DNA from: a virus
Taxonomy: Duplodnaviria; Caudoviricetes
DNA: 64,000 bases
Strand: one strand, 5' to 3'
IMG/VR virus record: IMGVR_UViG_3300048851_000184
Location: 8,388 to 72,387 of that record
In this document: positions 1-64,000 of the stretch, one piece after another
How positions within the stretch are numbered: the stretch's first letter is position 1
Layout of the letters: the number at the start of each line of letters is the position of its first letter
Made by a program: the position numbers and the translations under genes
The notes under the pieces: generated by a model
Seen by the model: only the letters and a program-made list of their open reading frames with translations
Database searches by the model: none
What the model was told of the DNA's origin: nothing

Positions 1-45
1 GATGTTGAGGGCATGACCTGGACCTGCTCGGCGCCGGAAGCATGA
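1..45 (+). CDS. 3' end of head-tail joining protein (partial)
   Basis: Reads DVEGMTWTCSAPEA*, matching the C-terminus of the 45083-45421 product. Confidence 0.8.
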   Translation, partial: DVEGMTWTCSAPEA

Positions 46-692
46 AGTTCGAGGTCGAGGTCCCCGACTTCGCCAAGGTGATGCGCGAGGCGGAGGGTAG
101 CGTCGCGCGCGCGGCCACGGTCGCCATGCGCGCCACCACCGGCGACGCGCTGCGCGAGCTGCGCGGGCAGGTGACCTCCGCCGGTCTCGGCCAGCGCCTG
201 GCGAACACCTGGCGCGGCAACGTCTACCCGAAGTCGCGCAACGGCATGAACCCGGCCGGCTACATCTACAGCCGCGCGCCCGAGATCATCGACAGCTTCG
301 TGCGAGGCGCGACCATCGTGCCGATCAACGGCAGCCGGTTCCTCGCCATTCCCACCGACAATGTGCCGCGTGTCGGCAGGCGTCGCGGCTCTACCGGCCG
401 CATGACCCCCGAACAGGTCGAGCACACGTTCAACCAGGACCTGTTCTACCAGCGTGGCAAGAATGGCCGCGTGCTCGCTTTCATCAACGCCGTGGGCGCG
501 CGTCGCGGGCGCGGGATCCGCCAGGGCACGGCACGCCGGCTAGCGCAGGGGCGTGATCTCAAGCGCGTGCTGATGTTCACCCTCGTGCCCGTCGCTCGCA
601 TGCCCAAGCTGCTCGATTTGGACGGCCCCGCCGCCCGCTGGAGCGCCTCCTACATCGCCGCCTTTACCCGCGGTCTGGAGAAGAACTGGTGA
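42..692 (+). CDS. Neck/minor tail protein (DUF6441-like)
   Basis: 216 aa basic protein after the head-tail joining gene; near-identical copy at 45418. Confidence 0.7.
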   Translation: MKFEVEVPDFAKVMREAEGSVARAATVAMRATTGDALRELRGQVTSAGLGQRLANTWRGNVYPKSRNGMNPAGYIYSRAPEIIDSFVRGATIVPINGSRFLAIPTDNVPRVGRRRGSTGRMTPEQVEHTFNQDLFYQRGKNGRVLAFINAVGARRGRGIRQGTARRLAQGRDLKRVLMFTLVPVARMPKLLDLDGPAARWSASYIAAFTRGLEKNW

Positions 693-1129
693 GCAAGCGC
701 CTTCAGGTTCTCGCCGCGGTGAAGGCGCTGGTACAGGCAGCCCTGCCGGGCGCCACAGTGCTCGGGCTGGACGGTGACGATGCCGCTCCCGCCCGCCTCC
801 CGCCGAACGGCCGTGTCGTGGTGCGCAGCGGTGAACCGGGAGATCCCGAGGTCGATCTCTGTCCACCCGTCTACCACTACGCGCACCGCATCCCGATCGA
901 GGTCAGCGCCTACGAAACTACCGCGCTCACCGGCGAGGAAGTGATCGACCAGATGATGGGTCTGATCGGCGCGGCTGTTGAGGCTGATCCGACGCTCGGC
1001 GGCCTGTGCGACTGGCTGGAGCCGACCGCGCCGAACACCGACGACATCTACGTCGAAGGCGCGAACCCTGCCCGCGGCGGCGATTTCGACCTGGTCGCCT
1101 CCTACTCGACCACATCCCCTCTCAACTGA
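689..1129 (+). CDS. Putative tail terminator/completion protein
   Basis: 146 aa, directly upstream of tail tube, EADPTLGGLCD motif; copy at 46065. Confidence 0.65.
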   Translation: MSKRLQVLAAVKALVQAALPGATVLGLDGDDAAPARLPPNGRVVVRSGEPGDPEVDLCPPVYHYAHRIPIEVSAYETTALTGEEVIDQMMGLIGAAVEADPTLGGLCDWLEPTAPNTDDIYVEGANPARGGDFDLVASYSTTSPLN

Positions 1130-1146
1130 GCCCGAAGGAACCCACC

Positions 1147-2103
1147 ATGGCCGTACAGCCTACCCGCCGGCGCGCGCTCGGCATCAACGCCGTGCAGTCG
1201 GCCGTGTTCGAAACGAGCTACGGGCAGACGCCCACGACCGGCTTCAAGCGCCTGCCGTTCGTCAGCAACGCGCTTGGCGAAGAGCGCCCGCTGATCGAGG
1301 ACGACCAACTCGGCTTCGGGCGCGAGGGGCTCGACCCGGAATATGACGTCGCGACCAACGACGGCGATGTCGTGGTGCCGATGGACACCCGCGCGTTCGG
1401 CTGGTGGCTGAAGCTGCTGCTGGGCGACGCCACCACGGCCGCAGGCGACGGCAGCCGCTATGCCCACACCTTCGTGTCGGGGAAGACGGAACTGCCGTCC
1501 GCCTCGATCGAACTCGGCAACCCGGAGATCCCGAGCTACTCGGTGAACTTCGGCGCGCTGGCCAACCAGCTGCGTGTGTCGATGGCCCGCTCGGGCATGC
1601 TCAATGCCACGATGGGCGTGATCGCGCAGGGCGAGACGCGCAAGCAGGCGCTGAGCGTCGCCGGCACCCCGGACCTGTTCCACGGCGATCGCTTCCAGCA
1701 GGCCACGGGCTCCATCAAGCGGGGTGGCGAGGTGCTGGGCAGCGTCACCGCCGCTGGCTTCACCTATTCCAATAATTACGAGAAGGTGGAGGCGATCCGG
1801 GGGGACGGCCGGATTGACGGCGCCGATCCGCTCAAGGCGATGATGACCGGCGAACTGACGATGCGCTTCGATCGCCTCGACCTCTACGATGCGTCCGTCG
1901 ACGGCACGCCGATCGATCTGGAGTTCGGGTGGAAGCGGGGCGACGCGAGCCTGCTCTTCACCCTCTCGCGCGTGTTCCTGCCGCGCGTCAAGCGCCCCAT
2001 CAGCGGCCCCGGCGGCATCCAGGCAACGTCGAATTGGCAGGCGTCCGGTGCCGGCGGCCACACGTTGACTGCTGTGCTGACCAACGACGTCGCCAGCTAC
2101 TGA
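1147..2103 (+). CDS. Major tail tube protein
   Basis: 318 aa from ATG 1147 (RBS gaagga); typical tail-tube sequence and position; copy at 46523. Confidence 0.85.
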   Translation: MAVQPTRRRALGINAVQSAVFETSYGQTPTTGFKRLPFVSNALGEERPLIEDDQLGFGREGLDPEYDVATNDGDVVVPMDTRAFGWWLKLLLGDATTAAGDGSRYAHTFVSGKTELPSASIELGNPEIPSYSVNFGALANQLRVSMARSGMLNATMGVIAQGETRKQALSVAGTPDLFHGDRFQQATGSIKRGGEVLGSVTAAGFTYSNNYEKVEAIRGDGRIDGADPLKAMMTGELTMRFDRLDLYDASVDGTPIDLEFGWKRGDASLLFTLSRVFLPRVKRPISGPGGIQATSNWQASGAGGHTLTAVLTNDVASY

Positions 2104-2123
2104 TCCTCCAGCGGAGACTGCCC

Positions 2124-2405
2124 GTGAAGAAGGAAGATACCGCCGCAGACGCGGCGACCGACAAGGCCCTGCCGCCGCTGCCGACCCATGTCGCCGCCGG
2201 TATCACGCCCGAGTTCGCCAAGCTGCGCGTCGTGGACGCGGAGACCGGCAAGCGGATCGACCACGTGCTGGAGGCGGATACCGAGAAGGGCACGGTTCGC
2301 CGCTATGCGGTCGAGCACGGCAACTTCGTGCGTGAGGGCAGCGACCTGAAGGTCATCGAGGAGGAGCGCAAGGTCCGCCTCGAGTGGATCGAGGGTGCCG
2401 GCTGA
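2124..2405 (+). CDS. Hypothetical protein between tail tube and chaperone
   Basis: 93 aa from GTG 2124 with ggaga RBS; copy at 47499. Confidence 0.75.
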   Translation: MKKEDTAADAATDKALPPLPTHVAAGITPEFAKLRVVDAETGKRIDHVLEADTEKGTVRRYAVEHGNFVREGSDLKVIEEERKVRLEWIEGAG

Positions 2406-2971
2406 TGCTCGTCGTCAGCAAGAAGGCCGACGGCCCCGCCTGGCTGTCGGTGATGGGCGCCCAGGTGCTGTTCGCCCCCATCGACCGCAAGATGATGCGC
2501 GCTGCCCGTCGTGCTGCCGTCACGTCTCTCCGCGGCGAGGATGCCGAGGAAGGGGAGGAGGCTGCTGACGCGCCAGCCGCGGAGCAGCTTGAGGAGCTCG
2601 GTGACGCCCTCAGCGTGGCCCTGATCCTGGCCGGCGCCCGCGACTGGAAAGATGTCTGCCTGATGGCGGGCCCTGACGATGAGGGCGCCGGTGAGCCACT
2701 GCCGTTTAGCCGCGAGAACCTGGAGCACGCGCTCTCCGACCCGCTCACCTTCGAGGCGTTCGACCAGGCCTACGTCATGCCCTTCGTGCTGCGGGAGCGG
2801 ACAAAAAACGTCTCCGCCGCCTCTCAGAATGGCACTGGGGAGGCGGCGATGCCGGAGAACGATACTGCCAGCTCACCTGCCAGGGGAGCGAAGGCCGGCG
2901 GTGCGAGCAGTGCCCGTACCGGATCGAAGAGCCGGACACCGCGGAAGCGGAAGGTGTCTGGGAGGTCCTGA
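2405..2971 (+). CDS. Tail assembly chaperone (gpG-like)
   Basis: 188 aa between tube and tape measure; contains in-frame slippery A-AAA-AAC. Confidence 0.8.
   Translation: MLVVSKKADGPAWLSVMGAQVLFAPIDRKMMRAARRAAVTSLRGEDAEEGEEAADAPAAEQLEELGDALSVALILAGARDWKDVCLMAGPDDEGAGEPLPFSRENLEHALSDPLTFEAFDQAYVMPFVLRERTKNVSAASQNGTGEAAMPENDTASSPARGAKAGGASSARTGSKSRTPRKRKVSGRS
2803..2809 (+). other. -1 ribosomal frameshift slippery heptamer A AAA AAC
   Basis: X-XXY-YYZ phasing correct (codons ACA AAA AAC); -1 frame open to 3153; same heptamer at 48178-48184. Confidence 0.85.
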
Positions 2972-3153
2972 CCTCCTGCGACCGACAGCTGCGGGTTGCG
3001 GGCATGACGGGCAAGCCGTTCGCCCTGGATTACGCGGCCGTGATAGCCGTCGGCTCCGCGCTCGACGCCGACATGGAGATGCTGGCGGACGTGCTGCCGG
3101 CAGCCGAAGCGGCGATCGTCGCGCAGTTCGCCGGTGATGACGGCGGGGATTGA
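2803..3153 (+). CDS. gpT-like portion of G-T frameshift fusion (-1 frame)
   Basis: -1 frame reads KKRLRRLSEWHWGGG..YCQLTC..CEQCPY..VWEVLTSCDRQLRV..GDDGGD*, ending 9 nt before the tape-measure start. Confidence 0.8.
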   Translation, partial: KKRLRRLSEWHWGGGDAGERYCQLTCQGSEGRRCEQCPYRIEEPDTAEAEGVWEVLTSCDRQLRVAGMTGKPFALDYAAVIAVGSALDADMEMLADVLPAAEAAIVAQFAGDDGGD

Positions 3154-3162
3154 GGAGGGCGC

Positions 3163-6100
3163 GTGGAAAAGTCCGTCTCGATCCGCATGGGCACGACCGG
3201 CAAGGCCGATGTCACCCGCACCTTCGACGAGATCGCCGCGTCTGGTGACGCGTCAGCGAAGCGCTGGAGCAAAGCCTACGAGCGGGCCGGCGAGGACGTA
3301 GAAGCGGCAATCCAGCGGCAGGCGAACGCTGCCGCCAAGATCGCTGCGATCGCGCCTCAGTCGCCCGTGCAGATGCGGATTGCGGATACGAACGGTACCG
3401 GGTTCGGCCAGTGGGAGGGCTCGGCCCGCCAGTCTGCCGCGGCGTTCAAGGACCTGATCGCCGCCGAAGAGCAGCTGGACGCGCGCACTCGCGCACTGGT
3501 GAGCGCGATCGATCCGGCGTTCGCGGCGCAGCAGCGCTACAATGCCGAGATGCGGGACGCGGTCGGCCTCTACGACGCCGGTCGCATCAGCCTGGATCAG
3601 TTCCTCGCTGCCGAGCAGCAGGCCGCAGCCGTGCTGGACAAGGTCGCGGGGATCACGCGCACCGCGGCGGCTGAGACGGCCGAGCTGACGGCAATGCAGG
3701 CCCGCGTCGAGGCGGCCTCAGGTACCGGATTCGGCCAGTGGGAGGGGTCGGCAAAGCGCTCCGCTCTCGCAATGGGCGAGCTGCTCGCCGAAGAGGAGAG
3801 GCTGGAGGCGCGTACGCGCGCCCTGATCGCGGCGATCGATCCCGCTGCCGCCGCCCAGATGCGCTTTGACGCCGAGATGGCCACCGCGCGCGAACTCATC
3901 AGCCGGGGCGCGATCTCGCTGGACCAGTATGTCGCCAAGCTGCGGCTTGAGCAGGACGCGCTGGACGACGCGACGGCTGCGCACATGCGCGCGAACGTGT
4001 CTACGGGCCAGCTTCGCGCAGGCGGGCAACAACTTGCCTATCAGATTGGCGACATCACGCAGCAGTGGGCGCTCAACACGCCGCTGATGGTGATCTTTGC
4101 CCAGCAGGGTGGGCAGGTGGTGCAGGCGCTGGACCTGATGACGGGCGGCGCAAATCGCTTCATCTCGTTCATGGCTGGCACCTGGGGCGCTGTGCTGCTG
4201 GGCGCAGTGATGATCATCGGGCAGATGGTCAGCCGTTCCAACGACGCGGGAAATGCGGCCGACGAACTAGCAAAGCGCCAGCAGTCGCTGTCCGGCATCA
4301 TCGACAAGACGACGGGCAGGATCAAAGAGCAGAACGCGGCCCTGCTGCAGAACGCCATCCTGGCGGCGCGCAAGGACGTGAACGAAACGCGCAAGGCGTA
4401 CATCGAGGCGCGAACTGACTTCGTAAACACAGCGGTCCCGATCCCCGGCTTGGCGCAGCTGCAGCAGCAGTTCGCCCGGGGCGAGAAGAGTGCCGCCCAG
4501 GTATCGTCTGAGCTGGCGAACCTGACCCGTGAGTTCAAATACGGGACGACGGGCTACAAGCAGGTTGAGTACCTGCAGGGGCTGCTCAAGAGTGTGGTGG
4601 ACACCGCGCGCACGGGTGTCAGCGCCCAAGCGCAGTCCCGGCTGCTGGGCGGTGCCGGGAAGCCCGGGGATGCCGCGATCGCGTTTGGCGACTTCAGCGC
4701 TGGACGGAACGAGCCGCCGAACACCGCCATCCTTGATGCCCAGGCTCGCTTGCAGGCCGGCAACCTGAGCAAGCTTCAGGAGGCGCAGGAAAAGCTCACC
4801 ATCGCCCGCGAGAAGGCAAAGGACGAACTCGACAAGGGTATCATCACCCAAGATCAGTATACGGCCCGGCTGGCGCCGCTGGAGGCGGCGGTAAACGCCG
4901 CCCGCGAGAAGACCGACCGGCACGGGCAGTCGCTCGCTCGCCAGGCCGCGGCGATGGACGTAAACGCGCAGGCATCCCTGGATCTGGCGCGGGCATATCT
5001 GGTTGGCGGGGATGCCGCGCTGCGTGCCGAGGCGGCCCGCAAGGGCCTGACCGACGCGACCCGTCGCGGGATCGACACCGACGCGCAGGTGCAGCGCCAG
5101 CTGCAAGTGATGGTCGGCGAGCAGGTGGCGAACGGCGCAAAGTCCGTTGCCCAGCTGCGCGAAGAGACCGAGGCGCGCGCCGCTGTCCGCGCCCAAGTGC
5201 TGGCTGGCACGCTGCCGGTCGAGGGTATGGCGCAGGCGTTGTCCGACGAGGCGGCGCTACGTCCCCTGCTCAAGCTCCAAACCGTCGCCCAGGGCGAGGC
5301 GTTGACCGAACTGACGAAGGTGATCGAGGCCTACCGCAAAGCGCTCGCCGACGCGCACGAGGAGGAGGCCAAGAGCAGCGCGGCCGTCGAGACCAAGGCG
5401 TCCACGGACCGCTTCGCCGAGACGATCGAGAGCATCCGAGATCTCGGTAAGGATCCGCTGCAGCGCGCCCTCGATGCCGCCCGGCGCGCGGCAGAACGCG
5501 ACGCGGATGCCAAGAAGCTGACGGGTGAGGACCGGACGGGGTTCGTGGATGCCCGGATCAACGAGGCCCGCGCCACCGAAGGGTATCGCCGAGCGCAGTT
5601 CTACGTCAGCACCGCGGACGATCAGCGGGATTCGCTGGAGATGGCGAAGCTCGACCTCTCGCTCGCGTCGGCTGGCAACGATGAGCGCGATCGCGCGGTG
5701 TCGAAGCTGGACCTGATCCTGCGCATGAAGCGCGAGGGGATCACCGCCGACAGCGAGGAAGGTCGCAAGCTGCTGGAGAACCAGGAGCACCTCGACGGGG
5801 TTGCCACCCAGGCGAAGCTCGCCGCGGCTGGCTTCCAGGAGCTGCGCGACTTCGGCAGCGACTTCGTCGACACGGTGCTGTCCGAGGATACCTGGTCGAG
5901 CTGGGGCAACGCCGGCAAGACGATCCTGAACATGCTCAAGAGCGAGTTCGTGAAGCTCGCGCTGCTGAACCCGATCAAGAACCTGCTCAACGGCGACAGG
6001 GCGCTGCCGACCCTGAGCGGCCTGGTCGGCAAGGTGGGCAGCCTGTTCGGCAAGCCGGGCAACAATGCGGCTGGCACCGAGTGGTGGTCGGGCGGAGCGA

Positions 6101-6384
6101 CGTACCTAGCCGAGCACGGTCCCGAACTCGTCAACCTGCCGCAGGGCTCCAGGGTGACACCGGCCGGCGAGACGCGGCGACTGCTCGGCGGTGGCGGGAT
6201 GATGGGAGGCGAGATGAAGCTCAAGCTGGAACTCACCCCTTCGTCCTACTTCGATGCGCGCGTAGTCTCGGTCAGCGGCCCGCTGGTGGCGCAGGGCGCA
6301 ACAGCGGCTGCGGCCGGAGGGGCGCAGATGGCTGAGGCGGAAAGCATGGCCGCTGGCGCGCGCCGTCTGGGGCGGTTCCGCTGA
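3163..6384 (+). CDS. Tail tape measure protein (1073 aa)
   Basis: Long Ala-rich helical protein after G-T; GTG start with gaggagg RBS. Confidence 0.92.
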   Translation: MEKSVSIRMGTTGKADVTRTFDEIAASGDASAKRWSKAYERAGEDVEAAIQRQANAAAKIAAIAPQSPVQMRIADTNGTGFGQWEGSARQSAAAFKDLIAAEEQLDARTRALVSAIDPAFAAQQRYNAEMRDAVGLYDAGRISLDQFLAAEQQAAAVLDKVAGITRTAAAETAELTAMQARVEAASGTGFGQWEGSAKRSALAMGELLAEEERLEARTRALIAAIDPAAAAQMRFDAEMATARELISRGAISLDQYVAKLRLEQDALDDATAAHMRANVSTGQLRAGGQQLAYQIGDITQQWALNTPLMVIFAQQGGQVVQALDLMTGGANRFISFMAGTWGAVLLGAVMIIGQMVSRSNDAGNAADELAKRQQSLSGIIDKTTGRIKEQNAALLQNAILAARKDVNETRKAYIEARTDFVNTAVPIPGLAQLQQQFARGEKSAAQVSSELANLTREFKYGTTGYKQVEYLQGLLKSVVDTARTGVSAQAQSRLLGGAGKPGDAAIAFGDFSAGRNEPPNTAILDAQARLQAGNLSKLQEAQEKLTIAREKAKDELDKGIITQDQYTARLAPLEAAVNAAREKTDRHGQSLARQAAAMDVNAQASLDLARAYLVGGDAALRAEAARKGLTDATRRGIDTDAQVQRQLQVMVGEQVANGAKSVAQLREETEARAAVRAQVLAGTLPVEGMAQALSDEAALRPLLKLQTVAQGEALTELTKVIEAYRKALADAHEEEAKSSAAVETKASTDRFAETIESIRDLGKDPLQRALDAARRAAERDADAKKLTGEDRTGFVDARINEARATEGYRRAQFYVSTADDQRDSLEMAKLDLSLASAGNDERDRAVSKLDLILRMKREGITADSEEGRKLLENQEHLDGVATQAKLAAAGFQELRDFGSDFVDTVLSEDTWSSWGNAGKTILNMLKSEFVKLALLNPIKNLLNGDRALPTLSGLVGKVGSLFGKPGNNAAGTEWWSGGATYLAEHGPELVNLPQGSRVTPAGETRRLLGGGGMMGGEMKLKLELTPSSYFDARVVSVSGPLVAQGATAAAAGGAQMAEAESMAAGARRLGRFR

Positions 6385-6986
6385 TGCCCGTCGCGATCCC
6401 GCACCTGCGGATCCGGTCGTTCGCGCTGCGCCCGCGCCTGTTCAGCGGTGAGCAGGAGGGCGCACTCGGTGGGCCGGACCTGCCGATCCCGAGGCCAGGC
6501 GATCGGTTCGCGGTGGACGTGACGACGACGCAGTTCCGCAACGACGCCGAAGGGCGGCTAATGGCGGCTGCGCTGTTCGAGGCGAGCAACAGCAGTGCGA
6601 TCATGCGGATCGTGCAGCCGAACCGCAGCGGCCGCTCCCCCGGCTATGCGGTGGCGGTCGACGGCACAGACCAGGGCGGCATGACGCTGTCCCTGCGTGG
6701 GCTCCAGGCAGGTGCCTCGCTTACGCGCGGCAACTTCTTCAGCATCGTCCACGGCGGGCAGCGCTACGTGCACATGATCGCCTGCGCCGGACAGCTGGTG
6801 GTGCCGGTGAGCGGCAAGGTTGCACTGCCGATCTGGCCCATGCTGCGGTTTCTCACCGTCGACGGCGAGCCCGCTGAGTTCGTGGCCCCGATGATCGAGG
6901 GCAAGCTGCTGGGGTTCGACAAGGGCGCTAGCTTCGTGCGGGCGAAAACCGAGCCGCTGTCTTTCAGCATCCAGGAGCGGGCATGA
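6384..6986 (+). CDS. Putative distal tail protein
   Basis: 200 aa right after tape measure; homolog at 51438. Confidence 0.65.
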   Translation: MPVAIPHLRIRSFALRPRLFSGEQEGALGGPDLPIPRPGDRFAVDVTTTQFRNDAEGRLMAAALFEASNSSAIMRIVQPNRSGRSPGYAVAVDGTDQGGMTLSLRGLQAGASLTRGNFFSIVHGGQRYVHMIACAGQLVVPVSGKVALPIWPMLRFLTVDGEPAEFVAPMIEGKLLGFDKGASFVRAKTEPLSFSIQERA

Positions 6987-7624
6987 CCTTTCGCCTGACC
7001 CCTCCGATGTCTGCGAAGCTGCGGACTGGCCGCTACCCATTTGCGCCGCTCGTGCGGGTGGAGTTGCCGGACTACACGCTCTGCCATTTGGTCGGCTCTG
7101 CCGAGGTGAAGTTCAACGGGAAGAAGTTCGTCGGCCGAGATCCACGTTTCGGCGTTCTGGTGGCGGCGAGCAACCTGAAGGATGGCGTCGCCAACGAAGC
7201 GCCCGACTGGTCGCTGACTTTCGTTCCACCGGACGAGGTCGCCGCCTCCGAACTTGCTGCGGCGACCGCGCAGGGAGGCGAGGTTGGCGGCTGGCTTGGG
7301 CTGATCGACCCGGCGACCGGGCAGCTACTGCCGGAGCCCATCCAGCTATTTGGGGGCGAGCTGGACGTGCCGAGGATCCGCGTAGGCAAGGGCGCGCGCA
7401 CGCTGGAGTGGCGCTGCGCATCCTCGCTTGAGCCCTTCCATGACGAGGAGAAGGGCGCACGGCTTTCGGACAGCTGGCACCAGCTGGTTTGGCCGGGAGA
7501 GACCGGCTGCGCGAACATGACGGGCATCGACAAGACGTCCATGTGGGGAGTCGAGAAGCCGCCCTCCACCGTGCGCGTCACCGGCGGCAGCCTGAACCCG
7601 TCGTTCCTGGGGAACCTGGCCTGA
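6983..7624 (+). CDS. Minor tail (tail-tip) protein
   Basis: 213 aa in tail-tip gene order; homolog at 52040. Confidence 0.65.
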   Translation: MTFRLTPPMSAKLRTGRYPFAPLVRVELPDYTLCHLVGSAEVKFNGKKFVGRDPRFGVLVAASNLKDGVANEAPDWSLTFVPPDEVAASELAAATAQGGEVGGWLGLIDPATGQLLPEPIQLFGGELDVPRIRVGKGARTLEWRCASSLEPFHDEEKGARLSDSWHQLVWPGETGCANMTGIDKTSMWGVEKPPSTVRVTGGSLNPSFLGNLA

Positions 7625-8043
7625 TGAGCGGACTTCTCCGGCGCCAGCAGGCCGCGCAGGCAGCGCTAGACCGGTTCAAGGGGGAGCCTCTCGTCTACGG
7701 AAAGAACGACTGCGTTCGCCTGGCGGCGTTCGTCCTGCGCAAGATGGGGCACCGGCCGCAGCTGGCGAAGGCCGGCAGCTACAGCACCGCGCTGGGCGCC
7801 GCGCGCGCATTGCAGCGTGCCGGGTTTGAGGATCTGGCGGCCGCCGTCGATGCACTGGGTCTGCCGCGGATCGCGCCCGCAGCCGCCTGGGTGGCGGACA
7901 TGGTGCTGCTGCCAGCCGAGGGCCCCTTCGGCGGCGCCCTGAGCGTCGCCGTCGGGAACGGCCGGGTGCTCGGCTATCACGAAGACGTGGACGGCGCAGA
8001 CATCCTGCAGCCGGTTCAATATCTCGCCGCCTGGCGGGTCTGA
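7624..8043 (+). CDS. NlpC/P60-like tail assembly protein (gpK-like)
   Basis: 139 aa with YGKNDC motif; homolog at 52681. Confidence 0.7.
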   Translation: MSGLLRRQQAAQAALDRFKGEPLVYGKNDCVRLAAFVLRKMGHRPQLAKAGSYSTALGAARALQRAGFEDLAAAVDALGLPRIAPAAAWVADMVLLPAEGPFGGALSVAVGNGRVLGYHEDVDGADILQPVQYLAAWRV

Positions 8044-8052
8044 GAGGCGCGC

Positions 8053-10644
8053 ATGGCGAAAGCTCTTCGGACGGCGGCGTTCGTCGTCGGCGCTGTCGCG
8101 CTTGCTGCAACTGGCGTCGGTGCGGCTGTGTCGCTAGGCGCCCTTGCCGCCAGCGCTACCACTGCCACGATCGCGACTGTCGCCACGGTGGCGCAGGTCA
8201 GTGCGGCCGCGCTCTCGATCGCGTCGGCCGCCGCCACGCCGAAGGGCTCGCTTGGCGGCAACCCGACCGAGTTCACGATCGATAAGGAATCCGGGCTGCC
8301 GTACGCGATCGGGCGGACCTATTCGGCGGGCAAGGTCGTGCACCGCCAGTATTACGGGTCGAAGAACAGCCTGGAGAGCTGGGTCGCCGTCCATAGCATC
8401 GGCCCGATCAAGAGCCTCGGCCCGTTTCAGGTCGAGAAGGCTACCGTCAGCTTCTCCAATCGCGCAGCTCTCGGCACGTATGCCGGGTATATGTGGCTGG
8501 ACCAGCAGCTGGGCGCATGCCCCGAAAGCCGGGCCCTGCAAGGTCCGCAGGGGAATTTCCCCGGCTGGACCGCGGCGTCGAAGCTGTCCGGGCTCGCCGC
8601 GGATCTCTGGACGTTGAAGTTCGACACCAAGGGCAAGAAGTATCCCAACGGCGTGCCAGAGCGCGGCCGCATCCTGGAAGGGGTGTTCGTCTACGATCCC
8701 CGCCTCGATAGCACCTATCCGGGCGGTGCGGGCGCCTGCCGGCTGGGGCAGGAGGCGACCTACGTCTACAGCGAGAACCCGGCACTGCACGCACTCACCT
8801 GGGCCTTCGGTCGCGTGCAGAATGGCGTCCTGATCGCTGGCGGCGGCATGAAGCTGGTCGGCATTGACCTGCCGCCATTCGTCGAGTGGGCGAACGTCTG
8901 CGAGGCGAACAACTGGAAGGTCGGCGGCGTCGTCTACACGAGCGCCGACAACGGCTGGGACATCCTGAAGATGATCTGCCAGGCGGGCGGCGGCGAGCCG
9001 ATGCCGGTCGGCGGCCAGCTGTCGGTGACCTTCAATGCTCCGCGGGTGTCGATCGGCACGATCACCAGCGCCGACATTACCATCAGCGACGTCGACGTGC
9101 CCGGGACCGCCTCGCGCCGCGCGCGCCGCAACACCGTGATCCCGAAGGTGCGGCTGGAGAGCCACGGCTGGCAGATGGTGCCGCTGAACGCGATCGCGAT
9201 CCCCGACTATGTCGCCGTCGATGGCGGCAGCAGGCCGAGGGAGATCGAGTTTCCGCTGGTTCAGCAGGTCGACCAGGGCGCGCAGCTGGGCCTTTATGAG
9301 ATCCTGAATGGCCGGGAGCTGGAGGGCATTCTTCTTCCCTGCAAGGCGACGATGATCGGGTACCGGCCGGGCGATTGCCTGACGGTGGACATCCCGGAGG
9401 CGGCGCTGGTCGGTCGTGACGTGGTGGTGCGCACGCGGGAGATCGACATGGGAACGGTCGGCGTGACCTTCACCTGCCGATCCGAGACCGCATCAAAGCA
9501 CAGCTTCGCGCTCGGCAAGGGCGGCACGGCACCGCCGACGCCGGACCTGTCGATCCCGACCGTGGACCTAAGCGCGCCGGATGCCGCCGACTGGACGGCC
9601 AATGGGGCGGTGCTGAGCGCCAACGGCGTTTCCTTCCCCGCGGTGATCGTCACCGGCGCGACCGACGACCGGCCTATGGCGGGCGTGCTGTTCGAATACC
9701 GGCCCTATGTCGCCGGTACGGATCCGGAAGCCGGCTGGAGCGGCGGCGGCATCGACGGGCCGGGGATCACCCGCAAGGAGATCACTAGCGTCCGGTCCGA
9801 CACGCAGTATGAGGTCGCGGTGCGCTACATGGTGGCCGGCACCTACAGCGAGCGCCTGGTGTTGGACCCCGTCACGGCCGGCGTGTTCAGCGCCGCCGGC
9901 GGCACCCAGGCCGCCATCGCGACGTCGTTCCCGATCGGCCTGGCGATTGCCGCCGCCGATACTGGTGTGGTGACGATCAGCGCCCACACCCGCCGCTATA
10001 CCGACGGCCATCCGGACGTGGCGGTCGCCGGCGCCGCGATCGAGACGGGCCTGGCTCCGGGCGCGTTCCGGGCCATCGGGTACGACGACGAGGAGCGCAC
10101 GGGCGGCGCGGTGGCGTACCAGCTGTTCGAGGACGACATCGATGCCCGCGCGGCGCCGGATCACCCGGGCCGGCACTACCTGGGCTACGCGATCATTCCG
10201 ACTGCCGGCAGCCCGCCGTCGAACGGGGGCGGGGCCACGCCGCCGGGTGGGCAGTGCGTGACGGTCGACACGCCGATCCTGATGGCGGACGGCACCGAGA
10301 AGCCGGCGGGCGAGATCGACGCCGGCGATCGCGTCCGCACTCGGCACGAACTTCGGCTGAACGAGACGGCCGGGGGCTGGGGCATCTTCTCGGTCGAAGC
10401 CATCGAGATCGCGGACAGCGAGGATGTCTGGCAGGTGACGATCGACGGCCGCGAACTGCGCGCCACCGGCGACCACCTCATCTACACCGGCGCCTGGGTG
10501 AAGATGCGCGACGTGGGCGGGCAAATTCCGGGCTCACACCGGATCGTCAAGATGACCGTGACCGATGCCCACACCTACGTCTCCAACGGCATCCTCTCGC
10601 ACAACATCAAGATGAACCAGCCGGAACAGCCGAGCCAGGTCTGA
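8053..10644 (+). CDS. Central tail/host-specificity protein (gpJ-like) with C-terminal Hint domain
   Basis: 863 aa; hydrophobic Ala-rich N-terminus, YDPRLDSTY and ENPALH motifs, FN3-like segment, terminal Hint. Confidence 0.88.
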   Translation: MAKALRTAAFVVGAVALAATGVGAAVSLGALAASATTATIATVATVAQVSAAALSIASAAATPKGSLGGNPTEFTIDKESGLPYAIGRTYSAGKVVHRQYYGSKNSLESWVAVHSIGPIKSLGPFQVEKATVSFSNRAALGTYAGYMWLDQQLGACPESRALQGPQGNFPGWTAASKLSGLAADLWTLKFDTKGKKYPNGVPERGRILEGVFVYDPRLDSTYPGGAGACRLGQEATYVYSENPALHALTWAFGRVQNGVLIAGGGMKLVGIDLPPFVEWANVCEANNWKVGGVVYTSADNGWDILKMICQAGGGEPMPVGGQLSVTFNAPRVSIGTITSADITISDVDVPGTASRRARRNTVIPKVRLESHGWQMVPLNAIAIPDYVAVDGGSRPREIEFPLVQQVDQGAQLGLYEILNGRELEGILLPCKATMIGYRPGDCLTVDIPEAALVGRDVVVRTREIDMGTVGVTFTCRSETASKHSFALGKGGTAPPTPDLSIPTVDLSAPDAADWTANGAVLSANGVSFPAVIVTGATDDRPMAGVLFEYRPYVAGTDPEAGWSGGGIDGPGITRKEITSVRSDTQYEVAVRYMVAGTYSERLVLDPVTAGVFSAAGGTQAAIATSFPIGLAIAAADTGVVTISAHTRRYTDGHPDVAVAGAAIETGLAPGAFRAIGYDDEERTGGAVAYQLFEDDIDARAAPDHPGRHYLGYAIIPTAGSPPSNGGGATPPGGQCVTVDTPILMADGTEKPAGEIDAGDRVRTRHELRLNETAGGWGIFSVEAIEIADSEDVWQVTIDGRELRATGDHLIYTGAWVKMRDVGGQIPGSHRIVKMTVTDAHTYVSNGILSHNIKMNQPEQPSQV
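10255..10605 (+). other. Hint (intein-like) domain, 117 aa
   Basis: Begins CVTVDTPILMADG, has block-B TGDH, ends TYVSNGILSHN. Confidence 0.88.
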
Positions 10645-10685
10645 GGCGCGCCGAGCCCAACGCTTCGATACAAAGGGAACCGCAT

Positions 10686-13622
10686 ATGGCGACTGACGCA
10701 CGCTGGGACATGGCGTTCCGGCGCAACAATGTGCGCACGTTCACGATCCGTCTTGTCGGCAAGGATATGACCGGCAAGACGATGCGCCAGCAGGTGCGTC
10801 TGGCGCCGGACACGCCCGGAGCGCCCGTGATCGCACTGGAGACTGTGACCTCGGCGACCGCGGAGGGCCTGCGCCTGGCGAAGGTGGAGGTGGTCGACGG
10901 CGTGCCCGTCAGCACCATCGTCGGCCGCTACAATCTCACGACCATGCGCGACAAGCTGCCCTACGGCGGCGAGGTCGGCGACGACTATCCCATGGTCCAC
11001 GAGATCGAGCTCGACGGCGTCACCCGTTTCTTCGGGCGCTGGACCGCGCGCGGCACCGTCATGGACAGCGAAGGCGCGCCGCTGCAGCGTGAGCCGCTCG
11101 CCGGGCGGGGTGCACGTAGCGCCGCGACGTCGGAGACAGTGCAGCTGGCCGCGAGCATCGCCGACGGCGAAGTTCTTGAGGTGGTGATCGATGGAGCGCC
11201 TGAGCTGGGGGCGCTGACTGCGCAAGCCGCCGCCGCCGCTCAGGAAGCGAAGGCAGCGGCCGCTTCCGTCAACGGCATCACGCAGTCGAATTCCGCCAAC
11301 CTGCTCGACCCAGCCACGATGGTGGTCAGCGGCAAGTATGTCGGGTCAAGCAACGTCATCAACAACGACGCCGCATGGGCGTACGCGAAGATCCCGCTGC
11401 CTGCTGACGCGACCAGTATTGCGCTCGCGTCGAATACCGAACGACGCTCTGGTTCGACCTTTCTGGATGCGAACAGCCAACCCCTCAGCGGCGGCTATCA
11501 GGCAACTGCTGGCGCCGCGGGGACGAGTTACGCCCGCTCCGTTCCGGCCGGAGCCGCGTTCCTCGCGCTGAACGTCAAGTCGAACGCGATCGCGCAGCCG
11601 ACCCAAATCATAGTCAACGTCGGCACGACGGCGCTCGCGTATCAGCCCTACGCCCCGGTGACGCGGCTCGCCGAGGGTGCCTTACCGACCACGACGGCGG
11701 ACCTACAGCAAGCGCTGCTGGCCGACGTGCTCACGAAAGTGTCCGCCAGCCCCAACCGCTACGACCCTGCATCCATGCGGGTCGAGGGCAGCTATATCAC
11801 CAATACTGGCGTATTCTCGGGCAGCTCGACTTGGGCGCGTGCCATGGTTCCGGTCAAAGCTGGTGACGTGATAACGATCAACGCCAACGCCACAAAAAGG
11901 CAAGGTGCGGCGTTCTATACGGGTGTCACGTCGGACACTCTTGTCGCAGGCAGCGTGGACAATACCGCGACTTTGCCACTGACCCTGACCGCTCCCGCAG
12001 ACGGCTATCTCGGCTTCAACGTCCGCAGCAACCTCATCGCTGAACCTTCGCAGATCATGGTCAACAGCGGCGTGCAGGCGCTGCCGTATCAGCCGTACTC
12101 GACCGCGAAACGCCTGGTTGTGCGGCAGGATGCAGTGCAGGGCGGCGGCAGCACACCGGCGCCAACGCCGGTCACGGGCAGCGGGGCTAAGGCGGTGCTG
12201 GCCGCGACCGGTGCGGGCTATGTGGAGGCAACGCACGAAGGCCGCACCTTCCGGCGCAACTTCCAGCTGGCATCTACGCCGACGCTCGCTGCCCCTGGCC
12301 TGTTCAACTTCACCTCTGACCAGGTCGATGGCGTCACGCTGCGCGTCTGCTCCGACGACATCGCGCCCTATCGCGTGTTCAGTCCGGTTCGAACCGTCGG
12401 CGCCAACCATGGCTACGCTCAGACGCCGATGACGGTCAGCGGCGGCCATCCCAAGACGGTTGCGGACATCGGGCAGCGGGTGAGCCTGGGTGGCGTCGAA
12501 TACATGATCGTCGGCGTGCCAAGCTCCACGGTCCTGAACCTGTCGCCGAACAGCGACAGCAACGACACGGTGCCCTCGGGCACCTTCACCTATGTAGGCG
12601 GCGGCTCGAACGCGAGCGGCTTCAGCGCAACCGCCGGCACCCCGAAGGACATGTACCCGCCCTACCAGAACCGGCAGTCGCGGGTCATAGCGGATGGAGC
12701 GCCAGTACCGGTCAGCAATGCGGAGTACCGCCTGACGCGCGGGCTGACCGTGGCCGAAAGCTATGACGTGCTGCCGAAGTCCGAGGTCATGGCGTGGATC
12801 GGCGCGAACGGCGCAGGCGGCAACCTGGCGATTTCCGGCCGAGACCCATCTTTCTCCGTGTCGAACGCCTATGAGTTCGACGCCCGGGCGAACGTGACGA
12901 CCTATTCAGACTTCGTCGCACTCAAGGCCATGGCGCTGCAAGACATCATGTTCGTGCAGGCGGCCAAGGCCACCGATGGGATAGACGGCACGATCAGCTA
13001 CTTCATCGCAAACACCCTGCCGATCACCCACCCGTCGAACGGCGTCACCTACAACTTCGCCATGATCGCGGTGCCGGATACCTCGGCATGGAACGGCGTC
13101 CGGCTCAACGTGACTCCGGACCGCACGGCCGCCGGGTATCCGGACAGCGTTGTCATGCTCGGCAACACGATCGGCTTCGCGGTCGGCTATCTACCGGTGG
13201 GCGACACGACGCAGGCGGCCCGGGTCGCGAATGCGACGGTCAAATACCTGCAGATCAACGATCAGGGGCCGGCGAAGGTGTACCTGTCGGCGATTGACAA
13301 GGGGCCGCAGACCCTCGCTCGCGGCGATAGCTTCTCGACGGTCAGCTACCGGGCGTTCTTTGTCCGAGACCCGAAGCGCACGCTGCAGTACCCGGTGTTT
13401 ACGCGCGGGGCCGACTACTTCCGGGTCGCCTGGCACAACACTGCGCTGCTCGACCGAGTGCCAGTCCCCGCCGAGTTCGCAGGGCGCCCCTTCGAAGTCG
13501 TCCGCACCGCAGGCTCCGGCACCGTAGCCGTGAAGTCCAAGGTGATCACCGACTCCATCCTGTTCGATGTGTCTGCGGCCGGCTTCTACGCCGACATTTG
13601 GCTGAAGATTGCGCACTCCTGA
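10686..13622 (+). CDS. Side tail fibre/receptor-binding protein (978 aa)
   Basis: ATG 10686 after aaaggga RBS; N-terminal adaptor, Ala coil, two ~120 aa repeats ending PYQPY, beta-rich C-terminus; homolog at 56151. Confidence 0.8.
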   Translation: MATDARWDMAFRRNNVRTFTIRLVGKDMTGKTMRQQVRLAPDTPGAPVIALETVTSATAEGLRLAKVEVVDGVPVSTIVGRYNLTTMRDKLPYGGEVGDDYPMVHEIELDGVTRFFGRWTARGTVMDSEGAPLQREPLAGRGARSAATSETVQLAASIADGEVLEVVIDGAPELGALTAQAAAAAQEAKAAAASVNGITQSNSANLLDPATMVVSGKYVGSSNVINNDAAWAYAKIPLPADATSIALASNTERRSGSTFLDANSQPLSGGYQATAGAAGTSYARSVPAGAAFLALNVKSNAIAQPTQIIVNVGTTALAYQPYAPVTRLAEGALPTTTADLQQALLADVLTKVSASPNRYDPASMRVEGSYITNTGVFSGSSTWARAMVPVKAGDVITINANATKRQGAAFYTGVTSDTLVAGSVDNTATLPLTLTAPADGYLGFNVRSNLIAEPSQIMVNSGVQALPYQPYSTAKRLVVRQDAVQGGGSTPAPTPVTGSGAKAVLAATGAGYVEATHEGRTFRRNFQLASTPTLAAPGLFNFTSDQVDGVTLRVCSDDIAPYRVFSPVRTVGANHGYAQTPMTVSGGHPKTVADIGQRVSLGGVEYMIVGVPSSTVLNLSPNSDSNDTVPSGTFTYVGGGSNASGFSATAGTPKDMYPPYQNRQSRVIADGAPVPVSNAEYRLTRGLTVAESYDVLPKSEVMAWIGANGAGGNLAISGRDPSFSVSNAYEFDARANVTTYSDFVALKAMALQDIMFVQAAKATDGIDGTISYFIANTLPITHPSNGVTYNFAMIAVPDTSAWNGVRLNVTPDRTAAGYPDSVVMLGNTIGFAVGYLPVGDTTQAARVANATVKYLQINDQGPAKVYLSAIDKGPQTLARGDSFSTVSYRAFFVRDPKRTLQYPVFTRGADYFRVAWHNTALLDRVPVPAEFAGRPFEVVRTAGSGTVAVKSKVITDSILFDVSAAGFYADIWLKIAHS

Positions 13623-13679
13623 GGCGCAGGCACCCACACGTTCGCGACGCCCGGCGCGCTCCGGGCAGGGAGACCTCCC

Positions 13680-14126
13680 ATGAACCCACTCTGGGGAATG
13701 TTCGCGGTGCTGGTCGGCACCTTCCTGCCCCTATCCCTGACGCTCAGGGCGGCTGCGCAGGTGTTCCACGATCAGCACTATGGGCTGTGGCACCCGGTCA
13801 ACGTCTACCGCTGGATCAAGATCGCGCTGATCGTGCCCGTGCTGGCGCTGATCAGTCCGGCCGGCGTGTACCTGATGTTCGGCCTCGGCGACGCCGACAT
13901 GACCGAGCGGATCGTCACCTTCCTCGCCTCGGCGCGCGGAGTGATCCTGGTGCTGGGTCTCCTGATTGCCGCCTTCATCGTCGACAAGGAGCGGCCGCGC
14001 ATGATCGACCACCTGACGCGGCAGCCGACCTCGCGCGAGCACCGAACCCGGATCCAGTTCCGCCACGACACCATGATCGTGCTCATCATTCTGGGGCTCG
14101 CCCTGATCTCGGCCCCGTTTGTCTGA
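13680..14126 (+). CDS. Multi-pass membrane protein of lysis cassette
   Basis: 148 aa with about four hydrophobic segments; same protein sequence at 59149. Confidence 0.7.
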   Translation: MNPLWGMFAVLVGTFLPLSLTLRAAAQVFHDQHYGLWHPVNVYRWIKIALIVPVLALISPAGVYLMFGLGDADMTERIVTFLASARGVILVLGLLIAAFIVDKERPRMIDHLTRQPTSREHRTRIQFRHDTMIVLIILGLALISAPFV

Positions 14127-14491
14127 TGGCCGGACAGAACGTGGTCGCTGCGGCCGTGGGGCCGGCCGCAGTCGCACTGCTTGGCCTCAACATCCCGATC
14201 GTGCCGGCGCTGTTCGGCGTCGCTGGCGTCGTGCTGGGCCGCTACATCGCGCAGTCGGTGCGTCGTGAAGGGGAGGAGCGGGTCACCAGTCGCGCGAACC
14301 TGGCGGTGACGATGCTGTTCGCGCTGGGCATGATCGCCGTCGCGTCCGAGCGCGAGCTCACGCCTTTCCGAGCCCTGGGCGTGGGTGCGTCGGCCGGCTT
14401 CCTCGGGCTCGGCCTTCTCGAATTCGTCGCCTCGCAGTTCTCTGAGCGAGTGCGCGGCGCGATCGACGGCTTCTTCAACCCGCGGAAGTGA
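14126..14491 (+). CDS. Putative holin
   Basis: 121 aa, about three TM segments, basic C-terminus, upstream of endolysin; copy at 59595. Confidence 0.7.
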   Translation: MAGQNVVAAAVGPAAVALLGLNIPIVPALFGVAGVVLGRYIAQSVRREGEERVTSRANLAVTMLFALGMIAVASERELTPFRALGVGASAGFLGLGLLEFVASQFSERVRGAIDGFFNPRK

Positions 14492-14519
14492 CGGGGCCGC
14501 AGAACTCCTGCGGCGGCCG

Positions 14520-14726
14520 TTATCCCTGCAACTCTGGCGACGTCGACGGGCGGCCGTCGGGCGCGCCCTCGGCGCCTCCCATTGTCTCATCCCAGATCTG
14601 CTGTTGAAGCTCTAGCCGCTGCTGCCGCGCTTCGCGCCGCCTGCGACGTTCCGCACGCTTCATTGCTCGGCGGATGAAGATTGCGACAAAGGTTATGAGC
14701 GCCAGGGCCGCGACGAGCTTCAGCAT
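14520..14726 (-). CDS. Small single-pass membrane protein (68 aa), paralog of 16057-16275
   Basis: N-terminal TM, Arg-rich stretch, QQIWDE motif; acaggtg upstream. Confidence 0.7.
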   Translation of the reverse strand: MLKLVAALALITFVAIFIRRAMKRAERRRRREARQQRLELQQQIWDETMGGAEGAPDGRPSTSPELQG

Positions 14727-14983
14727 TCGACACCTGTTTGCGTCCGGCGCACGTCATTGTGCGCTGCAACATCGGGCATGCTGCCTGCCTTAAGGACGGT
14801 CAACGAGGCGCGGATCGCGACGCGCCCGATGGGTCCCAGAATAGGACAGACGGGCCGCCCCGGCTCTGTCCTGCCTGACGGGGGCCGGGGCGGGAGCGTG
14901 GTTGGGGTTCCGCGCTCCCCGCCGGCCTGAGGGCGGCAAGTTTCGCGACAATTTCCACCCGGTTACATTTGAAAGGAAGAAGC

Positions 14984-15493
14984 ATGGCAACGGCAACTCC
15001 GCCGTGGCTTGAGGCTGCGCGCGCGCTGAACGGCACGCGCGAGGCGGCAGGCTCGGCAAACAATCCGACGATCCTCGGTTGGGCCAAGCGGTTGGGCGCG
15101 AAGGTGCTCGGCATGGCCTACAACGCCGACAGCGTGCCCTGGTGCGGGCTGTTCGTCGCACACTGCATGAAGGAGGCGGGGATCGTGCCGGCGCCGATCG
15201 CGGTCCGCGCCTCGGCCTGGTCGACCTGGGGCGTGCGCCTCCGACCGGAGAGGCTGGCGCCGGGTGCGGTGCTCGTGTTCTCGCGCTCCGGCGGCGGGCA
15301 CGTCGGCTTCTACGTCGGAGAGGACACGGCGGCTTATCACGTCCTGGGTGGCAACCAGGGCGATCGCGTCTCGATCATGCGGATCGCGAAGGACCGGCTG
15401 GTCGCATCACGCTGGCCGACCGGCGTGCCTGTGGCCGACGGGCCGGTGCAGATGTCCCTGGCGAGCGTGCCGCTGTCGAGGAACGAAGCGTGA
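14984..15493 (+). CDS. Endolysin, NlpC/P60/CHAP-like (TIGR02594-type)
   Basis: DSVPWCGLFV catalytic Cys, GGGHVGFY His and VLGGNQ motifs. Confidence 0.88.
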   Translation: MATATPPWLEAARALNGTREAAGSANNPTILGWAKRLGAKVLGMAYNADSVPWCGLFVAHCMKEAGIVPAPIAVRASAWSTWGVRLRPERLAPGAVLVFSRSGGGHVGFYVGEDTAAYHVLGGNQGDRVSIMRIAKDRLVASRWPTGVPVADGPVQMSLASVPLSRNEA

Positions 15494-15936
15494 GCTGGGC
15501 GGCGGCCGGAGCGCTGCTGCGCCGGTTTTGGTGGGCGCTGCCGATGCTGGTGCTGGCGGTCGCTCTATTCGCCACCCGCGCGACCTTGGCCGATCGCACC
15601 GCGACCTTGCGCGCGGAGCGATCGGCCTGGACCTCTGCGTTAGACCAGGGGGAGAAGGTCCGTCTTGAGGCCGAACGCCGCTTCGCTAGCAACCTCGCTC
15701 AGGCAGCCACCAACTATGCCGACGGCCTGGCCGCGCGTCAGCCGATCATCGTCCGATCCACCAACACTGTGAGGGAATATGCGCAGACTGATGCTGGGCG
15801 CGTGCTGTGCCGCGATGCTGACCGGGTGCGCGCAGTCGACGCGCTCGATGCCGAGCTTGCCCAAGCTGCCGGATCCGCCGTCGGCCGCGCTGGAGCCGTG
15901 CACGCCGACCCCTCAGCGCCGGCAGGCGGACAGTAG
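15490..15936 (+). CDS. Inner-membrane spanin (Rz-like)
   Basis: N-terminal TM then helical periplasmic domain; overlaps endolysin stop. Confidence 0.8.
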   Translation: MSWAAAGALLRRFWWALPMLVLAVALFATRATLADRTATLRAERSAWTSALDQGEKVRLEAERRFASNLAQAATNYADGLAARQPIIVRSTNTVREYAQTDAGRVLCRDADRVRAVDALDAELAQAAGSAVGRAGAVHADPSAPAGGQ

Positions 15937-16039
15937 TGCTACTGCCGCCGACGACGACGGGACGATTCGTGACGGGCGGTTCGATCTAGCGGCGTGCGAG
16001 GCGAAGCGGCGGTTGCTGGTGGAGGGGTGGCCGCGTTAA
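15779..16039 (+). CDS. Outer-membrane lipoprotein spanin (Rz1-like)
   Basis: Lipobox LTGC, Pro-rich, overlaps the Rz-like gene in another frame. Confidence 0.85.
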   Translation: MRRLMLGACCAAMLTGCAQSTRSMPSLPKLPDPPSAALEPCTPTPQRRQADSSATAADDDGTIRDGRFDLAACEAKRRLLVEGWPR

Positions 16040-16056
16040 CAACTGCGCCCGGATCA

Positions 16057-16275
16057 TTACGGAACGCGTTTTTGTCCTGACGGTGGAAGTGAAGCGGTAG
16101 GGGCGGCCTGGTCATCCCGCTGCCTGCTCATCGCCTCATCCCACTCCTGCTGTTCGGTCTCTTGCCGTAGTTGGCGAGCTTCATGGCGCTTCCGACCTTC
16201 AGCACGTTTCATCTGCCGCCGCACGAACACGACGATCAAGGCAAGGACGGCAAGAGCAACGATGAGCTTCAACAT
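16057..16275 (-). CDS. Small single-pass membrane protein (72 aa), paralog of 14520-14726
   Basis: MLKLIVALAVLALIVVFVRRQMKRAE..QQEWDE; acaggtg upstream. Confidence 0.7.
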   Translation of the reverse strand: MLKLIVALAVLALIVVFVRRQMKRAEGRKRHEARQLRQETEQQEWDEAMSRQRDDQAAPTASLPPSGQKRVP

Positions 16276-16539
16276 CAGTATCACCTGTACGCTTAGGGGC
16301 GGGCCGAATTTGCGCTGCGGCTTGAACCACCTGGCTTACGGGTTGATCCGCAGTGCCGCTGATGGCCGGGGTGGCGGCGGTGAAGCGGTAGGGGAAAAGC
16401 CCGCCTGCACGAACGGGGGGCTGGTGCAGACGGGCAGTACGGGGAACTGCTCGCTTCCGGTTGCGCGCTATCATCAACGGGCCGCTCTAACGCTAAGTTC
16501 CGCCCCGGCGCGCGCATCTGCCGCCCGCTCTGGACGAGC

Positions 16540-16719
16540 CTAGCTTCCCTGCTCGGACTCGCCGGGTCTTTCGGCTTCTGCCGCGTCTATGGCTTTGAGG
16601 AGGTCATCAAAGCAGGACACATCCTCCACCGGATATGCGCGCTTGAATCCAGCGCCTAGAGCTTCCAGGTCGCGCTGGGACAGCAGCCCGACGGCTATGA
16701 TGTGATTTGAGGGTTCCAT
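16540..16719 (-). CDS. 59 aa protein, possible NepR-like domain
   Basis: Hand-translated MEPSNHIIAVGLLSQRDLEALGAGFKRAYPVEDVSCFDDLLKAIDAAEAERPGESEQGS; below the ORF-track cutoff. Confidence 0.6.
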   Translation of the reverse strand: MEPSNHIIAVGLLSQRDLEALGAGFKRAYPVEDVSCFDDLLKAIDAAEAERPGESEQGS

Positions 16720-16732
16720 TGCCGCTATCCTG

Positions 16733-16909
16733 TCATTCGCTACTTAGCGGCGGCGGCATCAGCCGGAGACGCAGGCGCTGCATCATCGAGGAGACTTCCT
16801 CCGGGTTGCGGTGCAGCCGGTTGGCAATTTCTTCGCCCGGGTGGCCCTGCTGAAGGAGATCCCTAAGCGCGGTGATGTCGGTCTGAGTCCACCGCCGATG
16901 CGGGTTCAT
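16733..16909 (-). CDS. 58 aa helix-turn-helix protein (GcrA/Myb-like)
   Basis: Hand-translated MNPHRRWTQTDITALRDLLQQGHPGEEIANRLHRNPEEVSSMMQRLRLRLMPPPLSSE. Confidence 0.6.
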   Translation of the reverse strand: MNPHRRWTQTDITALRDLLQQGHPGEEIANRLHRNPEEVSSMMQRLRLRLMPPPLSSE

Positions 16910-17005
16910 TGATCACCCGCGCACTGGTGCGCGCGCAAGCCCGGCCTGAGCTCTGGCCTGGGTTCAACCAACTTGCTTATTGCGTCTTCGCGGCTCGAAG
17001 CGATC

Positions 17006-17254
17006 TCAGGCGAAGCCCCGGTCGGGATTCTCGCTCATGGCACGGTCTTCCGCGTCCCGCACGTTCGATGCCGATTGTTGCAGAGCCGCATTTCTCGATT
17101 TCCGGGCGTCGGAGCGCTCAGCGCTATCGGCCTCCTTCGCCCATGCCACGGCCGCCACCCCGGCAATTCTCCGGCTGTTCTCCAAAGGAGCGGACGCTGC
17201 GAGAGCTAGTTGGAGGGCTTCTTGGGTCCGGCAGAACGTGACCGATGGCGTCAT
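17006..17254 (-). CDS. Small hypothetical protein (82 aa)
   Basis: ATG 17254 with agagga RBS; Ala-rich helix, ends MSENPDRGFA. Confidence 0.65.
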   Translation of the reverse strand: MTPSVTFCRTQEALQLALAASAPLENSRRIAGVAAVAWAKEADSAERSDARKSRNAALQQSASNVRDAEDRAMSENPDRGFA

Positions 17255-17424
17255 GGGAGGTCCTCTATCGCATCGTGGCACGGGGGGCTCGACGGTTCAT
17301 GGGCTGAACGGCTGGCGATGCACTTCGGGCCCGCTCGTTCCGCACATGGTCAGACGTGGCTTAGGCCGGACGGCTGACGGAACGGCGCGCGTCCTCGCGG
17401 CTTATTGGCCGCTAGGAGTTGCCG

Positions 17425-17691
17425 ATGCCCAAGTACCGTTTCCTCATTGAGAAGGGTTCGGAGTTCGAGCCCTCTGAGCTCATCGAGCTTTCCGGCATCC
17501 AAGAAGCCAAATCGAAGGCCGTCATCTTTGCCGGCGATATGCTGCGAGAGATAGACGGGGCATTCTGGCCCGGAGGGACCTGGCGGTTAGCGGTGGCCGA
17601 TGAGCAGGGCCTGATCCAGTTTACCATCGAGGTGCACGGATTCGAGTCGCCAGCGCTCAAGGGGCAAACATCCACTCGCCCCACCTCTTGA
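17425..17691 (+). CDS. DUF6894-like small protein (88 aa)
   Basis: MPKYRF start, ..EAK..A..FAGDML and W.LAVADE.G pattern; aggag RBS. Confidence 0.65.
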   Translation: MPKYRFLIEKGSEFEPSELIELSGIQEAKSKAVIFAGDMLREIDGAFWPGGTWRLAVADEQGLIQFTIEVHGFESPALKGQTSTRPTS

Positions 17692-17812
17692 CCGCTCGGA
17701 TGCCGCAGCAGAGCGCGACCGCGGTTTGCTACTCGCCTGGCTTGGCTGGCGCGGGCGCCCATTCGTGCGCGGTGCCGTCGCACTGGTGCGGTTCGGGCGG
17801 GAGCTTGGGCAG
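17657..17812 (-). pseudogene. Disrupted homolog of the 57 aa Cys protein at 62668-62841
   Basis: Same frame reads LPKLPPEPHQCDGTAHEWAP..GE*QTAVALCCGIRAVKRWGEW; CTG replaces ATG and there is an in-frame TAG at 17729-17731. Confidence 0.6.
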
Positions 17813-17848
17813 GGGGGTGATGTAGGGGCGGCCGCCGGTGAGGCTAGA

Positions 17849-18037
17849 TCAGACGGCCCATGCCCACGTGCCGGTGACGATCACCACCGCCGCCAGTACC
17901 ATGATCAGCAGAGCTTCGGCGCATGTCGCTATGGAAGGGGGCCATCTACGCGGCCGTGCCGCAGCTTTATCAGCTGCGTATCGGGTCGCCGCGTCATCGC
18001 GTCGCCGTCTCGATCGCCGGTCGGCCCCGTAACTCAC
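17849..18037 (-). CDS. Small membrane protein (62 aa)
   Basis: Basic N-terminus, C-terminal TM; coupled to upstream gene. Confidence 0.55.
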   Translation of the reverse strand: MSYGADRRSRRRRDDAATRYAADKAAARPRRWPPSIATCAEALLIMVLAAVVIVTGTWAWAV

Positions 18038-18219
18038 GGTTCGACTACCACGCCCGCGCCGTCCGGAAGCTTCTCGCCCGGTGCCAGCAGCTTGAAGTGA
18101 CAGACCTCCTGCCCCTCAGGTTCAAGCACCTCGTGCCAGCGCCACACCCGGTATCCGGGACCGGCTGCGCGTGCTTTTGCGAGCCACTCCTTCTGCTCAG
18201 CTTTCCAGTCTTGCATCAT
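18034..18219 (-). CDS. Conserved hypothetical protein (61 aa)
   Basis: Homolog at 63815-64000 sharing AKARAAGPGYRVWRW. Confidence 0.75.
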   Translation of the reverse strand: MMQDWKAEQKEWLAKARAAGPGYRVWRWHEVLEPEGQEVCHFKLLAPGEKLPDGAGVVVEP

Positions 18220-18221
18220 AG

Positions 18222-18463
18222 TCAGGCTCCGAGCCCGCGGCGGTGCGTCTCCGCCAGCAATGCCATAATGGCTGGATCGTTGGCGTCCCCGCGAGTGTGG
18301 CGATTAGCCTGCACCAGCTCAATGTCGCTCAACAGCCCAGTGCCGCCGCAGATCAAACAAGGTGACGGCTGAGGCGCTTGGACACTGTGCCAGATCGGAT
18401 GCACAATGGGGCTGGAGATGCCGCTGCCGTAGCACACGGGCAGCGCTGGTCGGCAGGTATCAT
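18222..18463 (-). pseudogene. Probably frameshifted CxxCxGxG zinc-finger protein with DP..ALLAE..RRGL tail
   Basis: ATG 18463 frame gives MIPADQRCP; the other frame continues VCYGSG..CLICGGTG; one missing base near 18440 would join them. Confidence 0.5.
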
Positions 18464-18507
18464 CGCTCGCTCCGCTGTGGCGTCCAAACGCGCTCGCGGC
18501 GGCGAGG

Positions 18508-18807
18508 CTAAATGTCAAGATCGCGGCGGTGGATCTCGGATAACAGCGCCTCAGCCGCGGGATCTTCGGTCAGCCTGCTGGTCTGCTGGTACGCAATGAG
18601 CAAGTTCCTGTCTTCGCGAGGCAAGAACGCCTTGGTCCCGTCGTCGGACTTACACAGAACATAGTGATATTTGGGCCAGTCCGAAACCTTCCCTTCGACA
18701 TCGCGCGAGGCAAACGACGCCAGCGCCGCCCGGCTTCCGTAAACGCTCGCCCCTTCCTCCGCGGTGCCGCCATGCAGCGGGCCGCCATAGATCGGATATG
18801 CCGTCAT
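18508..18807 (-). CDS. Conserved hypothetical protein (99 aa)
   Basis: YGGP.HG start, C-terminal DP..EALLSEIHRRDLDI; same-length homolog at 63106-63405. Confidence 0.75.
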   Translation of the reverse strand: MTAYPIYGGPLHGGTAEEGASVYGSRAALASFASRDVEGKVSDWPKYHYVLCKSDDGTKAFLPREDRNLLIAYQQTSRLTEDPAAEALLSEIHRRDLDI

Positions 18808-18879
18808 GCCTCTCTCCTCGCCCCTTACCTCGCGGCGTGCGGGGTGCAAGGTGGCCCCAGTTTCGGCGTCTTGCATGCC

Positions 18880-19065
18880 TTATCTGCTACCCGCGTCACG
18901 GTTAAGCAGCGATGCGACCAAGGCTGCCAACTCCGGGGTGACGCACTCAGCGATCCGATCGCCGCCATCGTCGACCACGTATGGCCCAACTGCGATCACC
19001 GGCACGGAGAGCTGCGATGGCGTAGCGGGCCGAGGAAAGAACTGCGGGCCAATCGACTCGCTCAT
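18880..19065 (-). CDS. Small hypothetical protein (61 aa)
   Basis: Plausible ORF in the run of minus-strand accessory genes. Confidence 0.45.
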   Translation of the reverse strand: MSESIGPQFFPRPATPSQLSVPVIAVGPYVVDDGGDRIAECVTPELAALVASLLNRDAGSR

Positions 19066-19153
19066 ACATGCAATCCTCGTCGCTTGAGCTCGGATCGTCA
19101 CGCCTCCGCATCAGACATCTCGCGCACGAACTACGGATCGTTCGGGCAGTGGA

Positions 19154-19378
19154 TCATGGCTTATTCCGCCGGCTTGCAAGGAAGTCCTGCACGTCGGCAG
19201 CGTGTAACATCGGTACCGTCGATATGTTCTTCGTCTGCTGTAACCGCATCAGGAGGACATCGAGATCAGTGATAGTGAGGCCGCTGGACGCATCGATCAC
19301 CGCGTTGTCATCGACATAGCGCTCTCGGAAAGCTTCAAGCCGCCGGTACGCTGCGTCAACTGCCGCCAGGTCCGTCAC
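19154..19378 (-). CDS. Small hypothetical protein (74 aa)
   Basis: GTG start after gaggagag RBS. Confidence 0.55.
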   Translation of the reverse strand: MTDLAAVDAAYRRLEAFRERYVDDNAVIDASSGLTITDLDVLLMRLQQTKNISTVPMLHAADVQDFLASRRNKP

Positions 19379-19493
19379 GACTCGCTCTCCTCTGCCGCCA
19401 GCCTGCGCTCACGCCGGACGGGGCGCAAGCGGTGCTGGCAGCGCTTGCGCGAGGCTGCGGTGAACCGGCTGCAGCGGTGCAGATGCTGAGATT

Positions 19494-19513
19494 GGGACCG
19501 CACCGGGACCGCA
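19494..19513 (+). repeat. Direct repeat GGGACCGCA x2, candidate integrase arm-type sites
   Basis: Copies at 19494-19502 and 19505-19513, about 80 bp inside attR. Confidence 0.5.
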
Positions 19514-19592
19514 AACTGCCTGATGTTCGTCAGCTGTTCCGCGGTTGTAAGGGATTTTGCGAGGGCTTTCCCTCCGTGACCGCACGAACGAT

Positions 19593-19641
19593 TGCAATCG
19601 CACTGCAGAGGTCAGGGGTTCGATTCCCCTCAGCTCCACCA
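19593..19641 (+). other. attR of prophage A: 3' half of tRNA-Ala(CGC)
   Basis: TGCA-ATCGCAC-TGCAG anticodon arm, GGTTCGATTCC T-arm, CAGCTCCACCA end; no D-arm or 5' acceptor strand upstream. Confidence 0.9.
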
Positions 19642-19726
19642 CCCCTTCGCCGCCGACGGACCGGCGCTGCGCCCCAAAGATCTCCCGACGTCGACTGCGG
19701 TACCTGATCGCGTTTGTTCGCGTCCC

Positions 19727-20107
19727 TCAGTGGCGGTGCTCGGGGCGGAGGCGGTAGCGGCCGTCGGCAAAGGCGTCGAACAAGCCGATGATCGCGGGAT
19801 GCTCCACCGGCTCCTCGCTCTCGTCGACCACCAGGTTCTGCTGGCTGACATAGGCGACGTAGCTCGACTCCGCATTTTCGGCGAGCAGGTGGTAGAAAGG
19901 CTGGTCCTTGCGCGGACGCACCTCGGCCGGGATCGCCTCGTACCATTCGTCGCTGTTGGCGAAGACCGGGTCGACGTCGAAGACTACCCCGCGAAAGTCG
20001 AACAGGCGGTGGCGCACCACGTCGCCGATGGAGAAACGGGCGTGCGCGACCGGCGGCATCGCCAGCGGTGCCTCGTGCAGATTCCGGGGTTCGGACATTT
20101 CAATCAT
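19727..20107 (-). CDS. hspQ: Heat shock protein HspQ (YccV-like), host gene
   Basis: ARFSIGDVVRHRLFDFRGVVFDVDPVF..W..RP.KDQPFYHLLAEN..YVAYVSQQNL signature. Confidence 0.93.
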   Translation of the reverse strand: MIEMSEPRNLHEAPLAMPPVAHARFSIGDVVRHRLFDFRGVVFDVDPVFANSDEWYEAIPAEVRPRKDQPFYHLLAENAESSYVAYVSQQNLVVDESEEPVEHPAIIGLFDAFADGRYRLRPEHRH

Positions 20108-20238
20108 GGGTAATATCTAGTCTCGCTGCGAAAAGGCACAAGCAGGCGCTTGCGCTGTCCGGAACTTTGGCCTAACGGCGACCGCTCGCTGACCGGCGTG
20201 CCGTTTCCTTCCCGGAAACCGAGCATGCCAACCTCTGC

Positions 20239-20328
20239 GGAGAGGTGCCGGAGTGGTCGATCGGGGCGGTCTCGAAAACCGTTGAGCCCGCAAGGGTTCC
20301 GAGGGTTCGAATCCCTCCCTCTCCGCCA
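20239..20328 (+). tRNA. tRNA-Ser(CGA), integration site of prophage B
   Basis: 90 nt cloverleaf GGAGAGG...CCTCTCC-G-CCA, anticodon loop CTCGAAA, long variable arm, GGTTCGAATCC. Confidence 0.97.
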
Positions 20329-20502
20329 ATACCGTATCCGCACGCGTGCGCAGCGGTTCACTCCCCCTTGAAACTCAGCGATTTCCCGGCTTGATGAGTG
20401 CCGGGATTGTTCGCAGCCGTTCACCCGCGTTCACCGCCCCACGCGGTATTGCGCACGGTATCGGATCGCGGGCGTACGGTATCGAGCCGGAGAAGGTGCA
20501 CC

Positions 20503-22065
20503 ATGCTGACCGACGCGAAGGCGAAAGCCGCCAAGCCTCGCGACAAGGCGTACAAGCTCGCCGATGCCGAGCAGCTCTACCTGCACGTCTCCACGTCGGG
20601 CAGCCGGCTCTGGCGGATGGACTATAAGCACGGCGGCAAACGCAAGACGCTGTCGTTCGGCGCCTACCCCACGGTCACCCTGTCGGACGCGCGCCGAAAG
20701 CGCGACGAGGCGAAGGCGCTGATCCGCGATGGCTTCGACCCCGCCGTCGAGCGTCGGCTCACCGCCAAGGCGCAGGAGGCCGATCACGAGGCGACCTTCG
20801 AGCGGATCGCCCGGCGCTGGTGGGAGCGAAACAAGCCCCGCTGGTCGGCGCGGCATTCGGACGACGTGATCCAGTCGCTGGAGCGCGACGTCTTCCCGGA
20901 GATCGGCGGCCTGCCGATCGCGCGGTTGCGCGCGCCTCGGATCCTCGACCTCCTCCACCAGATCGAACGCCGCGGCTCCGTCGAGACCGCCAAGCGCATC
21001 CGCCAGCGGATCTCCGGCGTGTTCGGCTCCGCAATCGCTATGGGCATTGCGGACAGCGACCCGACCGCCAGCCTCAAGAACGAACTCCAGCCGGTCACGC
21101 GGCGCAGCAAGCAGCCGGCGATCACGGACCTCGACGGCGTGCGCCGCGTGCTCACCGACGCCGAGGCAACGCCCTCGCATATCATCACGAAGCTCGCGCT
21201 GCGCATGCTGGCGCTGACGGCCGTTCGCCCGGGCGAGCTGCGCGGCGCACGCTGGGAGGAGATCGACGGCGTCGACTGGACCCGGCAGCTGTACGGGCCC
21301 TATCTCGCGACCTGGACCGTTCCTGCCGCCCGCATGAAGGGCACCCTGGCGCGCAAGGAGGAGACCGGCGGCGACCATGTCGTGCCGCTGTCGATGGAAG
21401 CGATCGACGTGCTGCTGGCGATGCGGGACATCACCGGACGGCTGCCGATGATCTTCCCGAACCAGCGCAGCTCTCACCAGCCGATGAGCGAGAACGCTAT
21501 CGGGTACCTGCTGAACCGCGCCGGCTATCACGGCCGGCACGTCCCGCACGGCTGGCGCGCGGCGTTCTCCACCATCATGAACGAGCGGGCCAGCCGGGAG
21601 GGCAGGGCAGGCGATCGCGCCGTCGTCGACCTGATGCTGGCGCACGTGCCCAAGGATAAGGTCGAGAGCGCGTATAACCGCGCCGCCTTCATGCCGCGCC
21701 GGCGAGCGATCGCGCAGGAATGGGCGACGCTGCTGATGGAGGGGAAGCCGAACTCCGCAGCGCTGGTCGACCGGCCGTACCGGGATCCGGTGGTGGGGGA
21801 GTGGAGCGCCACCCGTCGCGAGTTCATGGACTGGGTGATCGGGCGAGCCCTGCCGCTGTTGCCGGACCATCCGGCCGAGGCCGTCGAGGCGTTCCTCGCC
21901 GACACCGAGAAGTACCAATGCGGCCGGCAGACGCTGTTCGGGCCGGGACGGCAGGCTGCGCTTCGGGATGCTCTACGCGGCGCCCTGGCGGCTGGACGCA
22001 CCGACGACGTCGAGCGGATCATCCGAACAGCGCCGGACCTTGCCGTGGATCCTGCGGCCGCCTGA
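20503..22065 (+). CDS. int: P4-like tyrosine integrase with about 100 aa C-terminal extension (520 aa)
   Basis: Arm-binding N-terminus MLTDAKAKAAKP..YKLAD..LYL; catalytic R (VRPGE), HGWR, LAH, AYNR. Confidence 0.95.
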   Translation: MLTDAKAKAAKPRDKAYKLADAEQLYLHVSTSGSRLWRMDYKHGGKRKTLSFGAYPTVTLSDARRKRDEAKALIRDGFDPAVERRLTAKAQEADHEATFERIARRWWERNKPRWSARHSDDVIQSLERDVFPEIGGLPIARLRAPRILDLLHQIERRGSVETAKRIRQRISGVFGSAIAMGIADSDPTASLKNELQPVTRRSKQPAITDLDGVRRVLTDAEATPSHIITKLALRMLALTAVRPGELRGARWEEIDGVDWTRQLYGPYLATWTVPAARMKGTLARKEETGGDHVVPLSMEAIDVLLAMRDITGRLPMIFPNQRSSHQPMSENAIGYLLNRAGYHGRHVPHGWRAAFSTIMNERASREGRAGDRAVVDLMLAHVPKDKVESAYNRAAFMPRRRAIAQEWATLLMEGKPNSAALVDRPYRDPVVGEWSATRREFMDWVIGRALPLLPDHPAEAVEAFLADTEKYQCGRQTLFGPGRQAALRDALRGALAAGRTDDVERIIRTAPDLAVDPAAA

Positions 22066-22092
22066 CGGCTGGATCATCACCAGGAGACGAAG

Positions 22093-22125
22093 AGGGCTGG
22101 CCGCGAGGCTGGCCCTTTTTTGTTT
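22093..22125 (+). terminator. Rho-independent terminator after integrase
   Basis: AGGGCTGGCC-GCGA-GGCTGGCCCT stem with G-U pairs followed by TTTTTGTTT. Confidence 0.7.
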
Positions 22126-22149
22126 CTCAGGCTGGCGCCTCGGCGGGCA

Positions 22150-22521
22150 TCACATGCCCGGGACGAGAGGCGGTACGCGGGTGAGCTCGCCCGCTTCCAG
22201 GAACTCCATCAGCGCGTCCCACTTCGCCCGGCGTGCGGCCTCGACCGCAGCGTCCGCCGTTCTCTCGACGGCGCGCAGCCGCTCGAGCAGCTGATCCGCA
22301 TCCACCTCTGGCGGAATCGCCCCTGCTATGTCCCGGTAGGGCAGGGCACCGTGGCAGCGGATACCGACGGTGGTGTCGGCCAGCGCGGTGATGTCGCTGA
22401 CGATCCACCCGCCGCCGCACCGGGCAAGCACTCGCTCCCCGACCTCAAACCCGCGGTTGTTCAACCGCAACTTACCACCGGGCCGCGTCTCGCCCGTGCT
22501 GGGTGTCAGGATGTCAACCAT
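22150..22521 (-). CDS. Hypothetical phage protein (123 aa)
   Basis: Last gene of leftward operon; overlaps upstream stop. Confidence 0.6.
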   Translation of the reverse strand: MVDILTPSTGETRPGGKLRLNNRGFEVGERVLARCGGGWIVSDITALADTTVGIRCHGALPYRDIAGAIPPEVDADQLLERLRAVERTADAAVEAARRAKWDALMEFLEAGELTRVPPLVPGM

Positions 22522-23707
22522 AGTCGCGCCCCTCCCGTGCCGGCTGGAGGGCGGCGAAAGCGGCAGAGTTGGCCGCTTCCCATCCTTTCGGCCACGCTGC
22601 GTTGAAGGCGGTTTCGCAACGCCGCCACACATCGGCTGCGGCGTAGCCCTTGCCGTCAGTCAGGTGCTCGCCCGCAAACTCGTCCCAAGCGTCGATGCGT
22701 GCCTGATCGTCCTCCCGCTCCGTCCGCCCCGCCTGTTGCGAGGCGCGCGGCATCGCGGCGGTGTAAGCGGCGATCGCCAGCGCTATGCCTTCGTCTCGGC
22801 CGTGGTCATATGCGGTGCAGTCGGGGCCACTGCAAAACTGGTCGCGCTTGAGGCGTTCCATTGCGGCCAACCCATCATCGCTGGCGCGCGGCATCGCGGC
22901 GAGGGCTGCAAGGATGCGCCGGAAATCGTGCCGGGTCATACCTGCCTTGGCGAGTTGGAAGCCCTTCGCGTCGGGATGCTCGACCGCGTGGCGAACACGC
23001 TCGACAAGTTCGGGGTCCACCCGCTCCACGTCCTCCGCGTCGGCGCGCTGCGGGGTGGGGGCTGCGGCGAGGACTTCTCGCGCAATGGCTGCCATCTTGA
23101 GGCCGCCTCCGGTTCCTCCGCCCGTGCCGGCCGGCGTGTCCTCGGCGATGATTCGAAGCAATGCCCCCCGCATCCTCTCCGCATCCCCGCCTGCGGGGGC
23201 CTGTGGGGCGGCGGCGAGGGCTTGCGGGGGCGCGGGATTGAAGTCGGTATTTTGTTTTAGCGACCGTATATCGCTTGGGGCCGCACCGCACTCAGGATCG
23301 GAAAAGGCTGTATTATATCGCTCTACGATTTGCGCTGCCGCCTCGAAAGCATCATTCCGCCAATACTGGATTTCTGCACGCCGGTTATGTGCCGCAAGTT
23401 TATAAAGATGCCGCGTGTCGCAACCCGAAACGTATTGTTGGGCACCTTCGCAATGATCGCAATCGTACAGCAAAGACTCCTTGTCGAACTCCCCCACACC
23501 CTGCGCCTCTGCGGGCTGGGTGGCGCGGTCATTCCATGCGGCGACCGGCATTGCGACCGTCGGATGGTGCCCCTCGTGCTTGCCAGAGCAGCGGACAACG
23601 CCTGCTATGTTCTTCCAAGGCTCGCCGCCACAGAACGGGCAGGGCTTCAGCACCTCCACCGCGCTTTCGGGTTGTTCGGAGGTCATCGTGCCGGGTCCTT
23701 GGGTCAC
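22514..23707 (-). CDS. Mosaic protein with N-terminal Lar-like zinc ribbon
   Basis: LKPCPFCGG..VRC..AWNDRA at the N-terminus, then Ala-rich linkers and a lower-GC segment. Confidence 0.65.
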   Translation of the reverse strand: MTQGPGTMTSEQPESAVEVLKPCPFCGGEPWKNIAGVVRCSGKHEGHHPTVAMPVAAWNDRATQPAEAQGVGEFDKESLLYDCDHCEGAQQYVSGCDTRHLYKLAAHNRRAEIQYWRNDAFEAAAQIVERYNTAFSDPECGAAPSDIRSLKQNTDFNPAPPQALAAAPQAPAGGDAERMRGALLRIIAEDTPAGTGGGTGGGLKMAAIAREVLAAAPTPQRADAEDVERVDPELVERVRHAVEHPDAKGFQLAKAGMTRHDFRRILAALAAMPRASDDGLAAMERLKRDQFCSGPDCTAYDHGRDEGIALAIAAYTAAMPRASQQAGRTEREDDQARIDAWDEFAGEHLTDGKGYAAADVWRRCETAFNAAWPKGWEAANSAAFAALQPAREGRDYG

Positions 23708-23892
23708 GAGATCTTCTCCCTATGTGCAGTTGCCTCGGCGCAGTCGTAGTGCGCGTACAGCCCAGCCCAGGGCAGCAGCGGCCACCACAAGCAGTCGAAA
23801 CGGGCCGGCAGCAGGATCACCAGCCTGTAGGCGACCCAGCCCCGGAAGCGGCGAAGGCTCAAGCGCCACGCGATCTTCTCGACCTCGCTCAT
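23704..23892 (-). CDS. Small hydrophobic protein (62 aa)
   Basis: Coupled start/stop overlaps on both sides. Confidence 0.55.
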   Translation of the reverse strand: MSEVEKIAWRLSLRRFRGWVAYRLVILLPARFDCLWWPLLPWAGLYAHYDCAEATAHREKIS

Positions 23893-24398
23893 TGCGGGCG
23901 CTCCGGCAGAGCGGCGCGGGCGGCAGTGATTGCGGCAAGCGGAGTTTCGCCACGTCCAATCACGTCCCACTCGCGATCATTGATCGACCCGCTTTCCTTG
24001 GTGACACGCCACTCCTGGGACTGGTCATCATCATCGCCGTAGACCGGGGAGTAGAAGTCCAGCGACAGCCGGTGTTGCGTGCCGAACCATTCCAGCGCGG
24101 CGGTCGCCTCGGCTGCGTCGAGGAGCGCGGGGAGGGCGTTGACGGCGGCGGTGATTAGGGCGGCGTTTGGCTCGTAGGGGTCGGCACCAGCTCGCCGGTG
24201 AGCGTCCGCATCAAAATCATGCTGATGACCGGGCCGAGCGACGGCAACCAGCGGCTTGAGCGGTCCGATAGTAGAGCTTTGCTCCGGCCCGCGCACGAAC
24301 CCCCAGTCATCGCCCTCATATGGACGATATTCCCAAGGCCCCGGCGTCGCCCTCTCCCGCAGAGCCCGCAGCCCCGCCACGTCGATCTTGTCGGTCAT
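23889..24398 (-). CDS. Ead/Ea22-like protein
   Basis: LRALRERATPGPW..NAALITAAVNALPALLD motif. Confidence 0.7.
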   Translation of the reverse strand: MTDKIDVAGLRALRERATPGPWEYRPYEGDDWGFVRGPEQSSTIGPLKPLVAVARPGHQHDFDADAHRRAGADPYEPNAALITAAVNALPALLDAAEATAALEWFGTQHRLSLDFYSPVYGDDDDQSQEWRVTKESGSINDREWDVIGRGETPLAAITAARAALPERPQ

Positions 24399-24400
24399 GC

Positions 24401-24640
24401 TCAAGATCCCATGCAGTCGGGGCAGTAAGCCCCGTAGGTGATGTGCCAGGGGCCAGTGCCGCACTCGGGGCACTTGAAGTATTCTTGGGGATGCGTCTCA
24501 GCGTCGCGGCGGACGTCCTCAATTGGGCTGTCTTCGCTGCAGACGGCCGCAACGGTCTTGACGCCGATTGCCAGATCCCTCCGCAAAGACGATCGGACCA
24601 GTCGGGCTGAAGCGCTCGTATCTGACCAATGGTAGGTCAT
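24401..24640 (-). CDS. Small zinc-ribbon protein (79 aa)
   Basis: CPECG..YCPDC. Confidence 0.6.
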   Translation of the reverse strand: MTYHWSDTSASARLVRSSLRRDLAIGVKTVAAVCSEDSPIEDVRRDAETHPQEYFKCPECGTGPWHITYGAYCPDCMGS

Positions 24641-24993
24641 GCGGTGGCTCCTGCGACTGAGGTGTTTCGAGCAACCGCCACCATGAAGGCTTCAGCCTCT
24701 TCCTCGCTCCAGTCCAAGGGCGGCAGGCTGTCGATCTCGTCCCATGCAGCTTGAACAACTCTAGCTTGAGAGATGCCTTCCGGTTGAGCATGGGCAATCT
24801 TGCCGGCCAACCACAGCGAAACGTCTTCGTGGAAGCAGTTGTCCGTGGTTTCGTCAGCCAGCAGGCGGTGCAAGCCCTCGACGAGCGTCATTGCATCGAT
24901 GCCATCAAGCTCGAGACCTTCTCCCGCCGCTGTGTCGAGGAAGTTTGCAGCCGCTTGAATGAGGCCGCGCGTCTCTGCGTCAAACCGATCCAT
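24637..24993 (-). CDS. Hypothetical protein (118 aa)
   Basis: Acidic ORF in early-left operon, RBS upstream. Confidence 0.55.
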   Translation of the reverse strand: MDRFDAETRGLIQAAANFLDTAAGEGLELDGIDAMTLVEGLHRLLADETTDNCFHEDVSLWLAGKIAHAQPEGISQARVVQAAWDEIDSLPPLDWSEEEAEAFMVAVARNTSVAGATA

Positions 24994-25142
24994 CACTTCC
25001 CTCCCTGAAACCGGGCTTTCGCGTCGGCGATCTGAGCGTCGAGGAGCGGGGTCATTGCGGACGTCCTTTGCGAAAATGGATGATCGCCACTCCCCGCCAC
25101 GGCGGCGTCGAAGTTCGTGCTTTCGGGTATGATCTCGATCAT
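24993..25142 (-). CDS. Small hypothetical protein (49 aa)
   Basis: Coupled between neighbours. Confidence 0.45.
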   Translation of the reverse strand: MIEIIPESTNFDAAVAGSGDHPFSQRTSAMTPLLDAQIADAKARFQGGK

Positions 25143-25321
25143 GCGGCTGGCCCGTTCGGCTGGTGCTCGCGGATGGCGCGGCAGATGCAGGATGCGGCGA
25201 ACAGGATGGTGGCGAGCAGCAGCTTCCACCGGGTGCCCTCAACGTCGCTGGCCCAGCCCGATTCTACGGCGCCCGCGAGGAAGCCGACGGAGACGGGCCC
25301 CAACAGATCTTCGCGCTTCAT
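25139..25321 (-). CDS. Small membrane protein (60 aa)
   Basis: Two hydrophobic segments, coupled. Confidence 0.5.
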   Translation of the reverse strand: MKREDLLGPVSVGFLAGAVESGWASDVEGTRWKLLLATILFAASCICRAIREHQPNGPAA

Positions 25322-25965
25322 GCGCCCACCGCCCGGCGCGCATCCTCGCGCGCCTGGTTGAGTTCTGCCATCGTCTCTGCGGATCCGGTGGGCTTGTCCG
25401 GGTGCCGCGTCTGCGCCAGGCGGCGATACGCCTGCTCAACGTCGGCGGACGTCACCTGCTCCCCGCGCCCGAACCCCAGCACCTCTCGCCAGCTGCGCGC
25501 GGGTGCGCCGCCCGGCGCGGGAAGGGCGGTATAGCCCGCGAACGCCTGGCGCAGATCGCCCACGCCCCAGCGCTCCTGCCCGCGCAGCGCCTCGACGTGC
25601 GCCGCGATCGCCGCAATGTTGTCCTGCACGGTGCTCCACCGATCACAGGCGAGGACGTGCGGCTTCCCGTCGAGCTCGAAATAGAACGCGACGCCCGGGT
25701 CGGCTGGATCGCGTCTGCTGACGCTCTGGTCCCGCGCTCCTGACGCGGTGAAGCGTATGTTGGTCGACAGCACCTGGTTCAGCACCCGCCATGGCTTGCC
25801 GGCCTTGGTCATAGCGCGGATCTGCTCGCCCAGACGCCGCCGGGCGATCGTGAGGGTGAGCGGGCGCCCTTCGTGCCGGAAGGCCGCGTGCCGGTACTCC
25901 TGCGACCGCTGGCGGCTGGTGGGCCACCGCAGCGGGTACCCCATCTGGATTTCCGGATCGCTCAT
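25318..25965 (-). CDS. Phage J-domain protein
   Basis: C-terminal AYRRLAQTRHPDKPTGS..MAELNQA with intact HPD motif. Confidence 0.85.
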   Translation of the reverse strand: MSDPEIQMGYPLRWPTSRQRSQEYRHAAFRHEGRPLTLTIARRRLGEQIRAMTKAGKPWRVLNQVLSTNIRFTASGARDQSVSRRDPADPGVAFYFELDGKPHVLACDRWSTVQDNIAAIAAHVEALRGQERWGVGDLRQAFAGYTALPAPGGAPARSWREVLGFGRGEQVTSADVEQAYRRLAQTRHPDKPTGSAETMAELNQAREDARRAVGA

Positions 25966-26435
25966 GCTTCACCGCACCCGCGGCCGACCAGCTCCCCGTT
26001 CGCGCCACCGGTGAAGTCGCGCCAGTGGACCCAGCCCTTCGGGCAGAGGAAGCCCCACTCGCGCAGCTTGGGCCCGGTCATGAACAGCGAGACGGCCCGC
26101 TCGCCCGGCAGGATCTCCAACCGGTGCGCGGCCTCGGCATCACGACTGCCGATCCACCCGGCCTCCCGCTGAAACGTGCCGTCCGGCGTGTGCTCGATGT
26201 ACCGGCCGTCGAGCAGCATCGACGTGTTCGCCCACGGGTGATCGTGCAGCGCGCGGTCGTCGTCGCTGCGCAGGATCTCGTGGAGGTAGACGTTGCAGCC
26301 GGCGTTCCGCGGGACGATCCACCAGCGGCGCAGGTAAGGGTTGTCCGGGGGACCGATCACGAAGTCTGGGGCCAAGCTCGCGATCGTGGTGGTTGCCCAC
26401 GCGCGCATTTCCTCGACGGTGGCGTACTGGATCAT
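25962..26435 (-). CDS. Cupin-fold phage protein (157 aa)
   Basis: LHDHPW..S..L.G.Y.E and AHRLE metal-binding pattern. Confidence 0.75.
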   Translation of the reverse strand: MIQYATVEEMRAWATTTIASLAPDFVIGPPDNPYLRRWWIVPRNAGCNVYLHEILRSDDDRALHDHPWANTSMLLDGRYIEHTPDGTFQREAGWIGSRDAEAAHRLEILPGERAVSLFMTGPKLREWGFLCPKGWVHWRDFTGGANGELVGRGCGEA

Positions 26436-26437
26436 GC

Positions 26438-26602
26438 TCACTGCACCCTTCCTTCCTGCCAGCACTGCTCGCGCACCTCGAAGGGCGGGCGGTGCGACTT
26501 CTCGACCATGACGAAGCCCGCGCGGGTCGCGGCCTGGCGCGATCGGCGGACGGTGAGGCGGTGGCCGGGAGCCACCTGGATCTCGCGGTACTGGGCAGGC
26601 AT
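26438..26602 (-). CDS. Small basic protein (54 aa)
   Basis: Coupled to upstream stop. Confidence 0.45.
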   Translation of the reverse strand: MPAQYREIQVAPGHRLTVRRSRQAATRAGFVMVEKSHRPPFEVREQCWQEGRVQ

Positions 26603-27270
26603 CAGTAATCGCCAACCGAGGTGACCACGGCGTCCTCGTCGAGGATGATGGTCGTCCCGCACGCGAAGTAGGCGCGGATCCTCTGCTCCAGACCGTAGCT
26701 GCTGCCGAAGTGCCGGGACGACTTGATGTCGTGCTCCCGCAGCGTGGCGCTCGAAATCTTGCCGTCGCTGCCGATCAGGAGGCGGAAGTCGCACCGGTGC
26801 TTGTCGCCGGCTTCGTGAACCTCCTCCTGGTCCAGGTAGACCCACGTCGAGCCATAATCGTTGTGTTCGACGATGACGGTGATGACGTCGCCATAACCCT
26901 CGCCCTCATGCCGCTTGCACATCTCGGCCGCGATCTCGGAGAGCTTCACCTCCTTGGGCGCGAGTTTGAGTAGCTCGTCGAGATCCTCGGCAAGGCGGCC
27001 GGCAATGAGGGGCGCGACCTTCGCCTCGATCTGCGCCTTCACCATCCCCGCGACGAGGTTGCCGTAGGCGGGCAGATCAAGGCGATCAACGCGCAGGGCG
27101 TCCTCGACGGCCTTCTCGATCAGCTTGCCCGTTTCGCTGTAGGTTCGGAGCGCGCGGTCGATACTCTCGACGATCAGCTTCTCGACGCGGGTGTTGACCT
27201 CCTTCTCGATGAAGTCGGGTGTCATCTTCGCAGCGACGGCGCTGCTGATCAGGCCGGACAGGTCAGTCAT
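26602..27270 (-). CDS. Conserved hypothetical phage protein (222 aa)
   Basis: Long ORF with aggag RBS in early-left operon. Confidence 0.75.
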   Translation of the reverse strand: MTDLSGLISSAVAAKMTPDFIEKEVNTRVEKLIVESIDRALRTYSETGKLIEKAVEDALRVDRLDLPAYGNLVAGMVKAQIEAKVAPLIAGRLAEDLDELLKLAPKEVKLSEIAAEMCKRHEGEGYGDVITVIVEHNDYGSTWVYLDQEEVHEAGDKHRCDFRLLIGSDGKISSATLREHDIKSSRHFGSSYGLEQRIRAYFACGTTIILDEDAVVTSVGDY

Positions 27271-27316
27271 GGGGTAGGCTCCTCGTGTGCCGCTAATCCG
27301 GCTCGTCTGGTGGTGT

Positions 27317-27502
27317 TCAGGGGTGCGGCGTTCGGCCGTCCCGGCAGAAGGCGCAGCGGCCGCGCACCAGCCGCGGGCGGTCGTATCCGCACTCGTCGCA
27401 CTCGCCCGGCTTGCCGGCTGGTATCGGCGCCCGCGCGGCGGCGATGCTGCGCGCGAGGTGCTCGTCCTGGATCAGCTGCGCGTCGTCGATCACGTCAGCC
27501 AT
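27317..27502 (-). CDS. TraR/DksA-like C4 zinc-finger protein
   Basis: MADVID.AQ start and CDEC..RC.FC. Confidence 0.8.
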   Translation of the reverse strand: MADVIDDAQLIQDEHLARSIAAARAPIPAGKPGECDECGYDRPRLVRGRCAFCRDGRTPHP

Positions 27503-27722
27503 GCTGCGCGCCCTCGATGCGGTTCTCGCTGACCTTCTCGAGCCAGCGGTTGACCTCGCTCTCCTTCCAGCGCGTCGAGACGCCGCCGGGCTTGAGCGCC
27601 GCGGGGAAGCTCCCCTCGCGCATCTTGCGGTAGATCATCGTCTTGCCCAGGCCGACCATGGCCGTCACCTCAGGGAGGCGCAGCAGGCGGTCGGGCAGAT
27701 CGAAATGGGCAGGCGCGTTCAT
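27495..27722 (-). CDS. AlpA-family regulator/excisionase
   Basis: RLLRLPEV..MVGLGKTMIYRKMREGSFP..STRWKESEV. Confidence 0.9.
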   Translation of the reverse strand: MNAPAHFDLPDRLLRLPEVTAMVGLGKTMIYRKMREGSFPAALKPGGVSTRWKESEVNRWLEKVSENRIEGAQHG

Positions 27723-27737
27723 TGCGGCCGAAGCTCC

Positions 27738-27938
27738 TTAGCGGTGTGGACTGGCGCGGCGCGGCCGCGCGGGGATCAGGCGGGCCGCGTAGGGCCAGCC
27801 GAAGAACAGGACGCCGGCCGCGAACACGGCGAACGATCGCCAGTCGCTGGCACCGGCTGCGCCGGCAGCGCCGAAGATCATGCAGGCGAGGAACAGCGGC
27901 AGCCAGGCGGACGGCTTGGCAGGGGCGGGGCGGCTCAT
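27738..27938 (-). CDS. Small two-TM membrane protein
   Basis: Two hydrophobic segments. Confidence 0.55.
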   Translation of the reverse strand: MSRPAPAKPSAWLPLFLACMIFGAAGAAGASDWRSFAVFAAGVLFFGWPYAARLIPARPRRASPHR

Positions 27939-28063
27939 AGGTGGGCTCCCAGCGTGCGGGCGATGGTCAGGGCGGCGGCGATGATGGCAGCCGCGATCGG
28001 CAGCGCCTTCTCAATCAGCCAGCGGTCGCGGTCGGCGTCGACCGGGTGGATCGGATCAGCCAT
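27935..28063 (-). CDS. 42 aa membrane peptide
   Basis: MADPIHPVDADRDRWL plus TM; N-terminus duplicated in the next gene. Confidence 0.55.
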   Translation of the reverse strand: MADPIHPVDADRDRWLIEKALPIAAAIIAAALTIARTLGAHL

Positions 28064-28265
28064 GGAAGCTCTCCCAGAGCAGCACGATCGCGATCCCGAC
28101 GGCGACGATCTCCAGCCCGAACCATGCGATAGTGACCCGCCACACCAGCGAGCAGATCCGACGCTCGCGAGGCGTAAGCTCGGGTTCGGGCGCCTCAACC
28201 TCCCGCTGCACTCGCATCAGCCAGCAGTCGCGGTCGACGTCGACGGGGTGGAGCGGATCAGCCAC
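28056..28265 (-). CDS. 69 aa membrane peptide
   Basis: GTG start, ADPLHPVDVDRDCWL plus C-terminal TM. Confidence 0.55.
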   Translation of the reverse strand: MADPLHPVDVDRDCWLMRVQREVEAPEPELTPRERRICSLVWRVTIAWFGLEIVAVGIAIVLLWESFHG

Positions 28266-28515
28266 AGATTCTCTCCCAGATCGCCACGGCGGCAACCGCG
28301 AGGCAGTGGATCCACAATCCGGCGCCAGCGATGGCGCACCAGCATACGAGCGCGCGCATGCGGAGCTCGCTCGGGGTGCGCTTCGGCTCGCCCTCCTGCC
28401 GCTCCACTCGCATCAGCGCGGCGTTCTGGGAGGCGGCCGATGCGCGGACCCGGCCGAGCTCGGCCACGAAGCGGCGGCGCGCGGTGGCCGCCTGGGGCAT
28501 CTCCGGCGCGATCAT
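28258..28515 (-). CDS. 85 aa membrane peptide
   Basis: C-terminal TM ending IWERICG, similar to LWESFHG of its neighbour. Confidence 0.55.
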   Translation of the reverse strand: MIAPEMPQAATARRRFVAELGRVRASAASQNAALMRVERQEGEPKRTPSELRMRALVCWCAIAGAGLWIHCLAVAAVAIWERICG

Positions 28516-28976
28516 GCGCTGAGCCCCTTTGCGCCGTAGGCGGCCGCCACACGCTCTGCCGCAACCCGGGCCGCAGTCGCCTCCTTGACCTGGCGCGACA
28601 ACTCAGCGGCCTGCGCGGTCAGCTCCTGCTCGCGCAACGTGAGGGCATTCACCCGGTCCAGGTGCATGCGGGCGGATTCGCGTGACGGCTTCGCCACGCG
28701 ACCCGCGCGGCGGTGGATGTCGTCGTTGATGGCGAGGAGCAGCGCCTCGGCCGTCCAGTCGTTGCCTAATCGGCGGCAGCGCAGCCGGACCTTGCCGAAC
28801 AGCTCCGCCTTATCAGCCTCGAGGGCGATGCGGCGGCGGTCGTTCTCCGGCAGCCTGCTGGCGCGATCGCTCAGGTCGCGGATCTGCAGCGCGGTTGAGC
28901 GGAAATCCTCGATCGCCTGGATGACGTCGGGATCGGGTTCTTCGGTCTCGTGAAACACGACGGTCGTCGCCTCCAT
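28512..28976 (-). CDS. First gene of leftward early operon, coiled-coil protein (154 aa)
   Basis: Immediately downstream of PL-like promoter. Confidence 0.65.
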   Translation of the reverse strand: MEATTVVFHETEEPDPDVIQAIEDFRSTALQIRDLSDRASRLPENDRRRIALEADKAELFGKVRLRCRRLGNDWTAEALLLAINDDIHRRAGRVAKPSRESARMHLDRVNALTLREQELTAQAAELSRQVKEATAARVAAERVAAAYGAKGLSA

Positions 28977-29008
28977 CTGCGCCGCAAAACCGCGCGGCTG
29001 ATGTAGGC

Positions 29009-29062
29009 AATATGTAGGGCGTGCCCTACTAAGTCAAACGATAATCGTAGGGCGTGCCCTAC
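29009..29062 (-). promoter_or_regulatory. PL-like promoter with two operators GTAGGGCGTGCCCTAC
   Basis: Minus-strand TTGACT (29037-29032) N17 CATATT (29014-29009); identical 16 bp palindromes at 29014-29029 and 29047-29062. Confidence 0.88.
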
Positions 29063-29451
29063 TATTCGTCCGGGTAGACCGGGTCAGGCCAGAAGCCGTC
29101 GTCCTCGTCACGCGGGGAAGGCATGCGCTTCTGGGGCAGCAATGGTTCGTCGCCATCGAACGCGGCGCGCACAACCGCGCCGTAGGCCGATTCCTCCTGG
29201 AAGGCGGCTATGATGTCTCGACCAGAGTTAAGCATTCCACCAATCCACGGCGCGCGCTCGGCCGTCAGGTAGCCGATCTGGATGCCGCGGCAGCTGTAGA
29301 CTGCTACGGCAAATTCATCCGCTGGATTGTCAGGCTCGGGCCGCAGCTCGACCCGTTCACCGGGCGCGCATATCGCGAGTTCAAATCGTCGGCCCGGACC
29401 GCGCTTGTTGGGGTAATCAGCGCCAACGACTGCTAAGGATATCTGGCGCAC
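29062..29451 (-). CDS. HIRAN-domain protein (129 aa)
   Basis: VVGADY..LRPEPDNPADEFAVAVY..QIGYL motif; GTG start 11 nt after the cI stop. Confidence 0.85.
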   Translation of the reverse strand: MRQISLAVVGADYPNKRGPGRRFELAICAPGERVELRPEPDNPADEFAVAVYSCRGIQIGYLTAERAPWIGGMLNSGRDIIAAFQEESAYGAVVRAAFDGDEPLLPQKRMPSPRDEDDGFWPDPVYPDE

Positions 29452-29462
29452 TCTTCTCGCCC

Positions 29463-30170
29463 TTAGAGGTCCCTCGCAAAACGAATAACCCGACCGCCGA
29501 TTATCAGTTCGTCGGCGTCGACTTCGTAGTTGTCGATCGTCGGGTTGTCGGAAATCACGAGCACTCGCCCTCCCTTCAACGGGCGTAGTCGTTTGATCGC
29601 GGCACCGCCGTTGATTGATACGGCCCACACCCGATCAGCCTGGTTCAGGCGAGTCTGCGTGCTATCGATCCACACAAGGTCGTTGCTGTTGAGCGTTGGG
29701 TACATGCTGTCCCCCACGCCCCGAGCCAGCCGCAGCCGGTGCGGTGGGGTTCGCGTGAAACTACGGACGTAGCCAATGTCGAAAGTAACAGGCTCTTCCT
29801 CGATGTAGTCGTCCACCGTTGCTCCGGGACCCATCGGCAGAGACAGGTCTAGCTTGATGATCGGGACCGTCTCGTTGCCGTCTACCGTCCGAATGTTTGG
29901 TTGATCCGGGGCGTGCCTCGGCGCGCCGTCCTCTCTCGGATGGACAAGGTCAACGAGGTATTCTGGCTCGAATCCGAGCACCTGCTCCATAGCACGTAGG
30001 ACCTTGGGCCCGGGCCGTTTCACCTTCCCGCGCTCTACATCCCACAACGGCTTTCCGGTGGTTCCGAGCATCTTCCGCAGTTGCGAATCGAAGTGGTCGC
30101 GGGTGTGCGGCGCGCGGTCGATGGCAGCCGCGAGTGCCGTCTGAAGGGGGCTGCGTTCGTCTGTTGCCAT
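29463..30170 (-). CDS. cI: CI-like repressor (HTH plus S24 autopeptidase)
   Basis: GDSMYP catalytic Ser and AAIKRL Lys, N-terminal HTH, divergent from cro-like gene. Confidence 0.92.
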   Translation of the reverse strand: MATDERSPLQTALAAAIDRAPHTRDHFDSQLRKMLGTTGKPLWDVERGKVKRPGPKVLRAMEQVLGFEPEYLVDLVHPREDGAPRHAPDQPNIRTVDGNETVPIIKLDLSLPMGPGATVDDYIEEEPVTFDIGYVRSFTRTPPHRLRLARGVGDSMYPTLNSNDLVWIDSTQTRLNQADRVWAVSINGGAAIKRLRPLKGGRVLVISDNPTIDNYEVDADELIIGGRVIRFARDL

Positions 30171-30207
30171 GTAGGCCGTGTCCCACACCGCCGCCGCCCG
30201 TGCTATA

Positions 30208-30261
30208 CTAGGGTTCACCCTACTTATTCCAGTTGACGGTAGGGCGCGCCCTACGTACAGT
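30208..30261 (+). promoter_or_regulatory. PR-like promoter with two operators
   Basis: TTGACG (30233-30238) N17 TACAGT (30256-30261); palindromes CTAGGGTTCACCCTAC (30208-30223) and GTAGGGCGCGCCCTAC (30239-30254). Confidence 0.88.
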
Positions 30262-30268
30262 AGCCCAC

Positions 30269-30472
30269 ATGACGAGCGACACCCTACGCAGCGCGGTCGA
30301 CGCATTCTTGCAGCGCACCGGCACGGCAGCTGTCACCTTCGGGCGTGAGGCGATGAACGATCCGCACTTCGTTCGTGATCTTCGCAACGGCCGGCGCGTG
30401 TGGCCCGAGACCGAGGCCAAGGTCCGCAAGTACATGAGCCAGCACCAGTGCGCCGAGCAGGTCGCAGCGTGA
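30269..30472 (+). CDS. cro: Cro-like protein (67 aa)
   Basis: FGREAMNDPHFVRDLRNGRR motif of alphaproteobacterial phage Cro-like proteins; divergent from cI. Confidence 0.85.
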   Translation: MTSDTLRSAVDAFLQRTGTAAVTFGREAMNDPHFVRDLRNGRRVWPETEAKVRKYMSQHQCAEQVAA

Positions 30473-30612
30473 CGACGCCCCGCTGCACCACGTGCGACGT
30501 GCACGCCGAGCACCCCGAGGCGCGCTCCTGCCCATTCGAGCGCTGCCCGCTCAAGCGCGGCCCGGCCGCTGCTGTTTTCACCCCCGTTCATGCCGATCGG
30601 AATGCGCGATGA
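30469..30612 (+). CDS. 47 aa Cys-rich peptide
   Basis: CTTC..CPFERCP; coupled on both sides. Confidence 0.5.
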   Translation: MTTPRCTTCDVHAEHPEARSCPFERCPLKRGPAAAVFTPVHADRNAR

Positions 30613-31088
30613 TCGACGAAACTGTCGTTGGTGAAACGACCCCACTTCCACGACCACGGTTGCACGCCAAGCTGATGCACGGCTGGAGCCGCGCGATTGA
30701 TCGGCTGGGGAAGGGCGCCTTCTGCGACGCCATCGAGTGCACCGGCCCCGGCGTCGATAAGCAGCTTGCCGGGTCGATGCCCACGCTGGAGGTGATCGAC
30801 CGCGCGCTGTGTGTTGCACCCGACGTGCTGGACGACTGGCTGCGCGCGAAGGGCTTGCGGCTGGTCGCCGAGAACGCGGTTTGCGATTCGGACGACCTGC
30901 AGCTGGTGCTGGCACGTGCGCTGGTGATGCTCAACGAAGCGGAGCACCCCGACAGCCCCGGCGGCCGCACCATCACCCACCAAGAATATCTGACCGGCGA
31001 AGCGATGATGCGCGAGCTGCACGCGGCGACCGGCTCCTGGCTCCAGAAATGCACGAACATTCGCCGACCCACCGTGGTGGCATCCTGA
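30609..31088 (+). CDS. CII-position regulatory protein (159 aa)
   Basis: Position after cro; helical. Confidence 0.6.
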   Translation: MIDETVVGETTPLPRPRLHAKLMHGWSRAIDRLGKGAFCDAIECTGPGVDKQLAGSMPTLEVIDRALCVAPDVLDDWLRAKGLRLVAENAVCDSDDLQLVLARALVMLNEAEHPDSPGGRTITHQEYLTGEAMMRELHAATGSWLQKCTNIRRPTVVAS

Positions 31089-31125
31089 GGAACTGAGCGC
31101 CGGCACCACCGGCAGGAGTGACGAC

Positions 31126-31722
31126 ATGGACATGACGAACAGCGCGGGGGCGGCGATGGCCGCTTCCGCGACAGAGAAACCGCGTGCGGTCGGATCGGCA
31201 GACGCCGTCCTCGCCGTGCTGACCGCAGCGGCCGAGGTGGGGGCGCCGTGCCCATCCAACCTTGACCTGTCGCATATGCTCGGCGCGTCCACGCGCGGCG
31301 CCGGTGGCGGAGTGATCCGACGGCTGTTGGACCGCGGCCTCATTAGGGTGGACGGCCGCGGTACGTCCCGGGTGATCACCATCGTCGCGAGCGGCAAGTC
31401 CACCGGGGTGACCGCTCTGAAGGCCTCGCGGGTGACCTCCGGCAAGGCACGCCCGTGGACCGCTGACGAGATCGCGATCGTGGAGCGCGAGGTGCGCGCC
31501 GGGAAGAGCGACAGCGAGATCGGTGCGCTCCTGGGCCGCAACGCGAACAGCGTGTGGTGCCGTGCGAACCCGGTGCGGCGTGATCTGCGCGAGGACGCCC
31601 CGCCGGTCGCAGAGCCCCCCGCGGCCGCGCAGGCCATGTGCCACTATTGCGGCTCACGCATCGCGCCCGACGTCACCATCTCCTGCCGGGCGTGCAAGCC
31701 CCTGCGGAGCGCGGGAGCGTGA
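31126..31722 (+). CDS. Winged-HTH plus GcrA-like HTH plus zinc-finger protein
   Basis: CPSNLDL..LG; PWTADE..G.SDSEIGALLGR; CHYC..CRAC. Confidence 0.65.
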   Translation: MDMTNSAGAAMAASATEKPRAVGSADAVLAVLTAAAEVGAPCPSNLDLSHMLGASTRGAGGGVIRRLLDRGLIRVDGRGTSRVITIVASGKSTGVTALKASRVTSGKARPWTADEIAIVEREVRAGKSDSEIGALLGRNANSVWCRANPVRRDLREDAPPVAEPPAAAQAMCHYCGSRIAPDVTISCRACKPLRSAGA

Positions 31723-32933
31723 GCGTCCGGATCCTGATCGGGGACGTGCGCGAGCAGCTGGCGAGGCTGCCGGCGGACTCCGTCGATTGCTGCGTCACGT
31801 CGCCCCCGTACTGGGGCCTGCGCGACTACGGCGTCGACGGTCAGATCGGGCTTGAGCCGACGCTGGGCGAGCACCTGGCGGTCATGGTCGACGTGTTCGA
31901 GGCGGTGAAGCGCGTGCTGAAGCCGGAGGGGACGCTCTGGCTCAACTACGGCGACTGCTACGCGACGAAGCCGAGCGGGCGCAGCGCCGCGGATACGAAG
32001 GCGGCGGGCAACGACGATCGCACGTTCCGCGACAAGCCGTTTTCTACCATCGGGCCGGTCTACGTCGAGATGAGCGATGAGGCCCGCGCGGCGCGCGGCA
32101 ACAAGATGAGCGGCGCGACGGATGGTGTCCGTACCGCACCGCCGCCAGCCGGACGCATCGCCGCAGGCGGCATCCTGAAGCCCAAAGACCTGTGCATGAT
32201 CCCGAACCGGCTGGCGATCGCGCTGCAGGATGCCGGCTGGTGGGTCCGCTCGGAGATCGTGTGGGGCAAGCCGAACCCGATGCCGGACAGCAGCGGACGC
32301 TATCGACCGTCGACCGCACACGAGAAGATCTGGCTGCTGACCAAGTCGGCGAAAAGCCACTACGACGCGCTGGCGGTCCGTATGCCGCGCGCGCAGGACG
32401 AGAACAGCAACGGCTATCCCGGGAGCACGGGTGACGGCGTCCGCCGCCGCACGACGGTGGGTAACCAGCGCTACAAGATGCCCGACGGGTGGGATACGAG
32501 CGCAGGCGGCCACGGCAGCCGCCATCGTGCGGGTCGTGAGGCTGGACAGCGCGACGCAGCAGCCGCTCCGGAGGACGGTCGCCGCTTCCTTCGCAACTAT
32601 GAGCCCGACCTGTCCGGCATCATCCCGCCCGAGGTCTGGCAGATCGCGACGGCGCCGTTCAGCGAGGCGCACTTCGCCACATTCCCGCCCGCGCTGGTCG
32701 CCCCGTGCATCATGGCGGGCTGCCCGGCTGGTGGCGTGGTGCTCGATCCCTTCGGCGGCGCGGGCACTACCGGCCTCGTGGCCGACCGGCTCCAGCGCGA
32801 CGCGATTCTGATCGAGCTGAACCCCGAATACGCCGCGATCGCGGAGCGCCGATTGGCATCCGACCGCGGCGCCCTGCTCGACGCGATGGAGGCCGAGAAG
32901 CCCCTCCCGTTCCTTGAAGGAGAAGCAGCATGA
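31719..32933 (+). CDS. Orphan DNA methyltransferase (N4-C/N6-A, beta class)
   Basis: VTSPPY catalytic motif precedes VLDPFGGAGTTG SAM-binding motif. Confidence 0.93.
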   Translation: MSVRILIGDVREQLARLPADSVDCCVTSPPYWGLRDYGVDGQIGLEPTLGEHLAVMVDVFEAVKRVLKPEGTLWLNYGDCYATKPSGRSAADTKAAGNDDRTFRDKPFSTIGPVYVEMSDEARAARGNKMSGATDGVRTAPPPAGRIAAGGILKPKDLCMIPNRLAIALQDAGWWVRSEIVWGKPNPMPDSSGRYRPSTAHEKIWLLTKSAKSHYDALAVRMPRAQDENSNGYPGSTGDGVRRRTTVGNQRYKMPDGWDTSAGGHGSRHRAGREAGQRDAAAAPEDGRRFLRNYEPDLSGIIPPEVWQIATAPFSEAHFATFPPALVAPCIMAGCPAGGVVLDPFGGAGTTGLVADRLQRDAILIELNPEYAAIAERRLASDRGALLDAMEAEKPLPFLEGEAA

Positions 32934-34069
32934 CGAGCGTGCAGTTTGAGCGCGTCGCATTGGCGCGCGCGCTTTCGATCGCGTCCAAGGTTGCGGGCTG
33001 GGCCGCGCCTGACTGGTTCCCCCCGCGCGCCGAGGGCATGAAGGCGATGCCCGGGCCGCCGCTGGTGGAGATCGTCGCGGCTGGAGGTCTCGCGACCATC
33101 CGGTCGGCCAACTTCCAGCGGGAGATCGTGGTCGAGGTGCCCGCCATGGGTGAGTGCCAGGCGATCGTCCCTGCGGCGATGCTCGGCGGCTGGGTGCATC
33201 GCGCGACCGGCGCCACCGTGCACATGCAGCTGACGGACGCTGAGGCGCTGTTCAACTGCGGCCGTCAGCGCATGACGCTCCGTAGTTCGCGGCGCCCCTA
33301 TGTCCCGGCTCGTACGCCCGCCGAGGTGCTGCGCGCACCGCTGTCGAAGGTGCGCAGCGGGTTCTCTGCCACGGTGGCGGTGCCGAAGGAGGGCGGCGAC
33401 CAGGTCGCCATGGGCGGGGTGCACATCCGCGGCACCGCCGAGGCCTTGGGCTTCTTCTCGACCGAGCACGGCCGGGCGCACGAGCAGATCGCGCCCGCGG
33501 CTGGTGGCGTCGCGCTGATCGTGCCGATCGAGGCCGTGAAGCTCTTTCTCGTGACGTTCGACGCCATGGAAGGGGAGGTGAGCATCCACGCGGACGGGCG
33601 CTCGGTCGCCTTTGCGGCTGGCGACATCCGCATCACCTCCGCGCTGATCGATGCGTCGCCCCTCAATGCCGAGCAGCAGTTCCGGACGGAGCGGAGCAAT
33701 GTCCTGCGCGCGACTGCCGACACGCTGCTCGCACACATCGAACTGGCGACCACGGTTTCCGACCCCCGACATCGCGAGTTCCAGCTTCGGCTTGGCGCCG
33801 CATGCGAGGTCCACGCGGCCAGCCAAGGCGGCAAGGACGACGCCACCGTCGCACTGGTGGCGAACTGGCTCGGCTCGCCCATGCGCGTCACCTTCGCGCT
33901 CCGCCCCGTGCGCGACGCGCTCCTGCTGTTCGGCAAGGAGCAGATCGAGTGGCGCATGGCCGGTCCGCTGGAGCCGACTGTCATCTCGTCGGTCGCCCAG
34001 CCCGACCTGCGCGCCCTCGTCGCACCGTTCCTCCCCACCACCGACCAGAAGCAGGCGAAGGCAGCATGA
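32930..34069 (+). CDS. Divergent DNA polymerase III beta-clamp-like protein (379 aa)
   Basis: Full DnaN-like length and recognisable pattern (ERVALARAL.., IVPAAML.., ALFNCGRQRMTL, F..RPVRDAL). Confidence 0.7.
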   Translation: MTSVQFERVALARALSIASKVAGWAAPDWFPPRAEGMKAMPGPPLVEIVAAGGLATIRSANFQREIVVEVPAMGECQAIVPAAMLGGWVHRATGATVHMQLTDAEALFNCGRQRMTLRSSRRPYVPARTPAEVLRAPLSKVRSGFSATVAVPKEGGDQVAMGGVHIRGTAEALGFFSTEHGRAHEQIAPAAGGVALIVPIEAVKLFLVTFDAMEGEVSIHADGRSVAFAAGDIRITSALIDASPLNAEQQFRTERSNVLRATADTLLAHIELATTVSDPRHREFQLRLGAACEVHAASQGGKDDATVALVANWLGSPMRVTFALRPVRDALLLFGKEQIEWRMAGPLEPTVISSVAQPDLRALVAPFLPTTDQKQAKAA

Positions 34070-34230
34070 ACTTCCGGAAGAAGGGCGACCTGATGGAGCT
34101 CGCAACTGCCATCGAGAACGGCGACAAGGTGGCGGCGCGCGCTGCCCTTGATCGGGTTTTCGCCAGCAACGTCGAAAAGACGGAGTGCATCGCGCAGGCG
34201 CGCGCCCTTGCGCGCCGGCGGACAGCATGA
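34066..34230 (+). CDS. Small hypothetical protein (54 aa)
   Basis: Coupled ORF. Confidence 0.5.
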   Translation: MNFRKKGDLMELATAIENGDKVAARAALDRVFASNVEKTECIAQARALARRRTA

Positions 34231-34484
34231 GCGAGCCGGAAAAGCGGCACGGCTCGCTGAGCGAGCGCCTGATGCGCGTCACCCTGCTCCAGAAGGCGCA
34301 GGAGTTCGTCGGCCAGGAGCGGCTGGCGGAGGGCATGGGCCTCGCCAGCCGCTCGCTCCGCGCGAAGCTGTCGATCGACCGGGGGCTGAGCGACGCCGAC
34401 CTGTTGGGCGCCGCATCTGCGGTCGAGGCGCGCGCGGCCGAACTGACGGCGTTCGCCGCGAAAATCCGGGAGCGGCTGGCGTGA
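34227..34484 (+). CDS. Small HTH-like protein (85 aa)
   Basis: GQERLAEGMGLASRSLRAKL HTH pattern. Confidence 0.6.
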   Translation: MSEPEKRHGSLSERLMRVTLLQKAQEFVGQERLAEGMGLASRSLRAKLSIDRGLSDADLLGAASAVEARAAELTAFAAKIRERLA

Positions 34485-34506
34485 AGCCGACGAACAGGGA
34501 TCCCGC

Positions 34507-34872
34507 GTGAAGCTTCCGCCGCTCCTTGAACGGCCGGTACAGCGCGCGCTGATCGACAGCTTCGCGTGGCAGGGCTGCCATGCCGTGCACGTGCCGAACG
34601 GCAGCCACCTCGCTGGCGGCCCGCTGTCGCGCGCCAAGCAGGTGGCCGCGCTGAAGGCGGACGGCATGCGCCCCGGCTTTCCCGACCTCACGGTGCTCGA
34701 CCAGCGCAAGCCGCGCGTCGGCTTCGTCGAGGTGAAGCGGGAAGGGTGGGACGACCTTGATCCCGACCAGGAGTGGTGGCGCGACGAGATCCAGCGGCTG
34801 GACCTGCCGTGGGCGCTTGCGAACCGTCCGGACCAGGCGCCAGAGATCCTGCGCGTGTGGGGGTGGCGATGA
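34507..34872 (+). CDS. VRR-NUC (PD-(D/E)XK) nuclease
   Basis: HVPNG, GMRPGFPDL, FVEVK, Q..W motifs. Confidence 0.88.
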   Translation: MKLPPLLERPVQRALIDSFAWQGCHAVHVPNGSHLAGGPLSRAKQVAALKADGMRPGFPDLTVLDQRKPRVGFVEVKREGWDDLDPDQEWWRDEIQRLDLPWALANRPDQAPEILRVWGWR

Positions 34873-35639
34873 GCGCGACCTCCTGCGGCTTCGACCTGAT
34901 CCGGGCCGCCTATGCTGCGGCTGGGCTGGACGAGCACGAGCGTGCCGTCCTTGTGCTGCTCGCCTTCATGGCAAACGATGATCGCCAGGCGTGGCCCTCT
35001 ATCGCCTACATCGTCGAGAAGACGGGCAAGGGCGAGCGCACCGTTCAACGTGCGATCAAGCGACTGGTGGAGGGTGCACACCTGTCGCGGCGCCAGCGTC
35101 GACACGACACCGCTGTCTATGTTGTGCACCCGCAGGCTATCCCGGAAGCCGTCAACGATCCCAAACCCGTCAGTGGGACGGGCGTCGGACTGACGGGCGT
35201 CAGCGGTACGCCCGTCAGTGAGGACGTTAAGACCCGTCCCACAGACACCCTAATAGCCAAGAACAACCAACCCTCTCCGGATGCTTCGCATCCTGCGAGG
35301 TCCCGCAAGGCGCCAGCGGATCAGCGTGCGCAGCGGCTGGCTGACGATTGGGCACCGGAAGCTTTTCCCCAAGGCAGTGCAGCGGCCGACGCAACCGCCG
35401 GTTGGCCGCCGGGGATGCTCGACCGGGAACTGTCCAAGTTCCGCGACTACTTCCGGGCCCAGCCCGGAGCGAAGGGTCGAAAGACCGACTGGCAAGCAAC
35501 CTTCCGAAACTGGGTGATCCGGGCAGATGAGCAGCAGCAACGAAATCGCAGTCCGCGAGGACATTGGTCGGACCGGAGCCGCTATCGCGACCCGCTCCTC
35601 GATCGCTATGTTGGAGGCGGAGATCCCGGCCTGGGTTGA
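34869..35639 (+). CDS. Phage replication initiator (N-terminal winged HTH)
   Basis: VLVLLAFMAND..AWPSI..I..KTG..ERTVQRAI..L and C-terminal KTDWQATFRNW. Confidence 0.85.
   Translation: MSATSCGFDLIRAAYAAAGLDEHERAVLVLLAFMANDDRQAWPSIAYIVEKTGKGERTVQRAIKRLVEGAHLSRRQRRHDTAVYVVHPQAIPEAVNDPKPVSGTGVGLTGVSGTPVSEDVKTRPTDTLIAKNNQPSPDASHPARSRKAPADQRAQRLADDWAPEAFPQGSAAADATAGWPPGMLDRELSKFRDYFRAQPGAKGRKTDWQATFRNWVIRADEQQQRNRSPRGHWSDRSRYRDPLLDRYVGGGDPGLG
35166..35270. repeat. Putative replication origin iterons inside the initiator gene
   Basis: CCCGTCAGTG x2, GACGGGCGTC x2, inverted pair 35189-35200/35208-35219, then A-rich tract. Confidence 0.65.
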
Positions 35640-36189
35640 CCTGGGCGAGCTCGATGCCAGCTTCCCCCACGGCTACGGCCGGCCGATCCCGGCTGGCGCC
35701 GCGCCGGCGCTGCTGATCGCCGCGGAGAAGCACCGGTCCGCGATGGTGCCAGCCGCCCCAGCCGAACGCCACGCCGTGCTGATGGGGCTGCGGTCCGGCA
35801 CGATCCTCCGAGACGAGGATGCGGACGAGGCCGAGGCTACGGTGAAGCTGCTGCGCGTCCACCTCGACGACGTGCCGCTCGACATCCTTCAAGCTGCGTG
35901 CCGCGCCTACTGCAATGCTCCTGGCCGCCGGTTTTTCCCACGCTCGGCTGGTGAACTGCGGACCTTCATCTCGCCGCTGCAGTACCAGCGCCAGGCGCGT
36001 GCGGTCCGGCTGGAGCGGCTGGCAGCCGAGGCGAAGAAGGCCGACGCGAGGCGGGCGGAACTCGAAGGCGACCCGCTGACCCCGGAGGCTATGCGCGAGA
36101 TCCTCGCTGCCGCCGGGGAACGCGCCCGGGCTCGGCTGTTGCCGCTGATTCCTAGCGCAGGCTCTCAGCAGCACAGCGAGGCGGCGTGA
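35527..36189 (+). CDS. Putative helicase-loader-position protein (220 aa)
   Basis: Follows initiator; L.DVP.DIL..AC..Y..FFP..GELR pattern. Confidence 0.6.
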   Translation: MSSSNEIAVREDIGRTGAAIATRSSIAMLEAEIPAWVDLGELDASFPHGYGRPIPAGAAPALLIAAEKHRSAMVPAAPAERHAVLMGLRSGTILRDEDADEAEATVKLLRVHLDDVPLDILQAACRAYCNAPGRRFFPRSAGELRTFISPLQYQRQARAVRLERLAAEAKKADARRAELEGDPLTPEAMREILAAAGERARARLLPLIPSAGSQQHSEAA

Positions 36190-36779
36190 TGGGTGGAAGG
36201 CCTCCGCGCGGCTTGGCCGCTGGCGATCCGCGCCCGGAACTCGAGACGGCCGATGGGGTCGGCGGACGGCTGCGCGTCGTCGAGCTGCCGAAGCTCTGTA
36301 ACAGCCAGGCGGCGATGACCGCTGCATATCGGGCGTCAATGATCCTGATCGAGCAAGGCTGGATGCGGTACCCGGCCGCGCGTTGGGACCAGCCGGCCAT
36401 TGCGGTGATGGACGGCGCAACCTGCGTAGCCGGCGTCAGCTTCAGTGAGGATCGAGACGAGCGGGCGTTCAGTGTGGACTTTGCCTTCTCGGACCCGGCC
36501 CATCCGGTTGCGTTCACGCTCCTCCTTCAGCGCATCCGGAGCAAGGTGGTGGGCGGTGACTTCGACGAGGTCCGGTTCGCTTGCCACGAAGGCAACGAGC
36601 CGATGCGCCGGGCTGTCAACATCCTGGGCGCCCGGGTCTTCAGCCACAGCTATCGGATGCCGGTGGCGGCCTTGTCGCGGTCCTCGCGCCCGCCGCCGCC
36701 CGTGGCACAGAGGTCTGCCCCAGGGGAGTGGGACGTGCGGGGCGAGGCGGATCAACGTAACAAGCGGGGGTGGAAGTGA
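36186..36779 (+). CDS. Degenerate GNAT-fold protein
   Basis: AIAVMDG..VAGVSF, VDFAFSDP, CHEGNEPMRRAV..LG. Confidence 0.5.
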   Translation: MMGGRPPRGLAAGDPRPELETADGVGGRLRVVELPKLCNSQAAMTAAYRASMILIEQGWMRYPAARWDQPAIAVMDGATCVAGVSFSEDRDERAFSVDFAFSDPAHPVAFTLLLQRIRSKVVGGDFDEVRFACHEGNEPMRRAVNILGARVFSHSYRMPVAALSRSSRPPPPVAQRSAPGEWDVRGEADQRNKRGWK

Positions 36780-37387
36780 TGGCGTTGGAGAACGGGGAGC
36801 GCGCACGCGAGGAGCGCTGGTGCATCCTGCGGACGCACGGCGGCAGAACCCTGCCACTTGCCCGCTCGCTCGCGGACGCGGGCATTCTTGCGTGGACGCC
36901 GGTGGAGCATGTGCGCCGGCGCATCCCGCGATCGAGGGAGAAGGAGCGAGAGTTCCGACCCGTTCCCTACCTTCCGACCTATGTGTTCGCCCCGGCCGCT
37001 GACCTGGGCGAACTTCGGCGTCTGGAGGTGGCGGAGGAAAGCGGGCATCCAGCCTTCTCCATCTTCCGCCACTACGGCGCATCGGTGCTGGTGCCGGAGG
37101 CTGAGATCGCATCCCTGCGCCAGCGGGAGGCCGAGAGCAGGCGCCGCATGGAGCAGAGCCTGGACGCTCAGGAGCGGCATGGACGACCGCTGAGGGAGCG
37201 CGCCGTGCCCTATGCGCGCGGCTCTGAGGTTGCCGTGGAGGAGGGCGCATTCGCCGGCCTGTCGGGCATTGTCGAGGAGAGCGACGGCCGGCACACGCTG
37301 CTCCTGTTCGGCACCCACCTGCGCGTGACGATTGAGACTTCCACATTGCGGGGGAATGCTGTAGCAGAGCCGTCATCTGCTGACTGA
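36779..37387 (+). CDS. NusG-family late antiterminator (NGN plus KOW)
   Basis: WCILRT..G..L, P.LPTYVF and G.EV.V.EGAFAGL.G.V. Confidence 0.85.
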   Translation: MALENGERAREERWCILRTHGGRTLPLARSLADAGILAWTPVEHVRRRIPRSREKEREFRPVPYLPTYVFAPAADLGELRRLEVAEESGHPAFSIFRHYGASVLVPEAEIASLRQREAESRRRMEQSLDAQERHGRPLRERAVPYARGSEVAVEEGAFAGLSGIVEESDGRHTLLLFGTHLRVTIETSTLRGNAVAEPSSAD

Positions 37388-37555
37388 TCAGCCCAGACGA
37401 GCGATGCGCCGGCGTAAGCGCCACTGCCCTCGTCATCATGACCGACCGGTGAGGGCGCCTATGCGGCGCTTGGCCGGGAGTCCGGCAGGCTACCTGAAAT
37501 CCAAGACGCGAGCCGGTTTAGCGGCTCGCCTGCGCAGCGCGGTCTGGAGGTGCGG

Positions 37556-37780
37556 ATGTCGGGCACGTCGCTCACCCCGTCAGATCGGCTGCGCAACCTT
37601 GCGGGTGAGATCGAGACGCTAGCGGACGCCATGGAGCAGCCCTCGCGCACGACTGCCCGCGCGGACATGCTGATCGCCGAGTGCGAGCGTATCGCCGCCG
37701 ACGTGCGTGCGGTGGTGCGGGGCAGGGCCCGGCCTTCGGCTCGGCCGCTGTGGCATCGTGGAGGACAGGCGGCTTGGTAA
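37556..37780 (+). CDS. Small helical protein (74 aa)
   Basis: ggagg RBS. Confidence 0.6.
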   Translation: MSGTSLTPSDRLRNLAGEIETLADAMEQPSRTTARADMLIAECERIAADVRAVVRGRARPSARPLWHRGGQAAW

Positions 37781-37905
37781 GCGCCGCGATCGCGGGCTCG
37801 GAGTATTTCAGCCGTGAGGCCTAACCCTCGCACCTAGACCGATTTTCGACCCTCCGACCTTCGGCGCGACCCATCATCCCACATGGTGGGACCGCCCCCC
37901 CCCTT

Positions 37906-37951
37906 GGGTCCTTCCGGCGCCGCAGGGTAATACGGGGGGCAAAGGCGCAAC
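37906..37951 (+). other. Predicted cos site (cosQ plus cosN)
   Basis: GGGTCCT (37906-37912) then TACG followed by GGGGGCAAAGGC (37935-37946), just upstream of the terminase genes as in lambda. Confidence 0.7.
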
Positions 37952-38044
37952 TTCCGTCTAGGCGCGAAATTCCACATGGGTGCCGCCGCCTTGACACGAA
38001 ATCTGGCGGTTTTCGGCCGTTTTCGGGCGTGTGGAGGCGGCATT

Positions 38045-38560
38045 TTGGCGATCGACACCGAAACGCTCACCCGGGCTGACGTCGCGTGGCTTGTCGGCAT
38101 GTCGGACAGCTGGGTTCGGGACCGGATGCAGGCAGGCGAACTGCCGCGGCCGGGCACGACGGCGGAGGAATACGTCGAGGCATTCGTCTCGTATCGGCTC
38201 CGCAAATTGGAGCGCGTCATTGCCGACCTCAATGAAGGCGGCGGCATGCTCGACAAGGAGCAGGAGCAGGCGCGGCTTGCGAAAGAGCAGGCCGATGCCA
38301 AGGCGATGGACAATGCCGAGCGGCGGCAGGAACTCGCCTCGTTGCCCGACATGGTGGCCGCCGGCGCTGGCGTGATCGTCATGATCGTGGCGCAGCTCCA
38401 GCAGGTCGGCGCCCGCGTCGCCAAGGGCGACACCAAGCTTCGCGCTCGCATCGACGCCGAGATCAACAACGTCCTCACCGACTTGAGCATGGCCCGGATT
38501 GAGGAGGCGCGCGGCGGGGGCTTCGATGACAGCGAGCCCGAAGAAGAAGGGGGCGATTGA
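38045..38560 (+). CDS. Terminase small subunit (Nu1-like)
   Basis: TTG start with ggagg RBS; N-terminal HTH, EQARL.KEQAD coil. Confidence 0.85.
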   Translation: MAIDTETLTRADVAWLVGMSDSWVRDRMQAGELPRPGTTAEEYVEAFVSYRLRKLERVIADLNEGGGMLDKEQEQARLAKEQADAKAMDNAERRQELASLPDMVAAGAGVIVMIVAQLQQVGARVAKGDTKLRARIDAEINNVLTDLSMARIEEARGGGFDDSEPEEEGGD

Positions 38561-40508
38561 GCCCTACGAGGCGCCCGGCGCGCATGGTGTAGCGCTCGCC
38601 CGTGCGTGGCTGGCCGCGTGCAAGCCTCGCGAGCGGCCGCCGCTGTCGAAGTTCATGGTCGAGCATGCGCGTTCCGACGACGGTGCGCGCATCCGGCCGT
38701 TCCCGTTCCAGGCGGACATCGCCGACGCGTTCACGGATCCGGAGACGTCGCAGCTGTCGGTGCGGAAGAGCAGCCGCATTGGTTACTCGACCATCCTGCA
38801 ATGTTTCGTCGCATGGCGCATCAAGTTCGACCCGGCTCGCACGCTGATCTACCAGCCGACGATCGACGACGCGGAGAAGTTCAGCCGCGACGATCTAGAT
38901 CCGGTTCTGCAATGGCCGGTGGTCCGCTCGGTTGCCACGTTCAAGCCGAGGCACGCTGACAACCAGATCCGGGCGAAGCGCTATAAGGGCGGCTGGATCC
39001 AGATCAAGGGCGCCAACAGCCCCAAGGAGTTCAGGCGCGTCACCTCTGACGACGTCTTCCTCGAGGAATGTGACGGATACCCCTGGGCGTCGAAGGAAGA
39101 AGGCGACCCCGCGCGGCTGGCGTACAAGCGCAACCTGACGTCGCCGCGCCGGTTCAGCGCAGCTGGTTCGACGCCGAAGGTGAAAGGCTTCAGCCGGATC
39201 GACCTGCTGTTCGAGCAGGGCAGCCAGGAATATCGATACGTCCCCTGTCCACACTGCGGCGAGATGCAGCAGCTCGTGTTCGGCGACGGTACCGGCGCCG
39301 GCATCCGGTGGGAGCCGAAGGAGAACCCGACCCGCGCCTGGTACCGGTGCATCAACGGCTGCGACATCGACGAAGCTGACAAGCCGGCGATGGACGAGGC
39401 GGGGGAGTGGCGGGCGCACAATCCGGATGCTTTCCCGCGCCACCGCTCGTTTCACATCTGGGCAGCGTACAGTCAGCACCCCGGCGCCGCATGGCTGGAG
39501 ATCGCGCGCGAGTTCCTGGAGGTTCGCAAGGACCCGAACCTGCTCCGCACGTTCGTTAATCAGGTGCTGGGCGAGGCATGGGCCGAGCGCGGTGAGGCTC
39601 CGGAATGGCAGCGCCTCTACGATCGCCGGGAGAAGGCGATGCGGCTTGGAACGCCCTCGGCGAAGGCCGGGTTGCTGGTCGGCGCTGCCGACGTGCAGCG
39701 CGGCGGTGGCGGCCGCATCGACCTGGACATCTGGGCGTTCGGGCCAAGCGGCCGCCGCGAGTTCGTGGAGCGCATCGAGGTCTTCGGATCGATCTCGGAC
39801 AAGGCGACCTGGGCGAAGCTCGACGCGGAGGTCGCGCGGACTTGGACCAGTGAGGACGGCCGCAACATGCGGCTGGCGCGTGTCGCGATCGATTCCGGCG
39901 ACGGCGAGAATACCATGGAGGTCTACGGGTGGGCCCGTCGCCACCCCGGGTTCGTGATGGCCGTCAAAGGTCGGCACATGATCACGGCCAACCAGCCGAT
40001 CGGCTCGCCGACGTGGCAGGACGTCACCGTCAACGGCCGCAAGATGAAGCGCGGCGTTCGGCTCTGGAATATCGGCACCTCGATGCTGAAGCTCGAGCTC
40101 TTCGGCGACCTGGAGAAGGAGAAGCCGGTCGATGGCGAGGAATACCCGGACGGGTATGTCTTCCTGCCCGACGGCACGACGGACGAGTGGATCAAGCAGC
40201 TCGTCGCCGAGGAACTCCGGATCATCCGGCAGCGCAACGGCGGCTTCCGGCGAGAGTGGCACAAGAACCGGGACCGGAACGAGGCGCTGGATAACGCCGT
40301 CTACGCCCGAGCCGTCGCATTCTCACTCGGCGTTGACCGGTGGACGCCGGCCCAGTGGGCTCTGCTGCTGGAAAAGCCGCCCGAGGCGCGAACGCCGAAG
40401 GCCGCCGCAAAGAAGCCGGCGCCTGCGAAGCGAACTGCAGTCGTGCCGAAGAAACCGCCACCGGCTCCGAAGCCGCCCAGCAACTGGCTGAACCGAAGGG
40501 GGCGCTGA
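38526..40508 (+). CDS. Terminase large subunit (GpA family)
   Basis: VRKSSRIGYS Walker A, FLEECD Walker B, STP, CPHC..C zinc site, RNEALD..VYA. Confidence 0.95.
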   Translation: MTASPKKKGAIEPYEAPGAHGVALARAWLAACKPRERPPLSKFMVEHARSDDGARIRPFPFQADIADAFTDPETSQLSVRKSSRIGYSTILQCFVAWRIKFDPARTLIYQPTIDDAEKFSRDDLDPVLQWPVVRSVATFKPRHADNQIRAKRYKGGWIQIKGANSPKEFRRVTSDDVFLEECDGYPWASKEEGDPARLAYKRNLTSPRRFSAAGSTPKVKGFSRIDLLFEQGSQEYRYVPCPHCGEMQQLVFGDGTGAGIRWEPKENPTRAWYRCINGCDIDEADKPAMDEAGEWRAHNPDAFPRHRSFHIWAAYSQHPGAAWLEIAREFLEVRKDPNLLRTFVNQVLGEAWAERGEAPEWQRLYDRREKAMRLGTPSAKAGLLVGAADVQRGGGGRIDLDIWAFGPSGRREFVERIEVFGSISDKATWAKLDAEVARTWTSEDGRNMRLARVAIDSGDGENTMEVYGWARRHPGFVMAVKGRHMITANQPIGSPTWQDVTVNGRKMKRGVRLWNIGTSMLKLELFGDLEKEKPVDGEEYPDGYVFLPDGTTDEWIKQLVAEELRIIRQRNGGFRREWHKNRDRNEALDNAVYARAVAFSLGVDRWTPAQWALLLEKPPEARTPKAAAKKPAPAKRTAVVPKKPPPAPKPPSNWLNRRGR

Positions 40509-40714
40509 TGGCCTACACGCAAAGCGACCTGGACGCCCTCAGCAAGGCGATCATCGGCGGCATCAAGAGCGTCACCTATGCCGATGGCCGCCGTGTCGAA
40601 TACCAGACGCTTGCCGACATGCGGGCGCTGCGCGACGACATGAAGGAGGAGATCGCCGCAGGTCTGCGCTCCCGCCAGCTGCGCACGACCGTTGGCCGGG
40701 TGATCCGCCGATGA
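40508..40714 (+). CDS. Head-tail adaptor (gpW-like, 68 aa)
   Basis: AI..G.KSVTYADGRRVEY motif between terminase and portal. Confidence 0.8.
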   Translation: MAYTQSDLDALSKAIIGGIKSVTYADGRRVEYQTLADMRALRDDMKEEIAAGLRSRQLRTTVGRVIRR

Positions 40715-42159
40715 ACGTCATGGACAGGGCCATCCAGGCCGTCTCTCCAGTGTGGGGAGCGAAACGCGCTGCCGCTCGGCGAGCGCTGGGCTACCTCAAC
40801 AAGCCGGCTCAGCGCTTCGTCGGCAAGCCTGGGGACTGGGACCGGAATACCGGCAACCCGGACGACGCCCGGCCCGCCCGCATGGTCGAGCGCAAGCGTG
40901 TGATCGACCTGGTTGCGTCGGACCCGTTTGCCCGCAAGGCGCTGTCGGCTCTGGTCAACAACACGGTCGGCTGGGGCATCACCGGCGCGCCGAAGAAGGC
41001 CCCGGCGACGTTCCGGAAGCTGTGGAACGACTGGCTCAAGGTCTGTGACTGGTACGGCCGCCTCGGCTTCTATGGTCTTCAGGAACTCGCGGTGCGGACC
41101 ATGTTCCGCGAGGGCGAGGTTTTCATCGTCTTCCAGACGCTGTCCCTGGCGGAGGCCGACGGGACGATCCCGCTGCGGTTGCAGTTGCTCGACGGGGGCA
41201 TGCTGGCGACGACCGTCTACAGCCACGGCGGCAACGACGTCCTGGACGGGATCGAGTATGATTCCCGGGGTCGCGTGACCGCCTACCACTTCTACGAGGG
41301 CCGGCCGAGCCAGCGCTGGGCGTCGTACCGGACGGTTCGGGTTCCCGCTGCCGACGTCATCCACCTGTTCGTGCAGGAGCACGTCGGCCAGCGCCGCGGG
41401 CACAGCGTCTTCAACACCATCGTCAAGCGCCTTGGGGACATCGACGAGAGCGTCGAGGCCGAGCTGGTGCGCAAGAACGTCGAGGCATGCTTTGCTGCGT
41501 TCATCACGCAGGGCGTGGACGACAACGGCGTCGTGTTCGGCGATTTGCAGGGTGATGCTGAGGCGAGCCCGATCGGCGTACAGAGCGAGGGGCTCACCCC
41601 GGGCATGATCAGCCGGCTTGCGCCGGGCGAGAGCGTCAAGTTCGGAGACCCCAAGGCATCGGGCGGCCTGAACGACATCCTGCGCCTTGCCCTGCTGTCG
41701 GCTGCGGCTGGCGCCGGCATCACCTACGAGCACTTCGGCGACCTCTCGAACGTGAACTTCTCCAGCTACAAGGCTGGCAACCTGGAGTTCCAGCGGTCCA
41801 CCGGCAGGATCCAGTTCAACACGCTGATCCCTGTGTTCCTTGATCGCGTCGCGTCGCGCTTTCAGGAGGCGGCATTTCTCGCCGGCGCGATGCCCAATCG
41901 CTCCTACGAGATGACCTGGTCGCCGCCCCCGTTCGAAAGCATCGACCGCAAGGGCGACGCCGAGGCGGACATCCTGGAGATGGCGGCGGGCCTCGAGAGT
42001 CGCCCCAGCCTTGTCGTGGCGCGGGGCTACGACCCTGACCAGCTGCGAGCCGAGATCGCAGAGGATCGCAAGCAGAACGCGGCCGCAAAACTGGTGTTCG
42101 CGGGCGACGCGCCGCCGACCCAGTTTGCGGCACCAGCCGCGACGCCAGCCGCCGAGTAG
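40711..42159 (+). CDS. Portal protein (lambda family)
   Basis: 482 aa; GEVFI, LQLLD, DGIEYD..GR..AY, NFSS.KAG motifs. Confidence 0.93.
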   Translation: MNVMDRAIQAVSPVWGAKRAAARRALGYLNKPAQRFVGKPGDWDRNTGNPDDARPARMVERKRVIDLVASDPFARKALSALVNNTVGWGITGAPKKAPATFRKLWNDWLKVCDWYGRLGFYGLQELAVRTMFREGEVFIVFQTLSLAEADGTIPLRLQLLDGGMLATTVYSHGGNDVLDGIEYDSRGRVTAYHFYEGRPSQRWASYRTVRVPAADVIHLFVQEHVGQRRGHSVFNTIVKRLGDIDESVEAELVRKNVEACFAAFITQGVDDNGVVFGDLQGDAEASPIGVQSEGLTPGMISRLAPGESVKFGDPKASGGLNDILRLALLSAAAGAGITYEHFGDLSNVNFSSYKAGNLEFQRSTGRIQFNTLIPVFLDRVASRFQEAAFLAGAMPNRSYEMTWSPPPFESIDRKGDAEADILEMAAGLESRPSLVVARGYDPDQLRAEIAEDRKQNAAAKLVFAGDAPPTQFAAPAATPAAE

Positions 42160-42169
42160 GAGCCTCTCC

Positions 42170-44371
42170 ATGACTAAGCCGAAGCCGGCGCCCATCGGCG
42201 TCGACGAACCCCCGCGCGCGGTTGGCGAAACCGCTGACGGTCCGCTGCCGCCCCGCCGCAAGCGGTCCGCACTCGCGCTCGCCTTGGTGGCTGGCGCGGG
42301 GATCGCGGGCATGCTGACGCGAGACGCCCCAGGCCAGCGCCCCGGTGTCGATCCGGAAGAGCGCCGCCAGCCGCAAGCAGGTGGACGAGGCACGCGCAGC
42401 CTCGCCCTGGCTCCCGACAGCTACGATGCTGAGGGGCACACGGTGGAGGCGATCCTCTCCACCGGCGCGGCGGTCCAGCGCTATTACTTCGTCGAGGAGC
42501 TGGAGATCAGCGCCGAGGCGATCGACCTGACGCGCGTCGCTGGCGGCATTTGCCCGCTACTGGACACGCATAATCAGTTCGAGGTCGGAGCCCAGATCGG
42601 CCGCGTGACATCCGTCCGCGTCGAAGGTGGGCAACTCATCGGAACGCTGCAGTTCGACCAGACGGCAGCCGGCCAGGAAATCGAGGCGCGCGTCGCTCGC
42701 GGCGAGCTGCGCGCGATCTCCATCGGCTACCGCGTCACCCGCTGGCAGATCACGGCCACCGACGACAACGATAACGAGACCTGGCGCGCTGTCGCCTGGG
42801 AGTTGCTGGAAGCCAGCCTCGTGCCCGTTCCCGCTGATCCGAACGCCGTGGTTCGGTCTGCACCCGGGACCCCCGCCCACGGAACCCAAGAGGAAGAAGA
42901 TATGCGACGGAACCTTCCGGGCGGCGGTGTCGCCCACCCGAACGCCAACCGCGGCGCCGCTGCCCCTGCGCAGCCCGCCGCCGAAACGACCATTGTCGTC
43001 GACGCGAACGGCGCCAGCCGCGCGGAGCCGAACACTCCTGCTGGTGCGGGGGCCGCCCCCGTGGCCGAAACCCGTGCGGCGGCCGGTGTGTCGGCATCGC
43101 GCATCCTGGACCTGTGCGGCCGGTCGGCGGCACTTGGCAGCGAGTTCGCCGCGGAGCTGATCCGCACCAACGAGACGACGCCGCTGACCGAGGCCGACCT
43201 GCTCAGCCGGGTGAATGAGCGTCTGATTGCCGACCGCCCGACGATCGACGCCCGTGCGGGTGCCACCGGTACCGAAAGCGAGGGCTACCGACAGGCGATC
43301 GAGGACGCGGTGATGCTCCGCGCCAACCCCGACACCCAGCTACCGGATGAGCCGGGCCGCACCCGCGCCCAGCGCACGGAAGCCGCGCGCGAGTTCCGCG
43401 GCATGACGCTGATGGAGCTGGCACGCGACTATCTGGGTCGCACCGGCATCAACACCCGAGGCATGGGCCGGCTGGACATCGCAGGCGCGGCGCTGGGCAT
43501 GCGCTATGGCGCGCTGACGACCAGTGACTTCGCCAATGCGCTCGGCTCGGTCACCAGCCGCCGGATCCGCGCTGCGTTCGACATGGCGCCGCAGACGTTC
43601 CGCCCGATCGTCTCGACCGGCACGCTGCCCGACTTCAAGCCGGCGCAGATCATCGGCCTGGGAGATGCCCCCGCGCTGCTGAACGTGCCCGAGAACGGCG
43701 AGTTCAAGCGGGGCGCGATCACCGACACCGGCATGACCTATCGGCTGTACACCTATGGCCGCATCATCGCCATTTCCCGGCAGGCGATCGTCAACGACGA
43801 TCAGAACCTATTCGGTCGCATCCCGACCATGTTCGGTCGCAAGGCGGCGGACCTGGAGAGCGACCTCGTCTGGGGTATCCTGCTGTCGAACCCCGCGATG
43901 GCGGATGGCGTCCCGCTGTTCCACGCGAACCACGGCAACCTTGCCGCGGTGGGTGGTGCGATCAACGTCGAGAACGTCGGCAAGGGCCGCCAGGCCATGC
44001 GCCAGCAGAAGAGCAACGAAGGCGGCTTCCTCAACATCGGTGCCACGTACCTGATCGTGGGGCCGGCGCAGGAGACCGCAGCCGACCAGTTCGTCACGGC
44101 GATCACCGCCAACACGAACAGCGCGGTCAACCCGTTCGCGGGGCGCCTGCAGGTGATCGTCGAGCCGCGGATCACCGACAACAGCTGGATGCTGTCCGCC
44201 GACCCGAACGCCTTCGACACGATCGAGTTGGACCACCTGCTCGGCCAGGAGGAGCTGTTCACCGACACGCGTGTCGGCTTCGACGTCGACGGCGTCGAGA
44301 ACAAGGCCCGCCTCGATGTCGGCGCAGCCGCGCTCGACCACCGCGGCTTCTACAAGTCGCCGGCCTACTAA
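42170..44371 (+). CDS. Prohead protease-major capsid protein fusion
   Basis: LLDTH, SIGY and EASLVPVPADP protease motifs followed by an HK97-type capsid domain (TTSDF, ENGEF, YGR). Confidence 0.92.
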   Translation: MTKPKPAPIGVDEPPRAVGETADGPLPPRRKRSALALALVAGAGIAGMLTRDAPGQRPGVDPEERRQPQAGGRGTRSLALAPDSYDAEGHTVEAILSTGAAVQRYYFVEELEISAEAIDLTRVAGGICPLLDTHNQFEVGAQIGRVTSVRVEGGQLIGTLQFDQTAAGQEIEARVARGELRAISIGYRVTRWQITATDDNDNETWRAVAWELLEASLVPVPADPNAVVRSAPGTPAHGTQEEEDMRRNLPGGGVAHPNANRGAAAPAQPAAETTIVVDANGASRAEPNTPAGAGAAPVAETRAAAGVSASRILDLCGRSAALGSEFAAELIRTNETTPLTEADLLSRVNERLIADRPTIDARAGATGTESEGYRQAIEDAVMLRANPDTQLPDEPGRTRAQRTEAAREFRGMTLMELARDYLGRTGINTRGMGRLDIAGAALGMRYGALTTSDFANALGSVTSRRIRAAFDMAPQTFRPIVSTGTLPDFKPAQIIGLGDAPALLNVPENGEFKRGAITDTGMTYRLYTYGRIIAISRQAIVNDDQNLFGRIPTMFGRKAADLESDLVWGILLSNPAMADGVPLFHANHGNLAAVGGAINVENVGKGRQAMRQQKSNEGGFLNIGATYLIVGPAQETAADQFVTAITANTNSAVNPFAGRLQVIVEPRITDNSWMLSADPNAFDTIELDHLLGQEELFTDTRVGFDVDGVENKARLDVGAAALDHRGFYKSPAY

Positions 44372-44391
44372 GCCGCCCGTCCACTGCATTG

Positions 44392-44417
44392 GCGGCGGGG
44401 CAGCGCTCCCGCCGCCG
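44392..44417 (+). terminator. GC hairpin after capsid gene
   Basis: GGCGGCGGG...CCCGCCGCC stem; no U-tract. Confidence 0.35.
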
Positions 44418-44428
44418 GGAGAACCCAC

Positions 44429-44737
44429 ATGAAGACCATCAGCTTGCGGCAGCCCCTGCCGATCGGCGGGCCTGTCCACCACCCGTCTGAGGGCCCGGTG
44501 ACCGTCGACGACGACCTGGCCGAGCACCTCATCAGCAGCGGCCTCGCCGACGAAGGTGACGGTGAGGAAGAGGACGAGGACGACGACGAGGAGGAGCTTG
44601 AGGCCGACGGCCTTGAGGATCTGACCGTCGCCGACCTCGGCATCCTGGTCACCAAGGAGGGCGTGCCGCTCCACGGCGCCACCAAGAAGGATGACATCAT
44701 CAAGGCGATCCGCGCTCACCGCGCGCCCGCCGAGTAA
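44429..44737 (+). CDS. Acidic protein with C-terminal HeH/LEM-like motif
   Basis: EEEDEDDDEEE tract then LTVADL..G..KKDDII..I. Confidence 0.7.
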   Translation: MKTISLRQPLPIGGPVHHPSEGPVTVDDDLAEHLISSGLADEGDGEEEDEDDDEEELEADGLEDLTVADLGILVTKEGVPLHGATKKDDIIKAIRAHRAPAE

Positions 44738-44749
44738 GGAGCAGCAACG

Positions 44750-45079
44750 ATGAAGAACTTTGTCCAGCCGGGGGTGAACCTCACCCTCGTGGCTCCGCGC
44801 GACCTGGCAAGCGGCGAAGGCTTCCTGGTGGGGGCCATCTTCGCCGTCGCCTCGGCAGCGGCCAAGGCCGGGGAGCAGGTCGTCGGCGTCACCGAGCAGG
44901 TGTTCGATCTGCCGAAGGCGACCGGCGCGGTGACGCAGGGTGCGAAGGCCTACTGGGACGACGCCGCCCGCAACGTCACGACCGTCGCCGGTGGCGTACT
45001 GATCGGCGCGTTCGTCGACCCGGCAGCCAGCGCGGCGCCGACGGGCCGTGTGAAGCTCACCGGCCAGATCGCCGCCTAA
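44750..45079 (+). CDS. Capsid cement protein (DUF2190-like)
   Basis: MKNFVQPG..LTL..GV..GVF.LPKA motif. Confidence 0.85.
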   Translation: MKNFVQPGVNLTLVAPRDLASGEGFLVGAIFAVASAAAKAGEQVVGVTEQVFDLPKATGAVTQGAKAYWDDAARNVTTVAGGVLIGAFVDPAASAAPTGRVKLTGQIAA

Positions 45080-45082
45080 GCC

Positions 45083-45421
45083 ATGGATCCGTTCGCCTCG
45101 GCGCTCGACGCCCTTTTCACCGGGCCGGGCTCCGAGGCGGCGGATTACGTGTCGGAAAGCGGCGTGCAGGAGGGCGTCCGGATCATCCGATCCCGCCCGA
45201 CCGCCGACGCTACCTTCGGCGACAGCCGGATTCGGCAGGATACCTGCGAGATTGACGTGCGGCGCTCCGAGGTGCCGGATCCGGCCCCCGGCGACCGCTT
45301 CCTGATCCGTGAGATTGATCCCGCCACGCAGGCGGAGGTTCTCACCGTCTGCATCATCGCCGGCGACCCAGCGCTCGACGCCGAGGGCATGACCTGGACC
45401 TGCTCGGCGCCGGAAGCGTGA
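45083..45421 (+). CDS. Head-tail joining protein
   Basis: 112 aa; VRRSEV..P..GD motif. Confidence 0.75.
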   Translation: MDPFASALDALFTGPGSEAADYVSESGVQEGVRIIRSRPTADATFGDSRIRQDTCEIDVRRSEVPDPAPGDRFLIREIDPATQAEVLTVCIIAGDPALDAEGMTWTCSAPEA

Positions 45422-46068
45422 AGTTCGAGGTTGAGGTCCCCGACTTCGCCAAGGTGATGCGCGAGGCGGAGAGCGGCGTCGCGCGCGCGGCCACTGTCGC
45501 GATGCGCGCCACCACCGGCGATGCGCTGCGCGAGCTGCGCGGCCAGGTGACATCGGCTGGTCTCGGCCAGCGCTTGGCGAACACCTGGCGCGGCAACGTC
45601 TACCCGAAGTCGCGCAACGGCATGAACCCGGCCGGCTACATCTACAGCCGCGCTCCCGAGATCATCGACAGCTTCGTGCGAGGCACCACCATCGTGCCGG
45701 TCAACGGCAGCCGGTTCCTCGCCATTCCCACCGACAATGTGCCCCGTGTCGGCAGGCGTCGCGGCTCTACCGGCCGCATGACCCCCGAACAGGTCGAGCA
45801 CACGTTCAACCAGGACCTGTTCTACCAGCGTGGCAAGAACGGCCGCGTGCTCGCGTTCATCAACGCCGTGGGCGCGCGTCGCGGACGCGGGATCCGCCAG
45901 GGTACCGCACGCCGACTGGCGCAGGGGCGCGATCTCAAGCGCGTGCTGATGTTCACCCTCGTGCCCGTCGCTCGCATGCCGAAGTTGCTCGACCTGGACG
46001 GCCCGGCCGCCCGCTGGAGCGCCGCCTACATCGCTGCCTTCACCCGCGGTCTGGAGAAGAACTGGTGA
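45418..46068 (+). CDS. Neck/minor tail protein (DUF6441-like)
   Basis: Homolog of 42-692. Confidence 0.7.
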   Translation: MKFEVEVPDFAKVMREAESGVARAATVAMRATTGDALRELRGQVTSAGLGQRLANTWRGNVYPKSRNGMNPAGYIYSRAPEIIDSFVRGTTIVPVNGSRFLAIPTDNVPRVGRRRGSTGRMTPEQVEHTFNQDLFYQRGKNGRVLAFINAVGARRGRGIRQGTARRLAQGRDLKRVLMFTLVPVARMPKLLDLDGPAARWSAAYIAAFTRGLEKNW

Positions 46069-46505
46069 GCAAGCGCCTCGATGTCCTCGCCGCCGTGAAG
46101 GCGCTGATCGAAGCCGCGCTCCCGGGGGCCAAGGTAGTGGGGATGGACGGCAAGGACGCAGCGCCCGCGCGTGTTCCGCCGAACGGCCGGGTCATCGTGC
46201 GCAGCGGTGAACCGGGCGAGCCTGAGGTTGACCTCTGTCCACCCGTCTACCACTACGCGCACCGCATCCCGATCGAGGTCAGCGCCTACGAGACGACCGC
46301 GCTGACCGGCGAAGAGGTGATCGATCAGATGATGGGCCAGATCGGCGAGGCGGTTGAGGCCGATCCCACGCTCGGCGGCCTCTGCGACTGGCTGGAGCCG
46401 ACCGGCCCCAACACCGACGACATCTACGTCGAGGGCGCGAACCCTGCGCGCGGCGGCGATTTCGACCTGGTCGCCTCCTACTCGACCACATCCCCTCTCA
46501 ACTGA
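46065..46505 (+). CDS. Putative tail terminator
   Basis: Homolog of 689-1129. Confidence 0.65.
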   Translation: MSKRLDVLAAVKALIEAALPGAKVVGMDGKDAAPARVPPNGRVIVRSGEPGEPEVDLCPPVYHYAHRIPIEVSAYETTALTGEEVIDQMMGQIGEAVEADPTLGGLCDWLEPTGPNTDDIYVEGANPARGGDFDLVASYSTTSPLN

Positions 46506-46522
46506 GCCCGAAGGAACCAACC

Positions 46523-47476
46523 ATGGCCGTACAGCCTACCCGCCGGCGCGCGCTCGGCATCAACGCCGTGCAGTCGGCCGTGTTCGAGACCAGCTATGGG
46601 CAGACGCCCACGACCGGCTTCAAGCGCCTGCCGTTCGTCAGCAATGCGCTTGGCGAAGAGCGCCCGCTGATCGAGGACGACCAGCTCGGCTTCGGACGCG
46701 AGGGGCTCGACCCGGAATATGACGTCGCGACCAACGACGGCGACGTCGTGGTGCCGATGGACACCCGCGCGTTCGGCTGGTGGCTGAAGCTGCTGCTGGG
46801 CGCACCGACGTCGGCTGCGGCCGGCGCCGCCACCGCTCACACGTTTGTGTCGGGCAAGACCGAACTGCCGTCCGCCTCGATCGAGCTCGGCAACCCGGAG
46901 ATCCCGAGCTACTCGGTGAACTTCGGCGCGCTCGCCAACCAGCTGCGCGTGTCGATGGCGCGCTCCGGCATGCTCAACGCCACCATCGGCGTCATCGCCC
47001 AGGGCGAGACCCGCAAGCAGGCGCTGAGCGTCGCCGGCACTCCGGACCTGTTCCACGGCGACCGCTTCCAGCAGGCGACCGGCTCCATCAAGCGGGGCGG
47101 TGAGGTCCTGGGCAGCGTCACCGCGGCCGGCTTCACCTATTCCAACAACTTCGAAAAGGTGGAGGCGATCCGCGAGGACGGCCGGATCGACGGTGCGGAT
47201 CCGCTCAAGGCGATGATGACCGGCGAATTGACGATGCGGTTCGATCGCCTCGACCTCTACGATGCCTCCGTCGACGGCACCCCGATCGATCTGGAGTTCG
47301 GCTGGAAGCGCGGCGCCGCGAGCCTGATCTTCACCGTCCCGCGCGTGTTCCTGCCGCGGGTCAAGCGACCCATCAGCGGTCCGGGCGGCATCCAGGCGAC
47401 GTCCAACTGGCAGGCATCGGGGGCCGGCGGGAACACGCTGACCGCCGTGCTGACCAACGACGTCGCCAGCTACTGA
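46523..47476 (+). CDS. Major tail tube protein
   Basis: Homolog of 1147-2103. Confidence 0.85.
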   Translation: MAVQPTRRRALGINAVQSAVFETSYGQTPTTGFKRLPFVSNALGEERPLIEDDQLGFGREGLDPEYDVATNDGDVVVPMDTRAFGWWLKLLLGAPTSAAAGAATAHTFVSGKTELPSASIELGNPEIPSYSVNFGALANQLRVSMARSGMLNATIGVIAQGETRKQALSVAGTPDLFHGDRFQQATGSIKRGGEVLGSVTAAGFTYSNNFEKVEAIREDGRIDGADPLKAMMTGELTMRFDRLDLYDASVDGTPIDLEFGWKRGAASLIFTVPRVFLPRVKRPISGPGGIQATSNWQASGAGGNTLTAVLTNDVASY

Positions 47477-47498
47477 TCCCCTCCAGCGGAGAACGCCC

Positions 47499-47780
47499 GT
47501 GAAGAAGGAAACGAACGCCGCCACCGCGGCGACCGAGAAGACCGTCCCGCCGCTGCCGACCCACGTCGCCGCCGGCGTCACGCCCGAGTTTGCCAAGCTG
47601 CGCGTGCTCGACGCGGACACCGGCAAGCGGATCGGCCATGTGCTGGAGGTAGATGCGGAGAAGGGCTTCGTGCGCCGCTATGCGGTGAAGCACGGCAACT
47701 TCGTGCGCGAGGGTAGCGACCTGAAGGTCATCGAGGAGGGGCGCAAGGTCCGCCTCGAGTGGATCGAGGGTGCCGCCTGA
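47499..47780 (+). CDS. Hypothetical protein (93 aa)
   Basis: Homolog of 2124-2405. Confidence 0.75.
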   Translation: MKKETNAATAATEKTVPPLPTHVAAGVTPEFAKLRVLDADTGKRIGHVLEVDAEKGFVRRYAVKHGNFVREGSDLKVIEEGRKVRLEWIEGAA

Positions 47781-48346
47781 TGCTCGTCGTCAGCAAGAAG
47801 GCCGAGGGCCCCGCCTGGCTGCCCGTGATGGGCGCCCAGGTGCTGTTCGCGCCGATCGACCGCAAGATGATGCGCGCGGCCCGTCGTGCCGCGGTCAAGT
47901 CTCTCCGCGGCGAGGATGCCGAGGAAGGCGAGGAGGCCGCTGACGCGCCAGCCGCGGAGCAGCTGGAGGAACTCGGCGACGCGCTCAGCGTAGCCCTGAT
48001 CCTGGCCGGCGCACGCGACTGGAAAGATGTCTGCCTGATGGCGGGGCCTGACGATGAAGGCCCCGGCGAGCCGCTGCCGTTCAGCCGCGAGAACCTCGAG
48101 CACGCGCTCTCGGACCCGCTCACCTTCGAGGCCTTCGATCAGGCGTACGTCATGCCGTTCGTGATGCGGGAGCGGACAAAAAACGTCTCCGCCGCCTCTC
48201 AGGTTGGCACTGGGGAGGCGGCGATGCCGGAGAGCGATACTGCCAGCTCACCTGCCAAGGTGGCGAAGGGCGCCGGTGCGAGCAGTGCCCGTACCGGATC
48301 GAAGAGCCGGACACCGCGGAAGCGGAAGGTGTCTGGGAGGTCCTGA
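47780..48346 (+). CDS. Tail assembly chaperone (gpG-like)
   Basis: Homolog of 2405-2971; slippery A AAA AAC at 48178-48184. Confidence 0.8.
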   Translation: MLVVSKKAEGPAWLPVMGAQVLFAPIDRKMMRAARRAAVKSLRGEDAEEGEEAADAPAAEQLEELGDALSVALILAGARDWKDVCLMAGPDDEGPGEPLPFSRENLEHALSDPLTFEAFDQAYVMPFVMRERTKNVSAASQVGTGEAAMPESDTASSPAKVAKGAGASSARTGSKSRTPRKRKVSGRS

Positions 48347-48528
48347 CCTCCTGCGATCGCCAGCTGCGGGTCGCAGGCATGACGGGCAAGCCGTTCGCGC
48401 TGGATTACGCGGCGGTGATGGCGGTCGGCGCCGCGTTGGATGCCGACATGGAGATGCTGGCGGACGTGCTGCCGGCAGCCGAAGCGGCGATCGTCGCACA
48501 GTTCGCCGGTGATGACGGCGGGGATTGA
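48178..48528 (+). CDS. gpT-like portion of G-T frameshift fusion (-1 frame)
   Basis: Colinear with 2803-3153; -1 frame ends at TGA 48526-48528. Confidence 0.8.
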   Translation, partial: KKRLRRLSGWHWGGGDAGERYCQLTCQGGEGRRCEQCPYRIEEPDTAEAEGVWEVLTSCDRQLRVAGMTGKPFALDYAAVMAVGAALDADMEMLADVLPAAEAAIVAQFAGDDGGD

Positions 48529-48537
48529 GGAGGGCGC

Positions 48538-51438
48538 GTGGAAAAGTCCGTCTCGATCCGCATGGGCACGACCGGCAAGGCCGATGTCACCCGCACCTTC
48601 GATGAAATGGCCGCTTCCGGTGAGGCATCGGCCAACCGGTGGAGCAAGGCCTACGACCGCGCCGGGCAGGATGTTGAAGCGGCGCTGCAGCGCCAGGCGA
48701 ACGCCGCCGCCAAGATCGCTGCCATCGTTCCGCAGACCGCGATCCAGATGCAGGCGAACGCCGCGGCTGGTTCGAACACGCGCTTCGGCGGTGGTTATGC
48801 GGCAGGCGCTGGTGAGCGGAACGGACTAGGCGAGGGATCAGCACGCGCATCCGCTGCGGTGTTCAAGGAGTTGATCGCCGCCGAGGAGCAGCTTGAGGCG
48901 CGCACCCGGGCTTTGGTTGCCTCGATCGACCCCGTCTGGGCGGCTCAGCAGCGATTCAACGCTGAGATGGAAAACGCGCGCGATCTGATCAGCAACGGCA
49001 AGATCTCGCTCGACCAGTATGTCACCAAGCTGGGGCAGGAGAGGGCCGCCCTCGACAGCGCGACGGCCGCCCAACAGCGCGGGGCAGTATCCGCCGGCGC
49101 CCATCGGGCGGCGATGCAGGGGCTGTCGTTCCAGGCGCAAGACGCGATGACGCAGCTATCGATGGGCGCCAACGTCTTCAACGTCATTGCGGTGCAGGGA
49201 GCCCAGGCTGCGGGGCAGATGGCGAACCTGGAGGGGAAACTTGGCTCTGCCGCCAAGTTCATGATCGGGCCTTGGGGGCTGGCGATCACCGGCGGGCTGA
49301 TGTTGCTCGGGATGCTGACAGATCGGCTGATGCAGAGCCGCCAGGCCTCGGAAGCAGACGAGGCGGCAAAGCGCGGAGAGGCTGCGGGCGCAAACACGTT
49401 GGAGGGCGCCATCAAGGCGCTCAACGACATTACGGGAGTTCACAACCGGTCTCAGGCCGTCGCGATTGATCTGGCGATCGGCAACGCCGACGCCATGCTC
49501 AAGCAGGCTGAGGCTACCCGGGCAGCGACCGCCGCCCGCCTCGCCGACATGAAGGCCCTGCAGGCGGCCAACCGGCAACGCGCGTCTGGCCCAGGGCAGA
49601 ACTCGGAAATGGTCGCGATCGGATTGCCTGCCGGCGACGAGGCGATCGCGAGCGTAGAAGCGACGCTCTCCAAGCTCGACGCCAGCATCATCCGCGGACA
49701 GAATGCCGTGCGGTTCGCGCGGGCGGAGTCCTCCCGCCAACATGCGGTGCAAACGGCGGACGAACTTGACCGGAACTCCCGGCTGCGGATCTCGACCGGA
49801 GCGGTGGCGGATGCTGAGCGCAACCTCGCGAAGGTCCGTGAAGAGGGGCGCTCACAGCTCGCCGCCAAGAAGATCACGCCTGAGGAATACGCCGCCAAGA
49901 GCGACGAAGCCGAGCGGCGGCTGGTAAAAGCGCAGGAGGACGGCCGGCATAGCTCCGATCGCCGCGCGGCATCTCTGGGCCGGCAGGCCGCGGCTATGGA
50001 GGTCAACGCCGACGCCTCGCTGGAACTGGCGCGGGCATATCTGGTTGGCGGTGCTGCCGCGCTGCGGGCTGAGGCTGCCCGCAAGGGCCTGACCGACGCG
50101 ACCCGCCGCGGGATCGACTCGGACGCGCAGGTAGCGCGCCAGCTGCAGGTGATGGTCGGCGAGCAGGTAGCCAACGGCGCAAAGTCCGTCGCCCAGCTGC
50201 GCGAGGAAACCGAGGCCCGCGCCGCTGTCCGCGCCCAGGTGCTCGCCGGCACACTGCCGGTGGAGGGCATGGCGCAGGCGTTGTCCGACGAGGCGGCGTT
50301 GCGGCCCCTGCTCAAGCTCCAGACGGTTGCCCAGGGCGAGGCGCTGACCGAACTGACGAAGGTGATCGAGGCCTACCGCAAAGCGCTCGCCGATGCGCAC
50401 GAGGAAGAGGCGCGGAGCGGGGCTGCCGTCGAGACCAGGGCGTCGAAGGACCGCTTCGCCGAGACGATCGAGAGCATCCGAGATCTAGGTAAGGATCCGC
50501 TGCAGCGCGCGCTCGATGCCGCCCGGCGCGCGGCAGAACGCGACGCGGATGCCAAGAAGCTGACGGGTGAGGACCGGACGGGGTTCGTGGACGCCCGGGT
50601 TAGCGAGGCTCGCGCCACCGAGGGGTACCGCCGGGCGCAGTTCTACGTCAGCACCGCGGACGATCAGCGAGATTCGCTGGAGTTGGCGAAGCTCGAACTT
50701 TCCCTCGCCGCATCTGGCAACGACGAGCGCGATCGCGCCATGGCGAAGCTGGAGATGATCCTCCGGATGAAGCGGGAAGGCATCACCGCCGACAGCGAGG
50801 AAGGCCGCAAGCTGCTGGAGAACCAGGAGCGCCTCGACGGGGTTGCCACCCAGGCGAAGCTTGCTGCCGCCGGCTTCAGGGAGCTGCGCGACTTCGGCAA
50901 CGACTTCGTCGACACGGTGCTGTCGGAGGATACCTGGTCGAGCTGGGGCAACGCCGGCAAGACGATCCTGAACATGCTCAAGAGCGAGTTCGTGAAGCTC
51001 GCCCTGCTGAACCCGCTCAAGAACCTGATCAACGGCGACAAGGCCCTGCCGACGCTGAGCGGCCTGGTCGGCAAGATCGGTAACCTGTTCGGCCCCAAGG
51101 GTGTCGGCAACAACGCCGCGGGCACCGAATGGTGGTCGGGCGGCGCGACGTGGCTCGCGGAGAACGGGCCCGAGATCGTCAACCTGCCGCAGGGTTCGCG
51201 GGTCACGTCCGCAGCCGAGACGCGTCGGCTGTTCGCCGCGAATGATGCGGGCTCGCGTGCTGGCGGCCTGACCGTGATCGTCAACGCCCAGGATGCGGTG
51301 CTGGCGGATACGGTGCGCGGCTGGGTCTCGGAAGGTGTCGGGCTTGCATCGGCGCAGGGCGCAGCTGGCGGCGCAGCTATGGCGGAGGCGAATGACATGG
51401 CCGCAGGCACCCGCACGCTTGGCCGGTGGCGCCGCTGA
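48538..51438 (+). CDS. Tail tape measure protein (966 aa)
   Basis: Shares N- and C-terminal parts with 3163-6384, different middle. Confidence 0.92.
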   Translation: MEKSVSIRMGTTGKADVTRTFDEMAASGEASANRWSKAYDRAGQDVEAALQRQANAAAKIAAIVPQTAIQMQANAAAGSNTRFGGGYAAGAGERNGLGEGSARASAAVFKELIAAEEQLEARTRALVASIDPVWAAQQRFNAEMENARDLISNGKISLDQYVTKLGQERAALDSATAAQQRGAVSAGAHRAAMQGLSFQAQDAMTQLSMGANVFNVIAVQGAQAAGQMANLEGKLGSAAKFMIGPWGLAITGGLMLLGMLTDRLMQSRQASEADEAAKRGEAAGANTLEGAIKALNDITGVHNRSQAVAIDLAIGNADAMLKQAEATRAATAARLADMKALQAANRQRASGPGQNSEMVAIGLPAGDEAIASVEATLSKLDASIIRGQNAVRFARAESSRQHAVQTADELDRNSRLRISTGAVADAERNLAKVREEGRSQLAAKKITPEEYAAKSDEAERRLVKAQEDGRHSSDRRAASLGRQAAAMEVNADASLELARAYLVGGAAALRAEAARKGLTDATRRGIDSDAQVARQLQVMVGEQVANGAKSVAQLREETEARAAVRAQVLAGTLPVEGMAQALSDEAALRPLLKLQTVAQGEALTELTKVIEAYRKALADAHEEEARSGAAVETRASKDRFAETIESIRDLGKDPLQRALDAARRAAERDADAKKLTGEDRTGFVDARVSEARATEGYRRAQFYVSTADDQRDSLELAKLELSLAASGNDERDRAMAKLEMILRMKREGITADSEEGRKLLENQERLDGVATQAKLAAAGFRELRDFGNDFVDTVLSEDTWSSWGNAGKTILNMLKSEFVKLALLNPLKNLINGDKALPTLSGLVGKIGNLFGPKGVGNNAAGTEWWSGGATWLAENGPEIVNLPQGSRVTSAAETRRLFAANDAGSRAGGLTVIVNAQDAVLADTVRGWVSEGVGLASAQGAAGGAAMAEANDMAAGTRTLGRWRR

Positions 51439-52043
51439 TGCCGGTGGAGATCCCGCACCTGCGTATTCGCAGGTTCGCCATGCGTCCCCGCCTGTTCAGT
51501 GGCGAGCAGGAGGGCGCGCTCGGCGGAGAGGATCTGCCGATCCCGCGTCCGGGAGATCGTCTCGCCGTCGACGTGGACACGACGCAGTTCCGGACGGGCG
51601 AAGAGGCGCGCTTGATGACGGCGGCCCTCTTCGAGGCGAGCAACAGCAGCGCGATCATGCGCATCGTCCAACCGAACAAGAGCAGGGGCAGTTCGCCCGG
51701 CAATGAGGCGGTCGTGGATGGCGGCGGGTTCGGCGGCATGACGCTGACGCTGCGCGGCCTGCAGCGCGGCGCGGCGCTCACCCGCGGCAACTTCTTCAGC
51801 ATCGTCCACAACGGCCGCCGCTACGTCCACATGATCGCCTGTGCTGGGCAGGTGATAGTTCCTGACACCGGGCGGGTGGCGCTGCCGATCTGGCCGATGC
51901 TTCGCTTCTGGGCCGTGGATGGAGAACCGGTCGAGTTCGTCGCTCCGATGATCGAGGGCAAGCTGGTGGGCTTCGACAAGGGCGCCGGCTTCGTGCGTGC
52001 GAAGACCGAGCCGCTGTCCTTCAGCATCCAGGAGCGGGCATGA
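51438..52043 (+). CDS. Putative distal tail protein
   Basis: Homolog of 6384-6986. Confidence 0.65.
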   Translation: MPVEIPHLRIRRFAMRPRLFSGEQEGALGGEDLPIPRPGDRLAVDVDTTQFRTGEEARLMTAALFEASNSSAIMRIVQPNKSRGSSPGNEAVVDGGGFGGMTLTLRGLQRGAALTRGNFFSIVHNGRRYVHMIACAGQVIVPDTGRVALPIWPMLRFWAVDGEPVEFVAPMIEGKLVGFDKGAGFVRAKTEPLSFSIQERA

Positions 52044-52684
52044 CCTTCCGCCTGACGCCCCAAATGTCCGCGGCGCTGCGCTCCGGCCGGCACCCCTATG
52101 CGCCGCTCGTGCGCGTGCAGCTGCCCGGCTACACGCTTTGCCAGGTGGTCGGATCTGTGGAGGTGCCCTTCCTGGGGAATATGTTCGTCGGGCGTGACCC
52201 GCGATTCGGGAGCTTGATCGCGGCGAGCAACCTGAAGGACGGCGTGGGCGATGAGGCGCCGGACTGGTCGCTGACGTTCGTTCCGCCTGACGACATCGGC
52301 GCTTCCGAACTGGCGGCCGCGACGGCGCAGGGCGGCGAGGTCGGCGGCTGGTTGGGGTTGATCAATCCGGCCGACGGCAATCTGCTGCCTGAGCCGATCC
52401 AGCTATTTGCGGGCGAGCTCGACGTTCCACGGATCCGCGTAGGCAAGGGGACGCGCACGCTTGAGTGGCGCTGCTCCTCCGCGCTCGAGCCCTTCCATGA
52501 TGAGGAGCGGGGCGCCCGCCTGTCGGACAGCTGGCACCGGCTGGTGTGGAACGGCGAAACCGGGCTCGCGAACATGACGGGCACTGGCAAGACGTCGATG
52601 TGGGGTGTGGAGAAGCCTCCTTCCGCCGTCCGCGTCACCGGCGGCAGCCTGGCCGCGTCCTTCCTGGGGAGCATCGGGCTATGA
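52040..52684 (+). CDS. Minor tail (tail-tip) protein
   Basis: Homolog of 6983-7624. Confidence 0.65.
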   Translation: MTFRLTPQMSAALRSGRHPYAPLVRVQLPGYTLCQVVGSVEVPFLGNMFVGRDPRFGSLIAASNLKDGVGDEAPDWSLTFVPPDDIGASELAAATAQGGEVGGWLGLINPADGNLLPEPIQLFAGELDVPRIRVGKGTRTLEWRCSSALEPFHDEERGARLSDSWHRLVWNGETGLANMTGTGKTSMWGVEKPPSAVRVTGGSLAASFLGSIGL

Positions 52685-53100
52685 CCGTACTCCTTCGCCG
52701 GCAGCAGGTGGCACAGGCCGCGGTCGATCGCTTCAAGGGCCAGCCGCTCGCGTACGGGAAGAACGACTGCGTCCGACTGGCAGCCTTCGTGCTGCGCAAG
52801 ATGGGGCACCGCCCCCAGCTGGCGAAGGCGGGCACCTACAGCAACGCGCTCGGTGCCGCGCGTGCGTTGCAGCGGGCCGGGTTCGAGGATCTGGCGGCGG
52901 CTGTCGACGCACTGGGGCTGCCACGCATCGCGCCCGCCGCGGCATGGGTGGCGGACTTGGTGCTGCTCCCCGCAGACGGCCCCTTCGGCGGTGCGCTGAG
53001 CGTAGCGGTCGGGAACGGCCGTGTGCTGGGCTATCACGAAGACGTGGCCGGTGCCGACATCCTCCAGCCGGTCGAATATCTCGCTGCCTGGCGGGTGTAG
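52681..53100 (+). CDS. NlpC/P60-like tail assembly protein
   Basis: Homolog of 7624-8043. Confidence 0.7.
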   Translation: MTVLLRRQQVAQAAVDRFKGQPLAYGKNDCVRLAAFVLRKMGHRPQLAKAGTYSNALGAARALQRAGFEDLAAAVDALGLPRIAPAAAWVADLVLLPADGPFGGALSVAVGNGRVLGYHEDVAGADILQPVEYLAAWRV

Positions 53101-53457
53101 TTAGAGGCAAGCGCTCAGGACAGGTGGAAGTTCTCGCGGTTGGTCGGGCCGATCGCGAATGCGCCGCGTCTCGATCGCCCTTTCGCTGCCACGGTCATGC
53201 ACCTCCACGACATTCACGACCGACGCGATCCCGGCGGTCCTCATGACTTGGCTGAAGACGACGCTGCGGGGGCCCTCTTCAGACCTGAGCTCCACGCCGC
53301 GATCCTTCGACAGTGCCAGCGCCACGCACGCGACGACATCCGTCATCGGCCGCGGGGTTGATGCGGCGGCGGACGGGCCGCGGCTCTGGAGATCTCCCGT
53401 CGTCTTGCACCCAACGAGTGCAACGGTAGCGGACAGCATAAGGGCAACAGTTCGCAT
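53101..53457 (-). CDS. Antisense lipoprotein moron (118 aa)
   Basis: Signal peptide MRTVALMLSATVALVG-C lipobox; absent at the equivalent position in prophage A. Confidence 0.85.
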   Translation of the reverse strand: MRTVALMLSATVALVGCKTTGDLQSRGPSAAASTPRPMTDVVACVALALSKDRGVELRSEEGPRSVVFSQVMRTAGIASVVNVVEVHDRGSERAIETRRIRDRPDQPRELPPVLSACL

Positions 53458-53486
53458 GGCTCACTCCGAACGACACGCCTTCTGAT

Positions 53487-56108
53487 ATGGCAAAAGCGCT
53501 GAGAACAGCAGCCTTTGTTGTGGGGGCAGTCGCGCTTGTTGCGACCGGTGTTGGTGCAGCAGCAGGCGCAGGCTTACTCGGGGCCACTACTCTTGCCGCT
53601 GGCGCGTCGGCTGCAACTGTCGGCACGCTGGCGACCGTCGCAAGCGTTGCCAGCATTGCCCAGGTAGGCGCGGCGGCGCTGTCGATCGCCTCGGCGATCG
53701 CCCAACCGAAGGGCTCGTTGGGCGGCAACCCGACCGAGTTCACGATCGATAAGGAGTCCGGCATCCCCTACGCGATCGGCCGGACCTATTCGGCCGGCAA
53801 GGTCGTGCATCGCCAGTATTACGGGTCGAAGAACAGCCTGGAGAGTTGGGTTGCGGTCCATAGCCTCGGGCCGGTCAAGAGCCTGGGCCCGTTCCAGGTC
53901 TCCAAGGCGACGGTACCGTTCCAAAACGGCGCGGCCGTGGGGACGTATGCCGGTTATATGTGGCTCGACCAGCAGCTCGGCGCGTGCCCGGAAGCGCGCG
54001 CACTACAGGGGCCGCAGGGGCCATTTCCCGGCTGGGGCCCAGCGTCGAAGCTGTCCGGCCTCGCTGCGGATCTCTGGACGCTCAAGTTCGACAGCAAGGG
54101 CAAGAAGTATCCTAACGGCGTGCCCGAGCGGGGCAGGATCCTGGAAGGCGTGCTCGTGTATGATGCGCGCCTCGACAGCACCTATCCGGGCGGCTCTGGA
54201 CCCTGCCGGCTGGGGCAGGAAGCAACCTACGTCTACAGCGAGTGCCCGGCGAACCACGCGCTAACCTGGGCCTATGGCCGGTTGCAGAACGGCACGCTGG
54301 TGGCCGGCGGCGGGGTCAAGGTGTCCGGCATCGACCTGGCCCCGTTTGTCGAGTGGGCGAACGTCTGCGATGCCAACGGCTGGAGGGCGGGCGGGATCGT
54401 CTACACCAGCGCGGACAATGACTGGGACATCCTGAAGATGATCTGCCAGGCGGGCGGCGCGGAGCCGATGCCGGTGGGCGGGCAGCTGTCGGTGACCTTC
54501 AACGCGCCGCGCGTCTCGATCGGTACGATCACCAGCGGCGACATCATCGGCGACGTCGACGTGCCCGGGACCGCCTCCCGCCGCGCGCGCCGCAACACCG
54601 TGATCTCGAAGGTGCGGCTGGAGAGCCACGGCTGGCAGGTGGTGCCGCTGAACGCGATCGCGATCCCCGACTATGTCGCCGTCGATGGCGGCAGCAGGCC
54701 AAGGGAGATCGAGTTCCCGCTGGTGCAGCAGGTTGACCAGGGCGCGCAGCTTGGCCTCTACGAGATCCTGAACGGCCGGGAGCTGGAGGGCATTCTTCTT
54801 CCCTGCAAGGCGACCATGATCGGCTACCGGCCGGGCGACTGCCTGACGGTGGACATCCCGGAGGCAGCGCTGGTCGGCCGCGATGTGGTGGTGCGCACGC
54901 GGGAGATCGACATGGGAACGGTTGGCGTGACCTTCACCTGCCGGTCGGAGACCGCGTCCAAGCACAGCTTCGCGCTTGGCAAGGGCGGTACGGCACCGCC
55001 GACACCGGACCTTTCGATCCCGACCGTTGACCTGACCGCCCCCGACGCCGCCGACTGGACGGCCAACGGGGCGGTGCTGAGCGCCAATGGCGTTTCCTTC
55101 CCGGCGGTGATCGTCACCGGCGCGGCCGACGACCGGCCCATGGCGGGCGTGCTGTTCGAATACCGGCCCTATGTCGTCGGTGCGGATCCGGAAGTCGGCT
55201 GGAGCGGTGGCGGCATCGACGGGCCGGGGATCACTCGCAAGGAGATCACCAGCGTCCGGTCCGACACCCAGTATGAGGTCGCGGTGCGCTACATGGTCGG
55301 TGGCACGTACAGCGACCGGCTGGTGTTGGGCCCGGTCACGGCGGGCGTGTTCAGCGCCGCCGGCGGCACCCAGGCCGCGATCGCGACGTCGTTCCCGATC
55401 GGCTTGGCGATTGCCGCCGCCGATACTGGTGTGGTGACGATCAGCGCTCACACCCGCCGCTATACCGACGGCCATCCGGACGTGGCGGTCGCCGGCGCCA
55501 CGATCGAGACGGGCCTCGCTCCGGGCGCGTTCCGGGCGATTGGCTACGACGACGAGGAGCGCACGGGCGGCGCGGTGGCGTACCAGCTGTTCGAGGACGA
55601 CATCGATGCCCGCGCGGCGCCGGATCATCCCGGCCGGCACTATCTCGGCTACGCGATCATCCCGACTGCCGGCAGCCCGCCGTCGAGCGGTGGTGGAGCG
55701 ACACCGCCAGGCGGGCAGTGCGTGACGACGGACACGCCGATCCTGATGGCGGATGGCACGGAGAAGTCAGCCGGAGAGATCGCCCCCGGCGACCGTGTTC
55801 GCACGCGGCACGAATTGCGGCTGAACGAGACCGCCGGCGGCTGGGGCATCTTCTCGGTCGAGGCCATCGAGGTCGCCGATAGCGAGGATGTCTGGCAGGT
55901 GACGATCGACGGCCGCGAACTGCGGGCCACCGGCGACCACCTCATCTACACCGGCGCCTGGGTGAAGATGCGCGACGTCGGCGGGCAAATCCCGGGCTCA
56001 CGCCGCATCGTCAAGATGACCGTGACCGATGCCCACACCTACGTCTCCAACGGCATCCTCTCGCACAACATCAAGATGAACCAGCCGGAACAACCGAGCC
56101 AGGACTGA
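53487..56108 (+). CDS. Central tail/host-specificity protein (gpJ-like) with C-terminal Hint domain
   Basis: Homolog of 8053-10644. Confidence 0.88.
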   Translation: MAKALRTAAFVVGAVALVATGVGAAAGAGLLGATTLAAGASAATVGTLATVASVASIAQVGAAALSIASAIAQPKGSLGGNPTEFTIDKESGIPYAIGRTYSAGKVVHRQYYGSKNSLESWVAVHSLGPVKSLGPFQVSKATVPFQNGAAVGTYAGYMWLDQQLGACPEARALQGPQGPFPGWGPASKLSGLAADLWTLKFDSKGKKYPNGVPERGRILEGVLVYDARLDSTYPGGSGPCRLGQEATYVYSECPANHALTWAYGRLQNGTLVAGGGVKVSGIDLAPFVEWANVCDANGWRAGGIVYTSADNDWDILKMICQAGGAEPMPVGGQLSVTFNAPRVSIGTITSGDIIGDVDVPGTASRRARRNTVISKVRLESHGWQVVPLNAIAIPDYVAVDGGSRPREIEFPLVQQVDQGAQLGLYEILNGRELEGILLPCKATMIGYRPGDCLTVDIPEAALVGRDVVVRTREIDMGTVGVTFTCRSETASKHSFALGKGGTAPPTPDLSIPTVDLTAPDAADWTANGAVLSANGVSFPAVIVTGAADDRPMAGVLFEYRPYVVGADPEVGWSGGGIDGPGITRKEITSVRSDTQYEVAVRYMVGGTYSDRLVLGPVTAGVFSAAGGTQAAIATSFPIGLAIAAADTGVVTISAHTRRYTDGHPDVAVAGATIETGLAPGAFRAIGYDDEERTGGAVAYQLFEDDIDARAAPDHPGRHYLGYAIIPTAGSPPSSGGGATPPGGQCVTTDTPILMADGTEKSAGEIAPGDRVRTRHELRLNETAGGWGIFSVEAIEVADSEDVWQVTIDGRELRATGDHLIYTGAWVKMRDVGGQIPGSRRIVKMTVTDAHTYVSNGILSHNIKMNQPEQPSQD
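55719..56069 (+). other. Hint (intein-like) domain, 117 aa
   Basis: CVTTDTPILMADG..TGDH..ILSHN. Confidence 0.88.
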
Positions 56109-56150
56109 GGCGCGCCGCGCCCCAACGCTTCGATACAAAGGGAACCGCAT

Positions 56151-59090
56151 ATGGCGACTGACGCACGCTGGGACATGGCGTTCCGGCGCAACAATGTGCG
56201 CACCTTCACGATCCAGCTGGTGGGCAAGGACATGACCGGCAAGACGATGCGCCAGCAGGTGCGTCTGGCGCCGGACACGCCCGGGGCGCCCGTGATCGCT
56301 CTCGAGACTGTGACCTCGGCTACCGCGGAGGGCCTGCGCCTGGCGAATGTGGAGACGGTCAACGGCGTGCCGGTGAGCACGATCGTCGGCCGGTACAATC
56401 TCACGACCATGCGCGACAAGCTGCCCTACGGCGGCGAGGTCGGCGACGACTATCCCATGGTCCACGAGATCGAGCTCGACGGCGTTACGCGTTTCTACGG
56501 GCGCTGGACCGCGCGTGGCACAGTCATGGACAGCGAGGGCGCGCCGCTGCAGCGGGAGCCGCTGGCCGGGCGGGGCGCACGTAGCGCCGCGACGGCGGAC
56601 ACTGTCCAGGCGTCCGCGACCATCGCCGACGGCGAAGTTCTTGAGGTCGTGATCGATGGAGCGCCTGAGTTGGGGGCGCTGACTGCGCAAGCCGCCGCCG
56701 CCGCTCAAGAAGCGAAGGCAGCCGCCGCTTCCTTCAGCGGCATCACGCAGGCGAATTCCGTCAACCTGCTCGACCCGGCCACGATGGTGGTTAGCGGCAA
56801 GTACGTGGCGTCTAGCAACACCATCAACAACGACGCCGCATGGGCGTACGCGAAAATTCCACGACCTGCTGATGCGACCAGCATCGCCTTCAGCTCGAAC
56901 ACAGCCCGTCGCACTGGCTCGACGTTCCTGGACGCTGCTGGACAGCCGATCGCCGGAGCCTACCAGAGCGAAGGAGGGGCGGCAGCTGCCAGCTACACCC
57001 GCGCATGGCCGGCCGACGCCGCCTTCTTCGCGCTCAACGTCAAGTCTAACACGATAGCTCAACCGACCCAGATCATGGTCAACGTCGGCACCGCGGCGCT
57101 GCCGTATCAGCCCTACGCCCCGGTGACGCGGCTCGCCGAAGGTGCGCTGCCGACCACGACGCAGAAGATCCAGAGCGGGCTGACGAGCGATGTTCTGACC
57201 CAAGTGGTGGTGACGGGGAATAATCTCCTTGACCTGACCACAATGGCGGTTGCCGGCAGCTATGTTTCTAGCAGCAACGTTCTCGTTTCGAACCCAGCGT
57301 GGGCAGGAGTAAAAATCCCAAAGCCGCTGGGGGCAACGAACATCGCGTGGCAGACGAACACAGCGCGCCGCACCGGTTCGACCTTCTTGGATGCCTCGGG
57401 GCAGCCCATGACCGGCGCGTATCTGTCGGACGGTGGCGCTGCGAACACCAGCTGCACCCGCGCATGGCCCGCCGGGGCGGCGTTCTTCTTCATCAACACG
57501 AAGTCGGACACGATAGCTCAGCCGTCCGAGATCATGGTGAACAACGGTACGGCGGCGTTGCCGTATGAGCCGTATCAGGGTGTTCTTCGATACCGTGTTC
57601 GCGCTGATGCAGTCGAGGGAGGCGGGAGCGGCGCGACCACCAACGCCGCGGGCGCGCGCGCGGTATTGACGGTCTCGGGTGGCGGCTATGTGGAGGCGGC
57701 GCACGCAGGCCGGGTCTTCCGCCGCAACTTCCAGCTGGCATCCACGCCGACGCTCGCCGCATCCGGCCTGTTCAACTTCCTGTCGGACCAGGTCGACGGT
57801 ACCACGTTGCGCGTCTGCTCGGACGACATCGCGCCATACCGCGCCTTCAATCCTGCTCGCACCGTCGGCGCCAACCATGGCTACTCGCAGACGCCGATGA
57901 CGGTCAGCGGCGGCCATCCCAAGACGGTTGCGGACATCGGGCAGCGGGTGAGCCTCGGCGGGGCCGAATACATGATCGTCGGCGTGCCCAGCAACACGGT
58001 CCTGAACCTGTCGCCGAATAGCGATAGCAACGACGCGGTCCCATCGGGCACCTTCACCTATGTAGGCGGCGGCTCGAACACGAGCGGTTTCACCGCGACC
58101 GCCGGCACGCCCAAAGACATGTACCCGCCCTACCAGAACCGGCAGTCGCGGGTCATGGTCGATGGAGCGCCGGTGTCCGTCAGCAATGCGGAGTACCGGC
58201 TGACGCGCGGGCTCACCGTGGCCGAAAGCTACGACGTGCTGCCGAAGTCCGAGGTCATGGCGTGGATCGGCGCGAACGGCGCAGGCGGCAACCTGGCGAT
58301 CTCCGGCCGAGACCCGGCCTTCTCGGTGTCCAACGCCTATGAGTTCGACACGCGGGCCAACGTGACGACCTATTCGGACCTCGTCGCTCTCAAGGCGATG
58401 TCGTTGCAGGACATCATGTTCGTGCAGGCGGCCAAGACCACCGACGGGATCGACGGCACGGTCAGCTACTTCATCGCGAACACACTGCCGATCGCCCATC
58501 CGTCCAATGGGGTCACCTATAACTTCGCCATGATCGCGGTGCCGGACACGTCGGCATGGAACGGCGTCCGCCTCAACGTGACGCCGGATCGTGCAACCGG
58601 AGGATATCCGGACAGCGTTGTCATGCTCGGCAACACGATCGGGTTCGCGGTCGGGTATCTTCCGGTTGGCGACACTACGCAGGCCGCTCGGGTGGCGAAC
58701 GCAACGGTCAAGTATCTACAGATCAACGATGGGGGACCGGCAAAGGTTTACCTGTCGGCGATTGACAAGGGGCCGCAGACGCTCGCTCGCGGCGATAGCT
58801 TCTCGACGGTCAGCTACCGGGCGTTCTTTGTCCGAGACCCGAAGCGCACGCTGCAATACTCGGTGTTTACGCGCGGGGCCGACTACTTCCGGGTCGCCTG
58901 GCACAACACTGCGCTGCTCGACCGGGTGCCAGTCCCCGCCGAGTTCGCCGGGCGCCCCTTCGAAGTCGTCCGCACCGCAGGCTCCGGCACCGTGGCCGTG
59001 AAGTCCAAGGTGATCACCGACTCCATCCTGTTCGATGTGTCTGCGGCCGGCTCCTACGCCGACATTTGGCTGAAGATTGCGCGCTCCTGA
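56151..59090 (+). CDS. Side tail fibre/receptor-binding protein (979 aa)
   Basis: Homolog of 10686-13622 with a different second repeat. Confidence 0.8.
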   Translation: MATDARWDMAFRRNNVRTFTIQLVGKDMTGKTMRQQVRLAPDTPGAPVIALETVTSATAEGLRLANVETVNGVPVSTIVGRYNLTTMRDKLPYGGEVGDDYPMVHEIELDGVTRFYGRWTARGTVMDSEGAPLQREPLAGRGARSAATADTVQASATIADGEVLEVVIDGAPELGALTAQAAAAAQEAKAAAASFSGITQANSVNLLDPATMVVSGKYVASSNTINNDAAWAYAKIPRPADATSIAFSSNTARRTGSTFLDAAGQPIAGAYQSEGGAAAASYTRAWPADAAFFALNVKSNTIAQPTQIMVNVGTAALPYQPYAPVTRLAEGALPTTTQKIQSGLTSDVLTQVVVTGNNLLDLTTMAVAGSYVSSSNVLVSNPAWAGVKIPKPLGATNIAWQTNTARRTGSTFLDASGQPMTGAYLSDGGAANTSCTRAWPAGAAFFFINTKSDTIAQPSEIMVNNGTAALPYEPYQGVLRYRVRADAVEGGGSGATTNAAGARAVLTVSGGGYVEAAHAGRVFRRNFQLASTPTLAASGLFNFLSDQVDGTTLRVCSDDIAPYRAFNPARTVGANHGYSQTPMTVSGGHPKTVADIGQRVSLGGAEYMIVGVPSNTVLNLSPNSDSNDAVPSGTFTYVGGGSNTSGFTATAGTPKDMYPPYQNRQSRVMVDGAPVSVSNAEYRLTRGLTVAESYDVLPKSEVMAWIGANGAGGNLAISGRDPAFSVSNAYEFDTRANVTTYSDLVALKAMSLQDIMFVQAAKTTDGIDGTVSYFIANTLPIAHPSNGVTYNFAMIAVPDTSAWNGVRLNVTPDRATGGYPDSVVMLGNTIGFAVGYLPVGDTTQAARVANATVKYLQINDGGPAKVYLSAIDKGPQTLARGDSFSTVSYRAFFVRDPKRTLQYSVFTRGADYFRVAWHNTALLDRVPVPAEFAGRPFEVVRTAGSGTVAVKSKVITDSILFDVSAAGSYADIWLKIARS

Positions 59091-59148
59091 GGCGCAGGCA
59101 CCCACACGTTCGCGACGCCCGGCGCCTTCCGGGCAGGGGAGACCTCCC

Positions 59149-59595
59149 ATGAACCCACTGTGGGGAATGTTCGCGGTGCTGGTCGGCACCTTCCTGCCCC
59201 TGTCGCTGACGCTCAGGGCGGCGGCGCAGGTGTTCCACGATCAGCACTATGGCCTGTGGCATCCGGTGAACGTCTATCGCTGGATCAAGATCGCGCTGAT
59301 CGTGCCGGTGCTGGCGCTGATCAGTCCGGCCGGCGTCTACCTGATGTTCGGCCTGGGCGACGCGGACATGACCGAGCGGATCGTCACCTTCCTCGCCTCC
59401 GCGCGCGGAGTGATCCTGGTGCTCGGTCTGCTGATCGCTGCCTTTATCGTCGACAAGGAGCGGCCGCGCATGATCGACCACCTGACGCGGCAGCCCACCT
59501 CCCGCGAGCACCGCACTCGCATCCAGTTCCGCCACGACACCATGATCGTGCTCATCATTCTGGGGCTCGCCCTGATCTCGGCGCCGTTTGTCTGA
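59149..59595 (+). CDS. Multi-pass membrane protein of lysis cassette
   Basis: Same protein sequence as 13680-14126. Confidence 0.7.
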   Translation: MNPLWGMFAVLVGTFLPLSLTLRAAAQVFHDQHYGLWHPVNVYRWIKIALIVPVLALISPAGVYLMFGLGDADMTERIVTFLASARGVILVLGLLIAAFIVDKERPRMIDHLTRQPTSREHRTRIQFRHDTMIVLIILGLALISAPFV

Positions 59596-59960
59596 TGGCT
59601 GGGCAGAATGTGGTCGCTGCGGCCGTGGGGCCGGCCGCAGTCGCACTGCTTGGCCTCAACATCCCGATCGTGCCGGCGCTCTTCGGCGTCGCTGGCGTCG
59701 TGTTGGGCCGTTACATTGCGCAGTCGGTGCGCCGTGAAGGGGAGGAGCGGGTCACCAGTCGCGCGAACCTGGCGGTGACGATGCTGTTCGCGCTGGGCAT
59801 GATCGCCGTCGCGTCCGAGCGCGAGCTCACGCCTTTCCGGGCGCTGGGCGTGGGTGCGTCGGCCGGCTTCCTCGGGCTAGGGCTGCTTGAGTTCGTGGCC
59901 TCGCAGTTCTCCGAGCGGGTGCGGGGCGCGATCGACGGGTTCTTCAACCCGCGGAAGTAA
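59595..59960 (+). CDS. Putative holin
   Basis: Same protein sequence as 14126-14491. Confidence 0.7.
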   Translation: MAGQNVVAAAVGPAAVALLGLNIPIVPALFGVAGVVLGRYIAQSVRREGEERVTSRANLAVTMLFALGMIAVASERELTPFRALGVGASAGFLGLGLLEFVASQFSERVRGAIDGFFNPRK

Positions 59961-60130
59961 GTCGCCCCGGCCCTTCGTGTTGCTGCCCGGGAGCCGGGGC
60001 GAGAGCGCGTAGGACAGACCCGCGCCCGATCCGAAGCTTGGACCTCAATACTTGCGAGGAAATGAACGCAGCACGGCTGCGAGGGCCGCGCCGTCCTCGC
60101 CCCCCCCCATTGCACCTGAAAGGACGAACC

Positions 60131-60688
60131 ATGGCAAAGACGGCGACCCAGCTGGTCGACGAGGTGATCGCGCGCGAGGGTGGTTACAGCAACCACCCTG
60201 CCGACCGGGGAGGCCCCACGAACTGGGGCATCACCGAGCAGGTAGCGCGCGCCTACGGCTACAAGGGCGACATGCGCAATCTGCTCCGCGAGACGGCGGT
60301 CGAGATCTACCTCAAGCGCTACTGGACCGGGCCCGGCTTCGACAAGGTCGCGCGCCGGGATGGGGCGCTGGCGGCAGAGATGTTCGACGCCGGCGTGAAC
60401 ATGGGGCCCGCCTGGGCCGGCAAGTTCCTGCAGCGCGCGCTCAACCTGCTGAACAACGGGGCCAAGCACTATCCCGACATCGCGGTGGATGGCGGTGTCG
60501 GCGCTATGACGCTGGCTTCGCTCGATGGCTACCTGCGGCAGCGGGATAGCGGCGAGGGCAGGGCGGTGCTGCTCTGGCTGGTACGCGCTTTCCGGACCGG
60601 CCGTTACGCGGAAATCGCGGAGGCGAACCGCACGCAGGAGGTGTTCCTCTACGGCTGGATTGCCCGCCAGGTGCGAGAGGCAGAATGA
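60131..60688 (+). CDS. Endolysin, glycoside hydrolase family 108 with peptidoglycan-binding domain
   Basis: EGGYSNHPADRGGPTNWGIT signature; LQRALN..DG.VG..TL. Confidence 0.92.
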   Translation: MAKTATQLVDEVIAREGGYSNHPADRGGPTNWGITEQVARAYGYKGDMRNLLRETAVEIYLKRYWTGPGFDKVARRDGALAAEMFDAGVNMGPAWAGKFLQRALNLLNNGAKHYPDIAVDGGVGAMTLASLDGYLRQRDSGEGRAVLLWLVRAFRTGRYAEIAEANRTQEVFLYGWIARQVREAE

Positions 60689-61125
60689 GCGTCGCGCTCG
60701 CACTGCTGCGCCGCTTCTGGTGGGCGCTGCCGATGCTGGTGCTGGGCGGGGCGCTGCTCGCCACCCGCGCGACGCTCGCCGATCGCACGGCAACGCTGCG
60801 CGCCGAGCGCTTCGCCTGGACGTCCGCGCTCGATGATGCGGAGAGGGCGCGGCTGGACGCGGAGCGCCGCTTCGCCAGCAACCTCGCTCAGGCGGTCACC
60901 AACTATGCCGACGGCCTGGCTGCGCGCCAGCCGATCATCGTCCGATCCACAAACACCGTGAGGGAATATGCGCAGACTGATGCTGGGCGCGTGCTGTGCC
61001 GCGATGCTGACCGGGTGCGCGCAGTCGACGCGCTCGATGCCGAGCTTGCCGAAGCTGCCGGATCCGCCAGCAGCGGCGCTGGAGCCGTGCGCCCCGACGC
61101 CGCAGCGCCGGCAGGCGGACGGTAG
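60685..61125 (+). CDS. Inner-membrane spanin (Rz-like)
   Basis: Homolog of 15490-15936. Confidence 0.8.
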   Translation: MSVALALLRRFWWALPMLVLGGALLATRATLADRTATLRAERFAWTSALDDAERARLDAERRFASNLAQAVTNYADGLAARQPIIVRSTNTVREYAQTDAGRVLCRDADRVRAVDALDAELAEAAGSASSGAGAVRPDAAAPAGGR

Positions 61126-61228
61126 CGCTACGGCCGCCGACGACGATGGGACGATTCGCGACGGGCGGTTCGATCTAGCGTCATGTGACGCGAAGCGACG
61201 GCTGCTGGTGGAGGCCTGGCCGCGGTAA
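60968..61228 (+). CDS. Outer-membrane lipoprotein spanin (Rz1-like)
   Basis: LTGC lipobox; homolog of 15779-16039. Confidence 0.85.
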   Translation: MRRLMLGACCAAMLTGCAQSTRSMPSLPKLPDPPAAALEPCAPTPQRRQADGSATAADDDGTIRDGRFDLASCDAKRRLLVEAWPR

Positions 61229-61257
61229 AATAGCTTTGACGGGCTAAGCGTGACGCG

Positions 61258-61285
61258 TTGCAATTCGCACCGCGCGAATTATGAT
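61258..61285 (+). promoter_or_regulatory. Sigma70-like promoter in front of a structured non-coding region
   Basis: TTGCAA N16 TATGAT. Confidence 0.5.
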
Positions 61286-61290
61286 CAAGG

Positions 61291-61690
61291 GCGCATCGGT
61301 TGCCCGAACCGTAGGAGGATGGAACCCCTACGTCTGGGTGGCGCCATGAGGGCAACCGATGGGCCTGCCGCGCAGAGCTGTGGACGCCCCGCCGGGTGAC
61401 CCGTTTAGGTCACGATCAGATATTGAAGCGACTCGAAGGGCCGCGCAAGATGCCTAGTCGCGACGAACCGGGCGTTCGTCGCTGCAGGCACTGCCCGACG
61501 CGTGGTTCTACCTAGGTTTCAAGCAAAAACCGCACGCGAAAATTTTTCTCTCGCATTCGTTAGTTCGGGGCGGATCTGGTTGTAAGCGAGAACGCTCCGC
61601 CGAACTTCGCCACACCTCCAGGTATCGGCGGCTCATCTGCATCGCTGCTTCGGTCGCGCAGCATCGAGAGCCGGGCTCCGGCAGCATGGG
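61291..61690 (+). ncRNA. Candidate structured non-coding RNA
   Basis: No credible ORF; several perfect stems, e.g. 61294-61305/61350-61361 (12 bp) and 61460-61468/61474-61482 (9 bp). Confidence 0.4.
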
Positions 61691-61707
61691 GCTCGACAGT
61701 CACCAAC

Positions 61708-61722
61708 GTTCCCGCAATGTTC
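61708..61722 (+). promoter_or_regulatory. Alphaproteobacterial LexA (SOS) box
   Basis: GTTC-CCGCAAT-GTTC, an exact GTTC-N7-GTTC, 5 nt before ATG 61728. Confidence 0.85.
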
Positions 61723-61727
61723 CTCTC

Positions 61728-62654
61728 ATGCCGCGCGACGATTCGGAGCTTCTTACCCTGGCGCTATCGGTCCTTGAGGAGGTGGCAGCGCGCCCGGTGC
61801 AGGAGAGTGCGGCTACCCCATCCGTCCGGTTGGCGCTGCGCACCCTTATGCGCGTGCTGCCGAACCGCGCGCCGCTGGACGAGTTCTGGCGCATCGCCCA
61901 GCAGCAAGCGACCGCACTGCCGGCCTGGGCGAACTGTCGCAGCGCCTATGTTGCCATCGAGCACGCCATGGTCGCGGCCGGCTGGCATGTGGCGGAGCTG
62001 GCCGTGCCGTGGCAAGGTTGGGCGATGTGCAACCGCTATCGCATGACGGAACGACAGGCAGAGGTGGCGGCGCGCTACGGGGCCGAGATTCCGTATCTGC
62101 CCGACATCACGATCCCATCGCCGGAGCTGTTCCCGAAGCGCGCAGCTTGGGTGGTGAAGCCGGCAAGCATCGACGGCGGGCGCGATCTCGCCTCGATGTC
62201 CTGGGGCTTCCCCCGGACGATGATGGGCGCACGCGGCAAGCCGGTGGAGACGCTCGTCACCAACGTGCGCAACCTCGATAGCCCGTTCTGGCGCACGGCG
62301 CTGGCGCGGCCGCTGCAGCGGTGCCTGGTGCCGGTCACCAGCTTCAGCGAGTACGGGCCCGGACCAAAGGGCGCGCGACCGCTGTTCTGGTTCGACGTGC
62401 CCTCCCGGCCGATCTTCAGCTTCGCCGGCATCTGGCGGGAATTGAAGGGGCAGGCGGTGTTCGCCTTCCTGACGACCGAGCCCAACTCAATTGTCGCGCC
62501 GATCCACCCGAAGGCAATGCCGCTGATCCTGCATGAGGAGGATGAGGATCGCTGGCTGGGAGGCGAGGTGGGCGACCTGGTGTCTCCGTTCCCATCCCAG
62601 CTGATGACAGTGGTGCAGGATCCAGACCCAAAGCGCGAACTCACCTGGCCCTAG
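61728..62654 (+). CDS. SOS response-associated peptidase (SRAP) with in-frame 99 aa N-terminal extension; canonical MCNRY start at 62025
   Basis: MCNRY, WGF, TNVRN, RCLVP..F.E, FAGIW, TTEPN..PIHPKAMP motifs. Confidence 0.9.
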   Translation: MPRDDSELLTLALSVLEEVAARPVQESAATPSVRLALRTLMRVLPNRAPLDEFWRIAQQQATALPAWANCRSAYVAIEHAMVAAGWHVAELAVPWQGWAMCNRYRMTERQAEVAARYGAEIPYLPDITIPSPELFPKRAAWVVKPASIDGGRDLASMSWGFPRTMMGARGKPVETLVTNVRNLDSPFWRTALARPLQRCLVPVTSFSEYGPGPKGARPLFWFDVPSRPIFSFAGIWRELKGQAVFAFLTTEPNSIVAPIHPKAMPLILHEEDEDRWLGGEVGDLVSPFPSQLMTVVQDPDPKRELTWP

Positions 62655-62667
62655 CCAGGCACTCCGA

Positions 62668-62841
62668 TCACCCCTTTCCCGGCAGATCGTCCTCGAGCAT
62701 CCACTCGCCCCGCTTTTTGACCGCCCGGATCCCGCAGCAGAGCGCGACCGCGGCTTGCTGCTCGCCTTCCTCGGCTGGCGTGGGCGCCCATTCGTGAGCG
62801 ATGCCGTCGCACTGGTAAAGTTCGGGCGGGGGTTTGGGCAT
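62668..62841 (-). CDS. 57 aa Cys-containing protein
   Basis: Hand-translated MPKPPPELYQCDGIAHEWAPTPAEEGEQQAAVALCCGIRAVKKRGEWMLEDDLPGKG; homologous DNA at 17657-17812. Confidence 0.65.
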   Translation of the reverse strand: MPKPPPELYQCDGIAHEWAPTPAEEGEQQAAVALCCGIRAVKKRGEWMLEDDLPGKG

Positions 62842-62872
62842 GCCCTGATGTAGGGGCGATGGGTGGCGATCG

Positions 62873-63109
62873 TCAGGGTGCCGCTTCCCGGAGCGCGTCG
62901 ATCATGGCCGTGTACACGTCGGCGACGAAGCTGCTCTCGCAGTCAACTGCGGCTGCAATCTGACCTTCATCGGGCTCGCGGATCGCCGCGATGACAGCCC
63001 GCACCTCCGGCACATAGTCCTGCCACAGCGGCTTGCCGTTCATGGTTGCGCCAGGAGGGCTACCGTCCAGCTCGCACAGCGCCCGCGCCGCGCGCTCGAT
63101 GGGACTCAT
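62873..63109 (-). CDS. Hypothetical phage protein (78 aa)
   Basis: IERAARALC..W..Y..EVRAVI.A.REP pattern. Confidence 0.7.
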   Translation of the reverse strand: MSPIERAARALCELDGSPPGATMNGKPLWQDYVPEVRAVIAAIREPDEGQIAAAVDCESSFVADVYTAMIDALREAAP

Positions 63110-63405
63110 GCGTCCAATCCTCTCCATTTCATCTCCCCCAGGAGCGCGTCGATGGGAGGATCCCCAACATCCCCGGCGGTCTGCTGGTATGCCGCCAGCA
63201 GGTCCGCATCATCGCGAGGCAGGAACGCCTTCTTTCCGTCGCCGATGTCGTAGAGGTGGTAGATGTAGTCTGGGCCGGGTCCGACCTTGCCCTCGGCGTC
63301 GCGCAACGCGAAGGACGCCCTCTTCGGGCGATATGCATAGACTATGCCCGCCTCTTCCTGCCGCTTGCCGTGGTTTGGGCCACCGTAGAACGGATACTCG
63401 TCCAT
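63106..63405 (-). CDS. Conserved hypothetical protein (99 aa)
   Basis: Homolog of 18508-18807. Confidence 0.75.
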   Translation of the reverse strand: MDEYPFYGGPNHGKRQEEAGIVYAYRPKRASFALRDAEGKVGPGPDYIYHLYDIGDGKKAFLPRDDADLLAAYQQTAGDVGDPPIDALLGEMKWRGLDA

Positions 63406-63516
63406 CTGCCTATCTCCCGTCCCCCTAGCCTGCGCTCCGGGCGGGCGGGGCGCAAGGGTGGTGGGACGGCTGCGTAGGTCGGCGTGGCCCGCTACCCAAT
63501 TTAGCAGGTCAGCATT

Positions 63517-63706
63517 GTTCGCGTTCCTCACGACGGAGCCGAACTCGATCGTCGCGCCGATCCACCCGAAGGCGATGCCGATGATCCGCATGAGGAGGAT
63601 GAGGAGCGCTGGCTACGGGGCGAGCTGGGCGACCTCGTGGCGCCTTTCCCTTCGCAGCTGATGACGGTTGTTCAGGATCCAGACCCCAAGCGGGAGCTGG
63701 CCTGGT
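63517..63706 (+). pseudogene. Frameshifted 3' fragment of a second SRAP gene
   Basis: Matches about 62458-62650 (FAFLTTEPNSIVAPIHPKAMP..); one-base deletion near 63587; no 5' part. Confidence 0.88.
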
Positions 63707-63814
63707 CAGATGACGCCGATGCTGCGGAGCAGCCACCAAGCGCCGCTTCCGATGGCGAGCACGGCCAGGCCGCCGATCAGTAGGGCCTCGCGCGCATAGC
63801 TTCACTCCGCCAGC

Positions 63815-64000
63815 TCACGGCTCGATCACCGCCCCCCACACGTCCGGCGCTTCCTCCCCTGGCCCTAGTAGCCGGAAGTAGAACGTCACCTGCGCACGCT
63901 CTGTGTCGACGTCTTCCCATCGCCAGACGCGGTAGCCTGGGCCGGCAGCCCTAGCTTTCGCGCGCCACGCGTTCTGTTCGGCCAACCAGTCCTGCGCCAT
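63815..64000 (-). CDS. Conserved hypothetical protein (61 aa)
   Basis: Homolog of 18034-18219. Confidence 0.75.
   Translation of the reverse strand: MAQDWLAEQNAWRAKARAAGPGYRVWRWEDVDTERAQVTFYFRLLGPGEEAPDVWGAVIEP

Follow-up and report, generated by a model that had tools for sequence, protein, structure and literature searches.

A probable natural tandem of lambda-like Sphingomonas prophages at adjacent tRNA genes, and the scope for packaging between their cos sites

Organisation of the two prophages

The window, a stretch of 64,000 nucleotides analysed at its full length, covers the right arm of one prophage (A), a short island of Sphingomonas DNA and most of a second prophage (B), arranged head-to-tail in the same orientation (Table 1). 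Both prophages are whole in the parent metagenome scaffold. Prophage A, 47,173 bp long, occupies a tRNA-Ala(CGC) gene and extends left beyond the window to its attL at positions 7986-8040 of the parent scaffold record; its attR is an exact 55-bp match to the intact tRNA-Ala gene at the left end of A (L191:107-182). Prophage B lies in tRNA-Ser(CGA) between 15-bp att repeats, the left core being the last 15 nt of that gene (20314-20328). The right repeat was not found in a search within the contig; the 15-bp attR core is located at 99983-99997 of the parent scaffold record (window 64417-64431), 417 bp past the window, and is followed by a host MFS gene. Both elements have an integrase, that of A matching phrog_1, and direct att repeats which copy the 3'-terminal part of a tRNA gene, as is expected of tRNA-integrating prophages with tyrosine recombinases. 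The host of A and B is known from metagenomes only.

Table 1. Features of the window (positions are those of the window)
Feature	Position	Strand	Evidence or remark
Right arm of prophage A (tail terminator, tube, tape measure, distal tail and J-like proteins, a 978-aa protein, small accessory ORFs)	1..19592	+	PHROG matches; parent scaffold loci L182 and L191
Lysozyme-like gene of A	14969-15493		Within the right arm of A
attR of A	19593..19647	+	55-bp direct repeat: 3' part of tRNA-Ala(CGC), anticodon stem to CCA end, plus 6 nt
hspQ (host; YccV-like hemimethylated-DNA-binding protein)	19727..20107	-	Pfam PF08755, E 7.7e-30
tRNA-Ser(CGA) (host)	20239..20328	+	ARAGORN, Rfam
Integrase of B, P4-type tyrosine recombinase	20503..22065	+	Pfam Arm-DNA-bind_3, Phage_int_M, Phage_integrase
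CI/LexA-type repressor of B (S24 peptidase)	29463..30218	-	Pfam PF00717, E 1.7e-13
Early-right genes of B: N6/N4 methyltransferase, clamp-like protein, VRR-NUC nuclease, HTH_36 protein	31719..35276	+	PHROG, Pfam, parent scaffold gene calls
Q-like late antiterminator of B	36770..37387	+	phrog_6386, transcription antiterminator, E 4e-19; directly upstream of cos
cos site of B, left and middle parts: cosQ-like GGGTCCT and cosN-like core	37906..37951	+	Conservation, lambda alignment
cosB-like region of type B, putative TerS-binding	37952..38044	+	GCCGCCGCC motif; inverted repeat 37985-37998 / 38028-38041
TerS of B	38045-38560	+	phrog_57
TerL of B (gpA family)	to 40508 (TerS and TerL 38045..40508)	+	Pfam GpA_ATPase, GpA_nuclease
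Portal (lambda-family) and fused protease-capsid gene of B	40711..44371	+	Pfam Phage_portal_2, Peptidase_S78, Phage_capsid_4
Tail, SRAP gene and right-end ORFs of B	45083..64000	+	Collinear homology to A, Pfam, parent scaffold right end L193
GH108 endolysin of B	60038-60688	+	Pfam; within 45083..64000

A and B share collinear repeats at offsets of 45.0-45.5 kb, and their identity of 77-95 % indicates that they are not copies of one assembly. The original prediction had noted homologous genes 45,376 bp apart in the same orientation and had put the length of B above 43.6 kb; the ORF at 42-692 indeed pairs with 45418-46068 at that spacing, and B measures 44,103 bp between its att cores. The relationship between the two is mosaic. 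The repressor of A (HTH_3) is unrelated to that of B (BLASTP E 2.8), and no S24 domain was found in it. The replication genes of the two prophages, compared on the parent scaffold, are likewise unrelated; in B the HTH_36 protein is likely to be the replication initiator. Each prophage has a lambda-family portal. The head module of B differs from that of A, with no DNA homology over positions 3395-8010 of the contig. The large terminases are 95 % identical over 620 aa, and in TerS the N-terminal ~60 aa have diverged and the C-terminal ~105 aa are nearly identical.

The host island and its occupancy in related strains

A and B are linked on one metagenome scaffold through the Sphingomonas DNA at 19593 to 20328 (736 bp). 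This island aligns to the prophage-free tRNA-Ala-hspQ-tRNA-Ser locus of S. desiccabilis, the homology starting at attR of A, and it holds a 3' fragment of tRNA-Ala(CGC), hspQ and tRNA-Ser(CGA). The earlier description had given about 600 bp of host DNA with hspQ and tRNA-Ser, which is too short, and it left out the tRNA-Ala fragment. A tmRNA identity for the stretch 19541-19641 was rejected: the Rfam match was below threshold, the nearest genome has tRNA-Ala(CGC) at this place and the intact gene is present at attL of A. The weak match to tmRNA arises because the Ala acceptor stem is common to both molecules.

The pairing of hspQ with tRNA-Ser(CGA) was seen in all 20 Sphingomonas-type hspQ loci scanned, drawn from 80 that were kept. 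An integrase-like match was present near tRNA-Ser(CGA) in 7 of the 80 Sphingomonadaceae loci (beside it in six, weak and farther away in one), and none of the 80 had an A-like end near hspQ or a tandem arrangement. A metagenome scan for the hspQ locus returned only distant loci of 85 % identity or less. Among related strains the two sites were found both empty, occupied at the A site only, occupied at the B site only or occupied in tandem, with identical HspQ proteins across these states. The junctions fall exactly at the att cores, where the contigs with empty sites are also joined. Two adjacent tRNA integration sites are thereby documented as independently occupied in closely related strains.

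cos sites and terminases

The cos island of B is situated directly upstream of terS and comprises GGGTCCT at 37906-37912 and ATACG followed by GGGGGCAAAGGC at 37930-37946; by analogy with lambda, the 12-nt cohesive end is predicted to be 37935-37946. Prophage A carries an identical 32-nt core (contig 994-1025), the left flanks of the two cores being unrelated. The cores have the same polarity and are 45,315 bp apart. A lambda-like cos in B at about 37935, a GGGTCCT with a matching cosN some 7.4 kb left of the window and a distance of about 45 kb between the two had all been anticipated, and each was borne out: the cosQ- and cosN-like cores of A and B are identical, and the distance from the core of A to the left edge of the window is 7,390 bp.

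The cosQ-cosN-like island is kept in 32 family members, and in 31 of them GGGTCCT precedes the predicted nick by 28-29 nt, the spacing in lambda (J02459) being 30 nt. Its alignment to the lambda cosQ-cosN junction scored 34, against 19.6 +/- 3.7 for shuffled sequences. Dyad-symmetry analysis gave no usable signal for placing the nick, even for lambda itself, and a search for cultured relatives whose ends have been mapped gave nothing above 38 % TerL identity, except for one unannotated metagenomic record. Two Logan contigs that end at the cos core were not counted as virion DNA ends, since the 32-nt stretch common to A and B probably breaks assembly graphs built with k=31.

The large terminases of both prophages match PF05876 (E about 1e-54) and PF20454 (E about 1e-72). 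In both, terS (phrog_57) is directly upstream of the TerL gene and overlaps it, and the cos island lies ~110 nt before the terS start. Judged by their resemblance to lambda, A and B would both probably package from a cos of the cosQ-cosN-cosB type with a gpA-family terminase. Assignment to the class of lateral transduction, with its pac sites and headful packaging, was rejected on the grounds of the gpA cos-type terminase and the conserved cos island.

The two prophages share the cosQ/cosN core and differ in the cosB region and the TerS N-terminus, in the style of lambda versus phage 21, A-type cosB standing beside A-type TerS. The type of the cosB DNA motif agreed with the type of the TerS N-terminus in all 29 family members that could be typed. 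Whatever the fate of the packaging proposal discussed below, a cos site has been defined for an uncharacterised family of lambda-like Sphingomonas phages, in which the lambda cosQ heptamer is kept at nearly the same spacing and cosB and TerS form three or more linked specificity types.

Packaging between the two cos sites and alternative explanations

It is highly probable that A and B are intact, heteroimmune, mosaic-related lambda-like siphophage prophages, each of which entered its own tRNA gene independently of the other, the two genes being neighbours of the same orientation in a Sphingomonas chromosome, so that the window represents ordinary polylysogeny with an unusual geometry; this judgement covers the whole reading, including the cos type of packaging and the hybrid genome that could follow from it. 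The distance of 45,315 bp between the cos sites lies between the genome sizes of B and A and is within the packaging range. It approximates one genome because two collinear prophages of similar size lie in tandem, and hence it is not an independent coincidence.

In its structure the locus could support the in-situ cos-to-cos packaging known from lambda tandem dilysogens. As A and B are unlike in their cosB regions and TerS N-termini, initiation at the cos of A probably needs A's own terminase, in which an A-type TerS N-terminus would be matched to A-type cosB. This terminase would start at the cos of A, translocate rightwards and terminate at the cosQ/cosN of B, given that termination in lambda is independent of cosB (PMC4669245). 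The product would be a plaque-former of 45.3 kb. The claim that the segment amounts to a complete hybrid genome stands for gene content, which runs from A terS through lysis to hspQ, tRNA-Ser and the B integrase, repressor, replication and Q-like genes, but it fails for lysogeny: the predicted molecule carries attR of A and attL of B and no attP, and would be capable of lytic growth only. The lambda precedent suggests that its integration would be inefficient, or confined to the 0.7 kb of host homology. A would still have to be in the chromosome for initiation, and B for termination, so the hybrid is expected to be rare.

Hybrids of A and B could instead arise mainly by homologous recombination, either between co-induced replicating genomes or by RecA-mediated loop-out across the 16-kb direct repeat, with cos-to-cos packaging playing no real part; this has close to an even chance of being correct. 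The collinear blocks contain 35 exact shared runs of at least 50 bp (the longest 107 bp), the family is visibly mosaic, one member (G001) having an A-like head together with an integrase and early region like those of B, and the module boundaries between A and B are located within terS and at the C-terminus of TerL. On the other hand, the A/B divergence of ~12 % makes recombination by RecA less frequent, the host would lose hspQ and tRNA-Ser(CGA) in a chromosomal loop-out, possibly at a cost, and none of the phages seen was a recombinant of A and B themselves.

That the locus regularly yields hybrid virions by packaging from the cos of A to that of B, and thereby serves for the specialised transduction of hspQ and tRNA-Ser, is unlikely, even though all structural prerequisites appear to be present and the lambda precedent exists. 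Two other family loci, L207 and L208, differ by a mosaic breakpoint exactly at the cosN core, with ~100 % identity over the 1 kb before it and 53-75 % on its right side. Such a footprint is expected when cos joins unlike genomes, but it fits cohesive-end joining or recombination in mixed infections equally well. Regular packaging also demands that both prophages be unexcised during late-gene expression of A, its product lacks attP, and related strains show clean, independent site-specific occupancy. No phage genome with an internal hspQ was found among IMG/VR contigs, where only provirus cuts starting at hspQ were present, and hspQ had no match in the relatives G001 and G002. The original interpretation held in all its predictions at the level of sequence, and its functional claim is weakened by the cosB/TerS difference between A and B, the need for both prophages to be unexcised, the missing attP, the automatic geometry and the lack of a contig with internal hspQ.

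It is quite improbable that this locus and others like it emit plaque-forming hybrids in nature through in-situ packaging from cos to cos that spans two different att sites, with the L207/L208 breakpoint as the footprint. If true, cos phages would have their own equivalent of lateral transduction, one that moves hspQ and tRNA-Ser and creates new head/immunity combinations in one step. The laboratory tandem-dilysogen effect would then work in wild polylysogens, and cos phages would gain a defined route for host DNA together with a one-step swap of structural and immunity modules.

An assembly chimera, in which an A-only and a B-only strain were joined through a common 736-bp island, is very unlikely: the source is a metagenome scaffold, the same sample series has A-site-only, B-site-only and empty variants and a short read could not span the island, but the islands on the other contigs differ from the parent island by 0.8-6 % and none is identical, the single-site prophages are different family members 77-93 % identical to A or B, the scaffold is unbroken for 100 kb and another large contig is reported to have these neighbours.

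Comparison with known systems

Packaging from cos to cos in tandem prophages is classical lambda genetics (PMC4669245), and the ordinary polylysogeny found here is a natural case of that arrangement, not a new kind of system. The closest likeness is to the tandem heteroimmune lambda dilysogens made for helper packaging in the Feiss laboratory, which release about 1-4 virions per cell (PMC4669245). In both, chromosomal cos sites of the same polarity are spaced by one genome length, with a gpA-type terminase and a cosQ-cosN-cosB layout; initiation specificity, as known in lambda and predicted for A and B, resides in cosB and the TerS N-terminus, and the common cosQ/cosN would permit termination at the downstream cos. 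Unlike the constructed dilysogens, the A/B tandem is natural, uses two different att sites and has attR of A, host DNA and attL of B in its middle instead of attP. Its predicted product has host genes and lacks attP, and A and B are known here from sequence alone.

The relation between A and B resembles that of lambda to phage 21 (and N15): the cosN/cosQ-like cores match fully or almost fully and the TerS C-terminus and TerL are conserved, with divergence in cosB and in the N-terminal domain of TerS. Cross-initiation between lambda and 21 is about 1e-4 (PMC4669245). The differences are that A and B have an alphaproteobacterial host, that their family has three or more cosB/TerS types and that their specificities are predicted from DNA and protein comparisons.

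As in lambda gal/bio phages and in lateral transduction (S. aureus 80alpha, P22), host DNA beside a prophage is predicted to enter virions. The gal and bio phages of lambda arise by aberrant excision. Lateral transduction is in-situ packaging before or without excision, and it proceeds from pac by the headful mechanism with no need of a second site; in the A/B tandem, by contrast, the second cos would set the end of the packaged DNA. Finally, tandem CTXphi prophages give rise to hybrid virions (Davis and Waldor 2000, as cited in PMC4246890 and PMC13492144), a process that is obligatory and demonstrated. The A/B locus would share with CTXphi the formation of a hybrid genome from two adjacent integrated elements without excision, which for A and B is a prediction.

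Anatomy of the two prophages

Comparison of the window with itself revealed 16 direct-repeat families with spacings of 45.0-45.5 kb; the ORF at 42-692 is paired with that at 45418-46068, i.e. with a spacing of 45,376. The repeats of the left prophage (A) and the right prophage (B) are 77-95% identical, so A and B are two related elements and not a single element assembled twice. The window corresponds to bases 8388-72387 of a 72,387-bp IMG/VR provirus (contig coordinates refer to this full record), and when the complete record was compared with itself by blastn, the collinear A/B homology was seen to extend to the left of the window, where a 129-bp block (contig 970-1098) matches window 37898-38026 and is followed by the terminase genes. 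The limits of the record (positions 1 and 72387) are exact start codons and therefore mark where the provirus predictor cut at gene boundaries rather than ends of biological or assembly origin; 19 kb of prophage A was lost by this cut. Each of the five IMG/VR proviruses inspected (G000-G004, including the present record, G000) begins with ATG and ends with CAT, its reverse complement.

The parent scaffold, JGI 3300048858 Ga0496068_000625 (100,478 bp), was recovered by exact-protein look-ups. The hspQ protein query retrieved Sphingomonas genomes, and tRNA-Ser(CGA) adjoins hspQ in all 20 loci scanned out of 80 kept. The nearest locus, from S. desiccabilis, has the prophage-free order tRNA-Ala(CGC)-hspQ-tRNA-Ser, and its homology with the window is limited to 19594-20328. 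A and B are both complete, and the DNA separating them is that of the host.

Features of prophages A and B (L-numbers denote fetched loci; L191 holds the left part of A)
Prophage	Feature	Position	Description
A	tRNA-Ala(CGC)	scaffold left end of A	intact gene
A	att repeats		55 bp, giving a prophage of 47,173 bp
A	integrase and repressor		phrog_1; HTH_3
A	replication genes		primase and DnaB
A	host-like gene block	L191:13378-18648 (left of window, between replication and late genes)	TIR-like, Ros/MucR regulator, PAS-HWE histidine kinase, Crp-like regulator, DUF6894, baeRF/Host_attach
A	cos core motif	contig 997 (= window -7390)	32 nt identical to that of B
A	terL	L001:1551-3572	
A	portal/protease-capsid module	contig 3395-8010	ClpP-type protease fusion
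B	att repeats	tRNA-Ser 3' end	15 bp, giving a prophage of 44,103 bp
B	integrase		P4-type
B	repressor		S24, unrelated to that of A
B	early genes		methyltransferase, clamp-like protein, VRR-NUC, HTH_36 protein
B	antiterminator	immediately before cos	Q-like
B	cos core motif	window 37925	
B	terL	window 38499-40508	
B	portal/protease-capsid module		S78-type protease fusion
B	SRAP (SOS-response-associated peptidase) gene	window 61686-62654	right arm, past lysis genes

The host-like gene block of A probably made the predictor cut there, and may constitute lysogenic-conversion or defence cargo. Genes related to the SRAP gene of B occupy the same position in sister prophages. The lysis genes are located downstream of the tail genes in both A and B, so the gene inventory originally predicted for the interval between the two cos sites was correct.

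The cos sites

The regions upstream of terS in A and B were aligned to each other. Their left flanks are unrelated; they are followed by an island of approximately 65 nt common to both prophages with a 32-nt identical core, then by about 200 diverged nt, beyond which the identity rises to 87-97%. The cos site of A had been expected approximately 7.4 kb to the left of the window and about 45 kb from that of B, and the core motif was found at the expected place, with a spacing of 45,315 bp, a value between the sizes of A and B.

The alignment of the island with the lambda junction (J02459) extends from the lambda cosQ heptamer GGGTCCT up to and including TACGGGG and scores 34 (19.6 +/- 3.7 for shuffled sequences). 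The distance from GGGTCCT to the predicted nick is 29 nt in the Sphingomonas prophages and 30 nt in lambda. An IMG/VR search with a 19-nt core yielded 29 stretches which, together with A, B and MT835566, gave 32 cos regions. In 31 of the 32, GGGTCCT (or, once, a GGGTCCT-like sequence) precedes the predicted nick by 28-29 nt. The bases separating cosQ from the core vary, as do those immediately after the core. Such a conserved heptamer and core with variable bases between and after them is typical of a cosQ-cosN site. The putative nick positions, 37934/37946, were placed by analogy with lambda; a symmetry test failed to place the nicks, even for lambda itself.

Packaging specificity of A and B

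Both prophages encode TerL with gpA ATPase and gpA nuclease domains, a lambda-family portal, a fused protease-capsid protein and a TerS of phrog_57. The first ~60 residues of TerS-A and TerS-B share almost nothing, whereas the last ~105 are nearly identical. The TerL proteins are 95% identical over 620 residues and diverge in the last ~50, exactly from the start of the unrelated portal/protease-capsid modules, which looks like a swap of the whole head module with its boundary inside terL.

At least three types of DNA were found downstream of the core in this family, TTCTTCCTCC (A-type), GCCGCCGCC (B-type) and TTCATCATCAT (a further type), each accompanied by one TerS N-terminal motif (counts of 18, 8 and 3, with no mixed cases). 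The DNA type of the cosB-like region, the putative TerS-binding subsite of cos, and the TerS motif are adjacent and hence linked, so this pairing is suggestive rather than proof that A and B differ in packaging specificity as lambda and phage 21 do. In the latter pair the initiation specificity is set by cosB and the Nu1 N-terminus, with cross-packaging at ~1e-4, and for lambda termination cosQ, cosN and I2 suffice, the cosB type being ignored (PMC4669245). If the lambda rules apply, initiation at the cos site of A would be carried out by the A-type terminase only, and this enzyme could finish at the cos site of B.

An isolate genome provirus, IMG/VR 2911878434_000005 (L198 and L202), carries two cos cores on one strand, separated by 4,024 bp (its contig positions 19324 and 23348). 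Downstream of the first are an A-type TerS and a TerL of which only the initial 120 residues are present; the second cos, ~3 kb further on, is accompanied by a different TerS type. The arrangement looks like a remnant of a packaging module next to a complete one.

Possible packaging of a hybrid genome and alternative sources of hybrids

The original prediction was that a hybrid phage carrying hspQ and tRNA-Ser could be packaged in situ between the two cos sites, which could make the locus a standing generator of hybrids. The anatomy and spacing on which it was based are confirmed; the interpretation is partly supported. At 45,315 bp, the interval is intermediate in length between the A and B genomes and so fits the A capsid. 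The circularised hybrid would be self-consistent, with the Q-like gene of B and its upstream region, cosQ and cosN followed by cosB and terS of A. Several points count against a standing generator. The spacing is the automatic outcome of collinear prophages in tandem. Initiation would require a copy of A still unexcised when its late genes are on, and termination would require B to be still integrated. The junction consists of attR of A, host DNA and attL of B, so the hybrid would lack attP for either integrase; lambda gal/bio att hybrids are a precedent for poor integration, and by this likeness the hybrid should integrate poorly. IMG/VR yielded no phage genome in which hspQ is internal, the sole matches being proviruses cut at hspQ.

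Hybrids would arise more simply by homologous recombination than by cos-to-cos packaging, and A and B share 35 exact runs of at least 50 bp. An exchange at cos itself is favoured by two IMG/VR sequences, L207 (3300049989_000036) and L208 (3300049979_000071), which show ~100% identity over the 1 kb immediately left of the cosN core and 53-75% identity to its right. The former has the A-type and the latter the B-type cosB/TerS, so that the mosaic breakpoint is exactly at cos. The joining of cohesive ends into mixed concatemers would produce the same signature as cos-to-cos packaging.

Occupancy of the two tRNA sites

The occupancy states were established using contigs from sister samples that encode an identical hspQ protein. 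Both sites are empty in L189 (from the same sample as the parent scaffold) and L190, the tRNA-Ala site alone is occupied in L185 and L188, the tRNA-Ser site alone in L187, and both in the parent scaffold. The empty contigs pass precisely from each att core to the following one. The two sites are thus occupied independently. Where only one site is filled, the prophage is a different member of the family, with 77-93% identity to A or B, and in provirus G001 an integrase and early region resembling those of B are joined to an A-like head, which indicates that the family is an actively recombining mosaic using two neighbouring tRNA sites. It is very improbable that the tandem is an assembly chimera: the linkage does rest on a single metagenome scaffold joined through a 736-bp island, but no other contig has an island identical to that of the parent, and database look-ups point to another large contig in which the neighbours are the same.

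Among the 80 Sphingomonadaceae hspQ loci, seven have an integrase-like match near tRNA-Ser(CGA) (L010, L039, L045, L048, L053, L067 and L072) and none has the tandem arrangement. Five of these matches (43-67% identical to the B integrase) and the weaker one in L053 (30%) adjoin the tRNA; that in L067 (32%) is located on the opposite strand, ~2 kb more distant. The tRNA-Ser(CGA) site appears to be a hot spot where integration has recurred. One locus (L018), NZ_QDFQ01000007.1, titled Arthrobacter sp. TPD3018, contains an hspQ of Sphingomonas type (84% identity) that likewise has tRNA-Ser as its neighbour; this assembly is probably mislabelled or contaminated.

Comparison with known systems

In the accounts of PMC4246890 and PMC13492144, CTXphi provides the demonstrated natural example of tandem prophages giving rise to hybrid virions, by another mechanism. 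Lateral transduction depends on pac-type packaging, and the Sphingomonas locus is not of that class. Its closest parallel is with the tandem heteroimmune lambda dilysogens used for helper packaging, of which it is the natural counterpart; unlike in those, A and B use different att sites, so that host genes lie inside the packageable interval and attP is missing. The tandem A/B locus is a natural instance of this known lambda arrangement.

Follow-up and report, generated by a model that had tools for sequence, protein, structure and literature searches.

The window analysed here is a stretch of 64,000 nt from an IMG/VR provirus record (IMGVR_UViG_3300048851_000184, positions 8,388 to 72,387). 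A tRNA-Ser(cga) gene adjoins a tyrosine integrase; this region (20239-21687) is probably attL. A repeat of the tRNA-Ser end that could represent attR was looked for in the window and not found. An S24-peptidase protein, a possible self-cleaving repressor, is encoded beyond the integrase. A lysis cassette lies at 60038-61228 and consists of an endolysin and two overlapping ORFs, which by their arrangement and signal look like an i-spanin/o-spanin pair. Just downstream of this cassette lies a gene in which a small helical domain, here called N-ext, is fused in frame to an SRAP domain (Table 1). In the related loci L004, L005, L008, L009, L088 and L096, the fused gene is preceded, at a distance of 0.7-7 kb, by homologues of the spanin-like ORFs.

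Table 1 Features of the fused gene and of the surrounding prophage, in positions of the window.
Feature	Position	Strand	Basis or remark
tRNA-Ser(cga)	20239-20328		Adjoins tyrosine integrase
Tyrosine integrase	near 21133-21687		
S24-peptidase protein	near 29484-29837	-	~8 kb beyond integrase
Endolysin, GH108 + PG_binding_3	60038-60688	+	Pfam
Two overlapping ORFs after endolysin	60685-61125 and 60968-61228	+	Second with lipoprotein-like LTGC signal
Open frame	61686-62654	+	No internal stop
-35-like hexamer TCGACA, putative promoter element	61693-61698	+	9 nt upstream of LexA box; spacing shared with most fused loci
LexA (SOS) box GTTC-N7-GTTC, alphaproteobacterial	61708-61722	+	Exact match; probably overlaps -10 region
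Long ORF, 308 aa + stop (N-ext domain, linker, SRAP)	61728-62654	+	Architecture recurs in ~22 protein clusters
N-ext domain, predicted four-helix bundle, unnamed family, motifs LAL..L / RLALR.L / FW	61728-61997	+	AF2 model, profile search
Linker, residues 91-99, ..VPWQGWA	61998-62024	+	pLDDT <50; TGG in place of the stand-alone TGA
Internal in-frame ATG, adjoining the catalytic Cys codon (62028-62030) on its 5' side	62025-62027	+	ATG in 10/10 fused DNA loci
SRAP domain ORF, 209 aa + stop, complete YedK/HMCES-type domain	62025-62654	+	Pfam; alignment to solved SRAPs

The region downstream of the fused gene was also inspected. A second copy of the SRAP 3' end, truncated on its 5' side, was found at 63516-63705 (+), 1057 nt beyond the intact gene. 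With 62458-62648 it shares 84-89% identity, the differences falling mostly at third codon positions, and a single 1-nt deletion breaks its frame. It is probably the remnant of another allele or of an earlier prophage copy. Three small ORFs (57, 84 and ~99 aa) without family match lie between the intact SRAP and this relic, on the minus strand at 62668-63405. In L004, too, the fused gene is followed by the 84-aa ORF, at 92% conservation. An Rfam search over 60500-64000 gave no match.

ORF analysis confirmed what had been noted in an earlier reading of the letters and their translations (the sequence-only reading), namely that one uninterrupted frame runs from ATG 61728 through MCNRY at 62025 to 62654. 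The start was assigned to ATG 61728, which is conserved; in the relative L004, a stop codon lies directly 5' of the equivalent ATG. The 308-aa product is identical to database cluster P0001, and the same protein occurs on two contigs.

By its profile match and its alignment to solved structures, the C-terminal part is a clear member of the YedK/HMCES family (PF02586). The Pfam SRAP profile scored 78.9-80.5 bits, against a cut-off of 27.1, and was covered from position 1 to 202 of 214. The match spans residues 100-293 of the 308-aa protein and starts exactly at Met-Cys (ATG 62025, TGC 62028), which here stands in frame behind 99 codons. PHROG 1599 was matched by the same part (3e-33). The solved SRAP structures 2AEG and 2F20, both beginning with Met-Cys, were also aligned, 2F20 from its residue 1, and the alignment passes through the SFxE and IH.KAMP motifs. 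C101, E208 and H260 are invariant across 22 fused relatives.

In YedK, the alpha-amine of Cys2 acts as first nucleophile; when the N-terminus is blocked, crosslinking is lost and strand breakage follows (PMC9436759). Because SRAP chemistry needs a free N-terminal Cys, an N-terminal fusion that is in frame, conserved and selected looks contradictory on first view. Selection was evident on both sides of the linker. In pairs with dS of 0.4-1.8, dN/dS was 0.06-0.13 for the SRAP part and 0.15-0.33 for N-ext in the frame shared with SRAP; both parts are under purifying selection.

N-ext is, as judged by its profile and its predicted fold, a real protein domain that represents a new family. AlphaFold (AF2) placed its helices at residues 5-21, 31-41, 48-58 and 70-83 with a pLDDT of ~90, and modelled a confident N-ext fold and a confident SRAP fold joined by the low-confidence linker. 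The first 99 residues matched no family in Pfam, NCBIfam or PHROG, and no PDB sequence was matched. Structure searches were equally sparse: Foldseek against PDB returned only generic four-helix bundles (best E 0.84), the best VIA-align score (Z 9.1) was inside helical-bundle noise, the BFVD fold search gave no match and the protein atlas no usable one. A tblastn search against isolated phages and plasmids and a single-protein scan of genome contigs were likewise without match. A profile search among 1.84 billion proteins, however, recovered 199 representatives at E <= 1e-3. Nearly all were stand-alone proteins, either of 80-130 aa or of ~172-200 aa with an N-terminal zinc-ribbon-like CxxC...CPxxC. 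N-ext was present in 21 of 401 sampled Sphingomonadaceae genomes. An antirepressor role for it would be pure conjecture; the prophage has an S24-type protein of its own.

A search with the whole ORF recovered full-length fused relatives of 297-339 aa in ~22 clusters, with 48-83% identity, alongside many SRAPs of 190-235 aa starting with MCNRY. The fused relatives come mostly from Sphingomonas prophages. Among their sources are isolates (Sphingomonas sp. 3-13AW, S. hankookensis and Leaf67), MAGs and viral contigs, and several of the fused loci are IMG/VR contigs. Ten fused loci were compared at the DNA level: the window, L004/L097, L005, L006, L008, L009, L033/L096, L086/L098, L088 and L092. 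Homologues are thus fused in ~22 clusters and ten loci and split elsewhere, which speaks against the proposition that a stop before MCNRY is present in all of them. The fusion is a recurrent cargo gene in a group of Sphingomonas prophages. In the SRAP-domain tree, short forms were nested among fused ones, and the fused P0069 and P0108 were placed elsewhere; the two states interconvert on this tree. In the library of papers searched, no description of the fused architecture, the N-ext family or its linkage to SOS and SRAP came up. Open frames upstream of SRAP in L011, L047, L058, L073, L141 and L144 were considered as further fusions and rejected, being GC-rich Arg/Pro/Ala runs and not N-ext.

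Upstream of the gene, the perfect GTTC-N7-GTTC box pointed out in the sequence-only reading was found as an exact match, GTTCCCGCAATGTTC, at 61708-61722, with 5 nt between its end and ATG 61728. The motif is the SOS box of Caulobacter (PMC9578287). Four such boxes occur in the window against 1.2 expected by chance, which is weak evidence taken alone. Across relatives, however, the box is kept in all ten fused loci, its arms conserved and its spacer variable, and it is usually the sole such box in 12 kb. It also precedes the split zinc-ribbon-N-ext operons (5/5). The LexA control proposed earlier is therefore well supported by conservation. The other exact matches to GTTC-N7-GTTC or GAAC-N7-GAAC in the window are at 10348-10362, 19525-19539 and 49762-49776.

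The spacing around the box is also shared. In nine of the ten fused loci, only 4-6 nt separate the box end from the first ATG, with no SD, and most of the loci have a TCGACA/TGGACA-like motif ~9 nt upstream of the box. A consensus promoter scan did not call this promoter. With the -10 inside the box, transcription would start at or beside the A of ATG 61728. By this geometry alone, the mRNA is probably leaderless.

Outside the fused loci, N-ext genes were repeatedly found close to SRAP genes. N-ext is located immediately upstream of SRAP in L007, L116 and L127, directly downstream in L085, and within 1-2 kb in L020-22, L059, L112 and L114. An N-ext-seeded census found SRAP within 1.5-1.8 kb in 4 of ~34 stand-alone loci (L112, L114, L116 and L127), a linkage far above chance given the few SRAP genes per 4-Mb genome. 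Being repeatedly SRAP-linked and often LexA-boxed, the N-ext family is a candidate for a role in abasic-site crosslinking, as partner or as regulator, in Sphingomonadaceae and in the prophages they carry.

In L007 (Sphingomonas sp. Mn802worker), N-ext and SRAP even share a frame, parted by a single TGA and 36 nt. In L020, L021, L022 and L059, the boxed N-ext gene is 0.8-1.7 kb upstream of SRAP, with other genes inserted between them; the interval looks like a hot spot for insertions.

Some of these loci carry further genes. The L007 locus (5460-6954) is a three-gene SOS operon, with a LexA box ahead of an ORF of 67 aa, the zinc-ribbon-N-ext gene (172 aa) and SRAP. The 67-aa ORF had no family match and recurs (67-71 aa) in L021 and L022. 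Between N-ext and SRAP, L021 carries an AbiV-type HEPN gene on the opposite strand (5227-5826 (-); PF18728, 7e-14), and L059 a lipoprotein-like ORF.

Comparison of the stand-alone and fused genes points to how the fusion arose. Stand-alone genes of the zinc-ribbon type end in Pro-stop, the stop being TGA in L007, L021, L022, L059, L113 and L114 and TAG in L112. At the same aligned position, the fused forms have TGG in the lineage of the window and TGC in the lineages of L008/L009/L033/L086/L088/L092, both single-base neighbours of TGA, followed by four more codons and then ATG-TGC. The five-codon end of the linker is thus best read as the former stop codon and intergenic spacer. The same codons may serve as ribosome binding site of the internal start. 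The alignment therefore supports stop-codon loss as the origin of the fusion. The sequence-only reading had suggested a recent loss of the upstream gene's stop; the loss stands, whereas its being recent or strain-specific does not, given the ~22 clusters and the saturating synonymous divergence between them. The fusion is ancient and has been maintained.

Such an origin could have left no more than a neutral scar. Read-through would then have been tolerated without the link adding anything, and only the short SRAP, perhaps together with the N-ext part of the long form, would matter. This fits the clear single-base stop loss, the interconversion of fused and short forms on the SRAP tree and the separate N-ext and SRAP genes that work in other genomes. 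The persistence of the frame is harder to reconcile with it. In neither of the two deep lineages (TGG and TGC) was a stop regained despite dS >1, although TGG to TGA takes one transition. A frame kept open over such divergence argues that the long product is kept by selection and not merely tolerated, and we consider the neutral scar unlikely.

The codon directly before the catalytic Cys was then compared among the fused forms. It is ATG in all ten fused DNA loci. These were gathered partly with a pattern that left this codon unspecified, and every chance non-SRAP match to that pattern had another codon there. At the protein level, 21 of the 22 fused clusters have Met at this place; the remaining one (P0108), the DNA locus of which was sought and not found, has Val. 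A further, degenerate fused form, P0129 (L145), also has Val, encoded by GTG. Both exceptions fit GTG starts, and GTG itself was seen in one of them.

The neighbouring codons behave differently. The codon just 5' of the ATG specifies a different residue in each of eight lineages. At codon -4, the third base is A or T in all eight (CAA, AAA, AAT, GAT), against a background of 16-39% in these ORFs, and the Gly codon at -3 is GGT or GGA in seven of eight, against 24%. Such rare A/T-ending codons in the former spacer suggest a constraint at the RNA level. Moreover, the nesting of short forms among fused ones in the SRAP tree implies that the same ATG works as an ordinary start.

Other features weigh against internal initiation. 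As the sequence-only reading had recognised, the stretch 5' of ATG 62025 offers only a weak AAGG; no more than AAGG/ATGG is available as a ribosome-binding signal, and the predicted anti-SD pairing is unremarkable, at about the 30th percentile of ORF positions. Neither a strong SD nor an open RNA structure was found consistently when tested. Local RNA structure at the ATG is weaker than average in six of eight lineages, clearly so in four, and stronger in the window itself. Many stand-alone Sphingomonas SRAP genes also have no clear SD, which weakens the objection from the weak SD but does not remove it. Retention of the ATG could also be due partly to inheritance or to a protease P1 preference, and the Gly-Trp that is invariant in the linker might just as well be a signal that acts in the protein. 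The earlier suggestion that one mRNA gives two isoforms by internal initiation thus gained from the invariant ATG, its hypervariable neighbour and the spacer constraint, and was held back by the ordinary anti-SD pairing and the lack of a strong SD.

With these points weighed, the best reading of the sequences, which we hold with moderate confidence, is a pair of in-frame nested genes: a leaderless mRNA would give the long form, and a short SRAP would be translated from the internal ATG. The small SOS gene encoding N-ext lost its stop, so that its frame now runs via the former spacer into the SRAP gene that followed. Upon DNA damage, LexA would leave the box, and transcription would start at or beside ATG 61728. 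Translation of the 5' ATG on this leaderless mRNA would yield the 308-aa long form. In YedK the free alpha-amine of Cys is needed, so the uncleaved 308-aa form should not crosslink; its SRAP Cys is held in a peptide bond and could not form the thiazolidine. From ATG 62025, the 209-aa SRAP would be made, and removal of its Met by methionine aminopeptidase would leave the Cys as a free N-terminus.

Alternatively, only the long form could be made and remain uncleaved. It would then not depend on a free Cys and could, for example, bind ssDNA or abasic sites non-covalently while tethered to the target of N-ext, or its SRAP part would be a passenger. The frame kept open through dS >1 and the weak internal ribosome binding site are in line with this. 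So is P0129, in which the fusion persists although the conserved His and Asn are gone from the SRAP part. In the window lineage, by contrast, the catalytic residues are invariant and the SRAP dN/dS is 0.06-0.13, as expected only if the crosslinking chemistry is used, and this chemistry needs a free alpha-amine (PMC9436759). The conserved ATG would also be left unexplained. A protein acting solely in its long form is, in our view, distinctly unlikely. The P0129 locus (L145, IMGVR_UViG_3300010052_000218), in which the SRAP part has neither the conserved Asn after Cys nor the catalytic His, has a GTTC-N7-GTTC box 317 nt upstream of the Cys codon.

A free Cys could also be exposed by proteolysis. 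Only the 308-aa protein would then be translated, and cleavage between Met100 and Cys101 would free N-ext and an SRAP with its Cys exposed. The protein might cut itself, through an N-to-S acyl shift of the kind seen in Ntn hydrolases, or be cut by a protease of the host or the phage. On the basis of crystal structures, among them that of tagged YedK (2ICU), Aravind et al. 2013 argued that SRAP domains remove sequence that precedes the Cys (PMC3765255). The linker is disordered in the model and hence accessible, the main fused clade shows its Gly-Trp without exception, and no strong internal ribosome binding site was found. Against this, Met1 of YedK is still lost when the active site is mutated, and its removal was ascribed to an aminopeptidase (PMC9436759). 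N-terminally His-tagged YedK could be purified on nickel and needed TEV protease to expose its Cys (PMC6821365). Self-cleavage also does not explain why P2 varies freely while P1 is restricted to residues that a start codon encodes (Met, or Val from GTG). In this very large family, few proteins have anything fused at the N-terminus; among the matches listed, this was seen in this lineage only. We regard such a zymogen as improbable, and its self-cleaving version is the least supported of the three readings put forward from the sequence alone (PMC9436759, PMC6821365).

In one version of it, the long form is a pro-protein made first after LexA release, kept inactive by the four-helix domain and activated by Met-Cys cleavage, self-catalysed or triggered by ssDNA or AP-DNA. 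Quite improbable as this is, it would, if true, revive the autopeptidase idea behind the family name and add a post-translational timing step to the shielding of abasic sites. Finally, the chance that a sequencing or assembly error removed the stop in this record only is close to nil, in view of the identical 308-aa protein on two contigs and the fused relatives in isolates, MAGs and viral contigs.

If the nested-gene reading, with its leaderless long form and internal start, is true, the locus would be a compact example of a phage using a single promoter to set how two SOS products are proportioned. The lineage also offers a clean natural system in which a free Cys by internal initiation can be set against one by cleavage, and in which the old autoproteolysis proposal is open to a point-mutant test.

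In-frame nested genes giving two products per ORF are familiar in phages, as in lambda C/Nu3, T7 gene 4A/4B and lambda S107/S105. The gene described here resembles them in having a conserved internal start in one frame, with a long product and a predicted short one that share their C-terminus. It differs in that only the short product would have a reactive N-terminal Cys, in its weak internal ribosome binding site and in being known from sequence alone.

Tum of coliphage 186 is a LexA-repressed gene at the prophage end, with an antirepressor part and a DinI-like part. Both genes are LexA-boxed, lie in the late or right prophage arm and combine a small helical module with a module of the SOS pathway. 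There is, however, no sequence or fold similarity between Tum and the fused gene.

Proenzymes of the Ntn-hydrolase type are comparable in that the nucleophilic Cys directly follows the bond to be cut, as in the original 'peptidase' proposal for SRAP, but published work on YedK argues against self-processing (PMC6821365, PMC9436759).

The fused gene is also close to YedK and HMCES themselves. The C-terminal 209 aa correspond to a complete SRAP from Met-Cys onwards, with Glu and His conserved, and the gene is SOS-linked and carried by a temperate phage; an SOS link and occurrence in temperate phages were noted for the SRAP family by Aravind et al. 2013 (PMC3765255). Whereas Met-Cys is the very N-terminus of the characterised SRAPs and of the solved structures that were matched, that of this lineage lies 99 codons inside a conserved ORF.
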